Positions 1 to 64,000 of a stretch of 64,000 bases of DNA are shown here, piece after piece (within the stretch, counting starts at the first letter, position 1; each line of letters opens with the position of its first letter). The notes below the pieces were generated by a model. The model saw only the letters and a list, made by a program, of their open reading frames with translations, was not told where the DNA came from and ran no database searches. Both the position numbers and the translations under genes were made by a program. This DNA is from Reclinomonas americana ATCC 50394 (lineage: Eukaryota): assembly GCA_048213135.1 (NCBI GenBank), contig PS015061.1, forward strand, positions 178,628 through 242,627. Reading direction: 5' to 3'.

Positions 1-657
1 TCAGTGTCTCCATACCGCAAGTGTCTTCGCAAGGACGTAACCTAATTTGGCATTGTTGCACTTTCCCTCTCTTGTCAGCTCTTTGAGGCCTCTCTTGCAC
101 ACGACTCCCGCAATGCACAGTGCAACTTCCTTCTTCTCATTCCCTGTCTGTCTCTGTCTCTGACACACCCCACCAAGAAGCATGTGAGGAGCACGTGTTC
201 GAACACTTTTCTCTCTCCAGTATTGTTTTCACAAGCCATTCGCCTTCTCTCTCTTACATACACACAATATTCCCCCTGCTCGACACTCTTCCCTTCATCC
301 CTCACTTTCACGCTTCTTGCGGCGTCTCTTTTGTCACCTGCCTCGCGCCATTCTCACTCCACCAAATATGGAAATATTCACGATCGCGACAACTTCAGTT
401 TCTCTTCCTCTCCTTCTCCCCTCACCCATCCACTCACCTCCCCTCCTCTCCCCCCTCCACACAGAACGAACTCAATCACCTCCGCTCTCACCCTCCCCTC
501 CCACCTCCCCCACCACCTCCCCCCACCATCAACCCCTGCCCCTCCGGATCCCCTTCCCCCCACACCCCCTCCCCTTCATCCCCCTCACACCCCTCCCCCT
601 CCTCCACCCCCCACCCACCCCCGGGAGCCTCTCGCCGCGCCCGACGAGTCGGCGTCA

Positions 658-1043
658 TGACTCCGCCGAATTCGAACCAACTGCAACAACAACCCTCGAG
701 CTCTCGCGTAATCATCACTGCTCCCCCGCTCTCCACCGTCCTGTCGCCCCAACAGCAGCGAGAGCGCGACAGCAGCGGCGTCGCCGTGCTCTTCATGTCG
801 CCCCAGCGCGACCAGCCGCCGCCGCCGCCACCGACGAACAACGTCGACGTGTTCGTTCTGCAGTCGCCCCCACTTCCGGCACACGCCCCGCGCAGCATGT
901 CACCGTGGCGCCGCGGTCACCGCCGTCGCAGCGTCGACTCGGTCACCTCGTACCGCGAGCCGAAGCTCAACTCTCACCTGCACGAGTGGACGTCGTCGTC
1001 TCGTCCAGCAGGGGAATCTTTGCCGGCACCCGCGCATCTTTGA
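658..1043 (+). CDS. Probable 3'-terminal exon of a gene starting upstream of the window (Pro/Ser-rich, function unknown); 5' boundary uncertain
   Basis: GC3-rich coding-like frame (TPPNSNQLQQQ...GHRRRSVDSVTSYREPKL) follows a C-rich polypyrimidine tract like those ending long introns elsewhere in the window; stop at 1041-1043. Confidence 0.5.
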
Positions 1044-1087
1044 CTCTCACTTGAGAATTACACTTCTCCTTCTGCCCTCTCCTTGAC

Positions 1088-3228
1088 ATGACATCCAACG
1101 CCACCACGTCATGCCTCTCCGTGGTGGAACGGAAACGCGACGGGCAGGAACTGACCGACGCCGAGATCGCCCACATGGTACACGCGTACACCCTCGGCGA
1201 CTGCAGCGACGCTCTCATGGCGGCCTTCCTCATGGCCAGCTACCTGCGCGGCCTCTCACGACGCGAGACACGCGCACTGACCGAAAGCATGCTGAAATCC
1301 GGCACACAACTCGACCTGCATCCCTCACTCCTCGCCTCCACGGCCGCCTTTCCGCATCGCACCTCGTGCGTGGTCGATAAGCACTCGACGGGTGGTGTGG
1401 GCGACAAGACATCGCTGCTCATTGCGCCCATCGTGGCGGCCTTGGGTTCGTCGTGCCTCGAAGAGTTGTCATCTCCACTGTAGTTGTTCTCTTACGCCTC
1501 CCAAAGGCGTGCCTGTGGCGATGCTATCGGGTCGCAGTCTCGGTCACACAGGTGGCACACTCGATAAGCTGGCCAGCATTCGCGGCTTCCGCGTCGATCT
1601 CTCATCGGAGGAGTTTTGCGAGTCAGTGGCGCAGTGCGGTGCGGTGATTGCCGGTGCCAGTGCCGACATTGCACCGGCCGATCGCAAGATCTACGCCCTC
1701 CGCAACGACACGGCCACCGTCAGCTGCATCCCGTTCATTGTGGCCTCCATTATGAGCAAGAAACTCGCGGCCGGCACCGATGCACTCGTTCTCGATGGTT
1801 CGTTATCGGTGGCCGGCTATTGATAGTCTTCCTCTCATCACTCCTTTTCCCATCTGCAGTCAAGTGCGGCCACGGTGCGCTGATCGAGGACGTAGAGGCG
1901 GCGCGTGATCTGGCCGAGCAGCTGGTGTCGGTGGCCGTCGACGGTGGTCGCCGGTGTGTGGCGCGTCTGACTCGCATGGACACGCCGCTCGGGCACGCCG
2001 TCGGCAACTTTGTGGAGATCATCGAGACGGTGCAGGCGTTGCAGAATCCACACACTGCCGACCCGACTCTCATTGACTTGTGTGTGGTGCTGGCGGCCGA
2101 CATGCTCCATTTGAGTGGTCGCGCCGCGTCGGTCGACGAGGGGTGCCAGCTGGCCAAGTGTGCGCTGCAAGACGGGTCGGCGTGGAGCAAGTTCCTCGAA
2201 ATGGTATTGTGGGGGCGAAGGAGGCTTTGTGTATGTGTATCTGGCATGTCCCTGAGCTTCTCCGTCCCCAGATCGCCTGCCAAGGCGGTGATACGTCCGT
2301 GGTCGACGTGCCCGGCGACGATCTCTTCGCCACGTGGCGTTCCGCAGCCGTTCCCGTGGCGGCGCCTGTTTCTGGTGTTGTTTCGCGGTGAGGCGTGGAG
2401 GAGATGGGCGGATAGGGGGAAGGGCGGAGAGGAGAGGGAGAAGGGCGGGGAGGGAGAGTGCGACATTGAGAATACTCGCAGCTCACTGCCTTGCATCAAG
2501 GAGAGATTACGGCAGCTACAGAGGAGTACAGCATCGGCCTTGCGCCACTTGCTGTTGTTGCAGCACATGGTTCTGTGATGAAGAGGCGGAGCTTGCGCCT
2601 TGATGGTCCCTCTCCTCTCTCTATCTCTCTCACCCACTCTCTTCTGCTCTTCTCTCTGTGCCTCTGTTCGCTCTCTTCTCCTCTCTTCCTTTCTCATATT
2701 TTCTCATGTGTTACTCCCTTCTCTCTCTCCCGCTGCGCTCTCTCTTCTTTCCCCTCCTCCTTCTGGGGTGTTCTTTTTTCTCTTGTTCTCTTTTTTCTAA
2801 TTCTGCTGTCGCTATCCTCTCTCCATCTCTTTCTTCCGTCTCTCTCCTCTTTTTTCATCTCTCCGTCTCCTTCCTTTTCGCTCTCTCTCTCTCTCCGATC
2901 CCTCTTGCCTCTCTGTCTCCCTTTCCTCCCTCTCTTCTCTCACCAAGGTGTTCCGCTGCCTCTTCCTTTTTCTCCTTCTGCTGTTCCTTTCTTCTCTTCA
3001 TATCTTGTTTCCTTTCTCCGTTCCTCTCTTTCTCTTCTCTCTGACCTCTCTCTCTCTCTCTCTGCCTCTTTGCCCTTTGTCTCCTGCTCTTCTCTGCCCT
3101 CTTAATATTCCTCTCTCTTCTCCTCCCTCTGCCCTCTGTCTCATTCTGTTCTCTCTCTCTCGAGGGTGTTCTTCTTTCTCTTCATCTTTTTTCCCCTCTG
3201 CTGTCCCTTCCTCTCTCTCCGTCCCTCT

Positions 3229-3265
<37 letters not shown>

Positions 3266-3398
3266 GCTCTTCCGCCACCCTGTCTCTTTTTCTCTTCTCT
3301 CCCCGGGGTGTTCCTCTTTCTCTTCATCTTTTTTCTCCCTCAGCTGTCTCGTCCCCTTTTCTCCTCTCTCTCCATCTCTTCTCTCCTTTCTTCCTCTG

Positions 3399-3432
<34 letters not shown>

Positions 3433-3951
3433 TCTCTTCTCTTTTTTCTCCGTCTGCTGTCACTTCCTCTCTCTCCATCTCTGCTCTCCTCTTTCTCTTC
3501 CTCTTTTTCTCCTTTGCTGTCACTTCCCCTCTCTGTCTTTTCGCTCCTTTTCTCCTTTCCCTCTCCTCCCTTTCCTCTCTCCTTTCCCCTTCTCCTCCCT
3601 CATCCTCTCCTCCCTCACCCTCTCTCTCTTTCTCCCTGCAGTGTGGACGCCCTGGCCATCGGTCGCCTCATTTCCGAGCTCGGCGCCGGCCGCGACGACC
3701 ACCACCACGAGCCCGACATGCAAGTGGGCCTGTGGTTCGTCAAGACCATTTGCGATCGCGTTGATGCCGGCGAGCCACTAGCGTGGCTTCGCGGAGCCAA
3801 GCACGCCACCGCCGACGCCATTGCTACCGCACAGGCGGCAGTCGCGGCCACCATCACCATCGCCGACGAGGGTGTAGAGGCAGCGCGTCACTCGGTTCTT
3901 CTAGACTTGTACACACCGGCCATTGGCTGGGCCTCACGGCAACCTGAATAG
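1088..3951 (+). CDS. TYMP: Thymidine / pyrimidine-nucleoside phosphorylase; exons 1088-1445, 1507-1797, 1860-2203, 2272-2387, 3642-3951
   Basis: Family motifs DKHSTGGVGDKTSL, MLSGRSLGHTGGTLDKL, APADRKIYALRNDTATV, SIMSKKLA, DVKCGHGA, PLGHAVGN, ELGAGR; four GT-AG introns restore a continuous frame. Confidence 0.93.
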
Positions 3952-4252
3952 TGGTAGTACATCACCGTAGACGCTTTTTGTTTCGCCAGGGAGTACTGCA
4001 GCTGCCAGCTGGGACCTCCGGAGCCTCTTTTCGCAGCTGTTCCTCTACGTAGTTTCTTGACTTGCAACGTCGGAAGCACTGCCTTGAGAGACACCGGACC
4101 GGCGGAACACCAGCGATCTTCTGCCACAGAGGGAGCACCAGCGCAGACTACGCCAAGTCTGCACCTTGCACAACACTTTCCCGCGCAGCCTGCAACGCGC
4201 TGCAGGCAGAGACGCGAAGTTCAGTCCGTCCTGTCACTCTCTCTCTCTTCCA

Positions 4253-5041
4253 ATGTCGGGAGATCGGATGAGGCCGATGCCAGCACCTCCGTCTGAGCTG
4301 GTCAGCGCCAAGGCACCCGCCTTTATCAAATGCGTGTTCACTTGCATCGATGGCGAAGGTTCTGTGTGTGCGTGTATGTGCTACTTGCTCTCTCCTCTCA
4401 CTCTTGTGCATTAGTCATGTCATCCACGAATCAGGTCGAGTCGACACTGCCGCACGCGCATCGACGTGCAGGTGTGTGTGTGAGAGAGTGTGTGTGTTGT
4501 GTGAGAATGCACGTTGCTAATGCACGTGATGCGCAGGGGAAAATCTGCCTGCGACTCCGCGGCCTCCAGGCATGAGCCGCACCAAGGCACTCACACTCTA
4601 CGTGCGAGAACGGTGTGTGTGTGTGTTGTGAGGCATCTCTCTGCTCTCTCTCCTCACACACCTCTCCTCATGAGTGATCAGTCTGATGATCGCTCTTTCT
4701 TCTTCACTCCCTCTCTCTCTCTCACGGTTTCACCCTCTGCCTCCTCTGCTCCGCCTCCTGTCGTTCCCTCTCTCGTCCTTGTCATCGACCTTCTCCTCTC
4801 TCCGCTCTCTCGCTCTCTTTCTCTCGCCCTCTCTCTCTCTTCTCCTCTCAACTCTGTTGCTTTCCGCCTTCTGCCTTCATCACGGTCTCACGGTCTCCCA
4901 CTGATTCGTATGTCGTTCCTCCGCTCGTTCTCCTCTCGCCCTCCTTGTCCTTATGATCTCACCAGGTTCTCTTTCTCTCACCTGAACTTCCGTCACTTCT
5001 CAAGTTCCCATGCTGTTGTGCCTTTCATCGCCTACATGCTC

Positions 5042-5098
<57 letters not shown>

Positions 5099-8000
5099 AT
5101 CTCTCTCCCTGTCTCTCCCGTCTCTCTCGCTGCCTCTGTGCTGAACTTCCCTCAGTTCTCAAGCTACCTTACTGCTGTTCCTTTCATTGTCCGTATTCTC
5201 CGCTGCCTCCTTCACTCTCTCCCCCTGCTCTCTCTCCCTCTCTCTCTCCCTCTCCCTCTCTCTCCCTCTCTCCCCTCTCTCTCCCTCCTCTTGCTCACCT
5301 TTCCCTCTTGACAGCGTCCGCCGCGCCTACCGCGCCGAGGGCGGCCCCGACTCATTCCTGGTGCGCTTCTGCAACTCGCTGCTCGGCTTCCACATGTCGG
5401 TGCGCCTCGAGCGCAGTTTGCGGCACTGCCACGACCTGCTGACGGCGTTCTCGCTGGGCGCCGGTCTCATCCTGTACGGTGCAGTTGCGTCGAAATGCAA
5501 TTTCTGCAGTTCGCTCCTCCGTCATCCCGCTGCGAGTCGCCTCATTGCATGTGTGCAGTACCTCACTGATTGGACGTATGGGCCGAACTTTGGCGAGGAC
5601 GGCTACGAGGTCATCAAGATCATTTCGCTCGTTCTCAACCTGGTCACGTGCTTCTTCATTTGTCGCTACTACAAGCTGCGCACGGACCGGCAAAAGTTTG
5701 TCGTCAAGTCGTCGACCTCCAGCATTCTCAAGTTTGAGTTCTGGCGCTCCTCGTACCCGATTCAAGTGAGTGTGCGACGCTCTGCTCCTCATCCATCTTC
5801 TTCGTTGATGCAAAGCTGCTGGTGTCGTATTTCTTGCTCTTCTCTTTCTTTATCGTCTCATCTTGTTGTTGATGTTGATGTCGTCCGTGTTCTTCTTACT
5901 CTCCGTTTCTCACGTTTCTCTTTCTCTTGAGGTCGATGCGTTGCTATTGCTGTTACTGCTGTTGTCCTTGTCCTACTTCTTCTCTTTGTCTTCTTCACGT
6001 CATTGATGTTGTCCTTCATCTTCTCCGTGTCTTCGATTGTCACTTTTTCTTCTTCTTCTTCTCCTTGCTGTTCTTATTGTGGTTGTTTGTTTACATCTTC
6101 TAGTTTTCTTCCTGTTGTTGCAGCTGTCATTATCCTGGATCTTCTTCTTCATCATCTCCTTTCTCACCCTCACCCTCCTCCTCCTCCCTCATCTTGTTGT
6201 GACTGAAGCTGTTCTCTCCCTTCTTGCCCTCCCTCTCCTATCTCTTCTCCTCCTCCTCTCCCCCCCCCCCCCCCCCTCCGTCGTGCCCCCGCTCACTGCT
6301 TGACCGCGACGCAGTTGTTGCTGGAAATCATCGCACACCTGGCGCAACCATTCCCGTTCCTATCGCGAGTGTGGTACGAGAATGACCAGCTGTCGATTTT
6401 CGTGTGCCTCCGACTGTACGTGATCTTGCGCTTCGTGCGCGACCACGCCGTCATCTTCCAGCGGCGCGAGCTGGTGCAGCAGGAGTTGGCTGAGTTGAGT
6501 TTTTGTGCAAGGAACTGCTTTCGACACTCGTCTCTGTTTTGGTTGTCGTCGCACCTCGCACTTTTTATGCCACCGTTGACTCGCCTTTCTTTCTCATTCA
6601 GCCTCTCATATTATCTCTGTGCGTTGCCATTGGCTGGACTCTCTTCTGTTATAATACGCATATGTCTGCTTTGTCAATCTGCCCTTCGCGTTCCTTCTCT
6701 CCTCTGTCTCTCTCTCTCCTTTTCGACACACATCGTGCTCTTCCTCATCGTATTCTCGCGCGCGCGCGCTCTCTCTCTCTCTCTCTCTGCATTGCTGTTG
6801 ACTCGCTTTCTCTCTTTCGTTCTCGACGTGTGTCTCTCTTGTCTCATGCTGCCTTCGTCCTCGTAATCCTGTCTCTTGTAATTTCAACACAGTTCCCTCT
6901 ATCTTCAATCTGGCTTTAGTATTCTCTCCGTGTGGCTGTCGCCTCATCTTTTTCTGTCATTCAGTTTTCTCAGTCTGTTTTATCTCGTTCTCTCTCTCTT
7001 CTTGTCTCGTCTCTCTCTCTCTGTCTCTCTCTTTCTCTCTTGTGTCGTCTCTCTCTCTCTCTCTTGCCTCGCCTCTCTCTCTCTCTTGTGTCGTCTCTCT
7101 CTCTCTCTCTCTTATGTCGTCTCTCTCTTGTGTCGTCTATCTCTCTCTTCTTGTCAGCACGTCTCTTTCTCGCTTCATATTCTGTTTTTTTGGCCTTACT
7201 CTTTTAATGTTTCCTCATTTTGTTGTTGACCCATCTCTCCCCTTCCCCCCGTTCCCCCCTTTCCACTTACCCCCTTTCCCCCCTTCTCCCTTCCCCCTTC
7301 ACCTTCTCCCCTTACCCTTCCCCCCCTTCCCCCTTGTTCCCGCCCTCCCGCAGACACAACATGTCCTACAAACTCGGCTGGCGCGCCGCCTTCAAAATGC
7401 TCTTCTACTACCGCACCACCACCATGTTTGTGATGGCCGCGGTGTTGACGATTCCCCTGCTCGCCTTTATGGTGTGGCAAGCGGAGCGCTTTGTCGAGGG
7501 TTCACTCTTCAACAACTACTTTAACTGCCTGTGGGTGAGTGAGTGAGTGAGTGGACGGCGTGATCTATATTTTCTTACTCGTAATTGCAGTTTGTGTACA
7601 TTACCATGGCAACGAGTTGCGTTCTCTTTGTCTGTGCGTGTGACCATTCTCTTTCGCGTCACCCACTCCACTCTACATCACAGTTGGCTACGGTGATTTC
7701 TACCCGGTGGGCGTGCAAGGCAAGCTGGTCGTAGTCAGCATCGGCATCTGGAGTGCGCTCATGCTCGTGCTGCTGGGTGCCTTGGTGACCAACAAGATCA
7801 AGCTGACGCGCCAGGAGATGTACGTCACTCAAGCCACAGACGCGTGATGCAGATGACAATCGACTCACTCTCACACACGCACAGTCTGGCCATGAAGGTA
7901 GCGTTCGAGGCACGTCGCAACCGCAATCGTGCGCACGCCGCTGCGCGAGTGATTCAGTATCCGTGGAGGTGAGTGTTGCGATTCCAGTTGCACAGTCGTG

Positions 8001-9323
8001 TTACCTTGCTCATCCCTGCGTGATAGACGCTACAAGGCCGGCGTGCTGCATGCGCGCAACTCGCAACGCGGACTCGTGTCTCGCGTGGCCAAGTTCCAGG
8101 AACTCAATGATGGGTGCGTGCTTGTATCTGTGTGCGCGGACTTTTTTAAGTCAACAGCTGCTCTCTTCCCTCTATCTCTCTGACACATCCGCACTCTCTT
8201 CTCTTTTCTCCTGTCTCTCCCTTTCTCTCGCTCACTCTTATTCCCTTCTGTCTCTCTGAGTCCCTCTCACACTCTCGTTCCTTTTTCTCCTAATCTCTCT
8301 CTTTCCTCCCTTCTCTCTCTCACTCTCATCTCTCTCTGTCTGTCTGTGACTCTCGGTCTCGTACCTTAGTCTCCCTAATTCTCTTTGTCATCTCCGTTCT
8401 CTTTCTCACTCACTCTCGTTCCATTCTCTCCCTCTCCCTTTCTCTCGCGCTCACTCTTTCCCCTCTCTTTCTCAGTTTCTATGTCTCTCTTTCTGTCTCT
8501 CACTCTCATTCCTTGATGTCGCTTTCCTGCTCTGCCTCCACTCTCTCGCATTCTTTTTTCTTTCTGTTTCCCTCATTCCTCTCTCTTCTCTTTCTCACTC
8601 ACTCTCGTTCCATTCTCTCCCTCTCCCTTTCTCTCGCGCTCCCCTCCCCGCTTTTAGCACTCACTATGATTGCCTCCGCCTGACTCACACTCTCTCTGTC
8701 TCTTTTCTCATTCGGTCACTCACACTTATTCTGCCTGTCTCGCTCTCCTCACATTCTTTCACCCTCTCTCTCTCTCTCACTCTCATTCTCGCCCTATTCT
8801 CTGTCTCTCTGTCTTTCTCTTACTTGCTCATTCTCATTCCCTCTCTCTCTCTCTGTCTCTCTCCCCCTCTCTCACTTCCTGATCCCTCTTTCACGTTCTC
8901 TCTCTTTCTCTCTCTCTTTTGCTCTTTCCGTCCTCTTCCCTCCCCTAACCCCCTTCCCTTTCCTTCCCCACACCCCCTTCCCTCCCCTCACCCTCCCCTC
9001 ACCCTCCCCTCCCCTCCCCTCCCCCTCTTTCTCCTCCCACCAGCCCCGTATCGGAGGCCAGTTACTCCAGCGCCGACCCGGTCATCATGAGCCAATTGAC
9101 GGAGCTGGACGAGTGGCGACGGGGCACGGAGGAGCGCATCAACCACATGTCACTGATGATGGATCAGCTGTTGCGACACTTGCGCGTGACGGTTCCGGAG
9201 AACACAGCCCCCCCACCCGCAGCGCCTGCCACTGCGGCGGCACAAGGCACTGGTTTGGATATTGGTCGAATGGCGTCGACACACGGAATGGGTATTAGGG
9301 TGGAGGGGCCAGGTGGTAACTGA
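4253..9323 (+). CDS. SK/KCNN-like potassium channel with C-terminal calmodulin-binding/IQ-like segment; about 12 exons
   Basis: Spliced pore NYFNCLWFVYITMATIGYGDFYP, S4-like FVCLRLYVILRFVRDH, LLEIIAHLAQPFP, post-S6 AHAAARVIQYPWRRYK and a terminal coiled coil. Confidence 0.85.
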
Positions 9324-10069
9324 GAGGCTCCTTTCTTTATTCACAGTGTACATTGATTTTTTGACGAAGACCGGTCACAAGTCTTTGCTGGACGTCGGGC
9401 AGGACTGTGGATTCCAACATCAGAGACAGAATACCTTCACTAGCATTCTCGTCTTGCTGCAACCCTGCTCGCAGCTGTGGACGAGTAGTAGTTGCGTGAC
9501 GTGCATAGTGGTCACTTCACCATTGCTGGAACAAACGGCGACGATGACATTGGCGGAGATGGCACTTGCGACCTGCGGTGATGAAGAAAAAGATGAACAC
9601 AATGGGTAGAGAGAGCTGACGGAAAGCGCAAGCGCTGACCTCGACTATGTGGTGCGGTAAGCAAGCCTGTTGTTTAGTAGAATGTGAGTGAGCGTATGCG
9701 ACCCGCAAGAGCAGACCAGCCACTACGCTGTGGTCCGGAAGTCAAAGTCGGCGCAATGTGTGTCTGTTTTTAAACCAGCCGTGGAACGTGGCAAGGCGTT
9801 GGATTGCAAGTCGGTGTCGGAACAGAGTGTGCCGAGGAGCGGTAGCGTGGCTGGCAGCTGTTTGCTTGCCATCATTGATGTCTTGGCGCAGTTTTGACGA
9901 CTCATCACTGCCCAAAACTTGTCGGAACCCGGCTGCACTGGCCTCCAACATCGCCACCGTCTCCGCCAGTGAATTGATGCTAGCCTGACACTGACCCACA
10001 TAGCACATCACATACAACGTGTCCCGCCTCACTTTACCAACAAAGTGTACATTGCTTCCCCTTCTAAGG

Positions 10070-11679
10070 TCATCGCCGCGCCGCACCGGCGGGTGGCGCA
10101 GGAGTTGCTTTCGCCCCCGCAGGCGGTGCAGGAGCTGCCTTCGCCCCCGCAGGCGGTGCCGCCGGCTTGCCAGCTATTGCCGGAGCTGCCGGTGCTCCAG
10201 GCACGGCCGCCACAACACCACTACCACCAGCGGCGGCAGCAGCAGCAGCTGCAGCTGCTGCAGCGGCAGCCTCCTCCTCCTCCTCATCCACATCGGCAAC
10301 CACATCCGGCACCGCCGTGTCCATGGTCAACGCAAACGCCACCGTCTTCAGCGGCGTCGCGGGACTCACCGTCTGCGGACCAAAGTCGCGCTGCACAAAC
10401 GTCACATTGCCGTCCTGGCGCATCACCATGATCGTGGTGGTGCGCGTGCCGTACTCGGGACTCCCGGAGACGTAAATCGGCGACAGAAAGCGTTCCCATT
10501 CCACACCCACACCCGTGTGCGGCAACTCACCGTCCGACGCCCGCGACTTGTCGGCCATCACCTCGAACAGATCGTTCAGTCGATCCTCCAGGTCCATGTC
10601 GTCGCCCGTCGACGATAGCAAACGATTCAACAAGGTCATGGCACGCCTACACACGAGGAAAGGTCAGTGGCCTTGCAATCACAACAAGAAAGAGAAGTAG
10701 GAGGGAGGGCGTGCCTTTCTTTCGGCCAGTTGCGATCGAGACCGATTCCGTTGCAGAGCGAATGCATGCCCGGCGTCACCTCCTTGTACTTGACCTTGCC
10801 GCGTTGCGCGCTGCAGAGAATCAAGACCTTATTCCAATCGCCGCAAATCAAGTTGAATCCCGGGTACTCCTTGAGGCGCTTGGAGACGCGCGACAGGTAC
10901 CGTCGCGGCGGCAACACCGACGTCAGATAATTCGCCACCAGCTTCCCGCGACTCTTTTTCTTGGTCGCCTTGGCGCTCTTGGCGGTGGTGGCCACCGACA
11001 CCACACTCTCATCGCAGCTGCCCATGGGCGCCACCGAGTTCTCCACCGACGCCGCTCCATCATCGCCCACGCCCGATCCCTCGCCTCCAAACTCATCCTC
11101 ATCGCTCATTCCCGACGACGATGGCGGTGGTGGTGGTGGAGGCGGCTGCGGAGCAGCTGCTGCTGCTGACTTCATCACTGGCGACTGCATCGATGATGGA
11201 GAGAACACCTCGTCGGAGGCAGAGGGCGGTGGCGGAGGCTGCGTGAGCTTCGACGCCGCCATATCCTGATCCGATCGTATGTTGGTGAGCACAGCGAATC
11301 GCGCGGTCATTGTCACGCTGTTGCTATAAAAGTGAGCGACGGAGGGCGAGAGAAGGAGAGTGCAACGCGAAGAGCGAACCCGATCCATGTGCCGCCTCCG
11401 TCCTGCGCAAAGGAGAGGAATGAGCGCAGATGTTGACACATAGAAGCCTCTGCCTTTCAACGCAACGAGATCGCGAGGTGCGAGGACATCAGGTGCGCCA
11501 TCGCCGGTCCAGAAGCGCGCAAGGGAAGTCGGGCGATCGAACCTGTGAGAAGAGAAACAAATGAGGGCAGTTGTCTTGTTGCTTTTGTTGTGTAAGTGGC
11601 ACCTCTCATCGCGATTGTTGAGCAGGATGAGGCGATAGCGCGGGTGTGAGGGGTCCCAGAAGAACACAGTGAGGCACAT
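10070..11679 (-). CDS. TANGO2: TANGO2 / NRDE-family protein with low-complexity insert and Ala/Pro-rich tail; 5 exons
   Basis: N-terminal MCL, LLNNRDERFDRPT, RDLDGGGTWIG, FAVLTN, SRGKLVANYL, YPGFNLICGD, LSPIYV, YGTRTTT. Confidence 0.92.
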
Positions 11680-11762
11680 GCGCGTTGAGAAGAAGAGGAG
11701 AGAGCGAGCACAACAACAACTGTCACTCATTCATTTTGCCGCGCGCTCTCTGTGTGACGACC

Positions 11763-13002
11763 ATGTTGCGCTTTCCTGTGAGAGAGAGAGAGAGAGAGTG
11801 AGAGAGAGTGTGTGTGAGAGGGAGAGGAAGAGAGAGCGAGTGAGCAAGCGTGTGTGTGATCGTGTGTGTGTGCGTCTGCCTGTCTCCCACTCTCTCTCTC
11901 TCACACACACACACTCTCTCTCTCCTGTCTCTCTCTCTCTCTCTGTCTCTCTTTCTCACACTGTGTGTGCAGGGCAAATCGTCTGTTTGAGGCGGTGGAG
12001 GCGCGCGATTTCGACGAGACTGTGCGACTGGTGGAGAGTGGTGCTGAGGACATCAACGCACAGAATGCGCAGGGGAATACGGTGTTGCACTTGGCGGCAA
12101 TGTCGTTGCGTTGTTGTTATCAAGTATCTCTCTCCGATCCTCTCTCTCCTTAGCAGTGAGGGAAGCAGAAGGGGGAGGGAGGGAAGAGTTGGAGAGACTG
12201 CGAGAGATCCATTGTGTCTCGTGCTCTCTATCTATCGCAGTCTCTCGTCCTTCTTTCTGGCGGTGTCTCGGTCTGTCGGTCTTTATCTCTTGCAGTCTCG
12301 TCGTCACGATGCCTCTATCTCTCCTTGATCGATCACTGTGTCTGCGGTCTCTGTTTCTCTCACCTCTTTCTCTCGTCACTCTCTTGTCACCCTTTCTCTC
12401 TCTTCTCTCTGTTTCGCTCTCTCTATCGCTTATGTACTCTCTGTCTCACTCGCTCATTCTCCAGTCTTTCGCTGTTTTCCTTGCGTCTTTCTCTCTCTCT
12501 CTCTCTCTCAGTGCTCCTTTCCTCTTTTCCACCTCTCTGTCTCTTCGCCTGCTGTCGTTTCCTCCTCGGTTCACTGGCACTGTTCACGCTTTTTCGGGCT
12601 CGCAGTCTGTTGACTCTGCCTCTCCATCCCTTCTCTGTGTCCCTTCTCCTGCTTTCGGTCTCCTGTTCTCTCTCACCTGTTCCATCACTTCTCTCTCCTT
12701 TCCCTTCCTCACTCTCTCTCTCTCTCTCATCTCCCCCCTTCGCCTTCATAGTAAGGACGAGAAAATGTGCTGCTTCCTCGTGGAACACGATGCCGACATG
12801 AGCGTAGAGAATCGCGACGGCAAGTCACCGGTGGCGTGCGCACCAGCCCGTTTGCGTGGAATGATGAAGGGTGCGGCGAGGATGCGCGATGCTTGTGATG
12901 AACGTAGCCTGACTCTGTGTTTGTGTAGCCACCAAGGAGATCAAGGAGCTGTATCGGCGACTGGAGAAGCGCTTCCAGCAGAACTCGGAGAACGCCTCAT
13001 GA
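11763..13002 (+). CDS. Small ankyrin-repeat protein; exons 11763-11764, 11973-12104, 12752-12870, 12929-13002
   Basis: ANRLFEAVEARDFDETVRLVESGAEDINAQNAQGNTVLHLAA...CFLVEHDADMSVENRDGKSP matches the ankyrin consensus; start codon reconstructed as AT|G across intron 1. Confidence 0.85.
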
Positions 13003-13556
13003 GAGAGAGAGACGTGAGTTTTTTTCGAATCGGTTTCACTGCTCGCCGTGGGAGGTTTCTCTGCTGTCGGTGTTGTGATTGGAGGTGGACAGAGAGAGTA
13101 TGACTGTGTAAAGCGTTGTGCGGTAAGCGGAGTGAGGGGAGGGGGTGAAGAGAGTTGAAGGAAACTACTGTTAGTGGTGCAAGTGGAGGAGGTTGTGACG
13201 GTCAATGATGGAAATCGCGCAGCGGTGCAGGTCGAGAGTTGCGGTTGTCGGGTGATGTTGTTCAAGTCGAGGACACTGCTCGTCGTCATCCCGCGCCTAT
13301 GAACACCATCGATCAGTGGCAGCTCACTGGAATGTTGTTAATGGTGGCGCACATCGCAATGGACTCGAACAGATCGTGACTTATCACTCTGTTGTCTTCG
13401 ACCGAATCGTGTCCGCGCTAAGAATGCAGAGGTGAACGGAGTGGTGGCTGCTCGAATCGTACCACATCATAAAGGGTCGCAATGTGCACGTCCGCATTCG
13501 CGTACAACACATTTATGAATTCAACGCAAAAAATTTGGCTCAGTTGACAAAGCAGC

Positions 13557-16500
13557 TCAATCTCGATCGTCTGCGTCGTCGTCACGCATGTATCTGTCGT
13601 CATCTTTAGCGCCACCTACACTGCCCCCACGACCACTTCGTCCACCGTGGCCGACTCCTCTGCCACGGTTTCCACCTCGACCTCGGCCTCGGTTAGCGAC
13701 GCACGCTTGCTCAGCGCCGACAACGCCATCACCACCGGCACCACGACCGCCACCACGTTCGTGACCGAGTCCAACGTCAGCGTGTGTATCATCGACATGT
13801 GCACTGCGTCCACCGCCACGGCCGACACGACCACCAACATCCTCACGGCCACCACGACCACCGAAATCCCCACGGCCACCACGACCACCGAAATCTCCAC
13901 CACCGCCACGACCACCGACATCTCCACGGCCACCACGACCACCGAAATCTTCACGGCCGCCACGACCACCGAATTCTCCATGGCCACCACGACCACCGAA
14001 GTCTCCACGGCCTCCACCTCCACGTTGGCCTCGGCCGGCTCCGCGTTCGGAAATGTGTCCGTCATCCACATGTTTTTGTTCGTCTTGTGTGCCACGTCCA
14101 CCGCCACGACCATGATGAGCATCGCCACGTCCGCGTCCAGATCCTACATCGGTATCGCGAGTGCGATCTTGTACACGTGGGCTGCGACTTTGCTTGCGTG
14201 CTGTGAACAACACAAAGACAAATATGCGTTGAGAACAGAGCGCTGCACATCTCACAACTTTGCGAGCTGACAGTATGTGCACGCAGCAGTTTGGAACCAC
14301 AGGTTCATCAGCGGCAGCACTAGGGACCGGCCGCGGAGGCCAATGGCCATCAATGAAGTCCTCCGCCATGTTGCACGCATGGGTGAGAGCCTCGAGGTGA
14401 AGCACTTCGTAGTCTAGAGAGCACACCAGCAACCCCATTCAGAACACACACAACATCGCTCCGCAGCAGTTGAACGAGCACGTGTAACAGAACGTTGGTG
14501 TGGTCCGTCATTAGGACCCGTATAGTTGATAACCGGCATGACAAATCCCTGTGCATATGAGAATGATGGCCGCAGTACGGGTCAGCGAAGCAGCGCACCA
14601 CGGAATTCTACCGCATGTGATTGCTGTACCTTATCAATGCCAGTCGCAGTCGAAAATTCTTCCACCGCGGCAAGCACCTTGTCGCTCTCTGCTGCAACGA
14701 GAGTAGCCTGAGACCCTGCCAAGCGTTCGTCAAGCTTGTCAATCTTTGTCAGCAGCACCACCGGCGTGATTTCTGCAGGTTCGTAGAAGTTAGTGCACAT
14801 CGACGCAACAACACAAAGACATCATTGCTGACCGTAATTGTCTCGCATAATCCGATTAAAGTCGCGCACGAGTTCCAGTTGCTCCGTGTTGGACGCAGTT
14901 TGGCTGTCCACAATGAACATGACACCGTGGACGCGCCTGTCTTCGTTGGGGCGACGTTGGGCGATGGGCGGGAGCGGATTGGTGAGAATGTATCCGTCCG
15001 GAAGACACCCGTTCATGAGGCACTCCAGCTTGTCCCTGTAGTTGGCACCATCTCGCTCCCAGCCGGGGACGTCAATCAGTCGAATGCCAGGGAACGAAGA
15101 GTCGTAGTGTTGAACTTTCTTGGTCTGAGTTCTGTCAGGATCGTTTCCAGTAATAGCCAAGCCTCGGTAGTGCCCGGTGGTGATCGATGCGATCGTGTTG
15201 ATCGTACTTGACTTTCCCCACCCCTGTGCGAATGGCACAGCCGCAAATAAGACCAGTGGCGCGTCTAGTAACACTTAGCCGAGGCAAATGTTCGGTTTTT
15301 TTGCGTACCATGTATCCAAACAATAGAAGGTTGATTGTCTCCACGCTGCTTCCGCGTCGCAGTCGCCGTTCCTGGAGACCACGGAGTCGCTGAATGTATT
15401 CTCGATGGAATGTCGGAACCTGTTCAAGTGGAACACGTGGAGCTATATATAACACATTGACAAAGAATGAGTATCGAAGTGACTTGATATGCAATGACAC
15501 ACGGAGATGATTACCGTCCAGCGTGTTCACAGTCTGTGTGGCCCATTCGGTGCGGAAGCCGTCGGCGAATGCCGCACATACACGGAAGGTGAAGGCATGT
15601 GAAGGCGGAAGGTCCTCCTTTTCGTATTCAGCGAATTCCGGCGTCGAAACAGTGCCGAACGAGCCATCTTTCTTGAGATGCTGCACAATATAGTTTCGAA
15701 CACGGCCGGTCGCTGAATCCGACATCTCGAAGTGCAGACACAAGGAACAGCAGGTGCGGTAGTCGACCAGAATACTCGGCGGGTCAGCTGACCGAATAAC
15801 CACACGACGGAACAGCTCTACACAATGCAGTCGTCAGAACTGGCGAAAAAAAGCACCATCTCAAAAAAACTGCATGTTTGCAGAGCACACACACCGTCCA
15901 AGTTCTCGAACGAGTCCACGAAAAAGGCGTACTCGGGAGCCAAGTTCTGTATCTCAGCAACTGCAGATGCGCTGTTCCGAACAGCTGGACCAACACCCAG
16001 GCACACGACAGTGATGCCGTCCCGAAGCAGTGCGACCGCCTGTTCGCGAGTATGCGCGGGATTGGAGGATTCACCGTCGGTGAAGATGATCAAGCACTTG
16101 CGTGCACCCGGCTTACCAGCGCCCAACATCTGTGCGATTCAGGGAATGCGCGGTGAGTTACAGCCAGTTGCAACTCAACAATACGGCTGCATCCCATCTC
16201 ACCTGTGTTGCTCTCTGTAACGCCAAACCAGTCATGGTGCTTGCACCATTTGCCAACCGGTGCAAGTGCATTCCTTCATCATTAACCACAACGTAAGACG
16301 AAGTGTTACACATGCCAAAGAATCCGCTGCACACTCACTCACCAGTGACAGCTTCAAATAGAGAGGCCTGGTTGCTTGAAAGCGGTCGGAGAGTGTTAAC
16401 CGTTGTCCCGAACAACAGGATTCCCATGTTGACAGCATTCCGTTCAAATGCAAGCCGGAGGCGCTGTACCAGCGCTCGGAGGCATTGTTGCATGACAGCA

Positions 16501-18211
16501 AACTGCCTCTCGGTGATTGAGCCGGAGCTGTCGACGCACTGTGACATATGCACAACATCGTTTAGTACCGAGAACTACATGTACAGCACGACGCAACGCA
16601 AACAGAAGCAAACACACCGCGACTAGATCCCAACCACTGCTGCTATCGGCGTTTGCAGCAACTTCTTGAATAATGCGTGAAAACCGCGCTTGCTCTGCCG
16701 ATAGTGCACCAGTGGCATCCGAGCTGACTCGAAACACCTGATAATCGGGGATGTAATCGAAAGTCGCACGTTTCGGGCGGCTTGGTGCGGCACGTGCTGT
16801 TGACGACGAGCCGACGCCGTCACTCTCAGCGCTGACCTTCAACGGAACAGTCCTCACCTGGAAAAAACGTAGCGCGAAAAAATGTCAAATTCAGTGGAGA
16901 GAATGCGAGTGTAATCGGACTGCACATACTGTGACAGGTCGGCCGAAAATCATGACGGTCTGACTGCAGATGATAATACCGCGAGGAAAATGTGGATGCA
17001 TTGTATCAGCAAGAGTAGCACAAAAGTTAACATAAGGTATGAAAAGCTTACCCCCATGCCGCGCTCATCACGTCCTTCTCATCCGCGGTCTCGAAATTGA
17101 CAAAACTGCAACGAGACATCGAGATGAGCAGCAGGACTTCAGCGTGAATGTTGCAGGCAACAAAAATCAATATTCTCCCTCCCACTTACCAGTAGACGCC
17201 CTGTCCTGGCTACATACGGGCACAAAAAATCAATGTCAGTGGCGATATCAGATGTTGTGGATCAGCAGGTCTGCGGAAGACGAGATGTCTGTCATACCTT
17301 TCGAATGGGTGTGACTGCTGCCGGCGTGACACCCTCTCGTCTGCACAGCCTTAGAATCTCCCGTTCAATGGCCGAATTCTCACGCTCCGCCGAGAAGTAG
17401 CCAAGGTGCAACGACAGTGGGTTGACACGGGGTGCGTGCGGTGCGGGGTTCCGCGCTCGAGTGCCAGCAGAAGGGCCAGCACCAGCAGCGGAGCTACCTC
17501 CAACTGATCCGCCAGCCCCGAGTCCACTGTATCCACTGACCACGGGGGGAACACGGTGGTTCTTCAGCTTTTCCTGGTGGCCACGTGGTGAGCACAACAA
17601 ATACACGCATGCAGAGGAACACGTTTTGTATTACCTTGGACAGCGCGTCAGATCGAAATGATTGCACCTGCAAGTGGATAGTTGGTCAACGCACGCTCTC
17701 AAGTGTGCAGAAACTGCACAATGACGTACGTTGAGTGGTGTACCGCTGAGAGTGAACGGAGTGCTGCAATGCGAGCAATCGTTGAGTATCGGCAGAAAGC
17801 AGACAAGAAATAATACGCCATATATTGATGTACCGTCGATGCGCTTCAACCACGGCTGCTGCATCTTGCGGTGATGTGAACGTGACAAAGCTGCGTGGTG
17901 GGGTGCAAAAAGTAAAGTCAGAGTTCATATACAGAGTCATGCCTACTCGACCACAACTACGCACCAGAATCGACGTCCTTGTTTCTGCGCAGTGCAGTGC
18001 AAGCATTCAGATCCAAAGTGAGACACCAACCATGATGTGCAACACTCACCTCGTTGACGCTCACGATGATACTTGCTCGCTGGCCACCACGCACGTGCGG
18101 TTGGAACGCCCGCCGCAGTCCGTCTTCGACATCAGCGTCACTCAGGTCTCTCGGAACTTGCGCAACATATAGCTTGCAGGTTTCATCGCCAGCATCGGCA
18201 GCGGACGCCAT
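13557..18211 (-). CDS. Multidomain protein: RRM, RRM, VWA, FN3, IFI44-like P-loop GTPase, RGG-repeat tail; about 19 exons
   Basis: RRM1 KLYVAQVP/RRFCFVTF; RRM2 SLHLGYF/GVYCFVNF; VWA DLVACVDSSGS...LIIFTDGES...VVCLGVG; FN3 DLPPSHAFTFRVCA; G-motifs LLLFGYMGWGKSSTIN, LIDVPG, LLTKID; IFI44-type VHGVMFIVD, VMPVINY, AEDFID; exons join in frame through GT-AG introns. Confidence 0.8.
13820..14010 (-). repeat. Coding 27-nt tandem repeat (about 7 units) encoding GGRGGRGDF-type RGG boxes
   Basis: Plus-strand unit ccacggccaccacgaccaccgaaatct repeated with substitutions. Confidence 0.9.
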
Positions 18212-18780
18212 CTCTCCTCGTCGCGGTGAGGGACAACAAAAACGGAGGCATCCAATTGGACAACGAGACACCTGGCAATAGCCGCGTCCCCCACTACGTC
18301 CCTCCTATTGTCCCCCAGCGTGCTTCTCACAGTCACCGAAAGGGCGGGACACACACAGACAGTTGCAAGTTGTCAGATTTCGAGATGAGTGGTCAGCGCA
18401 GACGGAATCGACAAGGAAATCAATCTCAGAAGGGCAAAAAGGCACGTTGATGCCTTGCGCTCTGCGTGTGCAGGCGGGTGACGCCTAAACCGTTGCGCTG
18501 TGACATATTCACTTCGATTAGCAGAAATCAAGGCAATTGCAAGAAGATAACCACACGCACGGGTCAGCATCAGCAGTAACTGTTCTGTATAGTTGCGCGC
18601 TGCGACACAGCACAAGAGAATTGCTGCTGACAACGATGTTGCTTTGTTTCCTTGTCGTCGGTGCGATGGTGTGCTTGTTTGTGTGCTTGTATGTGTGCGT
18701 GTGAAAAACGTGTGTGCATGTATGTGTGCGTGTGAAAACGTGTGTGCGTGTGTATATGTGTGTGAATGTGCGGTGTGCGG

Positions 18781-18824
<44 letters not shown>

Positions 18825-18842
18825 CGGATCCAGGAGCAAGAC

Positions 18843-20522
18843 ATGGGAGGGGGCTCGCAGTCTTCCAAATCCGAAGAACCTTGTGAACAGGGAAGCGTGG
18901 AGCCCTCAACGCCACCATCTGTGGTGCGCTTGCCTGTTGTTCTCTGGCAATCATGCAATCTCTGACACTTCAGCGCGTGTGTGATCGCTGTGCACAGGAC
19001 GACGATGTCAGTCACCACACTTCGACAAGTGCGAGTGCATCACCACAACCCTCAGTTCCAGCTTTCGCAGCTCAAGACAGCCCTCGAGCCGACTCCGAGT
19101 CGAATGACGGGGAAGCGGACGTAGAGGGCGGCGACGCTGCCGCGCGCACCGCAAGCCAGCTGCAGCGGGCGTCAGATCTAGATGCAGAGGATCCGCTGCT
19201 GGCCATGGATCAGAGCGCACAGAGTCCGGATCCAGCACATTCTGATTCACCGGAGCAATCCTCAGCTGACCTTGCCGGTGCACAAGTAGCGCAGCCACAG
19301 TCACTCCAAGTTGCGAACACCTTTCGCGAGCATGCATGCGCACAGCGCAGCGCTTGGCCATATGCATATGCATTGGGCTCTATTAACGATGACTGCAGGG
19401 CGATCATGGTGCCGTTGGCCGTTTGTCAATCGAAAAAGTGCTGCTTCTCGTTGAATGTCAACAACGACAGCTCGAGGATCTCATGCCCGAGTTCGAGGCT
19501 GTGAGAGAGGAAAACAAGCGGTTGGCCAGCGCGTTCAATGAGCTGCAGGGCGACCATGAAAGACTACTCGCAGTACACGAGGGTCTCAAGTATCACGTTG
19601 CCGCATTAGAGCGACGATTCGAGGAGCAGCAGCGTCGACTTGAGGAGCAGCAGCTTCGACTCGAGGAGCAGCAGCTTCGAGAGTCTCGAGACGTGTACTC
19701 TTCTCCTCTTCCGTCTTATTATTACGGGGACGGGTCGAAGCCCTTGACGGTGCGTGCTTTGATTGTATGATGCAGGAAGTCTCAGCCACGGCCGACACAT
19801 TGTATTAATTTGTTGCTTGCAGATATCGGGAACGGTAGGCCATGATGGACTGTCGACCGTAGCGCTGTGCTGCAGGGCAGATACGCTGGTGAGTAGTCGC
19901 ATCGCATCGTGCTCTATGCAAAGCTGAATTGATATATATGCGAAATCTCGGGAACAGAAATTTGCTGCCACGCGTGACTTGCACAGCAAACTGAGTCGCT
20001 ATGCTGGTGGGCATCTGCGATTTGTACATGTAGAGCCCGGGAAGACTGCAAACATCGGCTCCAGGTGCCTTCATGTTGTTTGCATTCGCTGGGACACGCG
20101 GTGGACTCCTGTGGACGTACTGAGTCACGTGGAACACTCGACGGGTGTACAAGTGTCCGACACTCATTTATCAGGTACGTATACTTGCAGTGTGATTCCG
20201 AACGAGACTACCAAGCTGCTAACTGACTCTCTCGCTGTGGTGAGCAGAGCCAGGGAGCGCTGCGGCATCAGCGAAGAGCGCAAGAGGACCCGGGCCCGGA
20301 CGCTGGCCGTCGAACATCGCGATCTGTGTGTGCCATACGCAGACGGCCCGTGTCAACGTCAAACAAGTGGTGGAGATGTTGCAAAACGAGGCACGAGTCC
20401 CGACGGATCGCATATTTGTGCTCATGTTCAAGGATGATTTGACCAATCGCCGTCAAGTGGTGGAGGAGGGCGAAATACGAGGATTGGCTGAATTTTGCAG
20501 TCGCGCGTTGGCCGCGGAGTGA
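18843..20522 (+). CDS. Hypothetical protein: disordered N-terminus, coiled coil, C-terminal alpha/beta domain; about 6 exons
   Basis: Exons splice in frame from MGGGSQSSK through [19 protein letters not shown]...[20 protein letters not shown] to IAICVCH...IFVLMFKDD...LAAE-stop. Confidence 0.65.
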
Positions 20523-20787
20523 AGGGAGATCTATGGTGAACGCTGCGGACTTTTTTTGGCATGCTGCAGGCACCGACGGGTTGCTGTCCTTCTGCGCCCA
20601 TCCACTCGCCTCAATGCCCACTGCACCACTCAAAGCGGTCTTCCACTCCGAACAACAAGCGCGCGAAACAAAACCAATGTCGTCCTCGACATAAACCAAT
20701 TCATAAACTCCGACCACCCCGCAACCGCATCATTCTCCACTACACACACACACTGTGAGCACACACCACCACCCTCTTGCACACAAC

Positions 20788-22408
20788 ATGGCCACCTGCA
20801 GCTTCAGCATCGGCGACAGCACCGACGAGGTGAAAATTCTCCTCTACTCCCCTCCACTCCAAAAAAAATGCTCGCCTCCTTGTCGCGCATTGCACTCACC
20901 CACGCACGTCTGCAGAGAAAGGCAAGTGCCACTGCGGCCACCAACGGAGGCAGCACTGCAGTGGCCAAGACCGCATGGGACGAGGTCGAACAGGGTGCAT
21001 TCAAGCGCTCGGCCTCTGTGTTTCGCGACTTTATCGCCCCCGGAACCGAGTTCCCACCCGAGGTTCCCCTCACGTTCACTCACTGTGTTGTGCACGTGCG
21101 CGGACTCACTCACTCTCTCGCAGGCCGGGCGATACCACTTGTACATTTCGTTTCGTCTTGTTGTCTCCCTCCTTCGCTTTCGTTCGTCCCTCTCACTCGC
21201 TCCTGCGCAGCTACGCGTGTCCCTGGTGCGACGAGTCGTTGGCCTGCTCTGATCCGCCTTGTGCACTCACCTTTTCTCTCGCGCGCGCAGGGCATGCCGG
21301 ACGCTCATGGTGCGCAAGCTCAAGGGCCTGGAGGATGTCATTGGTCTCAGCGTGGTCAACACGCTGCTGAAGAGCGGTGGTGCGTTCGCGTCTTTGTGTT
21401 ACTCGCGCCACGTGGCGTTGTTGTCTCATACCCTTGTGCGCAGTGGGGTGGACGTTTGGCAGCGACGAGCCGGGAGCCACCGAAGATCCGGTGAATGGAT
21501 TCTCGCGACTGGCCGAGGTGTACTTCCAGCAGGTGTGTGCGCCCCCTCCTCTCGCTTTCTCCTCCTCCGCTAACCGACGAGGAATCGACATGATCAGAAT
21601 CCCGAGTACAAGGGCAAGGTCACCGTGCCGGTGCTCTACGATACCAAGACTCACCGCATTGTGAACAACGAGAGGTCGGTATTGCCCAGCACAGCTCGCT
21701 CTCTCGCTCGTGCCACTGTGCTCACTTTTATGGCATACACACAGCTCCGAGATCATTCGCATGTTCAACACCGAGTTCAACGCGTTCGCGAAGAATCCCG
21801 AGCTCGACTTGTACCCGGCTGAGCTGCGCTTGCAGATCGACGATGTCAACTCGTGGGTCTACGATCAGATCAACGACGGCGTGTACCGCTGCGGCTTTGC
21901 TACCACCCAGGCGGCCTGTTGCGTCACGTCTCCTCTTTCTACCATTCTCCCAATCCCTCTCACAGCGCGCTCGTGGGCAGACGACGTGGCCGTGCACAAG
22001 CTGTTCGAGGGCCTCGAACGCGTGGATGCCATCTTGGCCGAGAACCGCTACCTGTGCGGTGCGCGCTTCACCGAGGCCGACGTGCGTCTCTTCACCACAC
22101 TCGTTCGGTTCGTCGCCACGCTCCTCTACCCCCTCCGAAGCACAACTCACGCGAGACACGCACAGCTTCGACCCGGTCTACACGGTGCACTTCAAGTGCT
22201 CCCTGAAGCGCATCGCCGACTACCCCAACATCAGCGGCTACCTGCGCGAGGTGTACCAGATGCCGGGCATCACCGAGACGGTGGTGATGGACCACATCAA
22301 GAAGTTGAGCTTTTGTGACAACGCTGTCTCTTCGCCCCCTCTCCGTCTCTTCTTTCGCTCACTTCCCGTCGCTCTCTGCTTCTCTCCCCGCTCTTCTCGT
22401 CGTGTCTG

Positions 22409-22450
<42 letters not shown>

Positions 22451-22812
22451 CATGTCTCTGTGCTCTCCTCCTCTCTGTTCACGTCTGCCGTGCCCTTGCA
22501 TTCCACCCTTCCCTTCTCTTCTTCTCTCTTTTCCATCTCTCTCTCGGTCTCTTCCCCCTTCCCATTCTCTTTCTCTCTCTCTCTCTCTTTCTCGTCGTGT
22601 GTCTCCCTGCGCTCTTCCTTCTCATGTCTCGCCCCCTTGTCTCGTTTCCCTTCCCCCTTGTCCCCCTTGTCTCCCTCCTCTCAATTCCCTTCCCCTTGGA
22701 CAGGCACTACTACCACTCTCACCGCCAGATCAACACATACGGCATCGTGCCCTACACCGACGAGAGCTGCCTGCTGCTGCCACACGGCCGCGACCACCTC
22801 CCCTCTCAGTAA
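20788..22812 (+). CDS. Glutathionyl-hydroquinone reductase (GST Xi/omega-like, ECM4/YqjG family); 11 exons
   Basis: EFPPEAGRYHLYISYACPWACRTL, VTVPVLYD, IVNNESSEIIRMFN, INDGVYRCGFA, TEADVRLFTTLVRFDPVY, HIKKHYYHSH. Confidence 0.95.
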
Positions 22813-22857
22813 GAAAAACCCAAAGTGAATCAATGAGACTGCCTTCAATCCCACTGT

Positions 22858-23267
22858 CTATGATGAGGAAGATGATGAGGAAGAGGAGGACGAAGGTGGT
22901 GGTGGCGCAGTGACACTGGCCGGTCGCGGAATGCGCTTGTTCTCATAATCCGTCGGAATGTGACTCTTGATGCGCTGCAACACACAAGATGCGAGTGTGA
23001 CGCACACTCACACTCACTCACACTCACACACACTCTTTCAGCACACACCTCCAACTCCTTGTTGAGATCAAAGGGCTCATTGCCACGCTGCGAGCGCAAC
23101 TTGGCGCGCAACTCCTCCTCCGTCTCTCGCACAATCACCTGCTCGTCTTGCAACGAGTTCCGCTCGCCCACAAACTGCGCCATACCTCCCGCCAACCCGA
23201 CCACAAACACCAAGAAAGGCGCTCCACTGCGCAGGAAGATCTGGAACCCGCTCCGACGACTGCTCAT
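22858..23267 (-). CDS. COX16: Cytochrome c oxidase assembly factor COX16-like; 2 exons
   Basis: GAPFLVFVVGLAGGMAQF transmembrane segment, FDLNKELE, DYENKRIPRP C-terminal motif. Confidence 0.75.
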
Positions 23268-23294
23268 TACAAAGACAAAGAGAGGACAGGACCT

Positions 23295-23776
23295 TCACTT
23301 CGTCGCTCTTCTCTGCAGGCTGACGAGGTACTCGGCAAAGAGCTCCCACTCGAGGTGTCGCGTGACAGTGTCCTCGGGCGACACCCTGTTCCCGTGCAAG
23401 TCCATGGGCGTGCGCGACAGCAGGCCGTGGGTGTACGACTCCGACTTCCACATGAGTGGCGCCGTGAAGCTGCTCATGGCCACCACGATGCGGTCGGGCC
23501 ACTCGGCGAATGGTTTGCCGTGCAAGTGCAGCTCTAATGGGGGGTGGTTTGGTGAGTGAGCAGGGTGCGAAGAACGAGGCTGTACAGTGCAGGCTTACCG
23601 GCCACGCGATTGATAAAGGGCACGCCCCACCAGCGGCGTTCCACGTCTATCGAGTCCGACAGCACCAACTCATAGGAGACCGACACGAACTTGGTCAGCA
23701 GCTCCGTCATGTCAAGCAGCAGTTTCAGGTGCTGAAGGGGGAGGGGAAGCGAGGTGAGCGGAGTGGAATACAAGAT

Positions 23777-23827
<51 letters not shown>

Positions 23828-26800
23828 CACACAGAGGAGGAAGTTGTTGCAGATGCAGGAGGTAAAGAGACGAACGACATGGATGACGATAGGAACGGAG
23901 GGACACGAGATAGAGAGGGACAAGTAGAAACAGGAGGCGAGTGACAAGGGCAGTGACGATAGGAACGGAGGGACACGAGATAGAGAGGGACAAGTAGAAA
24001 CAGGAGAATCAAAGAGGCGAGCGACGACGGCAGCGACGATAGGAACGGAGGGACACGAGATGGAGAGGGACAAGTAGAAACAGGAGAATCAAAGAGGCGA
24101 GCGACGACGGCAGCGACGATAGGAACGGAGGGACACGAGATGAAGAGGGACAAGTACACATAGGAGGAAGTTGCAGATGCAAAACTGAAGTAACGAGGAG
24201 AGCGACGAGGGCAGTGGCGAAAAGAAAGGAGGGACACGAGAGAGTTAGAAAGCAATCGTGCGAGACAATCTTCCTAAGCTTCGCCTCACTAAACTCTGCC
24301 TCGTCGTCGCAACCAATCACCTCTTACCCGCTTTCTTTCTCTCTTTCTCATGTCAAGCTGCACGTTGTGCACTCCTACACGCAACAATAGTCGCCAACTT
24401 CTTCATACTCCTGCATTATCGTCTACTTTCCCTCTTTCTTACTCTCCTGTCCATTTATCCTCCTTCTTCTGGCACCCTCTCGCTTTCCATTCTCCTGGCC
24501 TCTCTTCCTCACTTTCTTCATTTCCCTTTTCTGTACGCACCCTCTCGCTTCACTCTCTTCTGTGCCCCCACCGATTTCTACCTCCCTCCTTCACACCCAC
24601 ATGTCTCCCAACTCTTTCCTGCTATTCATCCTCCTCCTTTGCTCTTCTTCTCTTACCCCCTTCCCCTCTCTTCTCCTCCCCTTCCCCTCCCCTCTCTTCT
24701 CCCCTCTCCCCCTCCCCCTCCATTCCCTTCCTCTCCTTCCCCTTCCCCTTCTCCCCCTTCCCCTCTTCTCCCCCTTCCCGTTCCACTTACATGCTTGTCA
24801 ATGGTGAACACGCTCACTGGATAGTTGGAGGTCATGGACAGAAAGCGATACACATCGCTAAACGCCAACCGCACGTGCTCGTCACCCGGACGCACCGTGG
24901 CCCGCACGCACTCCACGCACGACAGGTAGACATCGACGGGCACCTCCCCCGCGGCCGCGCGACGCACATTGAGGGCCTTGAGTACGCCGGAGAACACCGC
25001 GCGACTCTGCTCCGGCAGACTCATGCCACTCCACAACAACTCGCCCTCCGCATCGGGCCGATCGTACAGGATCTCGTCAAACTTGTACGGCAGACCCATG
25101 TGCTCGTCTACCGCCGCCTTCCACTTGCCAACCACCTCGCGCACGGCCTCCTCCATGGCGTTGCCGGGCGGCGGCACGGTCGACAGTGGGATGCACGGGT
25201 AGCCGCGGTCGGTGTTGGGCACCACCCGCCCGTCGGCACGCACCACCAGCTCGAGCACGCCGAGGTACTCGGTGTCGGCATCGCATTGCACAATCGTCAC
25301 TCCGTTGGCGCGCTTGGCGTACTTGTGGTGCGTGTGGCTGGCCAGAATCACGTCGACGGCACCGTGCGGAAGCATGTTGGCCAGTCCGACGTCCTCCGGC
25401 GAGCCTCCGTGGTACACCACAATCACCACGTCGCAGTCGTGCGGGTGCGAGCGCATGCGACGAGCCGTGGCCTCGACCACCGCCGCCTGCTCTTGCAGGT
25501 TGCGCCTAGATTGGCAGTCAGTGGGCGGAAGAGGAGAAGGGAGCGAGAGAGAGAGAGAGGAGGGCGCGAGATGACAACGAACCGCAATGACTGCTCGTCG
25601 AAACCGACAAAGCGCAGACCGGCGCGCGACGAGTACGACAACTCAAGCGCATCGGGTCCCATCAACGCCGTGACGCCAACCCGCAACGCCCGCCCATCTG
25701 CACCACTCGGCATCTCCTTGACGATGAATGGGCGAATGGACACCGTTGGTTCCTCCGCCGCCGCCGCAGCTGCACTGGTCACACGCGGCTCGTCCACCCA
25801 GAATTCGTGATGCAGCTCGGCCCACGCGTCCGTCGGAACAATGTTGGCACACAGCAGCGTCACATCGAGCTTCAGATCGCGCGCCTTGCGCAGCATACGC
25901 AACAGCCCCGCCGTTCCTGCAATCCTATGAGCGAGAGCAGACGACGTAATCGGAAATTCTCCGTCACTCACCGGCGTCGAACTCGTGGTTGCCGAGCGAC
26001 AGCGCATCGTACGCCATCATGTGCGCGAACTCGAACTCAGGAGCACTGCAATGCACAGCGTCAGTACTCCACCAGCAAGCTTGACAAGGGCGACAACGCA
26101 ACAATCGCGTGACAGGCGACGGTCCCAGCACATCAAACAACCTGCATGCATCAATGAGAATCTCACCAAGAGAGAGAAAGAGAGAGACTAGGACACCACG
26201 CAACGAGCCACTGAAGAAGTCGCCAGCGTCAAGCAACATGGTCTGCAGTGAGAGACACATGTACACAGTGAGCAGAATGAGGAGACAACTCGAGCTCATT
26301 GCTCCTTCCTGCTCCTCCCCCTCGCTCTTCTTCTTCATCTTCTTCTTCTTCTTCTTCTTCTCATGAGAGACAGTGAGCAAGAGTGAGGAAACAACTCGAG
26401 CTCATAGCTCTTGCTCATGCTCCTCCTGCTCCTTCTTCTTCTTCTCAAGAGAGACAGTGAGCAAGAGTGAGGAGACAATCCTCCTCTTCTTCTTCTTCCT
26501 CTCATGCGAGACAGTGAACAAGAGTGAGGAAACAACTCGAGCTCATTGCTCCTTCCTGCCCCTCCTCCTCGTCCTCCTGCTCATGCGCCTCCTTCTCCTC
26601 CTCCTCGCTCTCTCTCTTCTTCTCTCTCTTCTTCTTCTTCTTCTACTTCTTCTCATGAGAGACAGTGAGCAGACAATTCGAGCACACTGCTCCTCCTCCT
26701 CCTCCTCCTTCTGCTCCTCCTGCTCCTTCTCCTCCTCCTCCTCCTCCTTCTGCTCCTCCTCCTCCTCACCGGCTCATCATGCTCCAGCTTCTGATCGCGC

Positions 26801-26983
26801 ACCGCTTGCACTGCAGCTGCCAATCGCGCAAACCCACCTTTCCTCTGCTCCACTTGCGTGTCAAACGCGCAACATCCCTCCACTGCACTGTGCACATCCG
26901 ACGTCCACATGACAGTCACATGACGATTCCCTCGCGCACCGTGCTGCAAAGACGCGCGTGCATGTGCGTGAGAGACAGAAGTG

Positions 26984-27019
<36 letters not shown>

Positions 27020-27183
27020 TGCGCAACAAACTGCTCAGAGGCAAAGGTCGCGCGCCACGCTTGCTCTGTCAGCATGCCACCCTGTCGCGGATCACTCAGT
27101 TGTCGCGAGGCCGACCACGCAAGTCCGAGTATGACAGACACAAGTGCGACAAGCACCATGGCCAGCACAGATGCCCATCGCAT
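23295..27183 (-). CDS. 5'-nucleotidase/apyrase-like metallophosphoesterase (UshA/CD73 family) with N-terminal signal or anchor; about 9 exons
   Basis: WTSDVHS, GGFARL, LLDAGDFFSGSLF, YDALSLGNHEFDAG, LLCANI, VDVILASHTH, YLGVLEL. Confidence 0.88.
23885..24240. repeat. Intronic minisatellite, 70-80 nt unit, 4 good copies plus 1 degenerate
   Basis: gacgataggaacggagggacacgagat..agagggacaagta starts at 23885, 23955, 24035, 24115. Confidence 0.9.
26262..26690. repeat. Intronic array of about 5 conserved 35-45 nt blocks separated by variable-length (CTT/CTC)n spacers
   Basis: gagacagtgagcaagagtgaggaaacaactcgagctcat-like blocks near 26262, 26366, 26451, 26508, 26659. Confidence 0.8.
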
Positions 27184-27663
27184 TGTGAGAAAGAAACGAA
27201 AGTCAAGAGCAATTTTCGACGTGTCCTCTGTCTTGCGAGGCCGTGCTTGCTTGCTTGCGTATAATGACGAGATGCGTGCGTGGCAGCTGTGCAGAAACGC
27301 GCGCTTATATAAAGTGCATTTGCCTTGCCTTTTTCGTGATATCCATCGACGTCGCGACGTTGATATCACGGCACTCAACGCAGTTCGCTGGGTGGGTTGT
27401 GCTGGCGACCATACAGTGCATCACGCTCACCACGTGTAGGCCTGTTTTCGCGAGCTGCTTGCATTCTCGCCGCTTCGCAGCCGCAACTTCCGACGTCGAC
27501 GTCGCGATCATGCAATTGCAATCCACAACGACGCCGCTCCTTTGCTGCCACCCTCTGCTGCGCAACCACCACATGCATACACACCACGCACACTCGCTGT
27601 TCACGCGCCTCCAAGCATTGATGTCCTGCGAATACCTCCCACACAACAACCTGACGCGCATCC

Positions 27664-30600
27664 ATGAAGCGCGCGCCACACCTGCTGCTGCTCCTGCTTG
27701 CGGTGTTGGCGCTGCTGCTGGCAGTGGTCATTGTCGACGTACACAGTGTCACTTCCTCCACTGTGCGCGTCGAGTACGACTTCCCGGCCGAAGTGCAGTT
27801 CGACTCTGATGATGACGCAGTTGCAAATGAGGATTCTCCACACGCGATGATTGCCACGGCAATGGGAGGCGGACACAGTCCACTGGTTCCGTCATTGTGG
27901 GAGGAGGTAATGGCGGTGGAGGAGGAGCGAGTGCGGACGGCATTACGTCGTTCCACTTGTGATGCGCTCTTCTCCAACATTACCGTGTGCGCGCCCGCCG
28001 GCACCAAGGTCACCACTGTCACACCAACATGGTGCGCGCGCACTCTGTCTCTCTCTATGCGCGCGTGCGTGTCATGCCACGCTCATTGTGTCATGTAGGT
28101 GTCGGAATGGCAATCCATTTGCTGCCGCTCCGCAGCTGTTCTCTGATCGCGCCAACTTCCCCAATCCGCACGTGTTCTGTGGCGCGCAGACGAGCAGGCA
28201 GCGGTGGCGTGCCAAGCTGGATGGGCAGGATGATCAGTGGTGGCGGTGGACGCATGAGCGGCCACTGGATCCGGAGGATGAGGCGTTGTTTGGTAAGCAG
28301 CAGGAGTGGCAGCCGGATGGGAGATCGGATCCGCCCAATGATAAACGACTGTGGGAGCCGTGTGAGAGTGTCACGGGCACGGATTCGTGCGAGGTGACAG
28401 TGAATGGGAGTGTGCGGAGGGTGGCGGGCTTTGGATTTCTCGATGGCACCTACGCGCTGGTCGACATGAACACGGAGCAGGTTGGTCTCTCTCTCTGTCA
28501 CTCTCTGTATGTGTGTTCACTCAGGTGCCTTGCTGCCTCTCCCCTCTCCTTCATTGTGTGTTCATTCGCCCGTCTTGCAAGGAGCAGTTCATCGTCCGTG
28601 CATATATATCTCTCCCTCTCGATCCCCTTCCTCCCTCTCCCTTTCTTGCCCTTCCTCCCTGTCCCTTTTTCTCCCTCTTTCCCCTTGATGTTCATTCAGC
28701 CGTCTTGCTTTCGCTCACGTGGGACTGGTCATCGCCCATGCCTTACTCTGTCTCTTTCTCGCTTGCCCTTGCTCCCTCCCCTCTACCTCTCTTGCCCTCC
28801 CTCCCTTCCCTTCCTCCCCCCTTCCCCTTCATTTCCTCATTCTCCCTTTGCCATCTCCGTCCCCTTTCTACCTCCATTCACCCTTTGATTGTCGTCGCAG
28901 TTCATCGCCCGCGGCCCATCACAAGTAGGCCCACTGTTCTACTTTGGTGCCGGCACCGTGATCCCCTCCGGCCCCCTGCCGCACGGTCAAACCGAGCCCA
29001 CCAAGTACGGCTACTTGGTCGGCGGCGGTCCGCAGTGGCTCGGCATTGCGGCAATTGTGCCGGATCCCAACAATCCACCCACATTCCTCAACTTTGAGGG
29101 AGTGTCCTCACGTTGCGTCCTCCTCCTCCTCCTCCCCGTCATTCTCGCGCCGCACACTCTCACTCTCACTCTCCCGCAGATCACTGGACGGACGACACCG
29201 AGGTCGTGGGCTCTGTGACGCGCTCCAAGCTGCAAGTGGACACATTCATCACGGGCACGCTGATTCGCCAAAACTCGCTGCGCGATCCGTCGCGGTACAC
29301 GTTGCAGTGGAGTCGCTTCCCCTACTGGAACAAGGACACCATGAACAGTGACGCAGAGCTGTTTTGGTACAACTGGAAGTTGCTGTGGCCTCCTGCAAAA
29401 CACTTGTTCCAAAAATCGCCGCTCAATCCCTCTCTCCCTTCCCTCCCCTCCACAAAGGCTGCACTTCGAGGTGCCCCTGGAGGGCACACCGACCATCCGC
29501 ATGGCCTCGCAGCACGTCAACATCACCTCGTACTCGTTCTTCCAGGTGGCAGCCGACTACAAGCAAGACATGGTTGTGCTGTACGACACGCACCGACTGT
29601 ACCTGTTTGGCTTTTACAACGGTGTGTGCTCCTCACTTTTCCACATGAAGTCCTCCCTCCGTCACCTCAATTATCTCGTGTCGCGCAGGCACCGCCGGCG
29701 AGTCGCTGCCGGTCAACGTCGCCAGCAACAGCACGGCGCTCTTTTACGAGGCACCATCCGACGCTGTCATCCTCTCCGTGTCTGTATTTTCCGAGCGCGC
29801 TCCACGTATCGATCCGCAAGTGTGGGACCACAGCGGACTGTGTCCGAAAAAGATCTTCATATCGCCCAGTGAGATCATGTGGGCGGCCATTGCGCTGGAG
29901 AGGCACAGCGCAGGCATTGTGCTGTGGGAGCTGCAGTTTGTGTCGCTGCCAGAGTTTGCCGAGCTGGATGATGTCTACCCGGAGGACCCCAGAGTCATTC
30001 TCGATCCAGCCGGAAGGTTGCGAAGCATGTGGCCTTTGCGTGTGAGGCCATCGCAGTCATTGATCTCACTCTTCACTGGCAGGTCCAAGCATCGCTGTCC
30101 GTCGCTGATGCAGTTTTGGGACACGGTGACTGGGCGGTGCGAGCAACGAGAGACATTCGTTGAGCCACTCGCAAACAAGGTACGCATATGCCCGCCTTTG
30201 CTTTGCAAACGTCTTCTAAAACCTTCACTTCGCCACCCAGCCATCCGACGTCCAAGTGCGCTACAAGGAGGCGCCATCACCATTCTCGGCCTACTTCAAC
30301 AAGCTGAATGTGTTGTCGCTAAACACCTCGTGCGACCCATTCATCACCATTCCCGTGGCCTACAACACGTGCATGGCGGCACTGAAGGACATCAAGCACG
30401 ACATTGAGATCGGCAAGGAGTGCCTCGGCCAGACGTTCTTCCCGAAGAGCTGGCTCTTTGGACCGTATGCTACGGAGACCATTCGCACAGTTGAGTGTTG
30501 CATAAAAATGACTGTGGTTCGGGGGGCGGCGTGTCTCGGGGGCTGACACCATTGTTGTGTGCGCAGATCACGTCACAATATCTGTTCAACTCGGTGTTTG

Positions 30601-32787
30601 TGGCCGTGGGCCAGTCGGTGCAGATCTTTGCGCTGCAGCCACAATGGGTGCGTTGTTCTCAATTCATTTCCTTTCCAGCTTCTGTGTATTGCCCACTGTT
30701 CTTGTGCGTGCGACAGTGTTCACGATTCGGCACAACCCTGTACAACATGAACAAGATTGTTGCGCATGTCGCAGTGTCCTCTCGCTCTTGCCCTTCCTCA
30801 CTCTTCTCCTCCGCCCGCAGGACTATCTTGGTGAAGTCCGGTCGCTGGCCCCAACTGACAACTCACAGCATCTGATTGTGACGATTACGCGACGTCGGTG
30901 GGAGCTGCAGACGATTACTAGGTACGTAGCGCCATGCGTATTGACAACTGCCCCATGCACACGCCTCCTCATTCAACGTGTGCAGATTCCTGGATATCTG
31001 CAATCAGTTGCACAACAACACCAAGCCGGATTCACCCACGCAGAAATTCCTCGGTTTCTACGAGCAAATGTGCGACGCCTTTCCTGCCAGGTTTGTGCAC
31101 ATGCTGCGACTGCATTACATTGGCTTTGGTATTCACACTGGGAGCGTGCGGCAGAGAGCTGCAGTTTACGGATTTCGTGCAGTACTCGAGTCTGTGTCCG
31201 CAGGGAGCGTACTGCCCGAGTGTGTTTGATCAAGTTGCGCCATGGCCTGCGTATCCTTCTGCATTCAGATGTGTTCCTAACATGATGTGTTGCCGCACAC
31301 ACACAGGAGATCGCACCAGTACCGCTCGGACAGTACACTCTTCGCCCCATCGCCAAGGTCCTTTTTGCTCTCTCCGCTGTGTCTTGACTCGCCTGCCACT
31401 CAACTGTGCTGTGTTGTGCCTCCAGTTTGACTGCCCTGCTGGCAAGATCTGCCCCAACGGAATTCAACAAGCCTGTCCGTACGGCTTCATGTGCCCAGGT
31501 GAGATCTCGTGCAAGTCGCGCCAATCACGCACGCCCAGTCCACTCACATTTCCCACGCGGCATCGCAGACACGAAGATGCTGTACCCGACCAGCTGCTCG
31601 CTGAACCCGTACTACAACACCACGTGCTTCTCGTCGGGACTGACGGAGCCTATGGAGTGCCCCGCTGGCAGCATCTGCATCGTGGAAGGATGGCCGGGCT
31701 TCCCGGCACCGAACGGCACTTACGTTCATGAATCGGGGTCTGTGTGTTCGTGCAGACAAGGTCATCCTCTGCTCCCTTCTGCTGACTGCCACGATAGGCC
31801 GCGCACGGAGATTTTCGACTGCCAGCCTGGTGACTGGTGTGCACTGGGTCGGTCAGCCATGCCGAATGCCACTGAAGTACTCGAGGTTGGTCGTAAAGTG
31901 CGTGTGGCGATCAGTCACGATAGTGTGCTCACTCTTTTCTGGGGGGTGGCGCAGTGCCCGGCGTATTTCTATGCCGAAGACCCCTCCGTGCTGCTTCCCA
32001 CCCAGTGCAACTGCACATCCGACGGCTGCTTCTTCTGCCCCGCTGGCACCTACGAGCCGCGATTGTGTCCTGCAGGTGGGCGATAAGGAAAGGCATGAAT
32101 GCATTCGGTTTCAAATGCATGCTCACCGCGATTTGTTGTGGCAGGCTCCTACTGCTCCGACCCGGATCACATTCAACTGTGCACATACCGTTGAGCTCCG
32201 GCCCCGTGCTTCATGTTTCTGCTCCATTGCTCACTCACCCCTTGACAGCGGACTACTGTCCAAACGGCACCGTCATTCCATCTGTGTGTCCAGCTGGTGA
32301 GTGTGGATGAGTACCGTGTGTTGGCGGTGGGTGAAGGTTGACCGACACTGTGTGTGCTTCCGCAGGCTGGTACTGTCCGACTCCGGCAGAACGCATCGTC
32401 TGCCCGAAAGGGTACTTTGTCAGTGTGCATCGTCAAGCTACGTTGCCACTCCTCACATATGTATGTCCGTGCAGATCGTACTGCAAGTCTGGATCGCTTG
32501 CTCCATCCCGTTGCGTTTCACTCTGCGAGATTCCCGGTGCTGCATCGGACTGCTCAACTACTATTCTGACATAGGTTGCCCGAGCTTGGCGCTGTGTCCA
32601 CAAGGCGCTTCGGTGAGTGTGCATGGCTTCTTACTGCTGTTGCTACTACACCGCAGATCTAACACGGTGTGGTGTGGTACAGTCGCCATCCGTGTCGGTG
32701 CTGGGACTCGTGTTGGACTTTGTCATGTTTGCCGGTGTGTGATTTGGGCACTTTGTGCGCCTGTTATCTTTCATTGAATAACCTGGC

Positions 32788-32859
<72 letters not shown>

Positions 32860-35800
32860 CAATCAGTGATTATCGTGTTCTGGCGTATCTACGTGTGCAT
32901 CACTGGAAGGTTTGTCGTTGTCGAAGATTTGTAGTGGAATGGCAGGGGCCTGAGCGTTTCGTGCAGGGCGGAGAAATATAAGAAGCAGTGTGCCCAATGG
33001 TTGCGCAATGGCGAGTTGCGCCTGGAGCCCATCGAGGTCGACGACCATGCGGAATCGGAAGAGCTGCCAGTTTCGCTCGCTGTGCTGGCGAGTGTGGTGG
33101 CCGTGCCTGTTGATCTCACCGTCGATTGCGCCACAGTTGATTCGTCGTCGAGATGAGGATAGTGCTGGCGGCGGGTTCTTCATCGACCTCAGGTTCATAC
33201 ATTGCTGTCGTGCTTCAGCGTTCAGTATACGCTTTACTGACTCTCCTGCTCCGCAGTTTTGACAACCTCGGATTGCAACTGAAGAGCGGCGCCCGCACGG
33301 TGGTTCTCGCTGGCGTCACTGGCTTTATCGATCACGGCACGATCTGCGCAGTCATGGGACCCAGGTGCGTGTGTGTGCATGTGCTTGTTGAGCTGAGCGT
33401 TGAGCAAAGTTTCTCACGACGATACGGGACGATGCAGTGGTGCCGGCAAGGTGGATGAATTCTTATCGTGTTGCTGTCGCTCAATCACATCGACTCACTC
33501 TGTTTTCATCGCTCAGACCACATTCCTGTCGACGCTCTCCGGCAAGGCCTCGTACGGCACGCAGACGGGGCGCATCTTTATCAATGGAAACGAGGACACG
33601 ATTGAGCGATATCGCAAGGTGTGTCGATGCACAACTATGCGACGTGTTCGCCCGCCGCTTACATTCTCCGTGGCGCGCGACAGGTGGTGGGCTTTGTGCC
33701 GCAAGAGGATATTATGCACCGTGATATGAGTGTGGAAGAGACGTTGCAGTTCCATGCTCGCATGCGTCTGCCGTCCAGCATGACAGAGAAGGACATTGAT
33801 GCAAGGTTTGTATCGGCTTTGTGTACGTCGCGGTGCGTGATCTCAACATTCAATATTCTTCAACGCAGAGTGGATCGCACACTAGAAATTCTCGGCCTCT
33901 CAGAAGTGCGACATTCGCTCATTGGGTGCGTCGTGGTGGGGTTGATGGTGACGGGACGCATTGTTTCTCACCTTTCGATCTGCATGCAGCGACGAAACGC
34001 GACGTGGAATCTCTGGAGGTCTGTTGTGTGATACGTAGTCTCTCACTCTCGCACATCGCCTCACTCACATTCGCACACGCAGGTCAACGCAAGCGAGTCA
34101 ACATTGGCATGGTGAGCAGTGCTCTTTGTGTGTCGTGGCCCTCGCGCGCTGCCTGTCGCTGACCGATCCACGCGCAGGAACTCATCTCTGACTGCAAGCT
34201 GCTGTTCCTCGATGAGGTATGATCAGTTTTCGATTGTCACGCCTTCTCTCTCCATTCATTCACTCATCCGGTGAAATCTCGTCACAGCCAACGTCCGGCC
34301 TCGACTCGCGCTCGTCAATGGAGGTGCGTGCTTCTCGCTTGATCATATTGCGCGCGCGCCGATTGTCTTCTCACCATCGATCCGCAAGGCTTGCGAGGCT
34401 CTGCAACGAGTCGCCGCGCAGGGTGTCACTGTGATTGCTGTCATTCACCAGCCGCGGTACGAGATTTTCCGCATGTTCAATCGTGTGCTGCTGCTCGGCA
34501 AGGGCGGTCGCACAGTGTACCTCGGTCCCAGTGAGCGAGCGCTCGAGTACTTTGCGGTGAGTGTGCGCGCGCGCACATGTTGATACTTTTGCTGTGTTCT
34601 CATTCTCCATTTCGACAGAGCATCGGCTACGATTGCCCACCACTGTGCGCATACACCACTTTCTCCGCATGCTATTTCCAATCTGACTTCCCATTTTCTG
34701 GTGCTGTGCAGTGTTAATCCGCCCGACTTCTTCATGGACGTCATTGCTGGTGAAGTGCAACGAAAGGGCACGCTGCCTGGCACTCCTCCGCCCGACTTTT
34801 TCGCATTGTGGGAGGAGTACGGTCATGCGTACGAGGGTCGCGCACCAGCAGGTGTGTGTGTTGTGTGCTCTTGTTCTCGTTGACCGACAGACAGTCTCAC
34901 TCACCAATTGTCGTTCTCGATGCAGCGGTGATGCCCTTGTCCAGCCACGCGCTACCGCACTCGGAGGGCAGTCAGTCTACGAATGCTCGTGATCGAGAGG
35001 TTTCGTTGCTCTCTCTCTCTCTCTCTCTCTCTCTTGCATCCCGCACTCGAGAAAGGACCAGTGCTCACTGTCTTTGCGCTTTGGCAGGGCCCTCCGCCGT
35101 TCGTGCAACGCAAGACACCCGGATTCTTCTTCCAGATGGTCACATTCCTGTCGCGCTCTGTCGTGCAGCAGACTCGCGACCTTGCCGCTCTCGGTGTCGA
35201 TTTCGGTCTGGTGTTTATGGGCGGTCTGTTCCTCGGCTTGGTGTTCCAGGGCATCACATACGAAGGTGCCGCAGCTGATATTCACCCTATCTTGTGCCAC
35301 CTGTACTCTCCCACCTCACGTGCGCTGGCAACCCACAGGTCCACCACCAGCGCTGGCCGCCGATCAGTGTCCCAGCGGACTGCAGCAGATCCTAAAGCGA
35401 CCCATCAACGATCCAATCCCCACCATGGCCTCGCTGACCTGTTTAAGTGTGTCACTGGTGCGTGCCTCGGGAGTCGACCGTCTGCTCCTTCACAGGGAGC
35501 ATGTGTGACCAACAAGAATTGCTGCTGTTGCAGGTGGCTGTGGCGGCTGCGCTTCGAGTCTTTGGCACGGAAAAAGTAGTGTTCTGGCGCGAGAGTGCCA
35601 GCGGTCTGTCGGAGACGGCATACTTTATGGGTTCGTCTGCCCGCAGTGTTGCTCTTGTAGCTCCCCACTCACTTGTGCCTCTTGCTGTTGCAGGCAAGAA
35701 TGTCGCGTACCTGCCGCACACGTTCCTGTCACCGTTCATCTTCCTGGCGGTGTTCTACACCATGGTCAGCCCCACCGGCAGTGTCGTGCGCTTCTACACT

Positions 35801-36415
35801 GCCATTCTGCTGGTGATTGACAAGAGTTGCTCATGAGCATGTCGGCTTGCGCAACAACTGACACGCTCTGCAGGTCGACTTTGCGGCTGTTGGTCTCGCC
35901 TTTTTCGTGTCGATTCTCACGCCACCAAACTTGGCACAACTGGCCGGTGTGCTGGCCACACTCATGTGTGCCATGATTTCCGGAGCGTATCCTTTTTTTT
36001 TCGTTGTTATTCTTGTGCAGCCGTCGGCATCTTTCGTCGTTGTCTGGACTCCATAACTCGCCACTTCTGTGCACAGTTTCCCGACCATCAAGATGCTCGG
36101 CGACATGTTCTTCCCCATGAATATTGCGCCAAACTTTTCGTTCCTGCGCTGGTCACAGGAGGCCTATTACTTGATCGAGATTGTCGGCTGGTGCGTATAT
36201 CCTCGTGCAGTTGCAGGCGTGTGGGCGAGCAAGGATTCTCACCCCGCGAGCAACGCAGGCAAGACGTGTACGACACGAGCCAGGGCATCTCCGACATGGG
36301 CTACAACTTGGACAACTACGCTCTCGATCTCGGCATGACACTGGCCTTTGGAGTCATCTTCCGCCTGGCAGCCTACGTCACCCTCCTGCTCAAGGACCGC
36401 GACAAGCGACGATAA
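27664..36415 (+). CDS. ABCG (White/ADP1-like) half transporter with signal peptide, very large N-terminal ectodomain and Cys-rich CPxGxYCP repeats; about 40 exons
   Basis: Spliced Walker A MGPSGAGKTT, Q-loop VGFVPQED, signature ISGGQRKRV, Walker B LLFLDEPTSGLDS, H-loop VIHQPR, NPPDFFMD, FWRESASG, FLRWSQEA; repeats CPQGAYCP, CPAGSYCS, CPAGWYCP, CPKGSYCK. Confidence 0.92.
32789..32856. repeat. (TG)n microsatellite in an ABCG intron
   Basis: Uninterrupted tg run of about 34 units. Confidence 0.95.
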
Positions 36416-36884
36416 GAGCCCTCACACCCTGTTCGTAATAAAAATGAGAAAAAAGTTTAGTGAATGAGACAGTGACGGACAGTGCTCGCGCGTGTTCCCG
36501 CAACTGTGCACTTCTATGGACTTTTTTGGTGCGTTTGCCACACGACTCAAAAGTGTCTCTTCTCTGCTCACTTTACACGCACGTTGCACCAGATGCCTCC
36601 AACAGCTCCGACATTCCACACGTTCTGGCCACTCCACCATTCCTCGACGACCGTGAGTTGTCGCACACGCACACAACACACACTCTCTCTCACTTTCATG
36701 TGTGTGTGCGTCAGACAACGTCCCGCGCTCTGGCTACAACCACCATCAGCCTTTGTGTGACACGGCGGCCTCACTCAACGCCGCCTGTCTGCGTCGTCGC
36801 ACCACTCTGACGACGCCCACTCCTGTGCTGCGCCGCTCACACTTGCCAGTGACCAGGTCGCCTGCGTTGCGCGGCACACGGACC

Positions 36885-39174
36885 ATGTCGAATGCCGCAC
36901 GCAAGTCGTTTGCGCCCGATGACATTGCCTTTTGTGATGATGATGATGAGGATGATGACGACGATGAGAGTGTGAGGAGAGTGGTGGTGATGATGGAAGA
37001 CGAGGAGGAGGAGGAGGAGGAGGAGGAGGAGGATGAAGAGGAGGATGAGGTGGGACGTGGTGTGTGGCGAAAGGGCACGCCGTATCGTGCGGATGGTGGT
37101 GATGGTGATGGCGATGAGGATGAGGGTGAGGGTGATGAGGGTGATGAAGGAGCAGAGGAAGAGACGCGACTCCGCGATGCCAGCGGCGATGTGATCTTGT
37201 TTGATGAGAGCTCGCCGTCGTACAATCTGCGTGTGTCGGGCACGCACATGTATCCGGTGACGGTGCAGCAGCGTGTGGTGGCGACTCCGTCGAGCGCCGG
37301 CGGAAGGAGTGCTGCCGGTATGTCCTCTTCTTGTGGAGATGGTTGTGTGCGTGTTCGCAACTTACCTGGCACTCGTGCAGGTGCGGCGTCGGCATCGGGA
37401 GCGAGCGGCAGCGGCAGTGTCGGTCGGTTCACGCCCTTGGTGCAGCGCAACACTCAGCATCGGCGCAACTCACGATCCACTCGTTGCGTCGTTCAGAGAT
37501 CTGCCCTTGCCAACGCAAAATGTGCTCACTGCGCGGGTGATGTAGGAGGCAAGCGCTCGTTGCAGCGCACTGTCACACGGCCGCTGGCGACGCCCAGTGG
37601 AGTGCCGACACTGAAAACCAAGAGGCGGATTGATTTCTCGTCGCCGCAAGTGCCGCTGCCGTCGCCGCTGAGCGCTCCGCACCTCTCGGCCGTGCTGCTG
37701 CCGCATCCCATGCCGCCTCCGCCTCCCCCGCCCCCGTCCACGTCCACGTCAGTCACCACGACCTCCGTCACGATGCCTCACGTGCCGCCACCTGCACCGG
37801 CACCGTCATTAGGCGGCATTGCGTCGCTGCTGCGTCTCTCGTCGGCATCTGCGTCACCACCTGCACCACCGCCGTCGTTCCACCCGCCACCACCCTCGCC
37901 GCCACCTGCTCTGCCGGAGATCACCATGGAGCAGGTCGAGGAGGTGGCGAGTGACGACGAGCTCAAGTCCCGCTCACAGCGCTCCGCTCTGCCCTCGGTG
38001 GTCGCCGGTACGCAGCTGACACCGTCGTCGATTCCGTTTGGCCAGCTGAATGGGTTGCGTGCGGATGTGGTCTTCTGTTCCTCTGCCTGCTGACGCTGAC
38101 CGGCTGGTGCACGTGCGCAGCTGCACACCACCGCCACCACAAGCTCGACGCGCGCGTCGTCTCGACTGGAGTGAGCGAGTGGCCGCGGCCGTGCAAGACG
38201 ATGACATTGTGGAGGCCATGGAGACCACTGGTGCGTGTGTGTGTGTCTTTGCCTGCCTGGTCGTCGATGGTGCTCATCGCGCGCAGACGTTCCTCCACCC
38301 ACCGAGGGAACCACGTCCACCACGCCGTCGGGCTCCGAACAGCAGCCCGACGAATCGCAGGCCAAGCGCAGGAAGCTTCGTGCCCCCTCGACGCCACTCT
38401 CGGAGTTGCTAGAGGAGCTGCGACAGCGTTCACCGACGCAGAAGCGAAAGTTGCATGGCACTGGAAAGCGGGGCTCACGCACCGCCGTGCTTGGTGGTCT
38501 ATCAGCCCGCTTGCGCACTCTGCTGCAGAACGAAATGTCGGAGGTGGTGCTGTTCGGGCACGGTCGAACGCATCCTGCGCGTTGCGTTTTCTTGCCCTCA
38601 CCATCATCCCAAACACATTGCAGCGCGAGGCCTCAACGAGCTGTTGTGTGTGTCTACGCAGTGATTGCTGTCGATGCTGACTCGTCCAACTCATCCGCCG
38701 CCCTGTCGGTGCAACCACCGGCGCAAGGTCTCCTCATTCTGCAAATCACCGACATTGTCATGCAGTTTGGTGTGCCGATTGTGGCCGGAGTCGTGGTTGC
38801 TGGTTTGTGCGATCTACTCGTGCTTCCCGTCGAGTGGCAGCTCTGCCACTTACTTCCCCCTTTCCGTCGCAGAGGATCCACCTCCGCCCACTACCAGACC
38901 CACGCAAGTCAATGTGAGCTTCCAGAAGGACGACTTTCGCGGCACCTGGCGACCAGGCGATCACATCCGCATACATCGACCGTGGTTTGTTTGTTTGTTT
39001 GTTTCACACACCCGCCTTTATGCTTCTTCCTCACTTTTCTCTGTGTGGGTCAGGCGAGAGCGCGTGTCGGAATACTTTCCCAACGTCCGGCTTCTGTTCG
39101 GCCCGCGGCTCTGTGGAGAGCCGAGCGCCGAGGAGATGGCTCGGTACCAGTTGTCACAGCAGCAGAAGCGGTGA
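36885..39174 (+). CDS. SPIDR-like (DUF4502-type) protein: acidic/Pro-rich disordered region plus one C-terminal OB-fold-like domain; about 8 exons
   Basis: GGLSARLRTLLQNEMSEVVLFGH, LLILQITDI, VNVSF, WRPGDHIRIHRPW resemble my recollection of the SPIDR segments GGLAERL..LQNRERS..LWRH and PQDTVRIFPPW. Confidence 0.55.
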
Positions 39175-39375
39175 GACCGAGTACAACTAGTGTTATTGCG
39201 AGAGAGAAAGAGAGAACGAGAAACAACACATTAGCACGGGATTCATTGAGGGGGGGACAGAGAAGGAGGAGAAGGGATTGGAGAGGAGGAGGGGATTGGA
39301 GGGGGTTCTTTTTCTGAGAGATTACAACAAAAACGGGAGGGGATCAAAACAACAATTATGCTAGTGCTCGTACTA

Positions 39376-41298
39376 TTACTGCGCACCACCGACGGCGGCG
39401 GCCTCGATTCGCCGCCGAATCACAGACTGCGGTCGTCGCCGGGGCGAGGCGGATTTGGAGCGCTCGCGAGTGGCGTACGGCAGTCGCGGATTGTCGTCGT
39501 CTTCGGCGCGCAATTGGGAACGGCACGGCGGCAGCACATCCTTCACCACGATTGCACTGGCGGCCATGACGCGCTCCTCCGTCGTTAGCGACATGTGATG
39601 TCGGTGGCGGCGCTTGCCACTGCGTGCGCGACTGCTCGGGCGGGCGGGCTCCTCCGCATGCTGCGCCGTGTCGGCGAGGGTGAAGGGTGCCGGCTTCTCC
39701 CAGGCCGACTGCTGTACCACTGCACACGTGAGGGAGGCCAGACCGCCACCCGTCGCACTTCCGCCACTGCAGCTGCTGGCGTCGTCGGCCGTGTCGGTCA
39801 CCGGCGGCAAGTGCTGGTCGGTCTCTTCACGGCGGCGAGCCGATTGTCGTACGGCGGTGAGCGACGACCGGTGCGATGGAGGTGACATGAGACCGGCGGC
39901 GACAGCCGAGGGTTCGCCATTGGCAGAGCCAGCTGCGGTGACATTGGTCGTCGACGACGTCAGGCGTAGATCCAGCATGCCTCGACGCGCCGAATTGCTT
40001 GCGCTCATGACATTGCGCGGGCGCATGGGTGGAGGCTCATAGAGTGCCTGTGTGGTGTGAAGAAGTGAGCGACAAAATAAGGTTCAAGAGAGAGATTATT
40101 GTCGTTGACGAAACCTGCAACTGGGCGTGTCGTTCGCTCATGGCCATCGGCGACACGGGCCGGCTGCGTGACGAGCGCCCGGTTGGCGACACGCCGTCAC
40201 GCATCTTCTGCGCACGCTTCATGCGGTCCAGCGACTCGCGCGCCTCCCGCAAGCTCGCCGACAGCGTGGCATTTTGCGACTCCAACGCTCGCACGTCGGT
40301 CGCCGACTGCAATCGAAGCGAGGCCACTGTTCGCCCGACCTGCTCGTGCTTCTGCCGCAGTTCCTCGCTCAGTCGCTTCTCCTCGCTCAGCTGCTGGAGA
40401 ATGCTGCGGTTCTCGTCGGTCAACGCACGCACACGCGATCGCAGCTCCGAAACTAGCGTGTCATTGTTCGACATCTTGGCGGACAGCTCCTTTCGCACGT
40501 CCTCCTTCTCGCGATCGGCCCGCGACGCCAGCTCGTCCCGCTCCTTCTGCAACGACTCACAACGCGCGCGCAACACATCCGCCTCCTTCTTCTGCACCAG
40601 CATGAGGCCCATGATGTGTGAGGTGTCGGTGGAGCGCGCCACCGCCGTCTCCGTCTCCGTCATGCGCAATTGCGTCTCCGTCAGCTTCTCCGTCAACTGG
40701 CGATTCTTCTGCTCCTCTTCGGCCAGCTGCAATCGCATTGTGGCCACCGATTGACCCAAGTTTGAAGCGCGCTGAGACAGCAGACGATTGGCTTCCTCGG
40801 CCTGCGCGGAAAACGAACAAGCACACTTGCCGATTGAGTGTACTGCGTTGCGTGTACAAAGAATGATACAACAATCAAACAGACCTCATTGCACCGCCGT
40901 ACAGCCTCCTCATTCTGCTGCTCCAGGTGGCGCACCTGCAAGCGCAACTGCGTGATCGTGTCGTGCAAGTCGGCGCCGCCAGTGACCAACTTGCGCGCGC
41001 GGGCCATCATGTTCATCGTCGCGGCATTGCCACTCGACGTGGGTGTCCCCGCCACCGACGCACTCGACGGCACACTGCCCATCGACGCACTCGCCACTCG
41101 CCTATCCAGTGCCGCAAACAGCTTGCGAATGCGGTTTTCCGAGGCCGCGATCGCCTCTTGCTGTTGTTGCTGTTGTTGTTGAGGAACAGGTTGCGCGTCC
41201 ACTGCCACTGTAGAGGCCTCGCGTGTGGTCATCAGTGATATTGTCGACGAGGACGCCAGCGACGCTGACGCCGTCTCTGACAGCGGCGACAGCGACAT
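39376..41298 (-). CDS. Coiled-coil protein of unknown function; 3 exons
   Basis: Long heptad-rich exons (LHDTITQLRLQVRHLEQQNEE; LAEEEQKNRQLTEKLTETQLR) joined in frame by GT-AG introns. Confidence 0.75.
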
Positions 41299-41471
41299 TG
41301 TCTTTTCTCGCCCGCTGACACAAAGAATTGTACTGTACTGAACAATAACCGTCGAAAAACCGCACGAGGTCTACATAAGCCACCAAATCGCAAATGTTGA
41401 TTGCGCTGGTGCGTCGTGCGTGCTTTTCCCGAGTGTATCCTCTGATGCAGAGGATAAGGCACGTGCGCGGG

Positions 41472-42224
41472 ATGGCGAGTGGAGGTGAAGGCGATGCGGA
41501 GACTGTGTGGGATACACAGGCCATGGCCTCGGATGAGGAGGAGGAGAGTGATGCACTGGATATGCTCATTGAGGAGGATGATGAGGTGTGTGCATGAGTG
41601 CGTGTGTGTGAGAGAGAGTGAGAGACTGACATGCACAGCGCGCGCGTGCAGTGGAAAGACATTGTTGCGATGAGTGATGGTGTGTGATTGCATGCATGCA
41701 TCCGCGTGTGTGTGTATCTCCACGCGTTCACTCTCTCTCTCTCTCTCTCTGTGCAGAGGAACCTGCACAGCTGGCGGATGGCGCTATGAGTGCAGAGCAC
41801 GAGCGGTGGCTGGTGGATGGTGCGCGCGTGTCACAAGGAATCTCTCTCTCTCCACTCTCATCACTCTCTGTCTGGCAGCAACCGATGAGACCTATGCGTA
41901 CATGCGTGGTCTGGCGGAACAGTGGCGATCGGCGGAGTTTGGCTTCACACTGGCGGCGCAACACGCCATCACTGAGCGCCTCAACAACATGACCCCTGCG
42001 GAGATGACTCGTCTGCGGTGCGCGCGTATTGCATGATGATGCACTTGCTTGCTTGTTCACTCATTCCATGTGTGCGTGTGCGTAGGGAGCACCAGGTGAT
42101 CTACACGTCGGGCAGCGCAGGGCCACCGCCAGATCGAGTGGATGTGGACCACAAGGACGGCACGAACCGGCGGTGGGCCGACTCGACTGCGCGCTGGCGA
42201 CTCGACTTTGAACCCAATGTATGA
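41472..42224 (+). CDS. Small acidic hypothetical protein; about 5 exons
   Basis: In-frame splice path MASGGEGDAE...WKDIVAMSDEEPAQL...TDETYAYMRGLAEQW...WRLDFEPNV-stop. Confidence 0.6.
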
Positions 42225-42230
42225 TGAGGC

Positions 42231-43200
42231 TCATGTGGTCAGCAGGGGAAGCAGCACAGCAGCGCGTCGCGGTTGCTGTCGCACCGCAGCGAGCACCCGT
42301 TCGCGATGTCTGCTCAGCAGGGCGCGACACAGTGCCAGCTCGTCGTCCTCGGCGCAGTTGGCGCGCGACATGCGTAACCGGTGCGGCAAGAGCTCGGCGA
42401 GCGCCCACTCCTCGAACCAGCGCGGCGGTGGTGGTGGCGATGCCGTCAGCAAGAGATGCACCACCACCGCCGTCTCCACCTCGTGCAGTGGCGGTGCGGC
42501 AAGAGCATGTGCAGGAATCGCCGACGCTGATGCCAGCTGGCCACGCAGCAGCGCCTGCCACCTCACCTCGTCGCCCACCGCCTCGTCCCACTCGTCACTG
42601 CTCTCCGCAAACACATCGACCGCATCGTCGCACAGCTGCGCCAGGCCTCCCGTGAGACGCGGCGGTGGCGGCACCTCGCGCAGCATGCCAAACAGCTCCG
42701 GGTACCACTCGAACGGCATCTCCCGTGCGGTGTGGATCATGCGCTGCGCGGTGGCGGTGCCTGCGACGGCCTGCTCCCCGGGGAACGGCTGCTCGGGGTC
42801 GTCGCTCACCGCAGTGCCCAGTGTCGCCGTCTGCATGTACACGAGCTGCAACGAGTCGTCCACGGGCAAGCCGAGCGGGAGAGGCCACTGTGGCTTGCTC
42901 GAGGCATTGCTGCTCGCCGGCAACTGCACGAGCGACGAGAATGGAACGTACAGGTGCTGTGTGGCGGGGAGAGACGAGAGGTCCTCGTGCATGCGCTCAT
43001 CACCGTCATCATCATCTGCGAGTGCATGTGTGTGAGCGCATGTGAGGAGAGTGGTGGCGGCACGAGCGTTCACCATCGGCTTCATCGGTGAGACTGCGGT
43101 GCTGCTGTTGTTGGAGGAGGCGCTGGAGGAGCGCAGAGCCAGAGACACCATCGTGTGACCACGATGCGGCGGCGGCGGCGGCGGGGTGGTGTGCGCTCAT
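42231..43200 (-). CDS. Hypothetical helical protein; 2 exons
   Basis: MSAHHP...LLQRLLQQQQH exon joined by a phase-1 GTGAAC..CAG intron to a long GC3-rich exon (MPFEWYPELFGML, RWFEEWALAELL). Confidence 0.65.
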
Positions 43201-43418
43201 TGGTGGAAAAATCGATGTCGACAGGACGTGATGGAAACGACAAAGCGCACTGTATACTGTCGGCGGCGGCGACGTGTGCCTCGCCGTGTGTTCACACGTG
43301 AGCCCGAGACGGCCGCACAGAGGGGAAAAAAGGCGCGGCGTTGCGCGTTCGCAGACAGATTGAGGGAATATAGGAAAAAACGACGGGGGAGAGAAGGGGC
43401 AAAGGCCGGCTTTTGCCT

Positions 43419-43596
43419 TTATGCTGACACGGCGTGGACTGCGGGAGGGAAGAGAGGGTGTGAGCACGTGCTGGCGCACGAGGGTGAAGAGGAGGAGGAG
43501 TGAGACGCAACATTCGCCCACGAGCTTGACGAGCTCCGGAATGGCCTGGGTGTGGAGGTGGTAGTGAGCGACGAGGGAGGGGGAGGAGAAGGAGAG

Positions 43597-43634
<38 letters not shown>

Positions 43635-44182
43635 AGAGGAAGGAAGGAACGAAAGAAACGGAAAACGGAACGGACCGACGACNNNNNNNNNNNNNNNNNN
43701 NNNNNNNNNNNNNNNNNNNNNNNNNNNNNNNNNNNNNNNNNNNNNNNNNNNNNNNNNNNNNNNNNNNNNNNNNNNNNNNNNNNNNNNNNNNNNNNNNNNN
43801 NNNNNNNNNNNNNNNNNNNNNNNNNNNNNNNNNNNNNNNNNNNNNNNNNNNNNNNNNNNNNNNNNNNNNNNNNNNNNNNNNNNNNNNNNNNNNNNNNNNN
43901 NNNNNNNNNNNNNNNNNNNNNNNNNNNGACTCACTCATGCGCTTCGCCACCTTTCCCTCCCCTTCCCTCCCCTTCCCTCCCTTTCCCTCCCCTTCCCTCC
44001 CCTTTATCCACTCACCCTGGCCGAGATCACCGGCAACACATACGACACCGCGACAAACACATCACCGCCGTCCTTGGCGAACTTGGTCACCGCAAAGCCC
44101 ACTCCCGTGTCAGAGTCACCCCGTCGCCCGTACACCAGCGGCGGGCTGCTGTCCGGATAGAACCTGCACAAACAAGTGACGA

Positions 44183-44223
<41 letters not shown>

Positions 44224-44957
44224 AGAGAGAGGAGAGAGAGGAGAGAGAGGGAGAGAGAGAGAGAGAGAAGAGGAGGTGTGTGTGAGTGTTGAGAGAGAGA
44301 GAGAGTGCGTGTGTGAGTGAGTGAGAGAGTGTGGTGTGTGTGTGTGTGTGCGAGTTGAGAGAGAGTGAGAGAGTGCGTGTGTGAGATTGTGTCACACGTG
44401 TGAATGCGTGCACGAGAGAGAGAGAGAGAGAGGAAAGAGAGCGCATTACGTGCATAAGAACTATGTATGTGTATGTACCTGCGCAAGTGCGTGAGCATGA
44501 GTGTGTGCACGTGTGCGCTTTCTTTCACGCCCCTCTCATCTCCTCTCTCATCTCCTCTCACATCTCTCTCCCTCATCTCTCATTCCTTCTCGCGCTCACT
44601 CACCGGAACACATCATAGTGCTCTCCAGCAAAGTTGAACCCGTTGGCAAATGCCGCGTCGTACGAGTCAAACACAGCGAGAATTTGCCTTTTCACACACA
44701 CACACACACGCACACGCAAACAAAATGAGCATCCTCACACACTCGCACTCTGTCTCTCTCTCTTTCACACACCTCACTTCCGCTTCTGACACCTCACAGT
44801 TGGCGTCCACCACTCGCCCAGAGCTCGCCTCCACCACCGCAAACTGATCAAACACGTCGCTGTTCGCCACCAACCGCTCACGAAGACTCGCCTGAAGACA
44901 AACGAGTGAGAGAGAGAGAGAGAGAGGGAGAAGAGGGAGCAGAGAGACACGCACCAT
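43419..44957 (-). CDS. Divergent profilin-like protein; about 6 exons, one intron contains an assembly gap
   Basis: Spliced product MASLRERLV...QFAVVEASSGRVVD...EVRQILAVFDSYDAAFANGFNFAGEHYDVFRFYPDSSPPLVYGRRG...GFAVTK...FVAVSYVLPVISARAIPELVKLVGEF has the size and pattern of a profilin fold. Confidence 0.65.
43683..43927. other. Assembly gap (N run)
   Basis: Run of n. Confidence 1.
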
Positions 44958-45004
44958 TCGCACTGCTCACACGATTGCAACAATCACACGTAGAATTTCA
45001 GCCG

Positions 45005-45510
45005 TAGGCAAGTGCTGTACATGCGTTTCTCTCTCCCTCTCTTTCTCTCGCAATGGGTCGGCGAGCCTGGCAGATCAGTTAGAGCCTCATCGACATCTCC
45101 CTCGCTGAACAGCACCTGACCAGTCGGCGAGGCATACTGTTGTACATTAGCGTTTCTCTCTCTCTCTCTCTCCCTCCCTCTCCCCCGTTCTCTCTCTCAG
45201 TGCGTCGGCGAGTCCGGCAGATCAATCAGAGCCTCATCGACCTCTCCCTCGCTGAATAGCACCTGACCGCTGCTGGGCGCGGTTGCATGTGTTGGTGAGG
45301 CATACTGCTGTACATTTGCGTTTCTCTCTCTCCTCCCTCCATCCCTCTCCCTCCCTCACCCTGCCTCTCCCTCCCTCCCTCTCTCCCTCTCCCTCTCTTT
45401 CTCTCTCGCAATGCATCGGCGAGCCCGGCAGATCGATCAGAGCCTCATCGACATCTCCCTCGCTGAATAGCACCTGACCGATGCTGGGCGCGGTTGCATG
45501 TGTCGGCGAC
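45005..45510. repeat. Three diverged tandem copies of a ~100-nt unique block separated by (CT)-rich tracts
   Basis: gtcggcgagccc/tggcagatc..tcagagcctcatcgacatctccctcgctgaa.agcacctgacc near 45054, 45201, 45412. Confidence 0.85.
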
Positions 45511-46409
45511 ATGCGGACCATGGTCGGAGTCTTGCCATGGACAGCAGACTTGGGGCACGTCAACTCCACCACCTGCCGAGCAGATCTCACCAGACCCTCT
45601 CTGGTGTGTGATCATGAGGTCCGGCTTGAGCCTGGCCAAGTTGGAGTGATTGCAACTGGCACACCACTCCATCGTCACCTTGGGGCGCCGCACCAGAGTC
45701 GCTTGAATGACGTTGGGCACGTTGTCGTTGGCGCGTCGTCCACAAGCCCTTCAGCTTTTCACAGCTGCTGAGCAAGGCCACAGAGTGTGGACGCAGACTT
45801 GTTGTCGTTGAACATGCCAGAGTTGGTCCGCATCTTGCAGGAAGCGCTGCTGCTCCTTCTCGCTAATGCCGTCGCCCAGCAGAGCCACCACGTCATGCAT
45901 CTGGATTCGGGCACCAACCTGCTGCAGAGAGTCGACAAAGGCACCACACTTCCGCAAGGCCTTCCTGCCTGCAATGTGACGCTTGGAGTGGAAAGTGTGA
46001 CATTGCCCAGGGAAACACAACACCATCGTCAGCCAGCCGCCAGGCGTCCGACAACCAGCAGCACCAGTCGGATGCACCCTCCACACTGACACCCGAGAGC
46101 AACCAATCAGAGTGGGAGCGAACAGCGTGCCGAGGAGCGCTGGGATCTGTGGCCACTTGTTGGAACCGACCAGCTGCATCAGCAAGCAACCACGGCAGCA
46201 CTCAGTAGAGGGACAGAGGAGTGACGAACGGTGCTGGCGATTGATGTCGGTACGCCGGTACCTCGTTCACCAAACTCGCAGTCTCAGCATTGGCGAGAAG
46301 TCATCAACACGACTGCCTTCACCAACAGCACACAAGCACGCAGTGGTATGGAGAGAAGGGTGCGAGCGCTGGGGTGCAGAATTGTCCATTTTATTACAAC
46401 ATCGCTGCG

Positions 46410-48677
46410 ATGAGTTTTTCTGCGCGCGTTCCCCATCGCCCGCGTCAACGGCCGGCCTCGGCCACACAGCGCAACTTTGCACTCAACTCCTCCTCTGCGA
46501 CACTCACCGCCATTGGCACCGCCGCAGCAGCAGGAACCGCATCGCCACCACCACACGGACCCAGCGCAATCATTGTCGCAGCGAGTAACGGCTCGTCAAC
46601 ACATTCGCGACCGCGTGGAGTGCGTCCATCGTCGGCACCCGCACAGAGGAGAGATGGAGGAGGTGGCGGCTTGTTGTCATCACCGACAATGACAGCAACG
46701 GCGACAGCAACGGCTGCGGCGTCGCCGTCGGGTGAGTCATCGTCGGCGATGCAGCCAGTGGTGGCCGTGACGCGCGCGCTCGGCTTGTGGCTGGAGCGGT
46801 CAGAGTCGCAGGCGTCGGTGAGGAGCATGAGTGGGCGCGACACGAACAGCAGTCGGTGAGTGTGCACGGGCGGCCAGTTGCGTTGATGTGTTGCTCATTG
46901 TGAGTGGCGGCAGTTCACGAGGGGGCGCGTCAAGTGCGACGCCGAGTGGGCGTGTGTCGGCAGCGTATAGCTTCATGCGGAACAAGGTCGATGTGGAGCA
47001 CATCAAGGGCGCGAGTCTGGCCACCTCGGGTCTCAGTGGAGGTGCGGCTCGTCGTTGTCTGGTGTGTGTGTGTGTGTGTCTCCGCTGTGTGTCTGATTCG
47101 CTGCGGCAGTGCGTGCGCCGGCGTTGTATACTGTGAAGCGCACGGATCTGGCGGCGTCGGCGTCGCAGGCGTCGGCCGATGGCAAGAGCTTCCGGTCGAC
47201 GGCGTTGGACTTGGAGGTCTCGCACTCGACTGTCCTTCGGGGATGCGCTCCACTGGCTCACTCCGCTCTTCACAGGTGAAGCTGTCGGAGAGGTTGCGTC
47301 GACTGGAGACGACGCTGCACGGGGAGGAGGACGATGATATCGTGCACGAGCAGATGATGACAATCTTCCGCGACACGTTTGACGAGGTCATTGCCAGCGA
47401 CACGGGTGCGTTGACGCGCGCACGCACTCTTGCGTGGAAGTGCACCGTGTCTTATATGCGCCCTTGCAGTGTTTGCCAATGTCTTGTCAAAGATCAAGGC
47501 CGCGTATGAGTCGTTTTCGCTGCCGAAAGACCAAGACGGGTGCGTGCGGATGGTTTCTCTGCCCTCCTCCCCTCCCGACTCAATGTATGTGTACGTGCAC
47601 ACAGCGTCAAGGGCTCGTACCGCGACCTGCTTGTCGAGTATGCCAAGATGCGGCGCATGCACGACGACATGGCTCGCAAGTTGCACGAGTCAAACGATCG
47701 TTTGGATCAGATGCAGATGGAGAACGACCACCTGCAAGAGTTGCTATCGCAGCGGCAGACCGACATCACGGCGCTGCTGGATCGCATCAAGGCACTCGAG
47801 CTGACTACACCACAGTACACGAGCGAGGCGCACAAGAAGTTGCAGGCGCTCGAGTTGGAGGTCGGCGGCTGTGTTTTCTTTTGTCCACTCGCTCGTGCTT
47901 TCCCTTGATCTCATGAATGTGTACAGGTGGAGGGTTCGGTGGAGAGATGGAAGGAGAGCGACAGTCCCTCACTCAGCTGGCGACCACCAGCAGATGGTAC
48001 GCATGCTCGTTGCTTTTCTTTTTTTGTTCTTGGCGCTCACTCTGTGGCGCCGTCGAGCAGCCGAGGACTCGGATAGTTCGGTGGAGGGCGACAACGAGTC
48101 GGGCCTGCGCGTCAGTGCTCGTGCCAGTGAGCAGATTCTCGACACATACACTGGCGATGTGGCGTCGCCGGTAACAGCCTCCAGCCTGCTGCCGCTGCGT
48201 CGCACACAGGCCGCTGGCGGCATGCCACCGACGACCACGTTTTCTGTGGACATTCGGCGCGCCGAGCCTTCTGCTCAGCGGCCCACCATTGCCGCCGCTG
48301 CGGCTGCGGCTGCAGCCGAGGCAGCAGCAGCAGCCGCCGCCGCCAGCAAGAAGCCAAAACGCGCCTCGTCACGCGGCAGCTACCTGCACGACGACATGGA
48401 GGACGACATGGGTACCGTCAATGTCGACGACGACATTGATGTCGACGAGGACGTGGACGAAAAGATCAGCCGCTTGCAAGCCGAGCACAGCAACAGCAGA
48501 GGAAACAGCCGGCCCAACAGCGCGCTGTCATGGGGTCCGTCGTCGACAAGCTCGTCTGCCCGTCCACAGAGCGCCTCCAGAAGAACAGTGGCCATCGGCG
48601 TGCCCCTGGTGGCCGCCGCGGCGGCAGCAGCACCCGCTCCCTCGTTCAGTGTGGCAGGGAGAAGCGTATGGCAATGA
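46410..48677 (+). CDS. C6orf118/TSNAXIP1-N-like coiled-coil protein; about 6-7 exons
   Basis: TIFRDTFDEVIASDT|VFANVLSKIKAAYE followed by a coiled coil resembles the TSNAXIP1_N signature; low-complexity flanks. Confidence 0.5.
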
Positions 48678-48789
48678 AACAGCAACTTCACGCCAATATC
48701 GAACCGTCCGCCTCCGCGTCTCTGACAAAACACTCACGTACTCGCTGACAGCAGAGAGAGAAGCGCGCGCAACACAAACACACATCACC

Positions 48790-51700
48790 ATGTCAGAGAG
48801 CAGCGCGGATGATCATGCGGTGCGCCTGTTCATGCATGTGCATGCCGTACGTGTTCCGTTTCACTCATGCACACACAGAGCAATCCGCCACCACCTCCGC
48901 CTCCGCCACCGCCTATGCTCCCTCCACCTCCGCCTGCCTCACTCGCCAGGCGCGACACTGTAGAGGAAGAACCGAGGTTTGCCATGCACTTTTTGTCACC
49001 GGGAAAACTCCACTCTCTCTCTCTGACACACACACACACACACACAGGAGCACTGCTGGAGAGGCACAAACAGCAGCAGAGAGCGTCGTGTCTCCAGTCG
49101 CTGCACATCTGCATCACATCTCCTCCACTGCTGCTGCTGGGAGCGCCAGTGGAAGTGGAGGTGATGTGAGTGGAGATGATGACCGCGATACCTCTGTGGA
49201 GGCAGTGGTGGCCCCGGGTCTGCGTGTGCAGATGCGTGCCACTCGCCCGATGAGGTCTGTGTGTGTGTGTGGCGTCGTCGTCGACTGTCTGACATTTGCT
49301 GGTGCCTTGTCCGCGTACTCACTGGCGTGTGTGTGTGTGCTCAGTGTGACGGTCAGTCGCCGGGAGCAGGCGCGTCTTTTGCGTGGACTCGATGGTGACT
49401 CGTCGCCGTCGCCGGAGCCACCTGTGGTACCGCCGCCGGTTTGTGTGTCTCTCTCTGTGTGTGTGAGCCTGTTTGTCGTCGTCTGATCGGTATTGGCGTG
49501 ATTATTTTTTTGCAGTTCTTGGATGTGTCGGCGGTGGCGCCGCCAGCGGAGCAGCCGAGAAACGTCTCCATGCTGGACTCGGTTGGTTGTGCTGCTCTCT
49601 CTTGCTCTCTTTGTCTCCCTTCCCCTTTCCCTGCCCTTTCCCATTCCTTACGATTCCTTCCTCGCAGGCTTCACTTGCTTGGGCCGGCGCAGCTGCTGCA
49701 AGGTGACTATTGCATCTCTTGCCTCGCGCTTGCCCTCTTGCATTGACATTGTCGTTTACTGTGACGCACAGTGGAAGCGGCGCTCAATCGACCACGCACC
49801 AAGTCGTGATCTCCGACAAGGAGCGTGCGTACGCCGTCGCACAGGAGGTCATGCACGCGCTGACAGTGCATGCTACGGCCTCGACACATCGAGTTGCGTG
49901 CGAGCTTCTTTGCTGCCTGCACGAGCATGACGGATGATTGTGGTTGACGATTTTGATCCGTGTCGGCAGCCGCTCGAGTTCCACATGGCCGAGTCGGCAG
50001 AGTCGTCGGCGACCCTGGAACTCGTGACGGGGACGAAGAACGATGTGCACGTGCGCGAACTGGCGCTGGTGACCAGAATTCGTGCCACAGTGGAGAGTGG
50101 AAAGCAGTGCTGCAAGGCCATTTATGCGTACCGACCGGTGGGTCCGTCGTGCCCTTCCAACGCCGAGGTGCCGGTCGACGACGCGCAGCGCCAGGAATTT
50201 GAGGAGCGGCGATGCAAAGTGTTTGCGTACGCACTGCGGCCGCTGCAGGATGCCGCCGCGTGGCTGCGGCAGACGTGCGGCTTGGTGCAGGAGGCCATTG
50301 CTTTCGATGCCCAGCTGGATGCGAAACTCGTGGTGTCCGACATCTTCATGTCTGAGCTCACGCAGCTGCTGGACGCGGTCGTGCAACTGGAAGCGTATGT
50401 ATACTCGCGACCGTGTCTGCAGAATGACTTGTCGCTGTACAATCGGTACGCCGCATGATGTTTTCCTCTTGTGTGTGCGCATTTCTCTAATCCACATCGC
50501 CACAATAGGGCCCTCAACGTGAGGTCACGTAGTCACGATCACCACGATGACTCGTCGTCGGTTGTGAACCTGCAGTTGTTCCTGGCGCAGCCGGCGTGGC
50601 AGCCGCTGTTTGCTGCCATTGAGGAGTCGCATACGCGACACAGCCGAAATGTGCCGCGTCTGCTGACCGACGTGCTGGCCTGCTGCTGCACCACTGCCGA
50701 GCAGCAGTCGTACACCACTGTGGACCAGCGTTACGCTTGTGTGCGTGTGACTGCCTTGGTTCTTGCCATGCTGCTCAAGTTGCGCAAGCCGTCCGACAAG
50801 CCCGCCAAGCTGGCCGACCGCGACATGTGTGGCAGTGGTGCACTGGGCGACAGTTGCCTGCGGTTGATGCGAGTTGAGTATCGTGTTGACGTTGATGGCG
50901 TTTGATGCCCCACCGATCTCATTGTGCGCATACAAAACAGGAGCTTCCGATTGTGCCCGTGTACGCCGATGTGGTGCTGTCGCTGCCGTCTGCTCGCATC
51001 CTGCCGCCTGCCTACGTGGACGAGTGGCAACTCATGCCTCCGGCCACCAGCGCCGGCGCCATGACACGCTTGCGAGACAGGTGCTAGTGCTCACTGTGGG
51101 TGCTTGCGAAATGAGTGTCCTCTTAAACTTCTTTCTATTTGCTCCAGGTATCTTTTGTCTGCGGAAAAAGTGCGAAAGCTTCGCGACTTGGGCGACAGGT
51201 GGGCGCGCCAGCTCAGCGATCTGATGAGCGCGGTGCGGAAGAAGTCATGCGTCACTTTTCACATATCTCGCTGTCTCTCACTCTCTCGCTCAGTTGAAAG
51301 CCGCATCGCCGACGCCGGAGGTGCTCAAGTGGGCGTACGACCTACTGTGCGATGCCTTCCATCTCCTCCTCAGCACGCAATGTGTTCTGCGCGAGCATCT
51401 TGCCTGGCACTACACCTTCCCCAAAGTCATCGAGGATGGCGAAGAAGGCCGGTTGCGAGACCAGTACTATCTCGCCCTGTGTGGGTCAATGGATCGAGAC
51501 GAGCTGCTGATGCTCATCGAGTTGGTGGCCACAATCAAGGAGCTTGAAGGTGACTGCCGATGGCATCTCTTCTCTTGTGCGATAGCACTGCCTTAAAGAG
51601 ATCGAATATTGTGTTCTCCAGGTCACGTTTTGGCCAAGGAGTCCACTCTGGCACCGATCATTCGACGGCACGAGAACCACGTCGTCCAGCAGTTCGTGCA

Positions 51701-52414
51701 GCGCGAGATGCGCGATTTGCTGCGCTCCAAGGAGAAGAACGGCAAGAAGCGCCAGCAGCAGGTTCTGCAAGCGCTACGCGACGCTCTTGCGGATTGGTAC
51801 GAATGCATGGAGCCAGTCAACGACCCCGCGCTGAAGGGCCGCGATCTGTCCAAGACCAACGTCGACTGCCTGCCCCCAGTGCCACATCGTACCGTGGGCC
51901 CAACAGCTGGCGAGGTCCGCACGTCAACTTCTATCCGTATTTTTTCTGTGTCACTCCATTCTCACTGCACTGGTCGTCGTGCACGCTTGCAGTTGCTGCT
52001 GCTGCGCATCCGCCTCAACTGTCAGGTGAATACGCGTGCTCCACTCGGCGGCGGTCTCTTCAAGCATCCCGACTGGAAGGATCGTGAGGTCGACCAACTG
52101 CGTGCATTCCTCGCTGGAGTGGAGCACTTCCAGATGGTGCAGGCTGTCGATCCCACCGTCCGACAACTCGCCAACGTGGGCGACCTGTGGTTCCGCGAGA
52201 ATCACATTTGTCTCAGCGCACGGCCACAAATGCCGGTCGAGTGGTCGGTGCCGTTCACCATGCTGAAGCTCATCACCCGGCCCGACAACTCGGCGGCGAT
52301 GGACTGCGTTCCAGCCATTGTGTCGATTTACAACGATGCTGCCACTCGTGCGCTCCACGACCTGCGCCAACAGCACTTGTACGAGGAGATCGAGGGAGAG
52401 GTCCGTACTGTTGT

Positions 52415-52450
<36 letters not shown>

Positions 52451-53040
52451 NNNNNNNNNNNNNNNNNNNNNNNNNNNNNNNNNNNNNNNNNNNNNNNNNN
52501 NNNNNNNNNNNNNNNNNNNNNNNNNNNNNNNNNNNNNNNNNNNNNNNNNNNNNNNNNNNNNNNNNNNNNNNNNNNNNNNNNNNNNNNNNNNNNNNNNNNN
52601 NNNNNNNNNNNNNNNNNNNNNNNNNNNNNNNNNNNNNNNNNNNNNNNNNNNNNNNNNNNNNNNNNNNNNNNNNNNNNNNNNNNNNNNNNNNNNNNNNNNN
52701 NNNNNNNNNNNNNNNNNNNNNNNNNNNNNNNNNNNNNNNNNNNNNNNNNNNNNNNNNNNNNNNNNNNNNNNNNNNNNNNNNNNNNNNNNNNNNNNNNNNN
52801 NNNNNNNNNNNNNNNNNNNNNNNNNNNNNNNNNNNNNNNNNNNNNNNNNNNNNNNNNNNNNNNNNNNNNNNNNNNNNNNNNNNNNNNNNNNNNNNNNNNN
52901 NNNNNNNNNNNNNNNNNNNNNNNNNNNNNNNNNNGCTGCCACCTCCGTCGCGCGTCCACCGACCTACGCGCCGAACCAACGACGACTTGTTACGTAGGAG
53001 GAGTACGACAGGGAGGAGGTACCGGTACCGTCGTTGTTCT

Positions 53041-53084
<44 letters not shown>

Positions 53085-56000
53085 GTACAATTCACCTCAC
53101 TTCGTTTTCGCACAGGCCAACTTGGTGTGGGATTGGTTCAGCGGGAAACTGACTGACCAGGTGTTCTTGTGGCACAAGACGCACGCAGCGTGGTGCGTAT
53201 TTTTCAGTGCCGTGCACCTGCAATCTAACTAATACTCTTCTTGTGTCGGTGTGGTGTCGCCGCAGCATGATGCTCGATCAGTACTATTTGCATGAGGGCG
53301 TGCCGAAAAAGGAGCGCATTGCTCGTCTCAACTCCATGCTGCCGTCGCGCCAGCGTTTCCACGCACTCGTATCTGTGCGCTACATTCAGCTGTTGTCGCG
53401 CTCCATGGACATCCACGATCAAGTCACAAACAGCCTTGGCCGGCTGCTGCGCGAGAACATCCAATCGCTGCTGTTGTACTTGGAGTCGCTGAAGCTGACG
53501 AAGCTGCATGTGAGTCATTGATCGATCGCCGTCCAGCCACTTTGCTTCCCCCTCTCACCCTATCGCAGTATTTCACTTCGCGCTTCAACGTTCTGCGGCA
53601 AACACACGCCGCACTGCTGCGCATGTTCCCCAAGTTGGATCCGTGGGATGATTTGCTTGCCGAATGCAACGGAAGCACCTCGCTCGTGAGCTTTGACACG
53701 CGCATCGTTCAGCATGTTGCGTCTCGTTGACTGTTGCGCACTTTGAACTCTGTCACTCGTCTCACGTCGAAAACACGCAGGTGAATGCCGAGTTGGCGAA
53801 TGATCTGCTCCCGTGCTACTCGTACAACTCGGACACGCAGCGCTTCTTGCGACTCTCGAAGAACACCGACTACCATCGACCAAAGACACCGCCGATGCGT
53901 GCAATCTTTCACTTTGGTTCTGCGGTGTGTCTGTTGTCGACTGTGGGGACCGCGTGCGTGAAGAATGCTAATCGTGCTTGCCGAAATAGACCGTGCGAGC
54001 GGCGTACGACAAGCTGGCCGCGCTCAAATCCGGTTATTTTGGTGTGTACCACATGCAGGCACTGGCGCAGGTCGTCGGTCCCGCGTCGCTCGCCTCGGTG
54101 GTGAATTCGGTCACCGAATTTGTCGGCCGTGAGGTTCGCCTGCATTTCATCGCTTGTGTGCGCACCTCCTCCTCCTTACGCTCACCACTGTTTCGTGCAG
54201 TTTGGCGAGTCTCTCGAGTCGTTCCTGCGCGAGATCGATCCGGCGATCAGTATCCCCATTCGCCAACCAATAACTCAAATGCAGGCTGCCGGTGCGGAGA
54301 AACAGTCTTGATCCATCAATTCATTTGTATGCTGGTCACTGATGCGCATGTTGTGCAGTGTGCTTCGACCGCCTCCGTGTGATGCTCAAGGATTTGATCT
54401 CGTACGAGGCGCTTCGCGACGGCATTTTCCAGGTCCTCAAGGCCGGCGGCAACGGCTTGGCCTTTTTGCACTTGATGGACCAGGTTCTCGTGCAGCAGGA
54501 CCTCTCCGTCATGATGGTGGCCGCGCCCTTTGTGGGTATCTCCCCTGCCGACGCCCGTGTCGACTCCTTTGTGTTCCACGTTGCGTCCTGCGACTGCATT
54601 TGTCGCTGCCACTTGTTCCTCTGTGAATGGATATTCAATCGTGGCGCAGGACCTGCATGCTGGTCACGTGCACAACGCCATCAGCTTCTGGGAGCAAGAG
54701 GAGCAGGAGTTCTTCCAGCATGTGGATGAGCAACGAGCGGACCAAGTGCGGCGCACGCCCGAGGAAGTGCAGCAGCGAGCGACGGACTTGGGTCGGTTCG
54801 TGTTGGAGCGCGTCGGCCAATTGTGCCAGGAGCCCAATTGTTGCGTGGCGAGGGGCAAAAAGAAGCTGGGTGCGGCACCACACTGAACGTTCCGCGTCGC
54901 ACAGGGAGCACTTACATGCCACGAGGTGATGCGTCCGTCCTCGACGGAGCCCTGTGGCGACTTGCTCACGCTGTACGTGCGCGAGCACCGACGTGGGGCG
55001 GCGCGGAGACCGCCAAAGGCCACGTGGCAAACTCGTGCGAAGGCCGCCAGTTCCACCGCACATGGAGTGCATTGCTTTTCGTTGCGTCCATGCCACATCA
55101 CGCACCAGTGGATTCACCCACCGTCCTTATCGCCCGCTTTGTATATTGCAGGCATTTTGCATGAATGTGACGTTTGCCGACATTATTCGCCAGTCGACTG
55201 CGACGACACGCGCCACTGGTGCCGACGTTGGAGTCACTTTCCAGACCGTAGATCTGCAGCGGCCAGTCAACAGTGCGGGCGACGGACTTCTCTGGGCAGG
55301 GTGCGTATGCGTTATCGTCTTCTTTTTCGTTCATCACTCGATCACGTCCTCACTCTGTCGCTACGATTATGCAGATGCTTCTTGGCAATGGCGTTTGAGC
55401 AGCAGCACGTGTGGCACGCGACCGATCACTCGCGCATTCTTCTGCAGCTTCACGAGATGCAGCGCAGCATGCACCCGCCCATGCCTACCCTCGATGTTGC
55501 TGGCTGGACCGAGTTCACAATGAACGCGCGCTGGGCTCTGGCGCTGTGCTCGCGGATCGAGGGCGCCTTTGGTGCGCTGCAGTACATGCCCACCGCACGC
55601 TCACTGCCTGCGCTGCCGATACCGCAGGAGCGCCCTCGTGTCCGACTAATTCACGGTTGCGTCACTGGCATGCACGATTGCGATTCCTCCGTTTGTTCTT
55701 CTGATTGCCTCGCCGCAACAGTGGTGAACGACGCGAGCGCTGCCGCTGCGGAAGGGGAGTCCTCGACGGCGACGACGGAGGGTGAGGACGGAGCCACCGC
55801 TGCCGCTGATGCACCAGCGCCACCCATGCGTACGCAGTCGACCTATCAACCCGCACTCGAACGCATGCACAACGAGTCACAAGTGTGGGCTCCGGGCATG
55901 TTCTCCTCGTATCAGTTGGTGTGGGACGACTTGAATGTGCCTGGGCGCATGTGGAACCCGGAGCATGCCGCTGCACTGTCGGTAAGCCGTCGCGGTTGGG

Positions 56001-56885
56001 GAGGTTGTTTTTTTGGCTCGGATGATCTTTGCATCTCACACACTCGCGGCGCAGCGTTACGCCAAGGCAGCGCAAGCGAACCAGTCTCTATCGTCGCCGC
56101 TGGGATCACGAGCGGCACTCCGTTCTCGCCACGCACCCACGCAGTCGTACACTCGCGACGAGCTGCCCAATCTTGACGACGAGTTGTGTTTCTTTTCACT
56201 CGTCCTCATGCCGTTGCAATCTTCGGGTGTATTCATTCCTCTCTCTCCCTCACCCTCGCAGACCGGAAATCATCTTCCACGGCCCACTGCAAATGTGCAG
56301 CGAGCGCCGATGGTTCCTGCGGTACTGTTCGCTGAATTCCAAGGGCGAACTGGCGTGTTTCGACGACGAGGAGGTGTGTGTGTGCTCTGCCTTTTCCATG
56401 TTGACTCCCCGATTCTCACACACGCAAAAATGCAGAGTTATTTGTCCGGAGACGACGATCCACTCAAGACCCTCAGGCTCCTCCGACCTCCACAACTGCA
56501 GCCCGTCGACTTTAGCGGTCAGCCACGCGACGGCATGCACGTGGAGGTGGAGAAGACCGACGGCAGCCGCGCCCGCAAGGACTACGACCTGTACATTGAG
56601 CCATTTGACTTGTTCCGCGACTGGCACACAAGAATGACTGGCGTAGTGGAGACGCTGGCGGCAGTAGCGGCGGCCAGTGCAGCTGCTGCAGCAGCAGCAG
56701 CTTCGCCTGCATCGTCCGCCTCGAGCTCTGGTGCTCCTCCGGCGGCCGAGGCCGTGTGGTCACCGTCGGCTCAGGCGCCGACTCTGGCACCGCCACCTCT
56801 GCTGGCTGTGCCACCACCGGCCGTGGCGCCCCCACCGCTGCTGGCTGTACCACCGCCACCGCCGCCACCGCCAGCAGCGCCGTGA
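48790..56885 (+). CDS. Divergent CYFIP/Sra1/PIR121-family protein with poly-Pro N-terminus and C-terminal PH-like domain plus poly-Pro tail; about 28 exons
   Basis: CYFIP-like segments CLQNDLSLYNR, IVPVYADV, DLWFRE, QMPVEWSVPF, IYNDAATRAL..LRQQHLYEEIEGEANL, ELANDLLPCYSYNSDTQRF, FHRTWSALLF, GDGLLWAGC. Confidence 0.85.
52451..52934. other. Assembly gap (N run) inside a CYFIP-like intron
   Basis: Run of n; flanking exons (EIEGE | ANLVWD) join directly as in CYFIP. Confidence 1.
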
Positions 56886-57135
56886 AAGGAAAAATGCCAC
56901 TTTGTCGGAAAATGACCGTTTGATAAATTTGGACATGACGATTTTTTCTCCACATTGTGTGCGTTTGACGAGAGAGGAGAAGAGAGAAACGAAGGTGCTG
57001 CTCCCGCGCCGTCTGTGTGCCAGCTTCCCAGTTTATCATCATCATTTGTTACAACCGCTAGTTCTGCGTTTCGTGACAGTGACGAGAGTAGGAGAGACAA
57101 CTCAGCGTGATTCGTGATCGTCGGAGTAACACGCA

Positions 57136-60100
57136 ATGGCACGCCCGCGCCCTTTGGCCGGACCCTTCCACGAGTACAATGATTTCATCGAGGCCATGGA
57201 CCACTACACACCGGCCTCCAGTACCGCCTCCATCACCTCCATCGACTTCCCCATGGGCCTGAGCGCCTTGTCGGTGCGCATGCGTCTGCAGGAGGCACTC
57301 CAGCGGGGTGGCGCGTGCCCCACACCCAGCTCCATGTCGGCTGCCTCACTCGATCCCATGTCGACTCATGGCAGCCTGCAAGGCGACGAGGATCTGGCTG
57401 CGCCACTGCCGCCACCGACAATGCCCAACAGCCCACCGCCTCCACCGCCCTCCCCGCGACTTCGTTGCGCGGAGGCGTCGGCCGCCGGCACTGTGCCCTT
57501 TGGTGGCAGTGACCCGGCGCTGTCGGCCCGCGTGCACTCTGCTCGCGTCTCCTCGTCGTCGCTGTTCTCGGCCATGGCCGCGGCCACTGCTGTGGTGGAG
57601 ACGGCGACTCCGCGCCTTGCAAGCATGCCGCCGCCACCACCGCCTTCGGCACGAGACTTGACCGAGTCGCCGATTTATGCGTCGCCGCCTGAGCTGCTTA
57701 AGAGGCGAGTGCGCGCTGGGTGGCAGCAGGTTACTTGTGTTGTTTGTTGCTCACTTTGCGCTGTGACACAGACATCGTCGAGTCAGCGGCATGCATGATT
57801 CGATGACCGACGACCCGTTCGACCACTCGCCGCCACCTCCCGGCGGCCTGCTGTCGGCGCGACGATTTGATGTGGCCTCACCGCCGCGTCCGGTCCCGAC
57901 GCGCTCCGTTCCTCTGTCGCAGGCTCCCCTGTCGGCACGCCGGTCAACAGAGACCGCTATCGTTCCCACTCCGCGCGACAAGTTGCGTTCCTGATCATGG
58001 CCCTTGTGTCACAGGAAAAAAACTGACATTTCCCCCGTGCGCATGACACAGCGTGCTGAATGACATTGCCGACGACCCAGCGTCGCTGCTCTCCGACGTG
58101 AACCTGCAGTTTGCGGATCAGGATGTGCTGCGCTTTGCAAAGTTTAGCGAAAAGATCAAGCGATCATTACGCGTGCGCCGCGTCTCTCCGTGGCCTTCCT
58201 CCGACCCCGAATCGTGCTCGTCAGCGGCCTCGTCGGCCCGACTCGGTGTCGGCTGCACACAGCCAACCTCAGGTCGTGTCACACCGGCGGCCATGACTTC
58301 GGTCGCGCAACTGGCCACGACGGTCGGCAACATGCCACCGCCGCCCCCACGCTGCGCGAGCATGCCTGGTGCTGCCATGGGTGCAACTGCGCATGCACGT
58401 GGGTGGCGATCGCACAGCCCGGCATTGTCGATTGACGGCACCAACACGTCGGCCGACATTGTGTCGGCCACGGCGTTTGAGGACACGGACCGCGACACGA
58501 TCACGCCCGTGCATTTGCGCCACGCGGAAGCAGTAGCTCCGGCCACCGCTGGGGTGACCGGCGGTCATGCCCACAACCATCGCCACCACAGTCGCCATCA
58601 CAGCGACGACGTCGACGATGACGACGACGATGACGGAGACTGGTGCATCGACGAGGTGGATGGCGAGGTCCACGAGACGATCGGCGGCGAAGCCAAGTCG
58701 CTGGACACGGGCGAGCACACTGACGAGGCCGAGTCGACCAGCGACGTCGGTTCCATGTCGTCTGCATTTAGTGTGGCTCTCCGCCGACGATTCAGCCAGG
58801 ACCAGGAGAACATGCCGCCGCCCCCACTGCCACTCAAGGCCGCCACATCGTGCTCCGCCACTGCCCCGGGTTGCGCCACTCGCCATCCGCTGGTGCCGCG
58901 ACTGGCGCTGGCCTCGCTGCAGTCGCTGGCGGCCCCCGTGTGTGCACCAGCTGCTGCGTCCTCGGAGCCGGCCATGTGGCATCCACCGCGTCACGTGGTG
59001 CGAGCCAGCGGCAGCTCCCGTTCGTCGATCGACAGCGCTGGTAGCAGTGTCCGCCCACCGCCAGTGCCAGGTCCACGCCTCTCGGCGGCCAGCGGCGATT
59101 CGCTGCCGACACCGCGCTCGGCCGCTGGTGGACCGTTTGTGGCTCCACGCCCGCCATCCAGCCGCCTCAGTGCCGGCTCGTCATCGTCGGGCCACAGTGC
59201 GTTGCCGACTCCGCGCCTCTCCCTCAATCTGCTCTCGGCCGCCTCCAATGGCACCACTCCGCGCCTGTCGTTCGGCACATTTTCGTCAGTGTCGTCTTCG
59301 GCCTCTTCATCGACCGCCATGACACCACGCTCAGTGATTACGGGCGGACTCACGCCGCGAAGCGGAGGCGCTGCCGGCAAAGTGGTGAGCATGTCATTGT
59401 GATACTCTTCTTCTGCACTTCACGCTCACGTTGCACACTGTGGTTCAGATTGCTCCACCGCCACCGAGCCCCTTGCCCACCATTCCACAGTCCGACAGCA
59501 CGGCGCCAAGCAGCAGCACATTCACTCACACCAACAGTGGTGTTGCCCTTGACGCGCCTGCATTGCCGACTGCAGAGCCAACACCCACTGTGGACGTGCC
59601 AACACTGGCGACCGTGGTGACCTCGGCGCGACCGGACAACTCGGCGGCCTCGAAACTGCAGCGCATGGAGTGGATTCTGCAGCGCGATCGCCGTCAGAGC
59701 TGGCAGGCACTGTTGGCCTCCAAGGAGCGCGAGAAGGCCTTTTCGTCCACGGCCGCCGGTCGCCGCGTGCTGCAGCAAATTGGTGGCTCCTCACCCAACA
59801 AGCGCACGCCACGCGACACGGCCGCGGCCTTGACAGCCACCCTCGAGGCGCAGGCGCTGGACCAGGCCAAGACACATGCGTACCTTCGCAGCCTGGAGGT
59901 GCCGCAGCCGTCCGCGCCTCCAATGCCCACCAATAGGTTCCCCAACCTGACGGTGCGCGTCGGCAGTGGCGGTCCGCACGATTTCTTGGTGCAGGCACGC
60001 AGTGCGAGACAGGAGGAGCTGGCTCTCGAGCAGCAACGCCTCCTTACACCACGCGGTGCCAGCGAGGAGTTCATCCCGGAAGGTCGCAGCGGACACTGCT

Positions 60101-61893
60101 TGGCGTCGTTTGGCGAGCACGCCGTTCTCGCTTTCGGAGGCTGGGCAGGATACGGGCACCTCATGAACGACGCATTCTTCATCGACCCAGGTGTGTGTGT
60201 GTGTGCTACTAGCCAGTTTTTGTTGTGGCTGAATGAGCAAGGCGAACTCATGTGCATCCTGCTCAATAGTCTCGGGTCGATGCCGCCAGGCACACATCGT
60301 TGGCGATATTCCACCGCCTCGTGCGCACGCTTCGCTGGTATCTCTCCGTGACGCCACCAACACAGGTTGGTGCGCATTCCTGTGGGGCGGCCTTGGCGCC
60401 GACGATCGTATGAGTGACTCGTACATTTTCTACATCGGTGCGTTGCAAGTGCGGTCATCATTGTGCTTACGGGGGGGGCGTGTACTCACAATGTCGCGAT
60501 CAGATCTGGAGAACTTTGTGCTGGAGAGTCGTCAGGTGACCTTCCGAGGTGAGAAACCAACGCCGCGCAGCGGACACTCGGCCACACAAATCTCCGACGA
60601 TGAGGTGCTGCTGTTTGGTGGATTTGATGGCGACTACCGACAGGATGGATACATCTTTGACTTGGGTTGCGTTCGCTGCACTGCTCACTGTGTCACTATT
60701 ATGCAAGAAGCTAACAGAGCACTGCAGTCGCCCGACGGTGCAAGCGCTTGACGTGGGCTCGCGGTGTCATGCCGTGCCACCGCTCCGGTCACGTGGCGGT
60801 CATGATCGACGAGACCCGCATGCTGGTGTGGGGCGGTTGGAACACCGATAAGGACGTCGACCGCCACGCATACATTCTCGACACCAGTTGCGTTTGCAAT
60901 GCGCAGTGATGTGCAATGAGTGGCGGTGATGCTCATACGCCGACGAGCGCGCAGATTCGTGGTTGTGGAGCAAGCAGCGAATTGTGGGCGACGCCCCGCA
61001 AGAGTCTGTGTTCGAGGCCGCCGCCACGATGGTTGCCAGCAACAAGCTGTTGCTGTTTGGAGGTCGCAATCGCGACAACAAGTATCCGCGGAATACCTAC
61101 GTTATTGATACCAGTTGCGTGCGCATCATGGCCACTCGGCTTTCCCGTCGTGTTCGTGCGTGCTGACGTGGTGTGTGTCGGTCGCCAGTCACCATGGAGG
61201 GTATTCTGCTGGTGCTGGACTCGGAGGAGGCACCAGGTCCGCGCCAAGCCAGCAGTCTCGTCCCCGTCGGCCGCAATCGCGCGCTCTTGTTTGGCGGCTA
61301 CCGCCGCACTCGCATGGCCGACGTGTATGTCTTTGATTTGAAGAAGGGTTTGTCAGCTCCTACCCCCCCCCCCCCCCCCATGTGTGCAGTCGACGACACT
61401 CATTCGTGGCCTGTTGCTGTAGATTTGTCACTGCGCACACTTGATGCCGGTGCTGTGGCCAGCAGCGGCATGGTCGAAGCGTTGCAGTGGAGCGCGCCAC
61501 CCAAATCGAAGCAGTTGCGTGGCATGGAATGCTGCCACTCTCTTATCTCCAGAAACTCACGTGGTCGTTCGCGCAGCAGTAATGATGAAAACCGCGATCC
61601 GGTCACACTGAGCCCCGTCAACGGTGTGTCGGTTCAGCGCGTGAAAAAAGGTCGCTGGGAGAAGCGACATGAGGCCGAGGACTCCACACTTTCCGCACTT
61701 CTGGCCACACTCACTCCGTCGTCCGCCTCGTCGACCGCGGCAGCAGCCGCAGCCGCAGCCGAGCGCGCTCGACGCACATGGGATAGCACGGTACGCTTGT
61801 TATGTTGATCTGATATGTGTGAGGCCGTCACTCACCTGCCCTTTCTCGTTTCGCGTGCAGACTCCACAAGCACGCATGATGCTGCGACGGTGA
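57136..61893 (+). CDS. Kelch-repeat beta-propeller protein with very long Ser/Pro-rich N-terminus; about 11 exons
   Basis: Six blades: PEGRSGHC..LAFGG, PPPRAHAS..FLWGG, PTPRSGHS..LLFGG, PCHRSGHV..LVWGG, ESVFEAAA..LLFGG, PGPRQASS..LLFGG. Confidence 0.88.
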
Positions 61894-62252
61894 ATCAACT
61901 CCCGCACAGCACACCATAGTACAGCACGCAGCATAGCACACAGCACTCGGCGATTTTCAACAAACACATGTTACTTTTTTGTTTCATGCTTCTAAGATCG
62001 TCTTCTTGTTCAATGCGTGTTTCTACGTGTGGGTGTGGGGTCATCAAGCCCAAGGAGGGGCTTACTCGGTCGCCTCGGAGAGGGCGCTGGCGCTGGCACT
62101 CGGCACACCGCCGTCGCTCTTGCTGGCGTCCTGCAAATTATCAAAGCTGCTGGCGCGCCCACGCACTCGTTTCGGTGGTGTAAAGACCACGTCCTTGAGC
62201 GAGTCCACAGCCTGGAGGAGGGGAGATTTAGCGGCGATCGCTCATCGTTCAT

Positions 62253-64000
62253 CTATCCCGAGACTGGCGAAGAAGTTACCTTGTCGGCAATGCGACGGGC
62301 AGCCTGTCGCCACCCAGCACCATCGACGGCTGCCGCGCACAAGAGTGAGAAACAGGGTGCGAACTACGCAGCAAAACCAACAAACAAAAAAATGCACACC
62401 AGCTTGCTTCAGTCGCTTCCAGTTGTCTACCAACACGTCGAGCTTGAGCTTCTCCTCGATGAGGTTCTTCTTCTCTTTGAAGAACTGCTTCACCGGTCTG
62501 ATGGTCTTGGTGTCCTGCAGCTTTCTCATCTGTGCGCAGCGGAAATGATGAACACTTTGCTGCCATTCCGTTTTCTTGCACCCGGCGGCACGCAACATTT
62601 CTCTTCAACATCATGGCAATGCCACCGTCACGGCGCAACTCGTCTTGATAGATGCGATGCATGTGCGGACTGGTGATGATGAATGCCAAGTGAGTCAACA
62701 ACGCACACGATGTGATGATGACATCGCATTGACTGGCCACGAAACGTTTCCACGACGCGATTGAACACGAGATGGCAGAAGTGGGCGAACAGAGCCATGA
62801 AAAACACCGACCAACTGTTGGCCAACAGCGCAATCCCGTAGTAGCCGGAGAGTCCATACAGCGAGTCGGGATGGTTGAGATATCTACGACATAGGAGGAA
62901 GGAGGGTGGCATGTTTCTTGAGTTGACGCGACAAACGGCAAGTGACGGCATCGGAGGCGACTCGAACCGGTAGATTCCCGTGTAGATGAGCTTCGGTGGC
63001 AACTCGGTGACAAAAAAGTCGCCATAGTACCTGCGTGGTGCAGCATGCGCCTTTTAGATTCCCTCGAGCACCACCTTCCTCTCTCTTCTCTGTCTTCTCT
63101 CACACACACCATCCAAACAGGCCGAGTGATTTGAGTGCCGACACGGAGCCCCACATATTGACGCCACACAGCAGCTGCATCAAAAAAAGCGCCGCAGTGA
63201 GGGAGTGTACGCACGCGCGCGTCAAACAATGATGGCAGCACACACAGCGCACCAAGCCAGCCAGAGCCTTCCACATGTAGCGCTGGTCCAGAATGTTGGC
63301 CGGGAACTCGGCATACGCCCAGGCGGCCACCACGAAAGAGATGCCGTTCATCGTAAAGGCAATGTTGTAGAGCATCTTCCACGTCTCGAAGGCGTCGCGA
63401 TTCGTCTTGCCCTCGGCTATGAAGCGCTTTGTCCACATGCGCTCCTTGCCCTGGTAGTACAACAGGAAGCCGAGTCCCAGTCCCGAGAACATGCGCCAAA
63501 ACACAAAGTTGCTGTGCGTTGCGCCAGAGTGAGCGCACAGCAGCAAAAGACACATAGTGGTGTGCCAGACGCAACGATAGCAGGAACCACTGCTGCACGG
63601 CCAGGGCACACAGCAGGAGATTGTAGGCCACCACAAACACCAGGCACAGGTCAGAGACTCGGGAGAGCGACAGGTTGAAGAGGAAGATGGACTCGCGCGG
63701 CGACGAAAAGTAGCCGTGTTGCGGATGATAGAGGATGCGCTCACGCTCCGACTCGACCTGCTGGTTGTCGGCGCCCATGGAACCATAAATCTTGTCCATG
63801 TCTGCTCTCATGCACACAGATAAGTGCGTGCTCTCCCAGAGAGTGGGGAACAGAAGACGAGCAAGCAACGCAACGAGGCTCCTCGACCACCATGAGGAAC
63901 ACAAAGTGGCAAAAGTGCACAAAGACGCCGACGTAGAACGGTTCGTACGACAGCGCAAAGAGTGGAGCGCCGTACACAAAGGCGTAGCTGAGGGGCACCA
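62253..64000 (-). CDS. CHO2-like phosphatidylethanolamine N-methyltransferase, 5'-partial (continues beyond the window)
   Basis: FLMVVEEPHMDKIYG, NFVFWRMFSGLGLGFLLYYQGK..WTKRF, AFETWK..YN, SLGLFGWYYGDFF, LIYTGIYRYLNHP, VETPHMHRIY. Confidence 0.85.

Follow-up and report, generated by a model that had tools for sequence, protein, structure and literature searches.

This locus raises the question of whether its introns are all defined by one type of 5' splice site, or whether a second type, in which the conserved G is displaced by one nucleotide, is in regular use beside it. We refer to the two types as class A, with donors resembling G|GTGCGT and carrying a G at +5, and class B, with donors of the form GTT[GT][CA]G[TC] that carry the G at +6 and not at +5. 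All statistics given below come from one window, the 64-kb stretch of DNA that was analyzed as a whole, and the three Kelch-repeat introns in it are not independent of each other. The sequence-only reading had listed 37 donors of the second type. The motif is present at all 37 coordinates, 35 of which fit GTT[GT][CA]G[TC] exactly, the two inexact ones being GTTGCGA at 19310 and GTTGTGT at 56183; position -3 is a C in 21 of the 37. On both strands of the window taken together, GTTGCGT occurs 35 times, about threefold more often than the 12.52 +/- 3.44 expected from 100 dinucleotide shuffles, none of which reached 35, and claimed donors make up 24 of these 35 occurrences.

At nine claimed sites, the position of the cut is set by residues conserved in orthologues or paralogues, and removal of the GT-AG introns restores the conserved frame. 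These sites lie in the genes for a K channel (7616), TANGO2 (11466), a Xi-class glutathione S-transferase (Xi-GST; 21150, 21918 and 22304), CYFIP (53716 and 55081) and a CHO2-like protein (62745 and 63874). The sequence-only reading had placed the cleavage before the GT on the basis of the K channel, GST and CHO2, and all three examples are borne out. A cut one base downstream was rejected, because it would replace Ile by Ser in the K-channel filter, the conserved Tyr by Cys in GST and His by Arg in CHO2. Pfam matching was done exon by exon. When single exons were used to search for homologues, the GST exon found a match and the CHO2 and CYFIP exons did not; the best matches of CYFIP, which are about 35% identical, are from CRuMs and Amoebozoa, pointing to a deep, unsampled lineage as the source.

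Further support for the donors came from scoring methods. In the local donor-blind test, the 2-8 GT sites within +/-24 nt were ranked by a flanking coding score, an acceptor position weight matrix (PWM) and a length prior. The claimed donor ranked first in 25 of 37 cases, versus 130 of 500 random GT sites (26%; binomial p 1.4e-7); among unclaimed motif sites, 23 of 75 ranked first. A donor-blind parse run globally hit 11 of the 37 claimed donors at their exact positions. A profile test, which was restricted to introns of 35-110 nt since the version allowing long introns is confounded by exon skipping, was informative at 21150, 21918 and 53716 and weakly so at 50873, misleading at 55081, and did not discriminate between donors at 49893, 54580 and 54840. 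When all lines of support are pooled, 29 of the 37 claimed donors are backed by at least one of them, and eight (6494, 19310, 31234, 33070, 38581, 49893 and 56183 on the plus strand, and 26102 on the minus strand) are backed by none.

In the K-channel gene, the phase 1 class-B intron at 7616..7683 (plus strand; GTTGCGT) is the sole GT-AG pair that gives TMAT-I-GYGD; it was recovered by the donor-blind parse and its donor has local rank 1. The phase 0 intron at 11403..11466 of the TANGO2 gene (minus strand; GTTGCGT), also of local rank 1, joins APRDL to DGGGTWIGF; the exon ending at 11466 matches positions 26-48 of Pfam TANGO2, and exon 1 matches positions 1-24. The Xi-GST gene, on the plus strand, gives a full open frame when modelled with nine introns. 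Its phase 2 intron at 21150..21210 (GTTTCGT) yields HLYIS/YACPW without gaps relative to the orthologues and has the top donor of nine in the profile test (26.5 versus 8.7 bits), and its phase 1 intron at 21918..21980 (GTTGCGT) yields TTQAA-Y-DVAVHKLF, of which the Y is kept in orthologues, with the top donor of ten (157.1 bits). A third class-B intron of this gene, at 22304..22703 (GTTGAGC), is 400 nt long and contains a (CT)n tract; its removal gives DHIK-K-HYYHSH, corresponding to IK[EHRN]HYY in orthologues, and its donor scored best, with 106.0 versus 66.7 bits, in the profile version confounded by exon skipping. The same gene contains an ordinary class-A intron, ctg/GTGCGA at 21226..21290, placed by the orthologue alignment YACPW/ACRTLM.

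The CYFIP gene, also on the plus strand, contains two class-B introns fixed by homology, both in phase 0 and both starting with GTTGCGT. Removal of the intron at 53716..53780 gives FDTRIVQH/VNAEL, which aligns without gaps to FHGRIALH-VIY-EL of Rigifila, and this donor scored 81.4 bits, versus 69.6 for the in-phase rival donor 53707. At 55081..55151, WSALLF/AFCMN corresponds to WSALQF-AFCMP of Mantamonas; owing to an insert further downstream, the donor came only third in the profile test. Two further CYFIP introns were recovered by the donor-blind parse, namely 50873..50940 (GTTGAGT; weakly best by profile with 5.3 bits, local rank 2) and 54580..54649 (GTTGCGT; local rank 1). The CHO2-like gene lies on the minus strand and has two PEMT-like domains. 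In the first domain, the phase 1 intron at 63802..63874 (GTTGCGT) gives VEEP-H-MDKIYG; it is supported by the donor-blind parse and the local test, and its upstream exon matches positions 59-96 of the 105 of Pfam PEMT. In the second domain, the phase 2 intron at 62670..62745 (GTTTCGT) gives RVVE-T-PHMHRIY, which parallels MVVE-E-PHMDKIY of the first; its upstream exon matches Pfam PEMT 50-90, and the local test missed this donor (rank 6). The other CHO2-like introns are at 62530..62596 (GTTGCGT; phase 0, local rank 1) and 63512..63575 (GTTGCGT; donor-blind parse, local rank 3).

Of the remaining class-B introns, four on the plus strand were recovered by the donor-blind parse and also have local rank 1: 29112..29179 (GTTGCGT), 30490..30566 (GTTGAGT), 30759..30820 (GTTGCGC) and 57982..58051 (GTTGCGT). 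On the minus strand, the GTTGCGT donor of 26142..26204, in a putative 5'-nucleotidase-like gene, ranked first of six in the local test, with an exon end reading LLDAGDFFSG. The introns at 60887..60954 and 61114..61188 (plus strand; both GTTGCGT, phase 1) lie in Kelch repeats 2 and 3 and are supported by the donor-blind parse and the local test; the exons flanking the former match Pfam Kelch, and the latter is further supported by its position in the repeat. Two additional cases were absent from the earlier list. The intron tgg/GTTGCGT at 60666..60727 (plus strand) was found by the donor-blind parse in Kelch repeat 1, at the same repeat position as 60887 and 61114, and the candidate cag/GTTTCGT at 40048..40114 (minus strand) was found by the donor-blind parse with local rank 1 and a score of 13.5. 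On this sequence evidence, the second donor class in the window is real, and we regard it as confirmed.

How frequent is it? The donor-blind parse gave 59 short introns, of which 28 have ordinary +5G donors and 19 have +6G without +5G; 15 of these 19 start with GTT. The fraction of 19 in 59 agrees with the earlier estimate that roughly 40 of about 170 introns belong to the second class. The +6G without +5G is also enriched among GTT donors, being present in 15 of 24 such donors in the donor-blind set versus 20.9% of all GTT sites in the window. Overall, class B accounts for 25-32% of short introns. The earlier proposal of a routinely used second donor register is thus supported: between a quarter and a third of the short introns use it, their core lies one position further in (+1), and G is no longer preferred at -1, as described next.

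When class-B donors, in a set that contained two impurities (53707 and 52190) and one mis-set acceptor (62745), were scored with the class-A PWM, the score was +4.04 at an offset of +1 and -6.19 at offset 0, and it was negative at -2, -1, +2 and +3; with the unforced columns only, the values were +1.80 at +1 and -1.90 at 0. The G lies at +6, the U at +7, and the rest of the consensus is likewise displaced by one. Of the class-A donors, 27 of 33 carry a G at -1, versus 3 of 23 in class B (Fisher p 3.5e-7); among the 37 claimed donors none does, versus 12 of 76 unclaimed motif sites. Class B is therefore free of the -1G requirement, as if its +1G sat opposite C9 of U1; this loss is expected, because the +1G would replace the -1G. 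The core is tighter in class B (+4G 18/23, +5C 20/23, +7U 20/23) than in class A (19/33, 18/33 and 21/33, respectively), which would be expected as compensation for the missing exon-side pairs. In other respects the two classes are alike. Their intron lengths are 64.2 and 67.2 nt, a CTCAC-type branch motif is present in 19 of 23 class-B and 26 of 33 class-A introns, some 17-19 nt before the intron ends, and the CAG acceptor is common to both.

Duplex folding with the universal U1 5' end (ACUUACCUG) gave class-B donors a mean of -1.39 kcal/mol versus -2.96 for 300 random GT sites, and of 21 such donors only 3 took up the shifted register. With the universal end, which may differ from that of the host, the shifted helix is thus not the more stable one for most donors. 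A pairing worse than random speaks for a changed U1 or for a different reader, and it lends indirect support to the general part of the earlier proposal of variant U1/U6 snRNAs or altered proteins, namely that something is altered. With a model U1 carrying G at position 5, 12 of the 21 donors adopted the shifted register, at -4.9 kcal/mol. Across the model U1 variants, class B came only 0.5-1.0 kcal/mol above random, while class A came 2.8-3.6 above; given this weak gain, the core may be read by something other than simple U1 pairing. No snRNA genes were found within the 64-kb window, at either gathering or permissive thresholds.

The reading that we prefer, and to which we give about even chances, is that the introns are one population of U2-type GT-AG introns in which the docking core is shifted by +1 in a quarter to a third, probably read by an altered U1. 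In class B, the core U-G-C/A-G-U lies one nucleotide deeper in the intron, and N|GUUGCGU is the seven-letter word G|GUGCGU with its second G turned into U and the cut falling one base sooner, which keeps the GU start of the intron. The docking factor, for which U1 snRNA is the likeliest candidate, would then sit in the +1 register, with the intron +1G opposite C9 of U1 and the +6G opposite C4, and the GU dinucleotide would fix the cut later, in the catalytic spliceosome. Because the universal U1 would pair too weakly with class B, the U1 5' end of this lineage is predicted to be altered, for instance by G replacing pseudouridine-5. The richness of class B in C at -3 is not predicted by this shift. 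The wider claim, that at least a quarter of the introns throughout the lineage use the displaced register, read by a changed U1 5' end or by a second U1 paralogue, and that docking and cutting are uncoupled genome-wide, is put forward tentatively, at a little under even chances.

Other readers can be considered. Class B might be read by a separate U1 (or U6) paralogue whose 5' end is complementary to GUUGCGU, leaving class A to the ordinary U1. The sharp delimitation and abundance of class B would suit such a paralogue, as would its standing below random GT sites with the universal U1 and the observation that it barely exceeds random even when one or both of U1 positions 5-6 are changed. On the other hand, the class-B core is the same as that of class A except for its offset, so that one reader would in principle be enough, and we consider a dedicated paralogue unlikely, if a serious candidate. 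Weak U1 pairing under every model tried is also what one would expect if the reader were not U1 at all, class B then being an extreme "intron-side only" donor recognized by a protein (U1-C or the LUC7 family) or later by U6 or U5. The dominance of C where U1 pseudouridine-5 would favour A points the same way. U6 itself would fare no better, since the ACAGAGA box known from other organisms does not complement a C at that position of the core either. We judge a non-U1 reader to be improbable. U1 might also bind in the canonical register with the U at +2/+3 bulged, so that -1, +1 and +2 are paired and +6G pairs with C4. Such a bulge would keep the GU paired and might let the -3C pair with G11 of U1, and it is validated at some human donors (PMC4856993). 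It predicts a -1G preference like that of class A, contrary to the counts given above, and the duplex folds put none of the 21 donors into it when the U1 end was universal and 1-3 when a model variant was used. We therefore find it quite improbable.

It is very unlikely that class B is an artefact, in the sense that introns were traced wrongly, that the motifs arose by chance, or that the assembly carries an erroneous extra T at GTGCGT donors. The eight unsupported sites and the three at which the profile test did not discriminate would fit such a view; the nine sites fixed by conserved residues, the excess of claimed donors ranking first in the local test and the threefold motif enrichment argue against it. 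Moreover, an insertion in G|GTGCGT would retain the -1G, which is absent, and a small separate DNA run, which contributed two genomic pieces without splice joints and may derive from the same sample, is identical over 31061-31713, including site 31234. As to the nature of the introns, a 7-nt start common to many of them could suggest a mobile "introner" family or U12-type introns. All-against-all blastn of the intron bodies returned chance matches of 11-12 nt (8 B-B versus 39 A-B hits), and the sole strong hit was a self-overlap; together with the branch motif and length equal to those of class A and the common acceptor, these unrelated bodies indicate that class B consists of ordinary GT-AG introns. 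U12-type introns have the donor [AG]TATCCTT and the branch site TCCTTAAC; the type was rejected, as class B has GTT[GT][CA]G[TC] donors and the CTCAC branch motif of class A. We regard an introner or U12 origin as extremely improbable.

Should the shifted-register reading prove correct, it would bear on how the 5' splice site is handed over from U1 to U6 and on which of the two fixes the scissile bond, questions studied so far mainly on engineered substrates and on exceptional human sites that are rare. With natural introns in their hundreds to thousands using a displaced register next to ordinary introns of shared genes, a genome-wide test would become possible, and the lineage could serve as a natural test bed for the choice of RNA cut sites. 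It would also expose co-evolution of donor sites with the U1 5' end, which is considered almost invariant. At a practical level, gene finders trained on +5G donors would mis-annotate a large fraction of the exons in this lineage.

Human 5' splice sites in a shifted register have reportedly been described by Roca and Krainer in 2009. According to PMC4856993, all validated non-canonical registers together make up 1.5% of 201,541 human donors, in line with the earlier statement that shifted or bulged registers are rare in humans; class B accounts for 25-32% of short introns. From the same source, human shifted-register sites share with class B the GU start and the conserved +6G and +7U; in them every U1 base pair is displaced by one position and the cut is decoupled from docking, a property to which class B is likened by sequence only. 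The human sites, of which PMC4856993 gives the model .../GUCAAGUAU, are rich in A and U and pair with the universal U1 in one unbroken helix, whereas class B has a GCGU core with C opposite pseudouridine-5 and pairs below random with the universal U1. Human donors with a bulge at +2/+3, reportedly described by Roca et al. in 2012, of which Table 3 of PMC4856993 gives 68 predicted and 54 after curation among the 201,541, resemble class B in the U at +3 and the G displaced to +6; they imply normal exon-side pairing, unlike class B with its lack of a -1G preference. On sequence evidence, class B is a new, abundant form of the rare human shifted-register donor. In animals and plants, LUC7-dependent "right-handed" and "left-handed" donor classes are known that use one common register. 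They resemble classes A and B in that either exon-side or intron-side contacts dominate, and they differ in that here the register itself moves. A match to diplonemids was rejected, because their donors are (G)/GTATG (PMC12621601). Literature searches by motif, register, branch motif and Mantamonas introns found no published description of such a class at this frequency. A metagenome scan for related DNA returned one locus, with 37% identity.

The sequence-only reading had traced 37 5' splice sites by hand (the claimed donors) and had assigned to them the shifted motif GTT[GT][CA]G[TC]. The shifted motif is indeed present at all 37 positions, 35 of which match the exact pattern, the two others being 19310 (GTTGCGA) and 56183 (GTTGTGT). 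The window (64 kb; G+C 57%; N gaps at 43683-43927 and 52451-52934) contains the strict heptamer GTTGCGT 35 times on both strands together, where 12.52 ± 3.44 occurrences are expected from dinucleotide-preserving shuffles, and none of 100 shuffled windows contained 35 or more. Since 24 of these 35 occurrences are claimed donors, the excess over chance is explained by donors. Furthermore, the claimed donors stand out when introns are placed without donor information beyond GT ("donor-blind"). In a local test that weighed only the coding potential of the flanks, the fit to an acceptor PWM and an intron-length prior, 25 of the 37 came out best of the 2-8 GT sites lying up to 24 nt to either side, which is higher than for random GT sites (130/500; p = 1.4e-7); unclaimed occurrences of the motif ranked first in 23 of 75 cases. 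A global donor-blind parse, using GT only, exactly recovered 11 of the 37 and added 60666. The one sequencing run matching the window, a small one, yielded genomic fragments that were unspliced.

At several genes, conserved residues across the predicted joins fix the exact position of the cut, and at the K-channel, GST and CHO2 sites they bear out the earlier placement of cleavage before the GT. In the K channel (7616), the only pair yielding TMAT-I-GYGD is A/GTTGCGT...ACAG/TT (slashes mark joins). In the Xi-class GST gene (20.9-22.8 kb), whose best match in the protein collection is 80% identical, tblastn of orthologues combined with reading of the DNA fixed nine introns and resulted in a full open frame; the claimed donors 21150, 21918 and 22304 give the gap-free joins HLYIS/YACPW, TTQAA-Y-DVAVHKLF and DHIK-K-HYYHSH, and the orthologue alignment places a 15-nt micro-exon, (S)YACPW, at 21211-21225 (+) between introns of about 61-65 nt. 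In the CHO2-like gene, which has two PEMT-like domains, one reads MVVE-E-PHMDKIY across 63874 (-) and the other RVVE-T-PHMHRIY across 62745 (-). Cleavage one base further downstream is ruled out, since it would turn the K-channel filter Ile into Ser, the conserved GST Tyr into Cys and the CHO2 His into Arg. In the CYFIP/PIR121 gene (49934-55250, +), which is interrupted by the second N gap, donor 53716 gives FDTRIVQH/VNAEL without a gap against Rigifila, while the in-phase rival 53707 loses three residues and scores 69.6 bits, versus 81.4 at 53716, in a profile test; donor 55081 gives WSALLF/AFCMN, versus WSALQF-AFCMP in Mantamonas. The profile test did not discriminate among donor sites at 49893, 54580 and 54840. 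In TANGO2, excising 11466-11403 (-) links APRDL to DGGGTWIGF, and exon 1 aligns to 1-24 of the Pfam profile, with the exon just upstream of donor 11466 aligning to 26-48. After the TANGO2 exon DGGGTWIGFALR (11316-11402, -), no in-frame GT-AG intron was found that reaches (T)ARFAVLTN at about 11290; a non-GT donor, an assembly indel or a missed micro-exon could possibly account for this unjoined block. When all three kinds of evidence are pooled, 29 of the 37 claimed donors have support, and none was obtained for 6494, 19310, 31234, 33070, 38581, 49893, 56183 and 26102 (-).

The donor-blind parse yielded 59 short introns, of which 28 have ordinary donors with G at +5 (class A; consensus G/GT(G)(C)G(T)), 19 have G at +6 and not at +5 (class B; consensus N/GT-T-G-C-G-T; 15 of them GTT), and 12 belong to neither class and show no consensus. 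Some donors indeed lie outside both classes: the first GST intron (21063, +), demanded by the orthologue alignment FPPE/AGRYHLY, has the donor gag/GTTCCCC, with neither +5G nor +6G. The proposed enrichment of +6G among GTT donors holds in the window, 15 of 24 having +6G without +5G versus 20.9% of all GTT sites; in a larger, non-blind set, to which verified and claimed introns were added, the count is 23 of 34 (p = 5.7e-9). Scored on the class-A PWM, a class-B set with two impurities (53707 and 52190) and one acceptor 4-5 nt short (that of 62745) gave +4.04 over all five columns at offset +1 (+1.80 over the unforced columns) versus -6.19 (-1.90) at offset 0; all five columns together were also negative at offset -1 (unforced columns -0.75) and at -2, +2 and +3. 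The common core is stricter in class B (18-20/23 per position) than in class A (18-21/33). Class B is the usual donor heptamer carrying U instead of the second G and cleaved one base earlier, and its share of the short introns together with the +1 offset of its core supports the earlier suggestion that a second donor register is in routine use.

Class B could instead have been a mobile family, or a U12-type or otherwise separate intron population. The former is rejected because the intron bodies share only chance 11-12-mers. The latter is rejected because, in the same imperfect class-B set, length (67.2 nt, versus 64.2 nt in class A), the branch motif CTCAC and the acceptor CAG agree with class A, as does base composition. 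As to how class B is recognized, a register shifted by +1, in which the intron +1G would stand where the -1G normally is, competes with a simple bulged-U register, in which the U at +2/+3 is looped out. The latter retains the exon-side pairs, yet class B lacks the -1G preference (3/23, versus 27/33 in class A; p = 3.5e-7); claimed sites have -1G in 0 of 37 cases and unclaimed motif sites in 12 of 76. This loss favours the shifted register. Neither register accounts for the C-richness of class B at -3 (21 of 37 claimed donors, versus 8/33 in class A, which has no preference).

We folded cleaned class-B donors (n=21), class-A donors (n=33) and random GT sites (n=300) against the universal U1 5' end, taken from PMC4856993. 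Class A gave -5.71 kcal/mol, with 25/33 in the canonical register, and class B -1.39 kcal/mol, weaker than random GT sites (-2.96), in nearest-neighbour folding that ignores pseudouridine and U1-C. Only 3 of 21 class-B donors adopted the shifted register, in which pseudouridine-5, whose complement is A, would be opposed by the almost invariant C of class-B +5 (class-A +4). This is an indirect hint, a pointer and not proof, that class B would need more than the universal U1. With model U1 ends carrying G at 5 or GC at 5-6, 11-12 of 21 were shifted (-4.9 and -6.5 kcal/mol), but class B was merely 0.5-1.0 kcal/mol better than random sites. Because this gain is small, the models suggest either that the U1 of this lineage departs further than they do, or that there is a U1 paralogue, or a contribution from proteins or U6.

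The original papers on human shifted and bulged registers are reportedly those of Roca and Krainer (2009) and Roca et al. (2012). The sequence-only reading called such registers rare in humans, and the text of PMC4856993 agrees: validated non-canonical U1 registers of all kinds together comprise 3119 of 201,541 donors (1.5%), with 68 predicted sites in the bulge +2/+3 class; the review PMC9311317 likewise describes them as established but rare. In the window, on the other hand, class B makes up 25-32% of short introns. In the main-text literature on GTTGCGT and shifted-register donors, on Mantamonas genome introns and on the CTCAC branch point, we found no account of such a class in any organism. 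From the sequence, class B appears to be an abundant new form of a rare known phenomenon, although a genome paper for this lineage may already show such donor logos. A parallel with diplonemids, prompted by the repeat-rich DNA, was dropped, since their donors are given as (G)/GTATG in PMC12621601.

The CYFIP/PIR121 gene shares only about 35% identity with any orthologue sampled so far. In an exhaustive HMMER search a CYFIP frame reached 36% identity at best, the top named matches being Mantamonas plastica, Rigifila ramosa and Diphylleia rotans (CRuMs), followed by Balamuthia; word-based homologue searches with CHO2 and CYFIP exons found no match, and a metagenome scan for related DNA gave one locus, at 37% identity. 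The lineage is therefore poorly sampled, and the window looks like that of an unsampled deep-branching eukaryote.

In all three successive Kelch repeats at 60455-61400 (+; ...GYIFDL, ...AYILDT, ...TYVIDT), a phase-1 GTTGCGT intron interrupts the equivalent repeat position; because their intron bodies are unrelated, these introns are either older than the repeat duplication or parallel gains. The first 8000 nt of the window (1-8000) show strong strand asymmetry (GC skew -0.27, AT skew -0.34 to -0.44), with frequent coding-strand (CT)n/(GT)n tracts in introns and spacers. Within the intron after donor 11765, a hairpin-like (GA)n/(TC)n inverted repeat (11774-11951, both strands) resembled several plant miRNA-precursor models, with scores below threshold on either strand; this is most likely a low-complexity artefact. 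Finally, at 30900-36420 (+), Cys-rich CPxG repeats lie ahead of an ABCG-type transporter with an intron-split Walker A and an ABC2 membrane part, which makes for an unusual fusion.

Follow-up and report, generated by a model that had tools for sequence, protein, structure and literature searches.

Last exon base and donor class are linked in a 64-kb window of the Reclinomonas americana genome

Within the window, i.e., the whole stretch of 64,000 nucleotides of Reclinomonas americana ATCC 50394 DNA (contig PS015061.1) analysed here, the last base of an exon is linked to the class of the donor site that follows it. Among the 178 introns predicted in the window, the 33 donors of the strict shifted class (GTTG[ACT]G[TC]; about 20%) were preceded by G in only 3 cases, against 74/100 for the unshifted comparison class, i.e., donors with G at +5 (Fisher p=2.7e-11). 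A sequence-only reading of this DNA had suggested that shifted donors mostly follow exons ending in A, C or T, and that a test of the -1 base against the donor register would reveal an association; both suggestions are confirmed on the predicted introns of the window. The counts also support a description in which the two donor classes behave as a single seven-base word, G[G/T]TGCGT, with cleavage at the GT that it contains.

All junctions in this 64-kb sample are predicted, and the gene models come from a self-trained dynamic-programming finder that was trained on the window itself. Its donor score covers intron positions +3 to +10 only, leaving the exon -1 base unseen. A high-confidence set of 118 introns was defined by a coding score >=5 on both flanks. 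Motif expectation-maximization on the first-pass donors was dominated by codon periodicity and was not used. The shifted introns, together with reference cases and other donors with G at +6, are as follows (a slash marks the predicted exon-intron junction).

5484..5558, + strand: shifted, gca/GTTGCGT, K+ channel gene; high flank coding scores
6494..7353, + strand: shifted, tga/GTTGAGT; long, CT-rich
7616..7683, + strand: shifted, cga/GTTGCGT; junction restores the T-I-G-Y-G-D selectivity filter, with Ion_trans_2 on the next exon
12105..12751, + strand: shifted, gtc/GTTGCGT, ankyrin-repeat gene
26142..26204, - strand: shifted, ctc/GTTGCGT, 5'-nucleotidase-like gene
26046..26102, - strand: shifted, att/GTTGCGT
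29112..29179, + strand: shifted, cac/GTTGCGT, ABC-transporter gene
30490..30566, + strand: shifted, aca/GTTGAGT
37483..37545, + strand: shifted, ctc/GTTGCGT
38054..38120, + strand: shifted after G (exception), tgg/GTTGCGT
38581..38661, + strand: shifted, cgc/GTTGCGT
49893..49969, + strand: shifted, cga/GTTGCGT, CYFIP 5' part; edge of homology alignment, predicted
50873..50940, + strand: shifted, cga/GTTGAGT, CYFIP; gapless in the HMM alignment
53716..53780, + strand: shifted, cat/GTTGCGT, CYFIP; Pfam FragX_IP positions 500 and 503 flank two residues (contiguous), gapless in the HMM alignment
54580..54649, + strand: shifted, cac/GTTGCGT, CYFIP; within a lineage-specific insertion, predicted
54840..54904, + strand: shifted, att/GTTGCGT, CYFIP; gapless in the HMM alignment, in a region of poor conservation; low coding score downstream
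55081..55151, + strand: shifted, ttc/GTTGCGT, CYFIP; gapless over WSALLF/AFC
55656..55721, + strand: shifted after G (exception), acg/GTTGCGT
57982..58051, + strand: shifted, caa/GTTGCGT
60666..60727, + strand: shifted after G (exception), tgg/GTTGCGT; kelch repeat boundary
60887..60954, + strand: shifted, cca/GTTGCGT; kelch repeat boundary; the ...LDTNSWLW... repeat is rebuilt, with a 159-nt exon
61114..61188, + strand: shifted, cca/GTTGCGT; kelch repeat boundary, 159-nt exon
61514..61576, + strand: shifted, gca/GTTGCGT
63805..63874, - strand: shifted, ctc/GTTGCGT, PEMT-like gene
63512..63575, - strand: shifted, atc/GTTGCGT
62530..62596, - strand: shifted, aat/GTTGCGT
43439..43511, - strand: shifted, aat/GTTGCGT; low confidence
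26944..27027, - strand: variant shifted, ttt/GTTGCGC; low confidence
26817..26873, - strand: variant shifted, gat/GTTGCGC; low confidence
30759..30820, + strand: variant shifted, att/GTTGCGC; low confidence
31234..31306, + strand: variant shifted, caa/GTTGCGC; low confidence
32190..32248, + strand: variant shifted, acc/GTTGAGC; low confidence
11765..11972, + strand: variant shifted, cat/GTTGCGC; low confidence, 2-nt first exon
53510..53568, + strand: unshifted after non-G, cat/GTGAGT, CYFIP; reference case
60438..60503, + strand: unshifted, tcg/GTGCGT; paralogous kelch-repeat position
35000..35087, + strand: donor with G at +6 after G, gag/GTTTCGT; a different word, bulge-like
40048..40114, - strand: donor with G at +6 after G, cag/GTTTCGT

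For the exact words among all predicted introns, GTGCGT followed G in 15/15 cases and GTTGCGT in 3/24 (p=3e-8); i.e., a non-G base preceded 0/15 GTGCGT donors, compared to 21/24 GTTGCGT donors. In the 118 high-confidence introns, exons ending in A were followed by 9 shifted, 0 unshifted and 4 other donors; those ending in C by 9, 5 and 2; those ending in T by 3, 8 and 7; and those ending in G by 3, 53 and 15, respectively. The shifted share thus declines from A (9/13) through C (9/16) and T (3/18) to G (3/71). The association is present within every intron phase, and it was also found for the broader classes of the sequence-only reading (-1G in 9/32 donors with G at +6 vs 53/66 with G at +5; p=1e-6) and for the 13 homology-confirmed CYFIP junctions (-1G in 0/4 shifted vs 8/9 unshifted; p=0.007). 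Some particulars of the earlier account require adjustment. G-preceded shifted donors, of which about four had been counted, are few indeed, with a further G-preceded GTTGCGT at 55656 to be added; exons ending in G do use unshifted donors in their majority, at 53/71 rather than nearly always; unshifted donors after a non-G base, put at about 10, instead number from 13 (high-confidence) to 26 (all predicted); and some coordinates were one base off, with the donor given as 5767 lying at 5766.

That these patterns are an artefact, through misplaced boundaries, an over-called favourite 7-mer or a coincidence local to a few genes, is highly improbable. The self-trained donor model does favour GTTGCGT, and the finder also merged genes and was plainly wrong in places (an exon of 6 nt at 5816; one intron missed in the PEMT-like gene), all within 64 kb of predicted junctions. 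The exon -1 base was nevertheless unscored, and miscalled sites would carry the background of about 30% G at -1, thereby diluting the association and not creating it. Occurrence counts that are free of any gene model already differ: GTTGCGT is found 24 times on the + strand and 11 times on the - strand of the window (order-3 Markov model expectation, 12.6), the base preceding these 35 occurrences is A in 9, C in 13, T in 9 and G in 4, and G precedes 4/35 GTTGCGT compared to 30/96 GTGCGT (p=0.024). Moreover, the shifted introns come from at least 10 genes and from both strands, homology backs four shifted junctions in CYFIP, and the K+ channel filter backs another.

The shifted introns look real, with the K+ channel filter, the CYFIP alignments and the kelch repeat periodicity all requiring them. 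Read-through is impossible in 24/33 of them, and a branch-like YTRAY motif is present in 33%, compared to 11% of exon control windows. Protein-level support was obtained for seven shifted junctions, namely 7616 in the K+ channel gene, 50873, 53716, 54840 and 55081 in CYFIP (no gap within 8 aa on either side when aligned to an HMM built from 45 homologues), and 60887 and 61114 at kelch repeats. The cut is fixed at the nucleotide level only at 7616, via the T-I-G-Y-G-D filter. All shifted sites are GT-AG by construction, and the second exon begins with G in 7/24 high-confidence sites, at which a one-base slide would give an identical mRNA; at junctions other than 7616, the cleavage at GT proposed earlier is a prediction. 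For the K+ channel and PEMT exons, Pfam gave too few matches for a check of the junctions.

A historical account, in which the shifted introns descend from a single intron-generating element or process that favoured insertion sites after non-G and whose end survives as GTTGCGT, is barely credible. It would draw on the near-invariant 7-mer and on the narrow lengths of most shifted introns (57-81 nt); however, unshifted introns share the length distribution (median 68 nt in both), and both donor classes are found among paralogous introns of the kelch repeats that share one phase-1 position. Furthermore, all-against-all blastn of the 118 introns gave 0 shifted-shifted pairs among 9 non-self matches, all of them low-complexity, and conservation of shifted donors beyond +7 was not found, with positions +8 to +10 being unconserved. 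An introner or transposon origin was rejected since shifted introns lack mutual similarity beyond splice signals, as was assignment to the U12 type, the donor being GTTGCGT and not [AG]TATCCTT.

Read in the shifted frame, the donors have G+1 and G+6 where -1G and +5G would stand, and base composition follows suit: that at -1 and -2 of shifted donors agrees with that at -2 and -3 in the unshifted class (chi2 p=0.76 and 0.47). High-confidence strict shifted donors have non-G at -1 in 21/24 and non-G at +5 in 24/24 cases; in the canonical register, both guanines are thus absent in 21/24, a combination that is rare under the known seesaw between them. The shifted class is tightly constrained (exact GTTGCGT in 24/33), and unshifted donors are varied (GTGCGT, GTGAGT, GTGTGT, GT[AT]NGT). 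Weak intron sides also occur after G, in 6/8 of the 's' class and 9/20 of the 'O' class. At +4, unshifted donors have C in 26, T in 26, A in 13 and G in 1 (n=66); the matching shifted position is C in 26/32.

We put at about an even chance the explanation that we favour, in which the window contains a second class of genuine GT-AG donors and the 7-base word G-[G/T]-T-G-C-G-T is bound in one register by the guide RNA of the 5' splice site, i.e., U1 and later probably U6. With G as second letter, the cut would fall after the first G (G/GTGCGT), and the exon would end in G. With T as second letter, the sole GT would be found at the first G, and the cut would fall one base upstream (H/GTTGCGT). 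Intron G+1 of a shifted donor would thus sit in the usual place of exon G-1, opposite U1 C9, with U+2 as a tolerated mismatch, because of which the rest of the shifted word would have to be near perfect; exons ending in G could use many degenerate GTNNG donors. The data of the window show the association, the reality of these introns and the equivalence of the two words; the role of U1 as reader, the pairing of C9 with G+1 and a cut at GT in every case are inferred.

The interpretation via U1 pairing compensation is partly supported. The standard U1 5' end is ACUUACCUG, and all duplex energies reported here were calculated with this sequence, which may not be that of the organism's own U1. Mean energies of shifted donors were -1.2 (shift), -1.0 (bulge) and -0.4 (canonical) kcal/mol, compared to -5.9 kcal/mol when unshifted donors pair canonically. 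The shift was the best register in 10/24 high-confidence sites; its advantage is pronounced only where -1 is A (shift -3.0 vs bulge -1.3 kcal/mol), and for -1=C or T (12/24 high-confidence sites) the shift brings no computed gain, with the bulge energy lying near that of the shift. The cost of shifting relative to the canonical register is -0.4 for A, +1.1 for C, +1.6 for U and +3.0 kcal/mol for G, an order that parallels the falling shifted share.

These energies bear on the reading in which U1 and U6 keep the canonical register with an extra U bulged at +3 (or +2), and in which the missing -1G reflects the usual seesaw, i.e., the need for a strong intron side. This we consider improbable. 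Bulged +2/+3 registers of U1 are documented for human 5' splice sites (Roca 2012, Tan 2016, in the portions of PMC4856993 consulted) and would share with the window's donors one extra nucleotide between GU and the downstream G-U anchor. Two G/GTTTCGT donors (35000 and 40114) look bulged and keep their -1G, and the near-equal energies after C or T point the same way. A bulge is nonetheless a pure cost, so H/GTGCGT should beat H/GTTGCGT, whereas the counts are 0 and 21, respectively. Such a register predicts independence from the -1 base and a preference for the unbulged form, neither of which fits the window's counts, and it offers no reason for -1G to fall below the exon background (3/33 vs 0.30; p=0.005). 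The bulge was never the best register in the strict shifted class, and the minimum-energy ViennaRNA duplex of CA/GUUGCGU is the shifted register.

Compensation through the shifted register also has its difficulties. Against 1,200 decoy GT sites, standard-U1 pairing gave an AUC of 0.84 for unshifted donors and 0.38 for shifted ones, i.e., below the decoys; the proposed replacement of G-1 by G+1 in pairing is supported by the one-word equivalence of the classes and weakened by the poor pairing of the shifted class. U1 compensation would thus need a non-standard U1 or other factors. Moreover, H/GUGCGU should pair at least as well as H/GUUGCGU and yet is unused, so that something beyond duplex energy must demand a G opposite C9. 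One of 64 trial U1 5' ends, with G at position 5, told donors of either class apart from decoys (AUC 0.74 and 0.85), as a fit and not an observation. We tentatively raise, as a possibility with less than even prospects, that a U1 with a re-tuned 5' end (e.g., G for pseudouridine at position 5), or two U1 species, would read G[G/U]UGCGU, with the catalytic step picking the GU. Under this reading, roughly one-fifth of introns would have their cut one base upstream of its normal position in the helix with the guide RNA, which would separate U1 register and cleavage site naturally and throughout the genome, a situation so far known only from rare human sites.

A rival reading, in which either a changed U1 5' end or an additional variant of U1 matches GUUGCGU directly, such that the shifted donor is a strong site in its own canonical register and G/GTGNGT is a weaker one needing -1G, seems unlikely. 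The failure of standard U1 to account for shifted donors and the trial fit would both be consistent with it, as would the C/T preference at +4, the opposite of that expected with pseudouridine at U1 position 5, although this preference may reflect U6 instead of U1. Were U+2 matched, however, the shifted class should vary more than the unshifted one, and the reverse was found. The U1 5' end is also among the most conserved eukaryotic RNA sequences, which counts against an altered U1, and an Rfam scan of the window returned no family at gathering score and no U1 gene.

Human +1-shifted sites are a rare class of a few dozen, whereas in the window the shifted class makes up about 20% (33/178 predicted introns) and consists mostly of one near-invariant word. 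The +1 shifted register of U1 is attributed to Roca & Krainer 2009 in the portions of PMC4856993 and PMC9311317 consulted, with validated non-canonical registers together comprising 1.5% of 201,541 human 5' splice sites (PMC4856993). As described there, the human register keeps GU at the cut and moves the U1 pairs by one, with G+1 facing C9, as we propose here; the customary -1G and +5G are missing from human shifted sites, as from the window's shifted donors. The human sites nevertheless carry A-A-G (the example in these portions of PMC4856993 being ACA/GUCAAGUAU) in place of the G-C-G of the window's GTTGCGT, which pairs badly with standard U1. In the sections of PMC8283771 consulted, the -1G/+5G seesaw is summarised from Burge & Karlin 1997, Carmel 2004 and Wong 2018. 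The trade-off of exon-end G against intron-side strength is common to both, with degenerate intron sides after G and a stronger or more constrained side without it. In the window, however, it moves the register of the intron word, beyond strengthening +3 to +6, and the conserved G is at +6, not +5. Literature searches for GTTGCGT as a donor consensus, which covered text outside figures and supplements, brought up nothing but primers and unrelated sequences.

A genome with a single fixed shifted word at about one-fifth of its introns, chosen according to the last exon base, would serve as a natural test system for two questions: what determines the cut site apart from U1 binding, and why a G opposite U1 C9 outweighs the duplex-energy prediction. 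Gene finders with a single-matrix donor model will misplace shifted junctions, as our first-pass models did at 60887 and 61114.

Searches for relatives of CYFIP gave no match at E<=0.001 for the first CYFIP exon among longer proteins, and 48 pattern matches with 0 confirmed in a metagenome scan; the Protein Atlas yielded only bacterial rows below threshold. Among 1.84 billion representatives searched, a library with no close relative of the organism, the best match to a conserved CYFIP exon was 33-39% identical.

In the predicted introns of the window, the choice of donor register follows the last exon base (−1). These introns are the output of a dynamic-programming gene finder trained on the window itself, in which a three-periodic Markov coding model, a GT/AG requirement, and a length prior are combined with a first-order donor model covering intron positions +3 to +10 only and an acceptor model likewise confined to intron positions; the donor score is thus blind to the −1 base. 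The final run on this one 64-kb window gave 178 introns, 118 of which form a high-confidence set (coding log-odds of at least 5 on both flanks, flanking exons of at least 20 nt). Across all 178, an exon ending in G (−1G) preceded 3 of the 33 strict shifted donors (GTTG[ACT]G[TC], G at +6) vs. 74 of the 100 unshifted donors (G at +5; Fisher p = 2.7e-11), bearing out the sequence-only reading that register depends on the −1 base. With that reading's broader classes, a contingency test on the high-confidence predicted introns gave −1G at 9 of 32 +6G donors vs. 53 of 66 +5G donors (p = 1e-6). The observation is thus confirmed, far beyond chance, within this 64-kb sample of predicted introns, and is present in every intron phase: G to non-G counts at high-confidence shifted vs. 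unshifted donors were 0 to 8 vs. 23 to 4 in phase 0, 2 to 6 vs. 15 to 5 in phase 1, and 1 to 7 vs. 15 to 4 in phase 2.

Donor class by last exon base in the 118 high-confidence introns
Base at −1: shifted, unshifted, other
A: 9, 0, 4
C: 9, 5, 2
T: 3, 8, 7
G: 3, 53, 15

The finder made errors, i.e., it merged neighbouring genes, called a 6-nt exon at 5816, and missed one intron of a PEMT-like gene. That the association is an artefact is nevertheless very unlikely, since miscalled donors would be preceded by G in ~30% of cases and would therefore only blunt it. At the level of single words, the two strands together contain 35 copies of GTTGCGT (12.6 expected under an order-3 Markov model of the window), with 24 of the 35 used as predicted coding-strand donors; −1G precedes 3 of these 24 vs. 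all 15 predicted GTGCGT donors (p = 3e-8). In a model-free count over all word occurrences, G precedes 4 of 35 GTTGCGT vs. 30 of 96 GTGCGT (p = 0.024). Further donors of note (slash, predicted cut):

26817-27027 (−): two predicted donors of the variant form GTTGCGC
30759, 31234, and 11765 (+): one GTTGCGC donor each
35000 (+): gag/GTTTCGT
40114 (−): cag/GTTTCGT
12850 (+): ccc/GTTTGCGT

The base before GTTGCGC is T in 4 of its 5 uses; this word is also frequent inside exons, making its donor calls less certain. The donors at 35000 and 40114 have G at +6 and retain −1G in a word distinct from GTTGCGT, and fit the bulged canonical register better than the shift. The donor at 12850, counted as unshifted solely through its G at +5, looks like the same GCGT anchor moved two bases after a non-G exon.

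As far as protein homology can tell, the shifted introns appear real. In the K+ channel gene, the selectivity filter T-I-G-Y-G-D is restored only by joining ACGA/GTTGCGT...CACAG/TTGGC (7616-7683, +), sliding the junction by one base gives T-S-G-Y-G-D instead, and the exon that follows matches Pfam Ion_trans_2. In the CYFIP gene, Pfam FragX_IP profile positions run continuously, with none lost, over the junctions at 53510, 53716 (shifted), 53925, and 54134. Against an HMM built from 45 full-length homologues, the predicted CYFIP protein aligned at profile positions 29-1226 (715 bits), and 13 junctions were gapless within ±8 residues (shifted 50873, 53716, 54840, and 55081, plus nine with other donors); five more, including shifted 49893 and 54580, were left out for lying at an alignment edge, in gapped stretches, or at an insertion. 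Among the validated 13, −1G was found at 0 of 4 shifted vs. 8 of 9 other donors (p = 0.007). No read-through is possible in 24 of the 33 shifted introns, and the two classes share a median length of 68 nt, [GA]CAG acceptors, and a YTRAY branch-like motif (33% of shifted and 28% of unshifted introns vs. 11% of exon control windows). Descent of the shifted introns from one element is likewise very unlikely, since they lack BLAST matches to each other and have no common sequence past +7, and thus are not copies of a single element.

The kelch-repeat gene (60270-61347, +) encodes one repeat per exon (168, 162, 159, 159, and 159 nt); its donors at 60887 and 61114 bring back a kelch repeat (…LDTNSWLW…) and yield the three successive exons of exactly 159 nt. 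Phase-1 introns lie at the equivalent place in each repeat, and these five paralogous boundary introns carry the donors G/GTGCGT, G/GTTGCGT, A/GTTGCGT, A/GTTGCGT, and G/GTTTGT, with four of the five following the −1 rule. Donor class has thus changed at a fixed intron position, and the gene offers a natural experiment on a modest scale, with paralogous introns that differ in class.

To us, the best reading, at about an even chance of being right, is one recognition word with the cut displaced by one base. GGTGCGT and GTTGCGT differ at one of seven letters, and would constitute a single word that is cut wherever GT is offered. Exon composition at −1 of shifted donors resembles that at −2 of unshifted ones (p = 0.76), as does −2 vs. 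−3 (p = 0.47), which favours the one-word reading. The shifted class is also far more constrained than the unshifted class, as expected if U+2 were a mismatch paid for by the remaining word. A +3 bulge combined with the ordinary seesaw is unlikely: there the extra U is purely costly, such that non-G/GTGCGT should outnumber non-G/GTTGCGT, yet the predicted donors show the opposite (0 of 15 vs. 21 of 24), a result that again favours a single word.

The sequence-only reading had further proposed that intron G+1 pairs in place of the exon G−1, with cleavage kept at GT. The geometry fits the counts; compensation through U1 pairing, however, falls short on explicit register energies, for which the standard U1 5′ end was taken as given in PMC4856993. 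Shifted donors averaged −1.2 (shift), −1.0 (+3 bulge), and −0.4 kcal/mol (canonical register), vs. −5.9 kcal/mol for unshifted donors in the canonical register. The shift gains energy only for exons ending in A (−3.0), with essentially nil for C and T; it is the minimum-energy duplex for CA/GUUGCGU, and the shifted-donor share declines A > C > T > G at −1, the same order as the computed shift-minus-canonical energies. Against 1,200 unused GT sites of the same genes, standard U1 ranked unshifted donors well (AUC 0.84) and shifted donors beneath the decoys (AUC 0.38). GTTGCGT has G-C-G where this U1 would prefer A-A-G or G-A-G. Among unshifted donors (n = 66), +3 is mostly G and +4 is C26/T26/A13/G1, so that the customary A preference at +3/+4 is absent and +4 is not as pseudouridine at U1 position 5 would favour. 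Such a profile may reflect an atypical U1 position 5/6 or a preference set by U6, and for +4, U6 could equally be the source. A nonstandard or second U1 is a possibility we hold at modest, minority weight: among 64 trial 5′ ends, one that has G at position 5 distinguishes each class from the decoys (AUC 0.74 and 0.85), which is a fit and not evidence, while a U1 with A opposite U+2 is disfavoured by the tighter constraint on the shifted class. Accepting compensation by U1 pairing would require the U1 sequence of the organism itself.

In humans, shifted and bulged U1 registers are an established feature of rare sites (PMC4856993, PMC9311317); validated noncanonical registers together make up 1.5% of 201,541 human 5′ splice sites (PMC4856993), with the +2/+3 bulge at a few dozen (PMC4856993, PMC9311317). 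That a G at the exon end and a G at +5 trade off against each other ("compensation," "seesaw") has long been known (summarised in PMC8283771). The GTTGCGT donor class is a variant of a known phenomenon, seen in one 64-kb sample of predicted introns. Full-text literature searches for GTTGCGT as a donor consensus returned unrelated sequences only, logos in figures and supplements being beyond text search, and a genome paper on the organism may already display such a logo.

The window is eukaryotic, intron-dense, and GC-rich (~57%), with two N gaps. Besides the K+ channel (GYGD filter), CYFIP (FragX_IP), kelch-repeat, and PEMT-like genes, translations and Pfam identified thymidine-phosphorylase-like, ankyrin-repeat, 5′-nucleotidase-like, and ABC transporter genes. 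A conserved CYFIP exon had its nearest relatives, out of 1.84 billion cluster representatives, at only 33-39% identity, and no protein of R. americana itself came up, which suggests that public protein sets cover this lineage sparsely. Features of note are:

51993-52400 (+): the conserved CYFIP exon
25896-25964 (−): 5′-nucleotidase-like gene, broken in two by the finder; the gap between the two halves is exactly where a GTTGCGT following T (25903) went unused, and this site may be the donor that the finder missed
62808-63029 (−): predicted PEMT-like exon in which ~25 residues interrupt the PEMT motif (…GIYRF / …LNHPDS…), probably an overlooked intron
5766-6314, 6494-7353, 8114-9043, and 2380-3641 (+): long introns (0.5-1.3 kb) found beside those of 57-90 nt, composed almost entirely of CT-rich low-complexity and microsatellite sequence, with an ~18-C run near 6260

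Follow-up and report, generated by a model that had tools for sequence, protein, structure and literature searches.

A predicted protist protein joining RRM-like modules and a VWA-FN3 core to an IFI44-like G domain

Introduction

The described proteins closest to the one reported here are IFI44, IFI44L and invertebrate IFI44-like proteins. According to a preprint (bioRxiv 10.1101/2020.02.24.963900), the G domain of the IFI44 family is defined by a G1 motif GxxxxGKS, a G3 motif DxxG followed by a hydrophobic residue and a G4 motif (N/T)KxD. The same source reports that IFI44 and IFI44L reduced the activity of the RSV polymerase in a minigenome system, and that deletion of the G1 region of human IFI44 did not abolish its antiviral effect. 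Therefore, GTP switching may play no central part, even among these named relatives.

Tandem RRMs accompanied by a Gly/Arg-rich (FGGRGG-type) region are found in proteins of the nucleolin, G3BP, hnRNP A/B and FUS type. To our knowledge, these RRM and RGG proteins carry no VWA, FN3 or G domain. Ro60/TROVE proteins associate an RNA-binding module with an intracellular VWA domain bearing a MIDAS. RRM and RGG modules bind RNA, and intracellular VWA/MIDAS domains mediate protein contacts.

Here, we analyse a locus of a 64-kb stretch of DNA, hereafter the window, at which modules of these types are found in one gene. A literature search for a VWA-FN3-IFI44-like GTPase family found no description of it.

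Gene structure

The gene is carried by the minus strand, from an ATG at 18211-18209 to a TGA at 13559-13557. Nineteen exons assemble into a single open frame of 3315 nt (1104 codons). The first-pass annotation had proposed about 19 exons in one frame; its coordinates are exact, and the exons are separated by 18 introns, all GT-AG. Seventeen introns measure 60-88 nt and the last one 80 or 104 nt, according to donor choice. The 18 exon joins are free of stops and frameshifts. The features upstream of the C-terminal tail are as follows.

13557..18211, minus strand: whole coding region; 19 exons in one frame, GT-AG introns
Exons 1-10, minus strand: 18211-18050, 17984-17965, 17890-17834, 17763-17730, 17667-17635, 17573-17298, 17209-17190, 17105-17052, 16963-16930, 16857-16618
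Exons 11-19, minus strand: 16538-16343, 16273-16203, 16129-15895, 15817-15515, 15442-15309, 15223-14833, 14772-14630, 14548-14494 (or -14518), 14413-13557
17635..18211, minus strand: RRM1 (exons 1-5, aa 1-102); RNP2-like KLYVAQV, RNP1-like RRFCFVTF, HMM match
16834..17423, minus strand: RRM2-like repeat (end of exon 6 to start of exon 10); similarity to RRM1, shared exon pattern
15895..16629, minus strand: VWA with complete MIDAS (end of exon 10 to exon 13); PF00092, PTMP1 match, alignment to the VWA of P0021/P0013
15515..15817, minus strand: FN3 (exon 14); sub-threshold fn3 profile and predicted fold
14346..15442, minus strand: IFI44-like G domain (exon 15 to start of exon 19); MMR_HSR1, relatives, motif alignment, tblastn, tree

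Exon 10 (240 nt, uninterrupted) links the last RRM2 strand to the first VWA strand with no Met, stop or splice, and the first in-frame Met past this bridge lies downstream of the VWA DxSxS motif. Therefore, the RRM and VWA parts form one coding unit. Seven relatives searched by tblastn against the 64-kb window each matched 15274-14585 alone (E 3.5e-15 to 1.6e-11). The gene is thus single copy in the window, where this search found no tandem paralogue. The adjoining genes are ordinary and do not form a defence cluster. The gene model stands above chance because of the single-exon Pfam matches, the PTMP1 match, the FN3 fold of exon 14 and the tblastn matches of the relatives, described below.

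The account that we favour as a whole, with moderate confidence, is that of one intact protein-coding gene, from a divergent eukaryote, whose product would be a cytosolic protein of ca 890-1104 residues. The domain order would be RRM1, a Gly/Ser/Ala-rich linker, the RRM2-like repeat, the VWA with its MIDAS, FN3 and the IFI44-like G domain, probably followed by an RGG/GAR tail.

The VWA and FN3 domains

PF00092 is detected on single exons, namely exon 11 (E 2.5e-8, 34.8 bits) and exon 13 (E 5.7e-9, 36.9 bits), above the cut-off of 23.8. Exon 13 also matches the VWA domains of mussel PTMP1 (E 6.3e-13), and the whole domain aligns with the VWA of P0021 and P0013. The MIDAS residues are provided by DSSGS (within DLVA|CVDSSGS), the Thr of GASTMTG and the Asp of FTDGES, the latter aligned with ILMTDGKS in PTMP1. 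The intact MIDAS noted earlier (DSSGS, T, TDG) is therefore present in full, as a putative metal-binding site.

Exon 14 had been annotated as an FN3. The fn3 profile (PF00041) scores below its cut-off on this exon (E 0.0018, 18.9 bits versus 25), but the predicted fold is that of an FN3. The AF2 model (pLDDT 86) is a beta-sandwich of seven strands. Almost all of its listed PDB structure matches are FN3 domains, including 6pol_E (E 4.9e-6) and 8t9b_K (TM 0.77/0.85, rmsd 2.1).

The G domain and its relatives

MMR_HSR1 is called on exon 16 above its cut-off (E 2e-5). The motifs are G1 GYMGWGKS, split by intron 15, G3 DVPGW, NGCLPDGY, G4 TKID and PVINY, and the C-terminal helix ends in AEDFIDG. 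Every motif is aligned with the relatives, and G1, G3 and G4 are intact. When 1.84 billion representatives were searched exhaustively with phmmer, only 20 matches were returned at E <= 1e-3, with no relative above 37% identity. The named matches aligning over the G domain are either "interferon-induced protein 44-like" or uncharacterised bivalve G-domain proteins. P0007 from Mya arenaria bears the former name at NCBI (E 8.7e-6 library-wide, E 3e-12 against the window) and P0009 is IFI44-like by its UniRef name; these names result from automatic annotation, and the comparison with the IFI44 family was made through such IFI44-like proteins. Two phmmer matches, P0007 and P0020, have a TLDc + G architecture, with a TLD called in both. 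No housekeeping GTPase was found among the 15 matches scanned. The IFI44-type assignment of the P-loop domain thus holds.

At the level of fold, the signal is broader. Search of PDB sequences with exon 16 gave no true match (best E 0.45, unrelated proteins). The G-domain model of a relative was closest to YsxC/EngB (Z 16.4, rmsd 2.8, 172 residues aligned), followed by Toc34 (Z 15.0, rmsd 3.8, 201 aligned) and septin 3 (Z 14.2), with septins and EF-Tu at about 14. Foldseek placed septin 3 first. With identities of 12-20% and many ties near Z 14, this predicted fold points to the generic TRAFAC class, with no specific family signal.

The VWA is associated with the same G domain in at least three other eukaryotic proteins, P0021/P0004, P0013 and P0003. 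An fn3 is called in P0021/P0004 (VWA + fn3 + MMR_HSR1); P0013 and P0003 are VWA + G. The core order is VWA, FN3-like sandwich and G domain, with 23-36% identity between the window protein and these relatives. In the model of P0021, the FN3 and G folds are confident. P0012 and P0011 are fragments of the same group. In a G-domain tree of 14 rows, unrooted and without outgroup, a 95/95 branch separates the window protein, P0014 and five VWA/FN3-type rows from seven TLDc/bivalve rows. Judged from these comparisons, the gene belongs to a little-known protist family with a VWA-FN3-G core, the G domain of which is related to that of animal TLDc-G (IFI44/IFI44L-like) proteins.

RRMs and an RGG tail are absent from the VWA-G relatives compared (P0021/P0004, P0013, P0003, P0012 and P0011). 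This locus thus seems to have added the pair of RRMs, perhaps together with the RGG tail. The first-pass annotation had not recognised the architecture from any described protein. This novelty does not extend to the VWA-(FN3)-G core, which recurs in other eukaryotes, and is retained for the RRM pair (perhaps with the RGG tail), seen only here among the proteins compared.

RNA-binding modules at the N-terminus

The RNP1/RNP2 consensus was taken as the reference for the RRM motifs. In RRM1, KLYVAQV ... RRFCFVTF aligns with bacterial LYVGNL ... RGFGFVEM, with the right RNP2/RNP1 spacing. The Cys codon of RNP1 is split by a phase-2 intron that follows a 20-nt microexon. A stand-in HMM, built from 38 bacterial segments matching PF00076 (RRM_1) at full length, matches aa 30-77 over profile positions 13-59 of 70 (7.7 bits, E 2e-4 with Z=1, a single sequence). 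Six of the seven weak matches of exon 1 among PDB sequences are RRMs of SRSF1 or PUF60 (E 0.06-0.8); a trypsin inhibitor comes first (E 0.023). Among named Atlas clusters, those of RRM_1 lie closest (0.83-0.86), which we take as a lead only.

The motifs of RRM2, LHLGYF ... GVYCFVNF, are degenerate. Its exon pattern (20/54/34 nt) recalls that of RRM1 (20/57/34 nt), with identical phases. The local alignment of the two repeats scores 41 (z 3.8), a value matched by 10 of 2000 shuffles. The HMM made from bacterial segments alone misses RRM2. When RRM1 is added to the seed, which is partly circular, RRM2 is found at E 0.074, at the RNP1 register. Of the two RRMs annotated earlier, RRM1 is thus supported statistically against an independent HMM, and RRM2 appears to be a degenerate copy of it, with marginal scores.

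The C-terminal tail

The end of the coding region contains the following features.

14414..14517, minus strand: last confident intron; donor 14517 or 14493 (other phase-1 GTs possible), weak acceptor 14414
14145..14345, minus strand: linker with an intron-like stretch; splice-site scores, products of the pairings
13560..14144, minus strand: RGG/GAR-type tail with an acidic end, then stop 13559-13557; composition, open frame
13816..14017, minus strand: 27-nt tandem array of 7.5 copies, (D/E)(F/V)GGRGGRG; TRF score 285, 86% matches

The sites of the last intron score low (donors <=0.9, acceptor 14414 at 0.8). With donor 14493, the spacing from NY to AEDF is 25 residues, as compared with 24-26 in relatives. 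The linker contains donors 14271 (gtcagc) and 14255 (gtgagatg) and acceptors 14201 (score 10.2) and 14182 (score 4.9). The RGG tail of 195 residues is made of 39% Gly and 17% Arg, with 12 RGG and 25 RG. Its frame is open over 14438-13557, from the G-domain exon to the stop. The tail is in frame if the linker is unspliced or if a 90-nt intron, 14271-14182, is removed. Use of acceptor 14201 with donor 14255 or 14271 shifts the frame and ends the protein at 890 or 912 residues, without RGG. Thus, the repeats and the uninterrupted frame described earlier are confirmed, and the attachment of the tail to the protein would depend on splice choice, a reservation already made in the first-pass annotation.

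The strongest alternative to our account, to which we give somewhat less than an even chance, is that the tail is not in the protein. Splicing from 14255 (or 14258) to 14201 would end the protein in ...SARKVHASKVAAHVYKIALAIPM and a stop at 889-890 residues, the Gly/Arg-coding repeat being then 3' UTR or part of an alternative isoform produced by intron retention. By score, acceptor 14201 is one of the three best in the gene, donor 14255 has the same intronic 8-mer as intron 12, and translation of 14255-14201 gives an intron-like, pyrimidine-rich peptide. However, this intron would be 55 nt long, as compared with 60-88 nt in the 17 confident introns. Moreover, donor 14255 has an unusual sequence on its exon side, with a total score of 2.4 versus 5.8-9.9 for training donors, and the 90-nt alternative preserves the frame.

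The coding signal of the repeat is also divided. Five of the six frames are open across it, so that an open RGG frame is weak evidence. Codon-usage log-odds are neutral for the RGG frame (-5.1, +2.5 and +6.2 bits) and +23, +59 and +32 for a Val/Ala-rich frame, values confounded by the Gly/Arg composition. On the other side, differences from the array consensus fall 6/6/14 on the codon positions of the RGG frame, favouring the third (14/26), and this frame stops exactly where the sequence becomes AT-richer. Within the RGG frame, no Met occurs ahead of the last 12 residues, so that this frame cannot be a separate gene.

Possible function

Within the account that we favour with moderate confidence, the protein would most likely function as a nucleotide switch or scaffold tethered to RNA. 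Attachment to single-stranded RNA or an RNP would be the task of the RRMs, together with the RGG tail if translated. The G domain would bind GTP and, as in other TRAFAC GTPases of the septin/Toc type, probably pair or oligomerise via its nucleotide face, while the VWA would use its MIDAS to capture an acidic residue of a partner protein. Assembly of an RNP complex would then be controlled by the GTP state, and this complex would serve either ordinary RNP metabolism or the surveillance of RNA that is foreign or aberrant.

A purely housekeeping role is rather unlikely in our estimate. The protein would be an RNP factor like nucleolin, G3BP and the hnRNPs, acting in ribosome/mRNP biogenesis or stress granules with no immune role, and the VWA-FN3-G core would provide a GTP-gated assembly step. 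The RRM and Gly/Arg-rich architecture, the ordinary gene neighbourhood and the single copy in the window are in favour of this role, as is the proximity of the relative's G-domain fold to the ribosome-biogenesis GTPase YsxC/EngB (Z 16.4). However, the G-domain sequence retrieves IFI44-like and VWA-G proteins, not Era/EngA/EngB, in only 20 matches in all. Proteins of the Era/EngA/EngB type are very abundant in sequence libraries. Wide conservation would also be expected, yet no relative exceeds 37% identity.

The protein may plausibly act in defence; the virus or RNA-granule sensor proposed earlier derives from domain content only. In the full form of this reading, which we consider unlikely and slightly more so than the housekeeping role, the protein would be a sensor-effector of viral or foreign RNA and the protist counterpart of interferon-stimulated IFI44. 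The RRMs and RGG tail would recognise viral or aberrant RNA; GTP-dependent, IFI44-like oligomerisation and recruitment through the VWA would restrict replication. The only named relatives of the G domain are IFI44-like. The flanks of the core vary, P0021 and P0013 starting at the VWA and carrying different C-terminal extensions, and variable flanks are common in conflict proteins. Against such a role, the gene is single copy, with no tandem paralogues in the window, and its neighbours are ordinary. Also, RRMs and RGG tails are a usual trait of RNA-binding proteins with housekeeping roles. Among published data, a preprint that lists IFI44 homologues with the genes upregulated in cnidarian antiviral programmes (bioRxiv 10.1101/2025.01.24.634691) speaks for the defence role, and an article in which human IFI44 is reported as a negative regulator of antiviral responses (PMC6712396) speaks against it.

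The fusion of RNA-binding modules with an IFI44-like GTPase hints that this poorly understood GTPase family acts on RNA. Its boldest reading, as a "Rosetta-stone" fusion, is improbable. IFI44-type GTPases would be RNA- or RNP-directed machines. The present protein would sense foreign or aberrant RNA with its RRMs and RGG tail in a GTP-gated manner, with effector assembly nucleated by the MIDAS and by G-domain oligomerisation. If so, the protein would represent an ancestral antiviral module that predates animals and is independent of interferon, and splice choice (14255/14271 to 14201/14182) would toggle the RGG tail.

Finally, separate genes for an RRM protein and for a VWA-FN3-GTPase, or a decaying or untranscribed gene, would agree with relatives having complete N-termini (P0021, P0013) that begin at the VWA without RRMs, but are very improbable given the continuity of exon 10, the 18 clean exon joins and the intact state of every G-domain and MIDAS motif.

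Comparison with known systems

Within its own family, the window protein differs from P0021 in its RRMs and at its C-terminus, where P0021 ends in a beta-grasp-like module (seen in the model only) in place of the RGG-coding tail. P0013 has no RRMs either and carries a different C-terminal extension. Toc34/Toc33, septins and YsxC/EngB have a fold in common with the G domain of the relative, a likeness of class and not of family.

With nucleolin-type proteins, the likeness lies in the RRM and Gly/Arg-rich parts. By analogy, it suggests RNA binding and, possibly, condensate formation. As compared with Ro60/TROVE proteins, the window protein lacks the TROVE HEAT ring and has a G domain; outside the VWA, no homology was detected.

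With IFI44, IFI44L and invertebrate IFI44-like proteins, the window protein has in common G1 GxxxxGKS, G3 DxxG followed by a bulky hydrophobic residue, the NGxxP(D/E)GY-type motif and G4 TKxD, as well as the NY motif and the terminal A(E/D)D(F/Y) helix. It differs from IFI44/IFI44L in that VWA and FN3 take the place of the TLDc, with N-terminal RRMs and possibly an RGG tail added; exon by exon, Pfam found no match to a TLD domain in the gene. Unlike animal IFI44, it comes from an organism that is apparently not an animal, so interferon control does not apply. By its domain content, the gene is not a canonical IFI44 and is IFI44-like in its G domain only.

Gene structure

The fusion gene is intact. 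It joins at least one RRM and a further RRM-like repeat to a VWA bearing a MIDAS, followed by an FN3 and by a G domain of IFI44-like type. Joining of the exons by coordinates gave a single frame of 3315 nt (1104 codons) in 19 exons, from ATG 18211 to TGA 13559-13557 on the minus strand. This agrees with the single-frame locus that the first-pass annotation had drawn at 13557-18211. All 18 introns are GT-AG. Seventeen of them span 60-88 nt, and the last measures 80 nt with donor 14493 or 104 nt with donor 14517. The region is GC-rich eukaryotic DNA (GC 53-55%) with short introns.

Position 18211 is a reasonable start because a stop codon lies in frame directly upstream of the ATG (ORF 17957-18304) and because the upstream interval contains a CA/TG microsatellite and a divergent ORF. 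An additional upstream exon may exist. The microsatellite (18560-18900, reading HTHTHT or CVCVCV) separates the gene start from the ORF at 19393-19770, which is coiled-coil-like and lies in the opposite orientation. This interval may be a divergent promoter region common to both.

The junction between the RNA-binding part and the VWA lies within exon 10, a single exon of 240 nt. Its opening residues, VRTVPLKV, close RRM2, and its final ones, WDLVA, form the first VWA strand. Exon 10 contains neither a stop codon nor a Met, and the next Met in frame falls past the DxSxS motif. Therefore, a stand-alone VWA-FN3-G gene would miss either its start or its MIDAS. The RRM-to-VWA fusion in one gene is as secure as genomic sequence alone allows.

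VWA and FN3 domains

Domain tests were run on single exons, one at a time. Exons 11 and 13 match PF00092 (VWA) above the curated Pfam cut-off, with E values of 2.5e-8 and 5.7e-9, respectively. Exon 13 is similar, too, to the two VWA domains of PTMP1, a thread protein of mussels (E 6.3e-13), IIFTDGESS being aligned to ILMTDGKSN. Search of the PDB by sequence with exon 11 gave no match at E <= 0.01. The MIDAS is complete, with DSSGS, the Thr in GASTMTG and the Asp in FTDGES, so the VWA with intact MIDAS proposed at first reading is upheld.

Exon 14 scores E 0.0018 and 18.9 bits against fn3, under the Pfam cut-off of 25 bits. Folded alone with an alignment of five relatives, it is predicted to form a seven-strand sandwich (pLDDT 86). 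The PDB matches listed for this model are nearly all FN3 domains (best E 4.9e-6), and comparison with the FN3 of EphA2 gave TM 0.77/0.85 and rmsd 2.1. Because of these matches, the model confirms exon 14 as an FN3 at the fold level, from the window's own sequence, though the sequence score is below the Pfam cut-off.

RRM1 and RRM2

Both RRMs are divided among microexons, which explains the weak signal of the single-exon Pfam scan in this region: a lone RRM-like match, PNMA_N, at E 0.082. Search of the PDB with exon 1 revealed weak matches to the RNP2 region of the SRSF1 and PUF60 RRMs. Six of seven matches are RRMs (E 0.06-0.8), and the best-scoring match is a trypsin inhibitor (E 0.023). The named Atlas clusters closest to RRM1 are RRM_1, with scores of 0.83-0.86 that serve as a lead only.

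The spliced protein was then searched with an HMM seeded with 38 bacterial segments matching PF00076 at full length. RRM1 (aa 30-77) was found with 7.7 bits and E 2e-4 in this one-sequence search, with RRFCFVTF at the RNP1 positions. RRM2 was not detected in the spliced protein by this narrow model. When RRM1 was put into the seed, RRM2 appeared in the correct register at E 0.074. Alignment of RRM1 with RRM2 scores 41 (z 3.8), a value attained by 10 of 2000 shuffles. The exon patterns of the two repeats are alike, with identical phases: a 20-nt microexon, then 57/54 nt, then 34/34 nt. In each repeat, the 20-nt microexon terminates within the Cys codon of RNP1, an unusual pattern. From these sequence comparisons, RRM1 is taken to be a true RRM, and RRM2 to be its degenerate duplicate. 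Thus, of the two RRMs announced by the first-pass annotation, the first stands and the second is kept as a degenerate copy.

IFI44-like G domain and its relatives

In Pfam, exon 16 (130 aa) matches the generic MMR_HSR1 model only (E 2e-5). Against solved structures, sequence search of the PDB gave chance matches only (E >= 0.45). When 1.84 billion representatives were searched exhaustively with phmmer, 20 proteins reached E <= 1e-3. Two of these reached E <= 1e-10, and no relative was above 37% identity. Proteins matched by or related to the G domain are designated P0002-P0021. Pfam was run on 15 of the 20 matches, that is, on all but P0008 and P0016-P0019. A G domain accompanied by no other clear domain was found in 8 of the 15.

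Matches to exon 16 with further domains in Pfam
P0003 and P0013: VWA and G domain
P0004: VWA and G domain, plus an fn3 match
P0007 and P0020: TLDc and G domain

P0002 and P0005, bacterial Ig-repeat proteins (Big_7), were matched in 5-6 short stretches each. They were dropped as repeat-summed chance and are omitted from the alignments and the tree. P0008 was likewise matched in 6 stretches. Two relatives are named after IFI44 by their sources: P0009 ("Interferon-induced protein 44-like") and P0007 ("interferon-induced protein 44-like", from Mya arenaria). Two further G-domain proteins, P0006 and P0010, come from bivalves and are uncharacterised. All landmarks of the G domain align with the relatives in MAFFT.

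Landmarks of the fusion-protein G domain aligned with relatives (MAFFT)
G1: LLLFGYMGWGKSS
G3: RLIDVPGW
NGCLPDGY motif
RVHGVMFIVD stretch
G4: LLTKIDKL
PVINY motif
Terminal helix, ending in AEDFIDG

The assignment of the P-loop domain to the IFI44 type is thereby borne out, by the names of its relatives and by the aligned motifs. A helix-like reading of exon 18 in a different frame (…TNVLLHVLVQLLRS…) would require a frameshift, and the conserved AEDF helix was preferred.

With seven relatives as tblastn queries, the fusion locus was the sole match in the window. A word-indexed protein search with exon 16 at longer lengths gave no match, and one with the profile of the relatives' alignment returned only its own member P0004. 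In the maximum-likelihood tree of the G domain (14 rows, unrooted, without outgroup), a 95/95 branch sets the window sequence, P0014 and five VWA/FN3-type rows apart from seven TLDc/bivalve rows.

The fold was considered on a model of P0021, a VWA-FN3-G protein, in which the FN3 and the G domain are confident and the VWA is poorly modelled. Foldseek placed septin 3 first. VIA-align gave YsxC/EngB (Z 16.4) and Toc34 (Z 15.0), with many further matches at about Z 14. A query of the ESM Atlas with P0021 gave no usable match. As modelled, the P0021 G domain has the general TRAFAC G fold and singles out no family. Clustering with housekeeping GTPases, the alternative to an IFI44-type domain, is thus not seen among the 15 sequence relatives scanned, and the generic fold is uninformative on this point.

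Residues 600-669 of P0021 form a small terminal beta-alpha-beta-beta-alpha-beta module that is beta-grasp-like in the model (pLDDT about 75) and matched nothing in Pfam. The C-terminal extension of P0013 is different. Assignment of the P0021 and P0013 ends as PB1 and SAM domains had no Pfam support at E <= 1. The VWA/FN3-type family seems to exchange terminal modules.

RGG tail

The candidate tail has 195 residues (39% Gly, 17% Arg) with 12 RGG motifs, and its end is acidic. It includes a 27-nt array of 7.5 copies that codes for (D/E)(F/V)GGRGGRG. The first-pass annotation had attached it to the protein through an uninterrupted frame, and the frame is indeed open over 14438-13557. Past the stop, the sequence turns AT-richer. 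Differences between repeats fall 6/6/14 at codon positions 1/2/3, and GGG codons are avoided in the RGG frame as in the upstream exons; like the open frame and the turn in composition, both observations argue for translation. The RGG frame cannot be a gene by itself, since Met is absent until its last 12 residues. A Val/Ala-rich frame is reachable from strong splice sites for just 18 codons before a stop. Codon-usage log-odds neither favoured nor disfavoured the RGG frame and were higher for the Val/Ala-rich one. This measure is confounded by Gly/Arg composition and was dropped as a test.

Besides these log-odds, two observations count against translation. Five of the six frames of the array are open, and an intron-like stretch separates the G-domain helix from the tail. 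Its acceptor 14201 scores 10.2 with a splice-site matrix derived from the gene's 17 confident introns.

Candidate splicing of the linker (minus strand)
Donor 14255 to acceptor 14201: 55-nt intron, 890 aa, RGG lost; the donor's intronic 8-mer is the same as in intron 12 (889-890 aa if 14258 is counted as an alternative donor)
Donor 14271 to acceptor 14201: 71-nt intron, 912 aa with the end out of frame, RGG lost
Donor 14271 to acceptor 14182 (weaker): 90-nt intron, 1074 aa, RGG in frame
Unspliced linker: no intron, 1104 aa, RGG in frame

Excision of the TAG at 14146-14144 by a 33-nt intron was rejected, this length being far below that of any intron in the gene. The uninterrupted frame thus holds, and splicing through acceptor 14201 would remove the tail. 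On balance, we lean slightly towards the RGG tail belonging to the fusion protein in at least one isoform. Single-base errors near the linker may occur, as the assembly is a draft with N gaps. Such gaps lie at 43600-43930 and 52400-52900 and are bordered by CT/GA microsatellites.

Genomic neighbourhood

The neighbours in the window are ordinary and comprise a Glycos_transf_3 gene, TANGO2, GST, a CYFIP/FragX_IP gene and Kelch-repeat ORFs.

Features of the neighbourhood
1296-2578, plus strand: Glycos_transf_3 domain (thymidine/pyrimidine-nucleoside phosphorylase type), covered jointly by two overlapping ORFs in different frames
2000-9300 and 12050-12800, plus-strand reading: kilobases of CT/TC-rich low complexity translating as SLSLSL..., with strong skews in GC (about -0.27) and AT (as low as -0.54)
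10639-11730, minus strand: TANGO2 gene (PF05742, E 6.6e-27) containing a long poly-Ala/Pro insertion
About 49000-56200, plus strand: CYFIP/Sra1-type multi-exon gene (e.g. 52035-52403, PF05994 FragX_IP, E 2.5e-24), broken by an N assembly gap at about 52400-52900
60233-61808, plus strand: Kelch-repeat ORFs (Kelch_4, KLHDC2-type, E 1.5e-11 and 3.1e-5) that probably belong to one gene as separate exons

The first Glycos_transf_3 piece shows 56-68% identity to proteins from 13 Acidobacteriota genomes, a far closer match than the relatives of other window genes. Because of this difference, the gene may be a bacterial transfer, later interrupted by an intron or a frameshift. The sole named relative of the CYFIP exon is a protein of the oomycete Phytophthora cinnamomi (35% identity). 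No Pfam support was found for the ORF at 24656-25642 as a 5'-nucleotidase, and an Rfam scan of the window gave no match.

Discussion

The useful lead is that the fusion ties an IFI44-type G domain to RNA. It counts as a lead and not as a result, because it comes from one gene in one genome and from DNA sequence alone. We infer that the fusion protein would sit on RNA or RNPs, that its G domain would self-associate in a GTP-dependent manner and that the MIDAS would capture a partner protein. Self-association and partner capture could together build or gate a complex. A housekeeping role in RNPs is compatible with the evidence and may be put forward tentatively. The RNA-sensing defence role of the first-pass annotation is also compatible with it, and we consider it rather doubtful.

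IFI44 and IFI44L are interferon-signature markers in wide use. Human IFI44 and IFI44L contain G1-G4 motifs and lower RSV polymerase activity, according to one preprint (bioRxiv 10.1101/2020.02.24.963900). It also reports that restriction was not abolished by deletion of the IFI44 G1 region and that the antiviral effect does not require the predicted GTP-binding site. In cnidarians, the genes upregulated in antiviral cell programmes include an IFI44 homologue, as stated in another (bioRxiv 10.1101/2025.01.24.634691). In a full-text literature search that covered listings and abstract openings, no IFI44-type G domain was found joined to VWA or RRM, nor in protists, and no description of the VWA-FN3-G family of protists was found.

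The fusion locus adds to the evidence that the IFI44-type G domain is older than animals and that, in protists, it is part of a modular VWA-FN3-G scaffold. An IFI44 relative fused to RNA-binding modules leads to a testable hypothesis for the known proteins, namely that the IFI44 family acts on RNA or RNPs.
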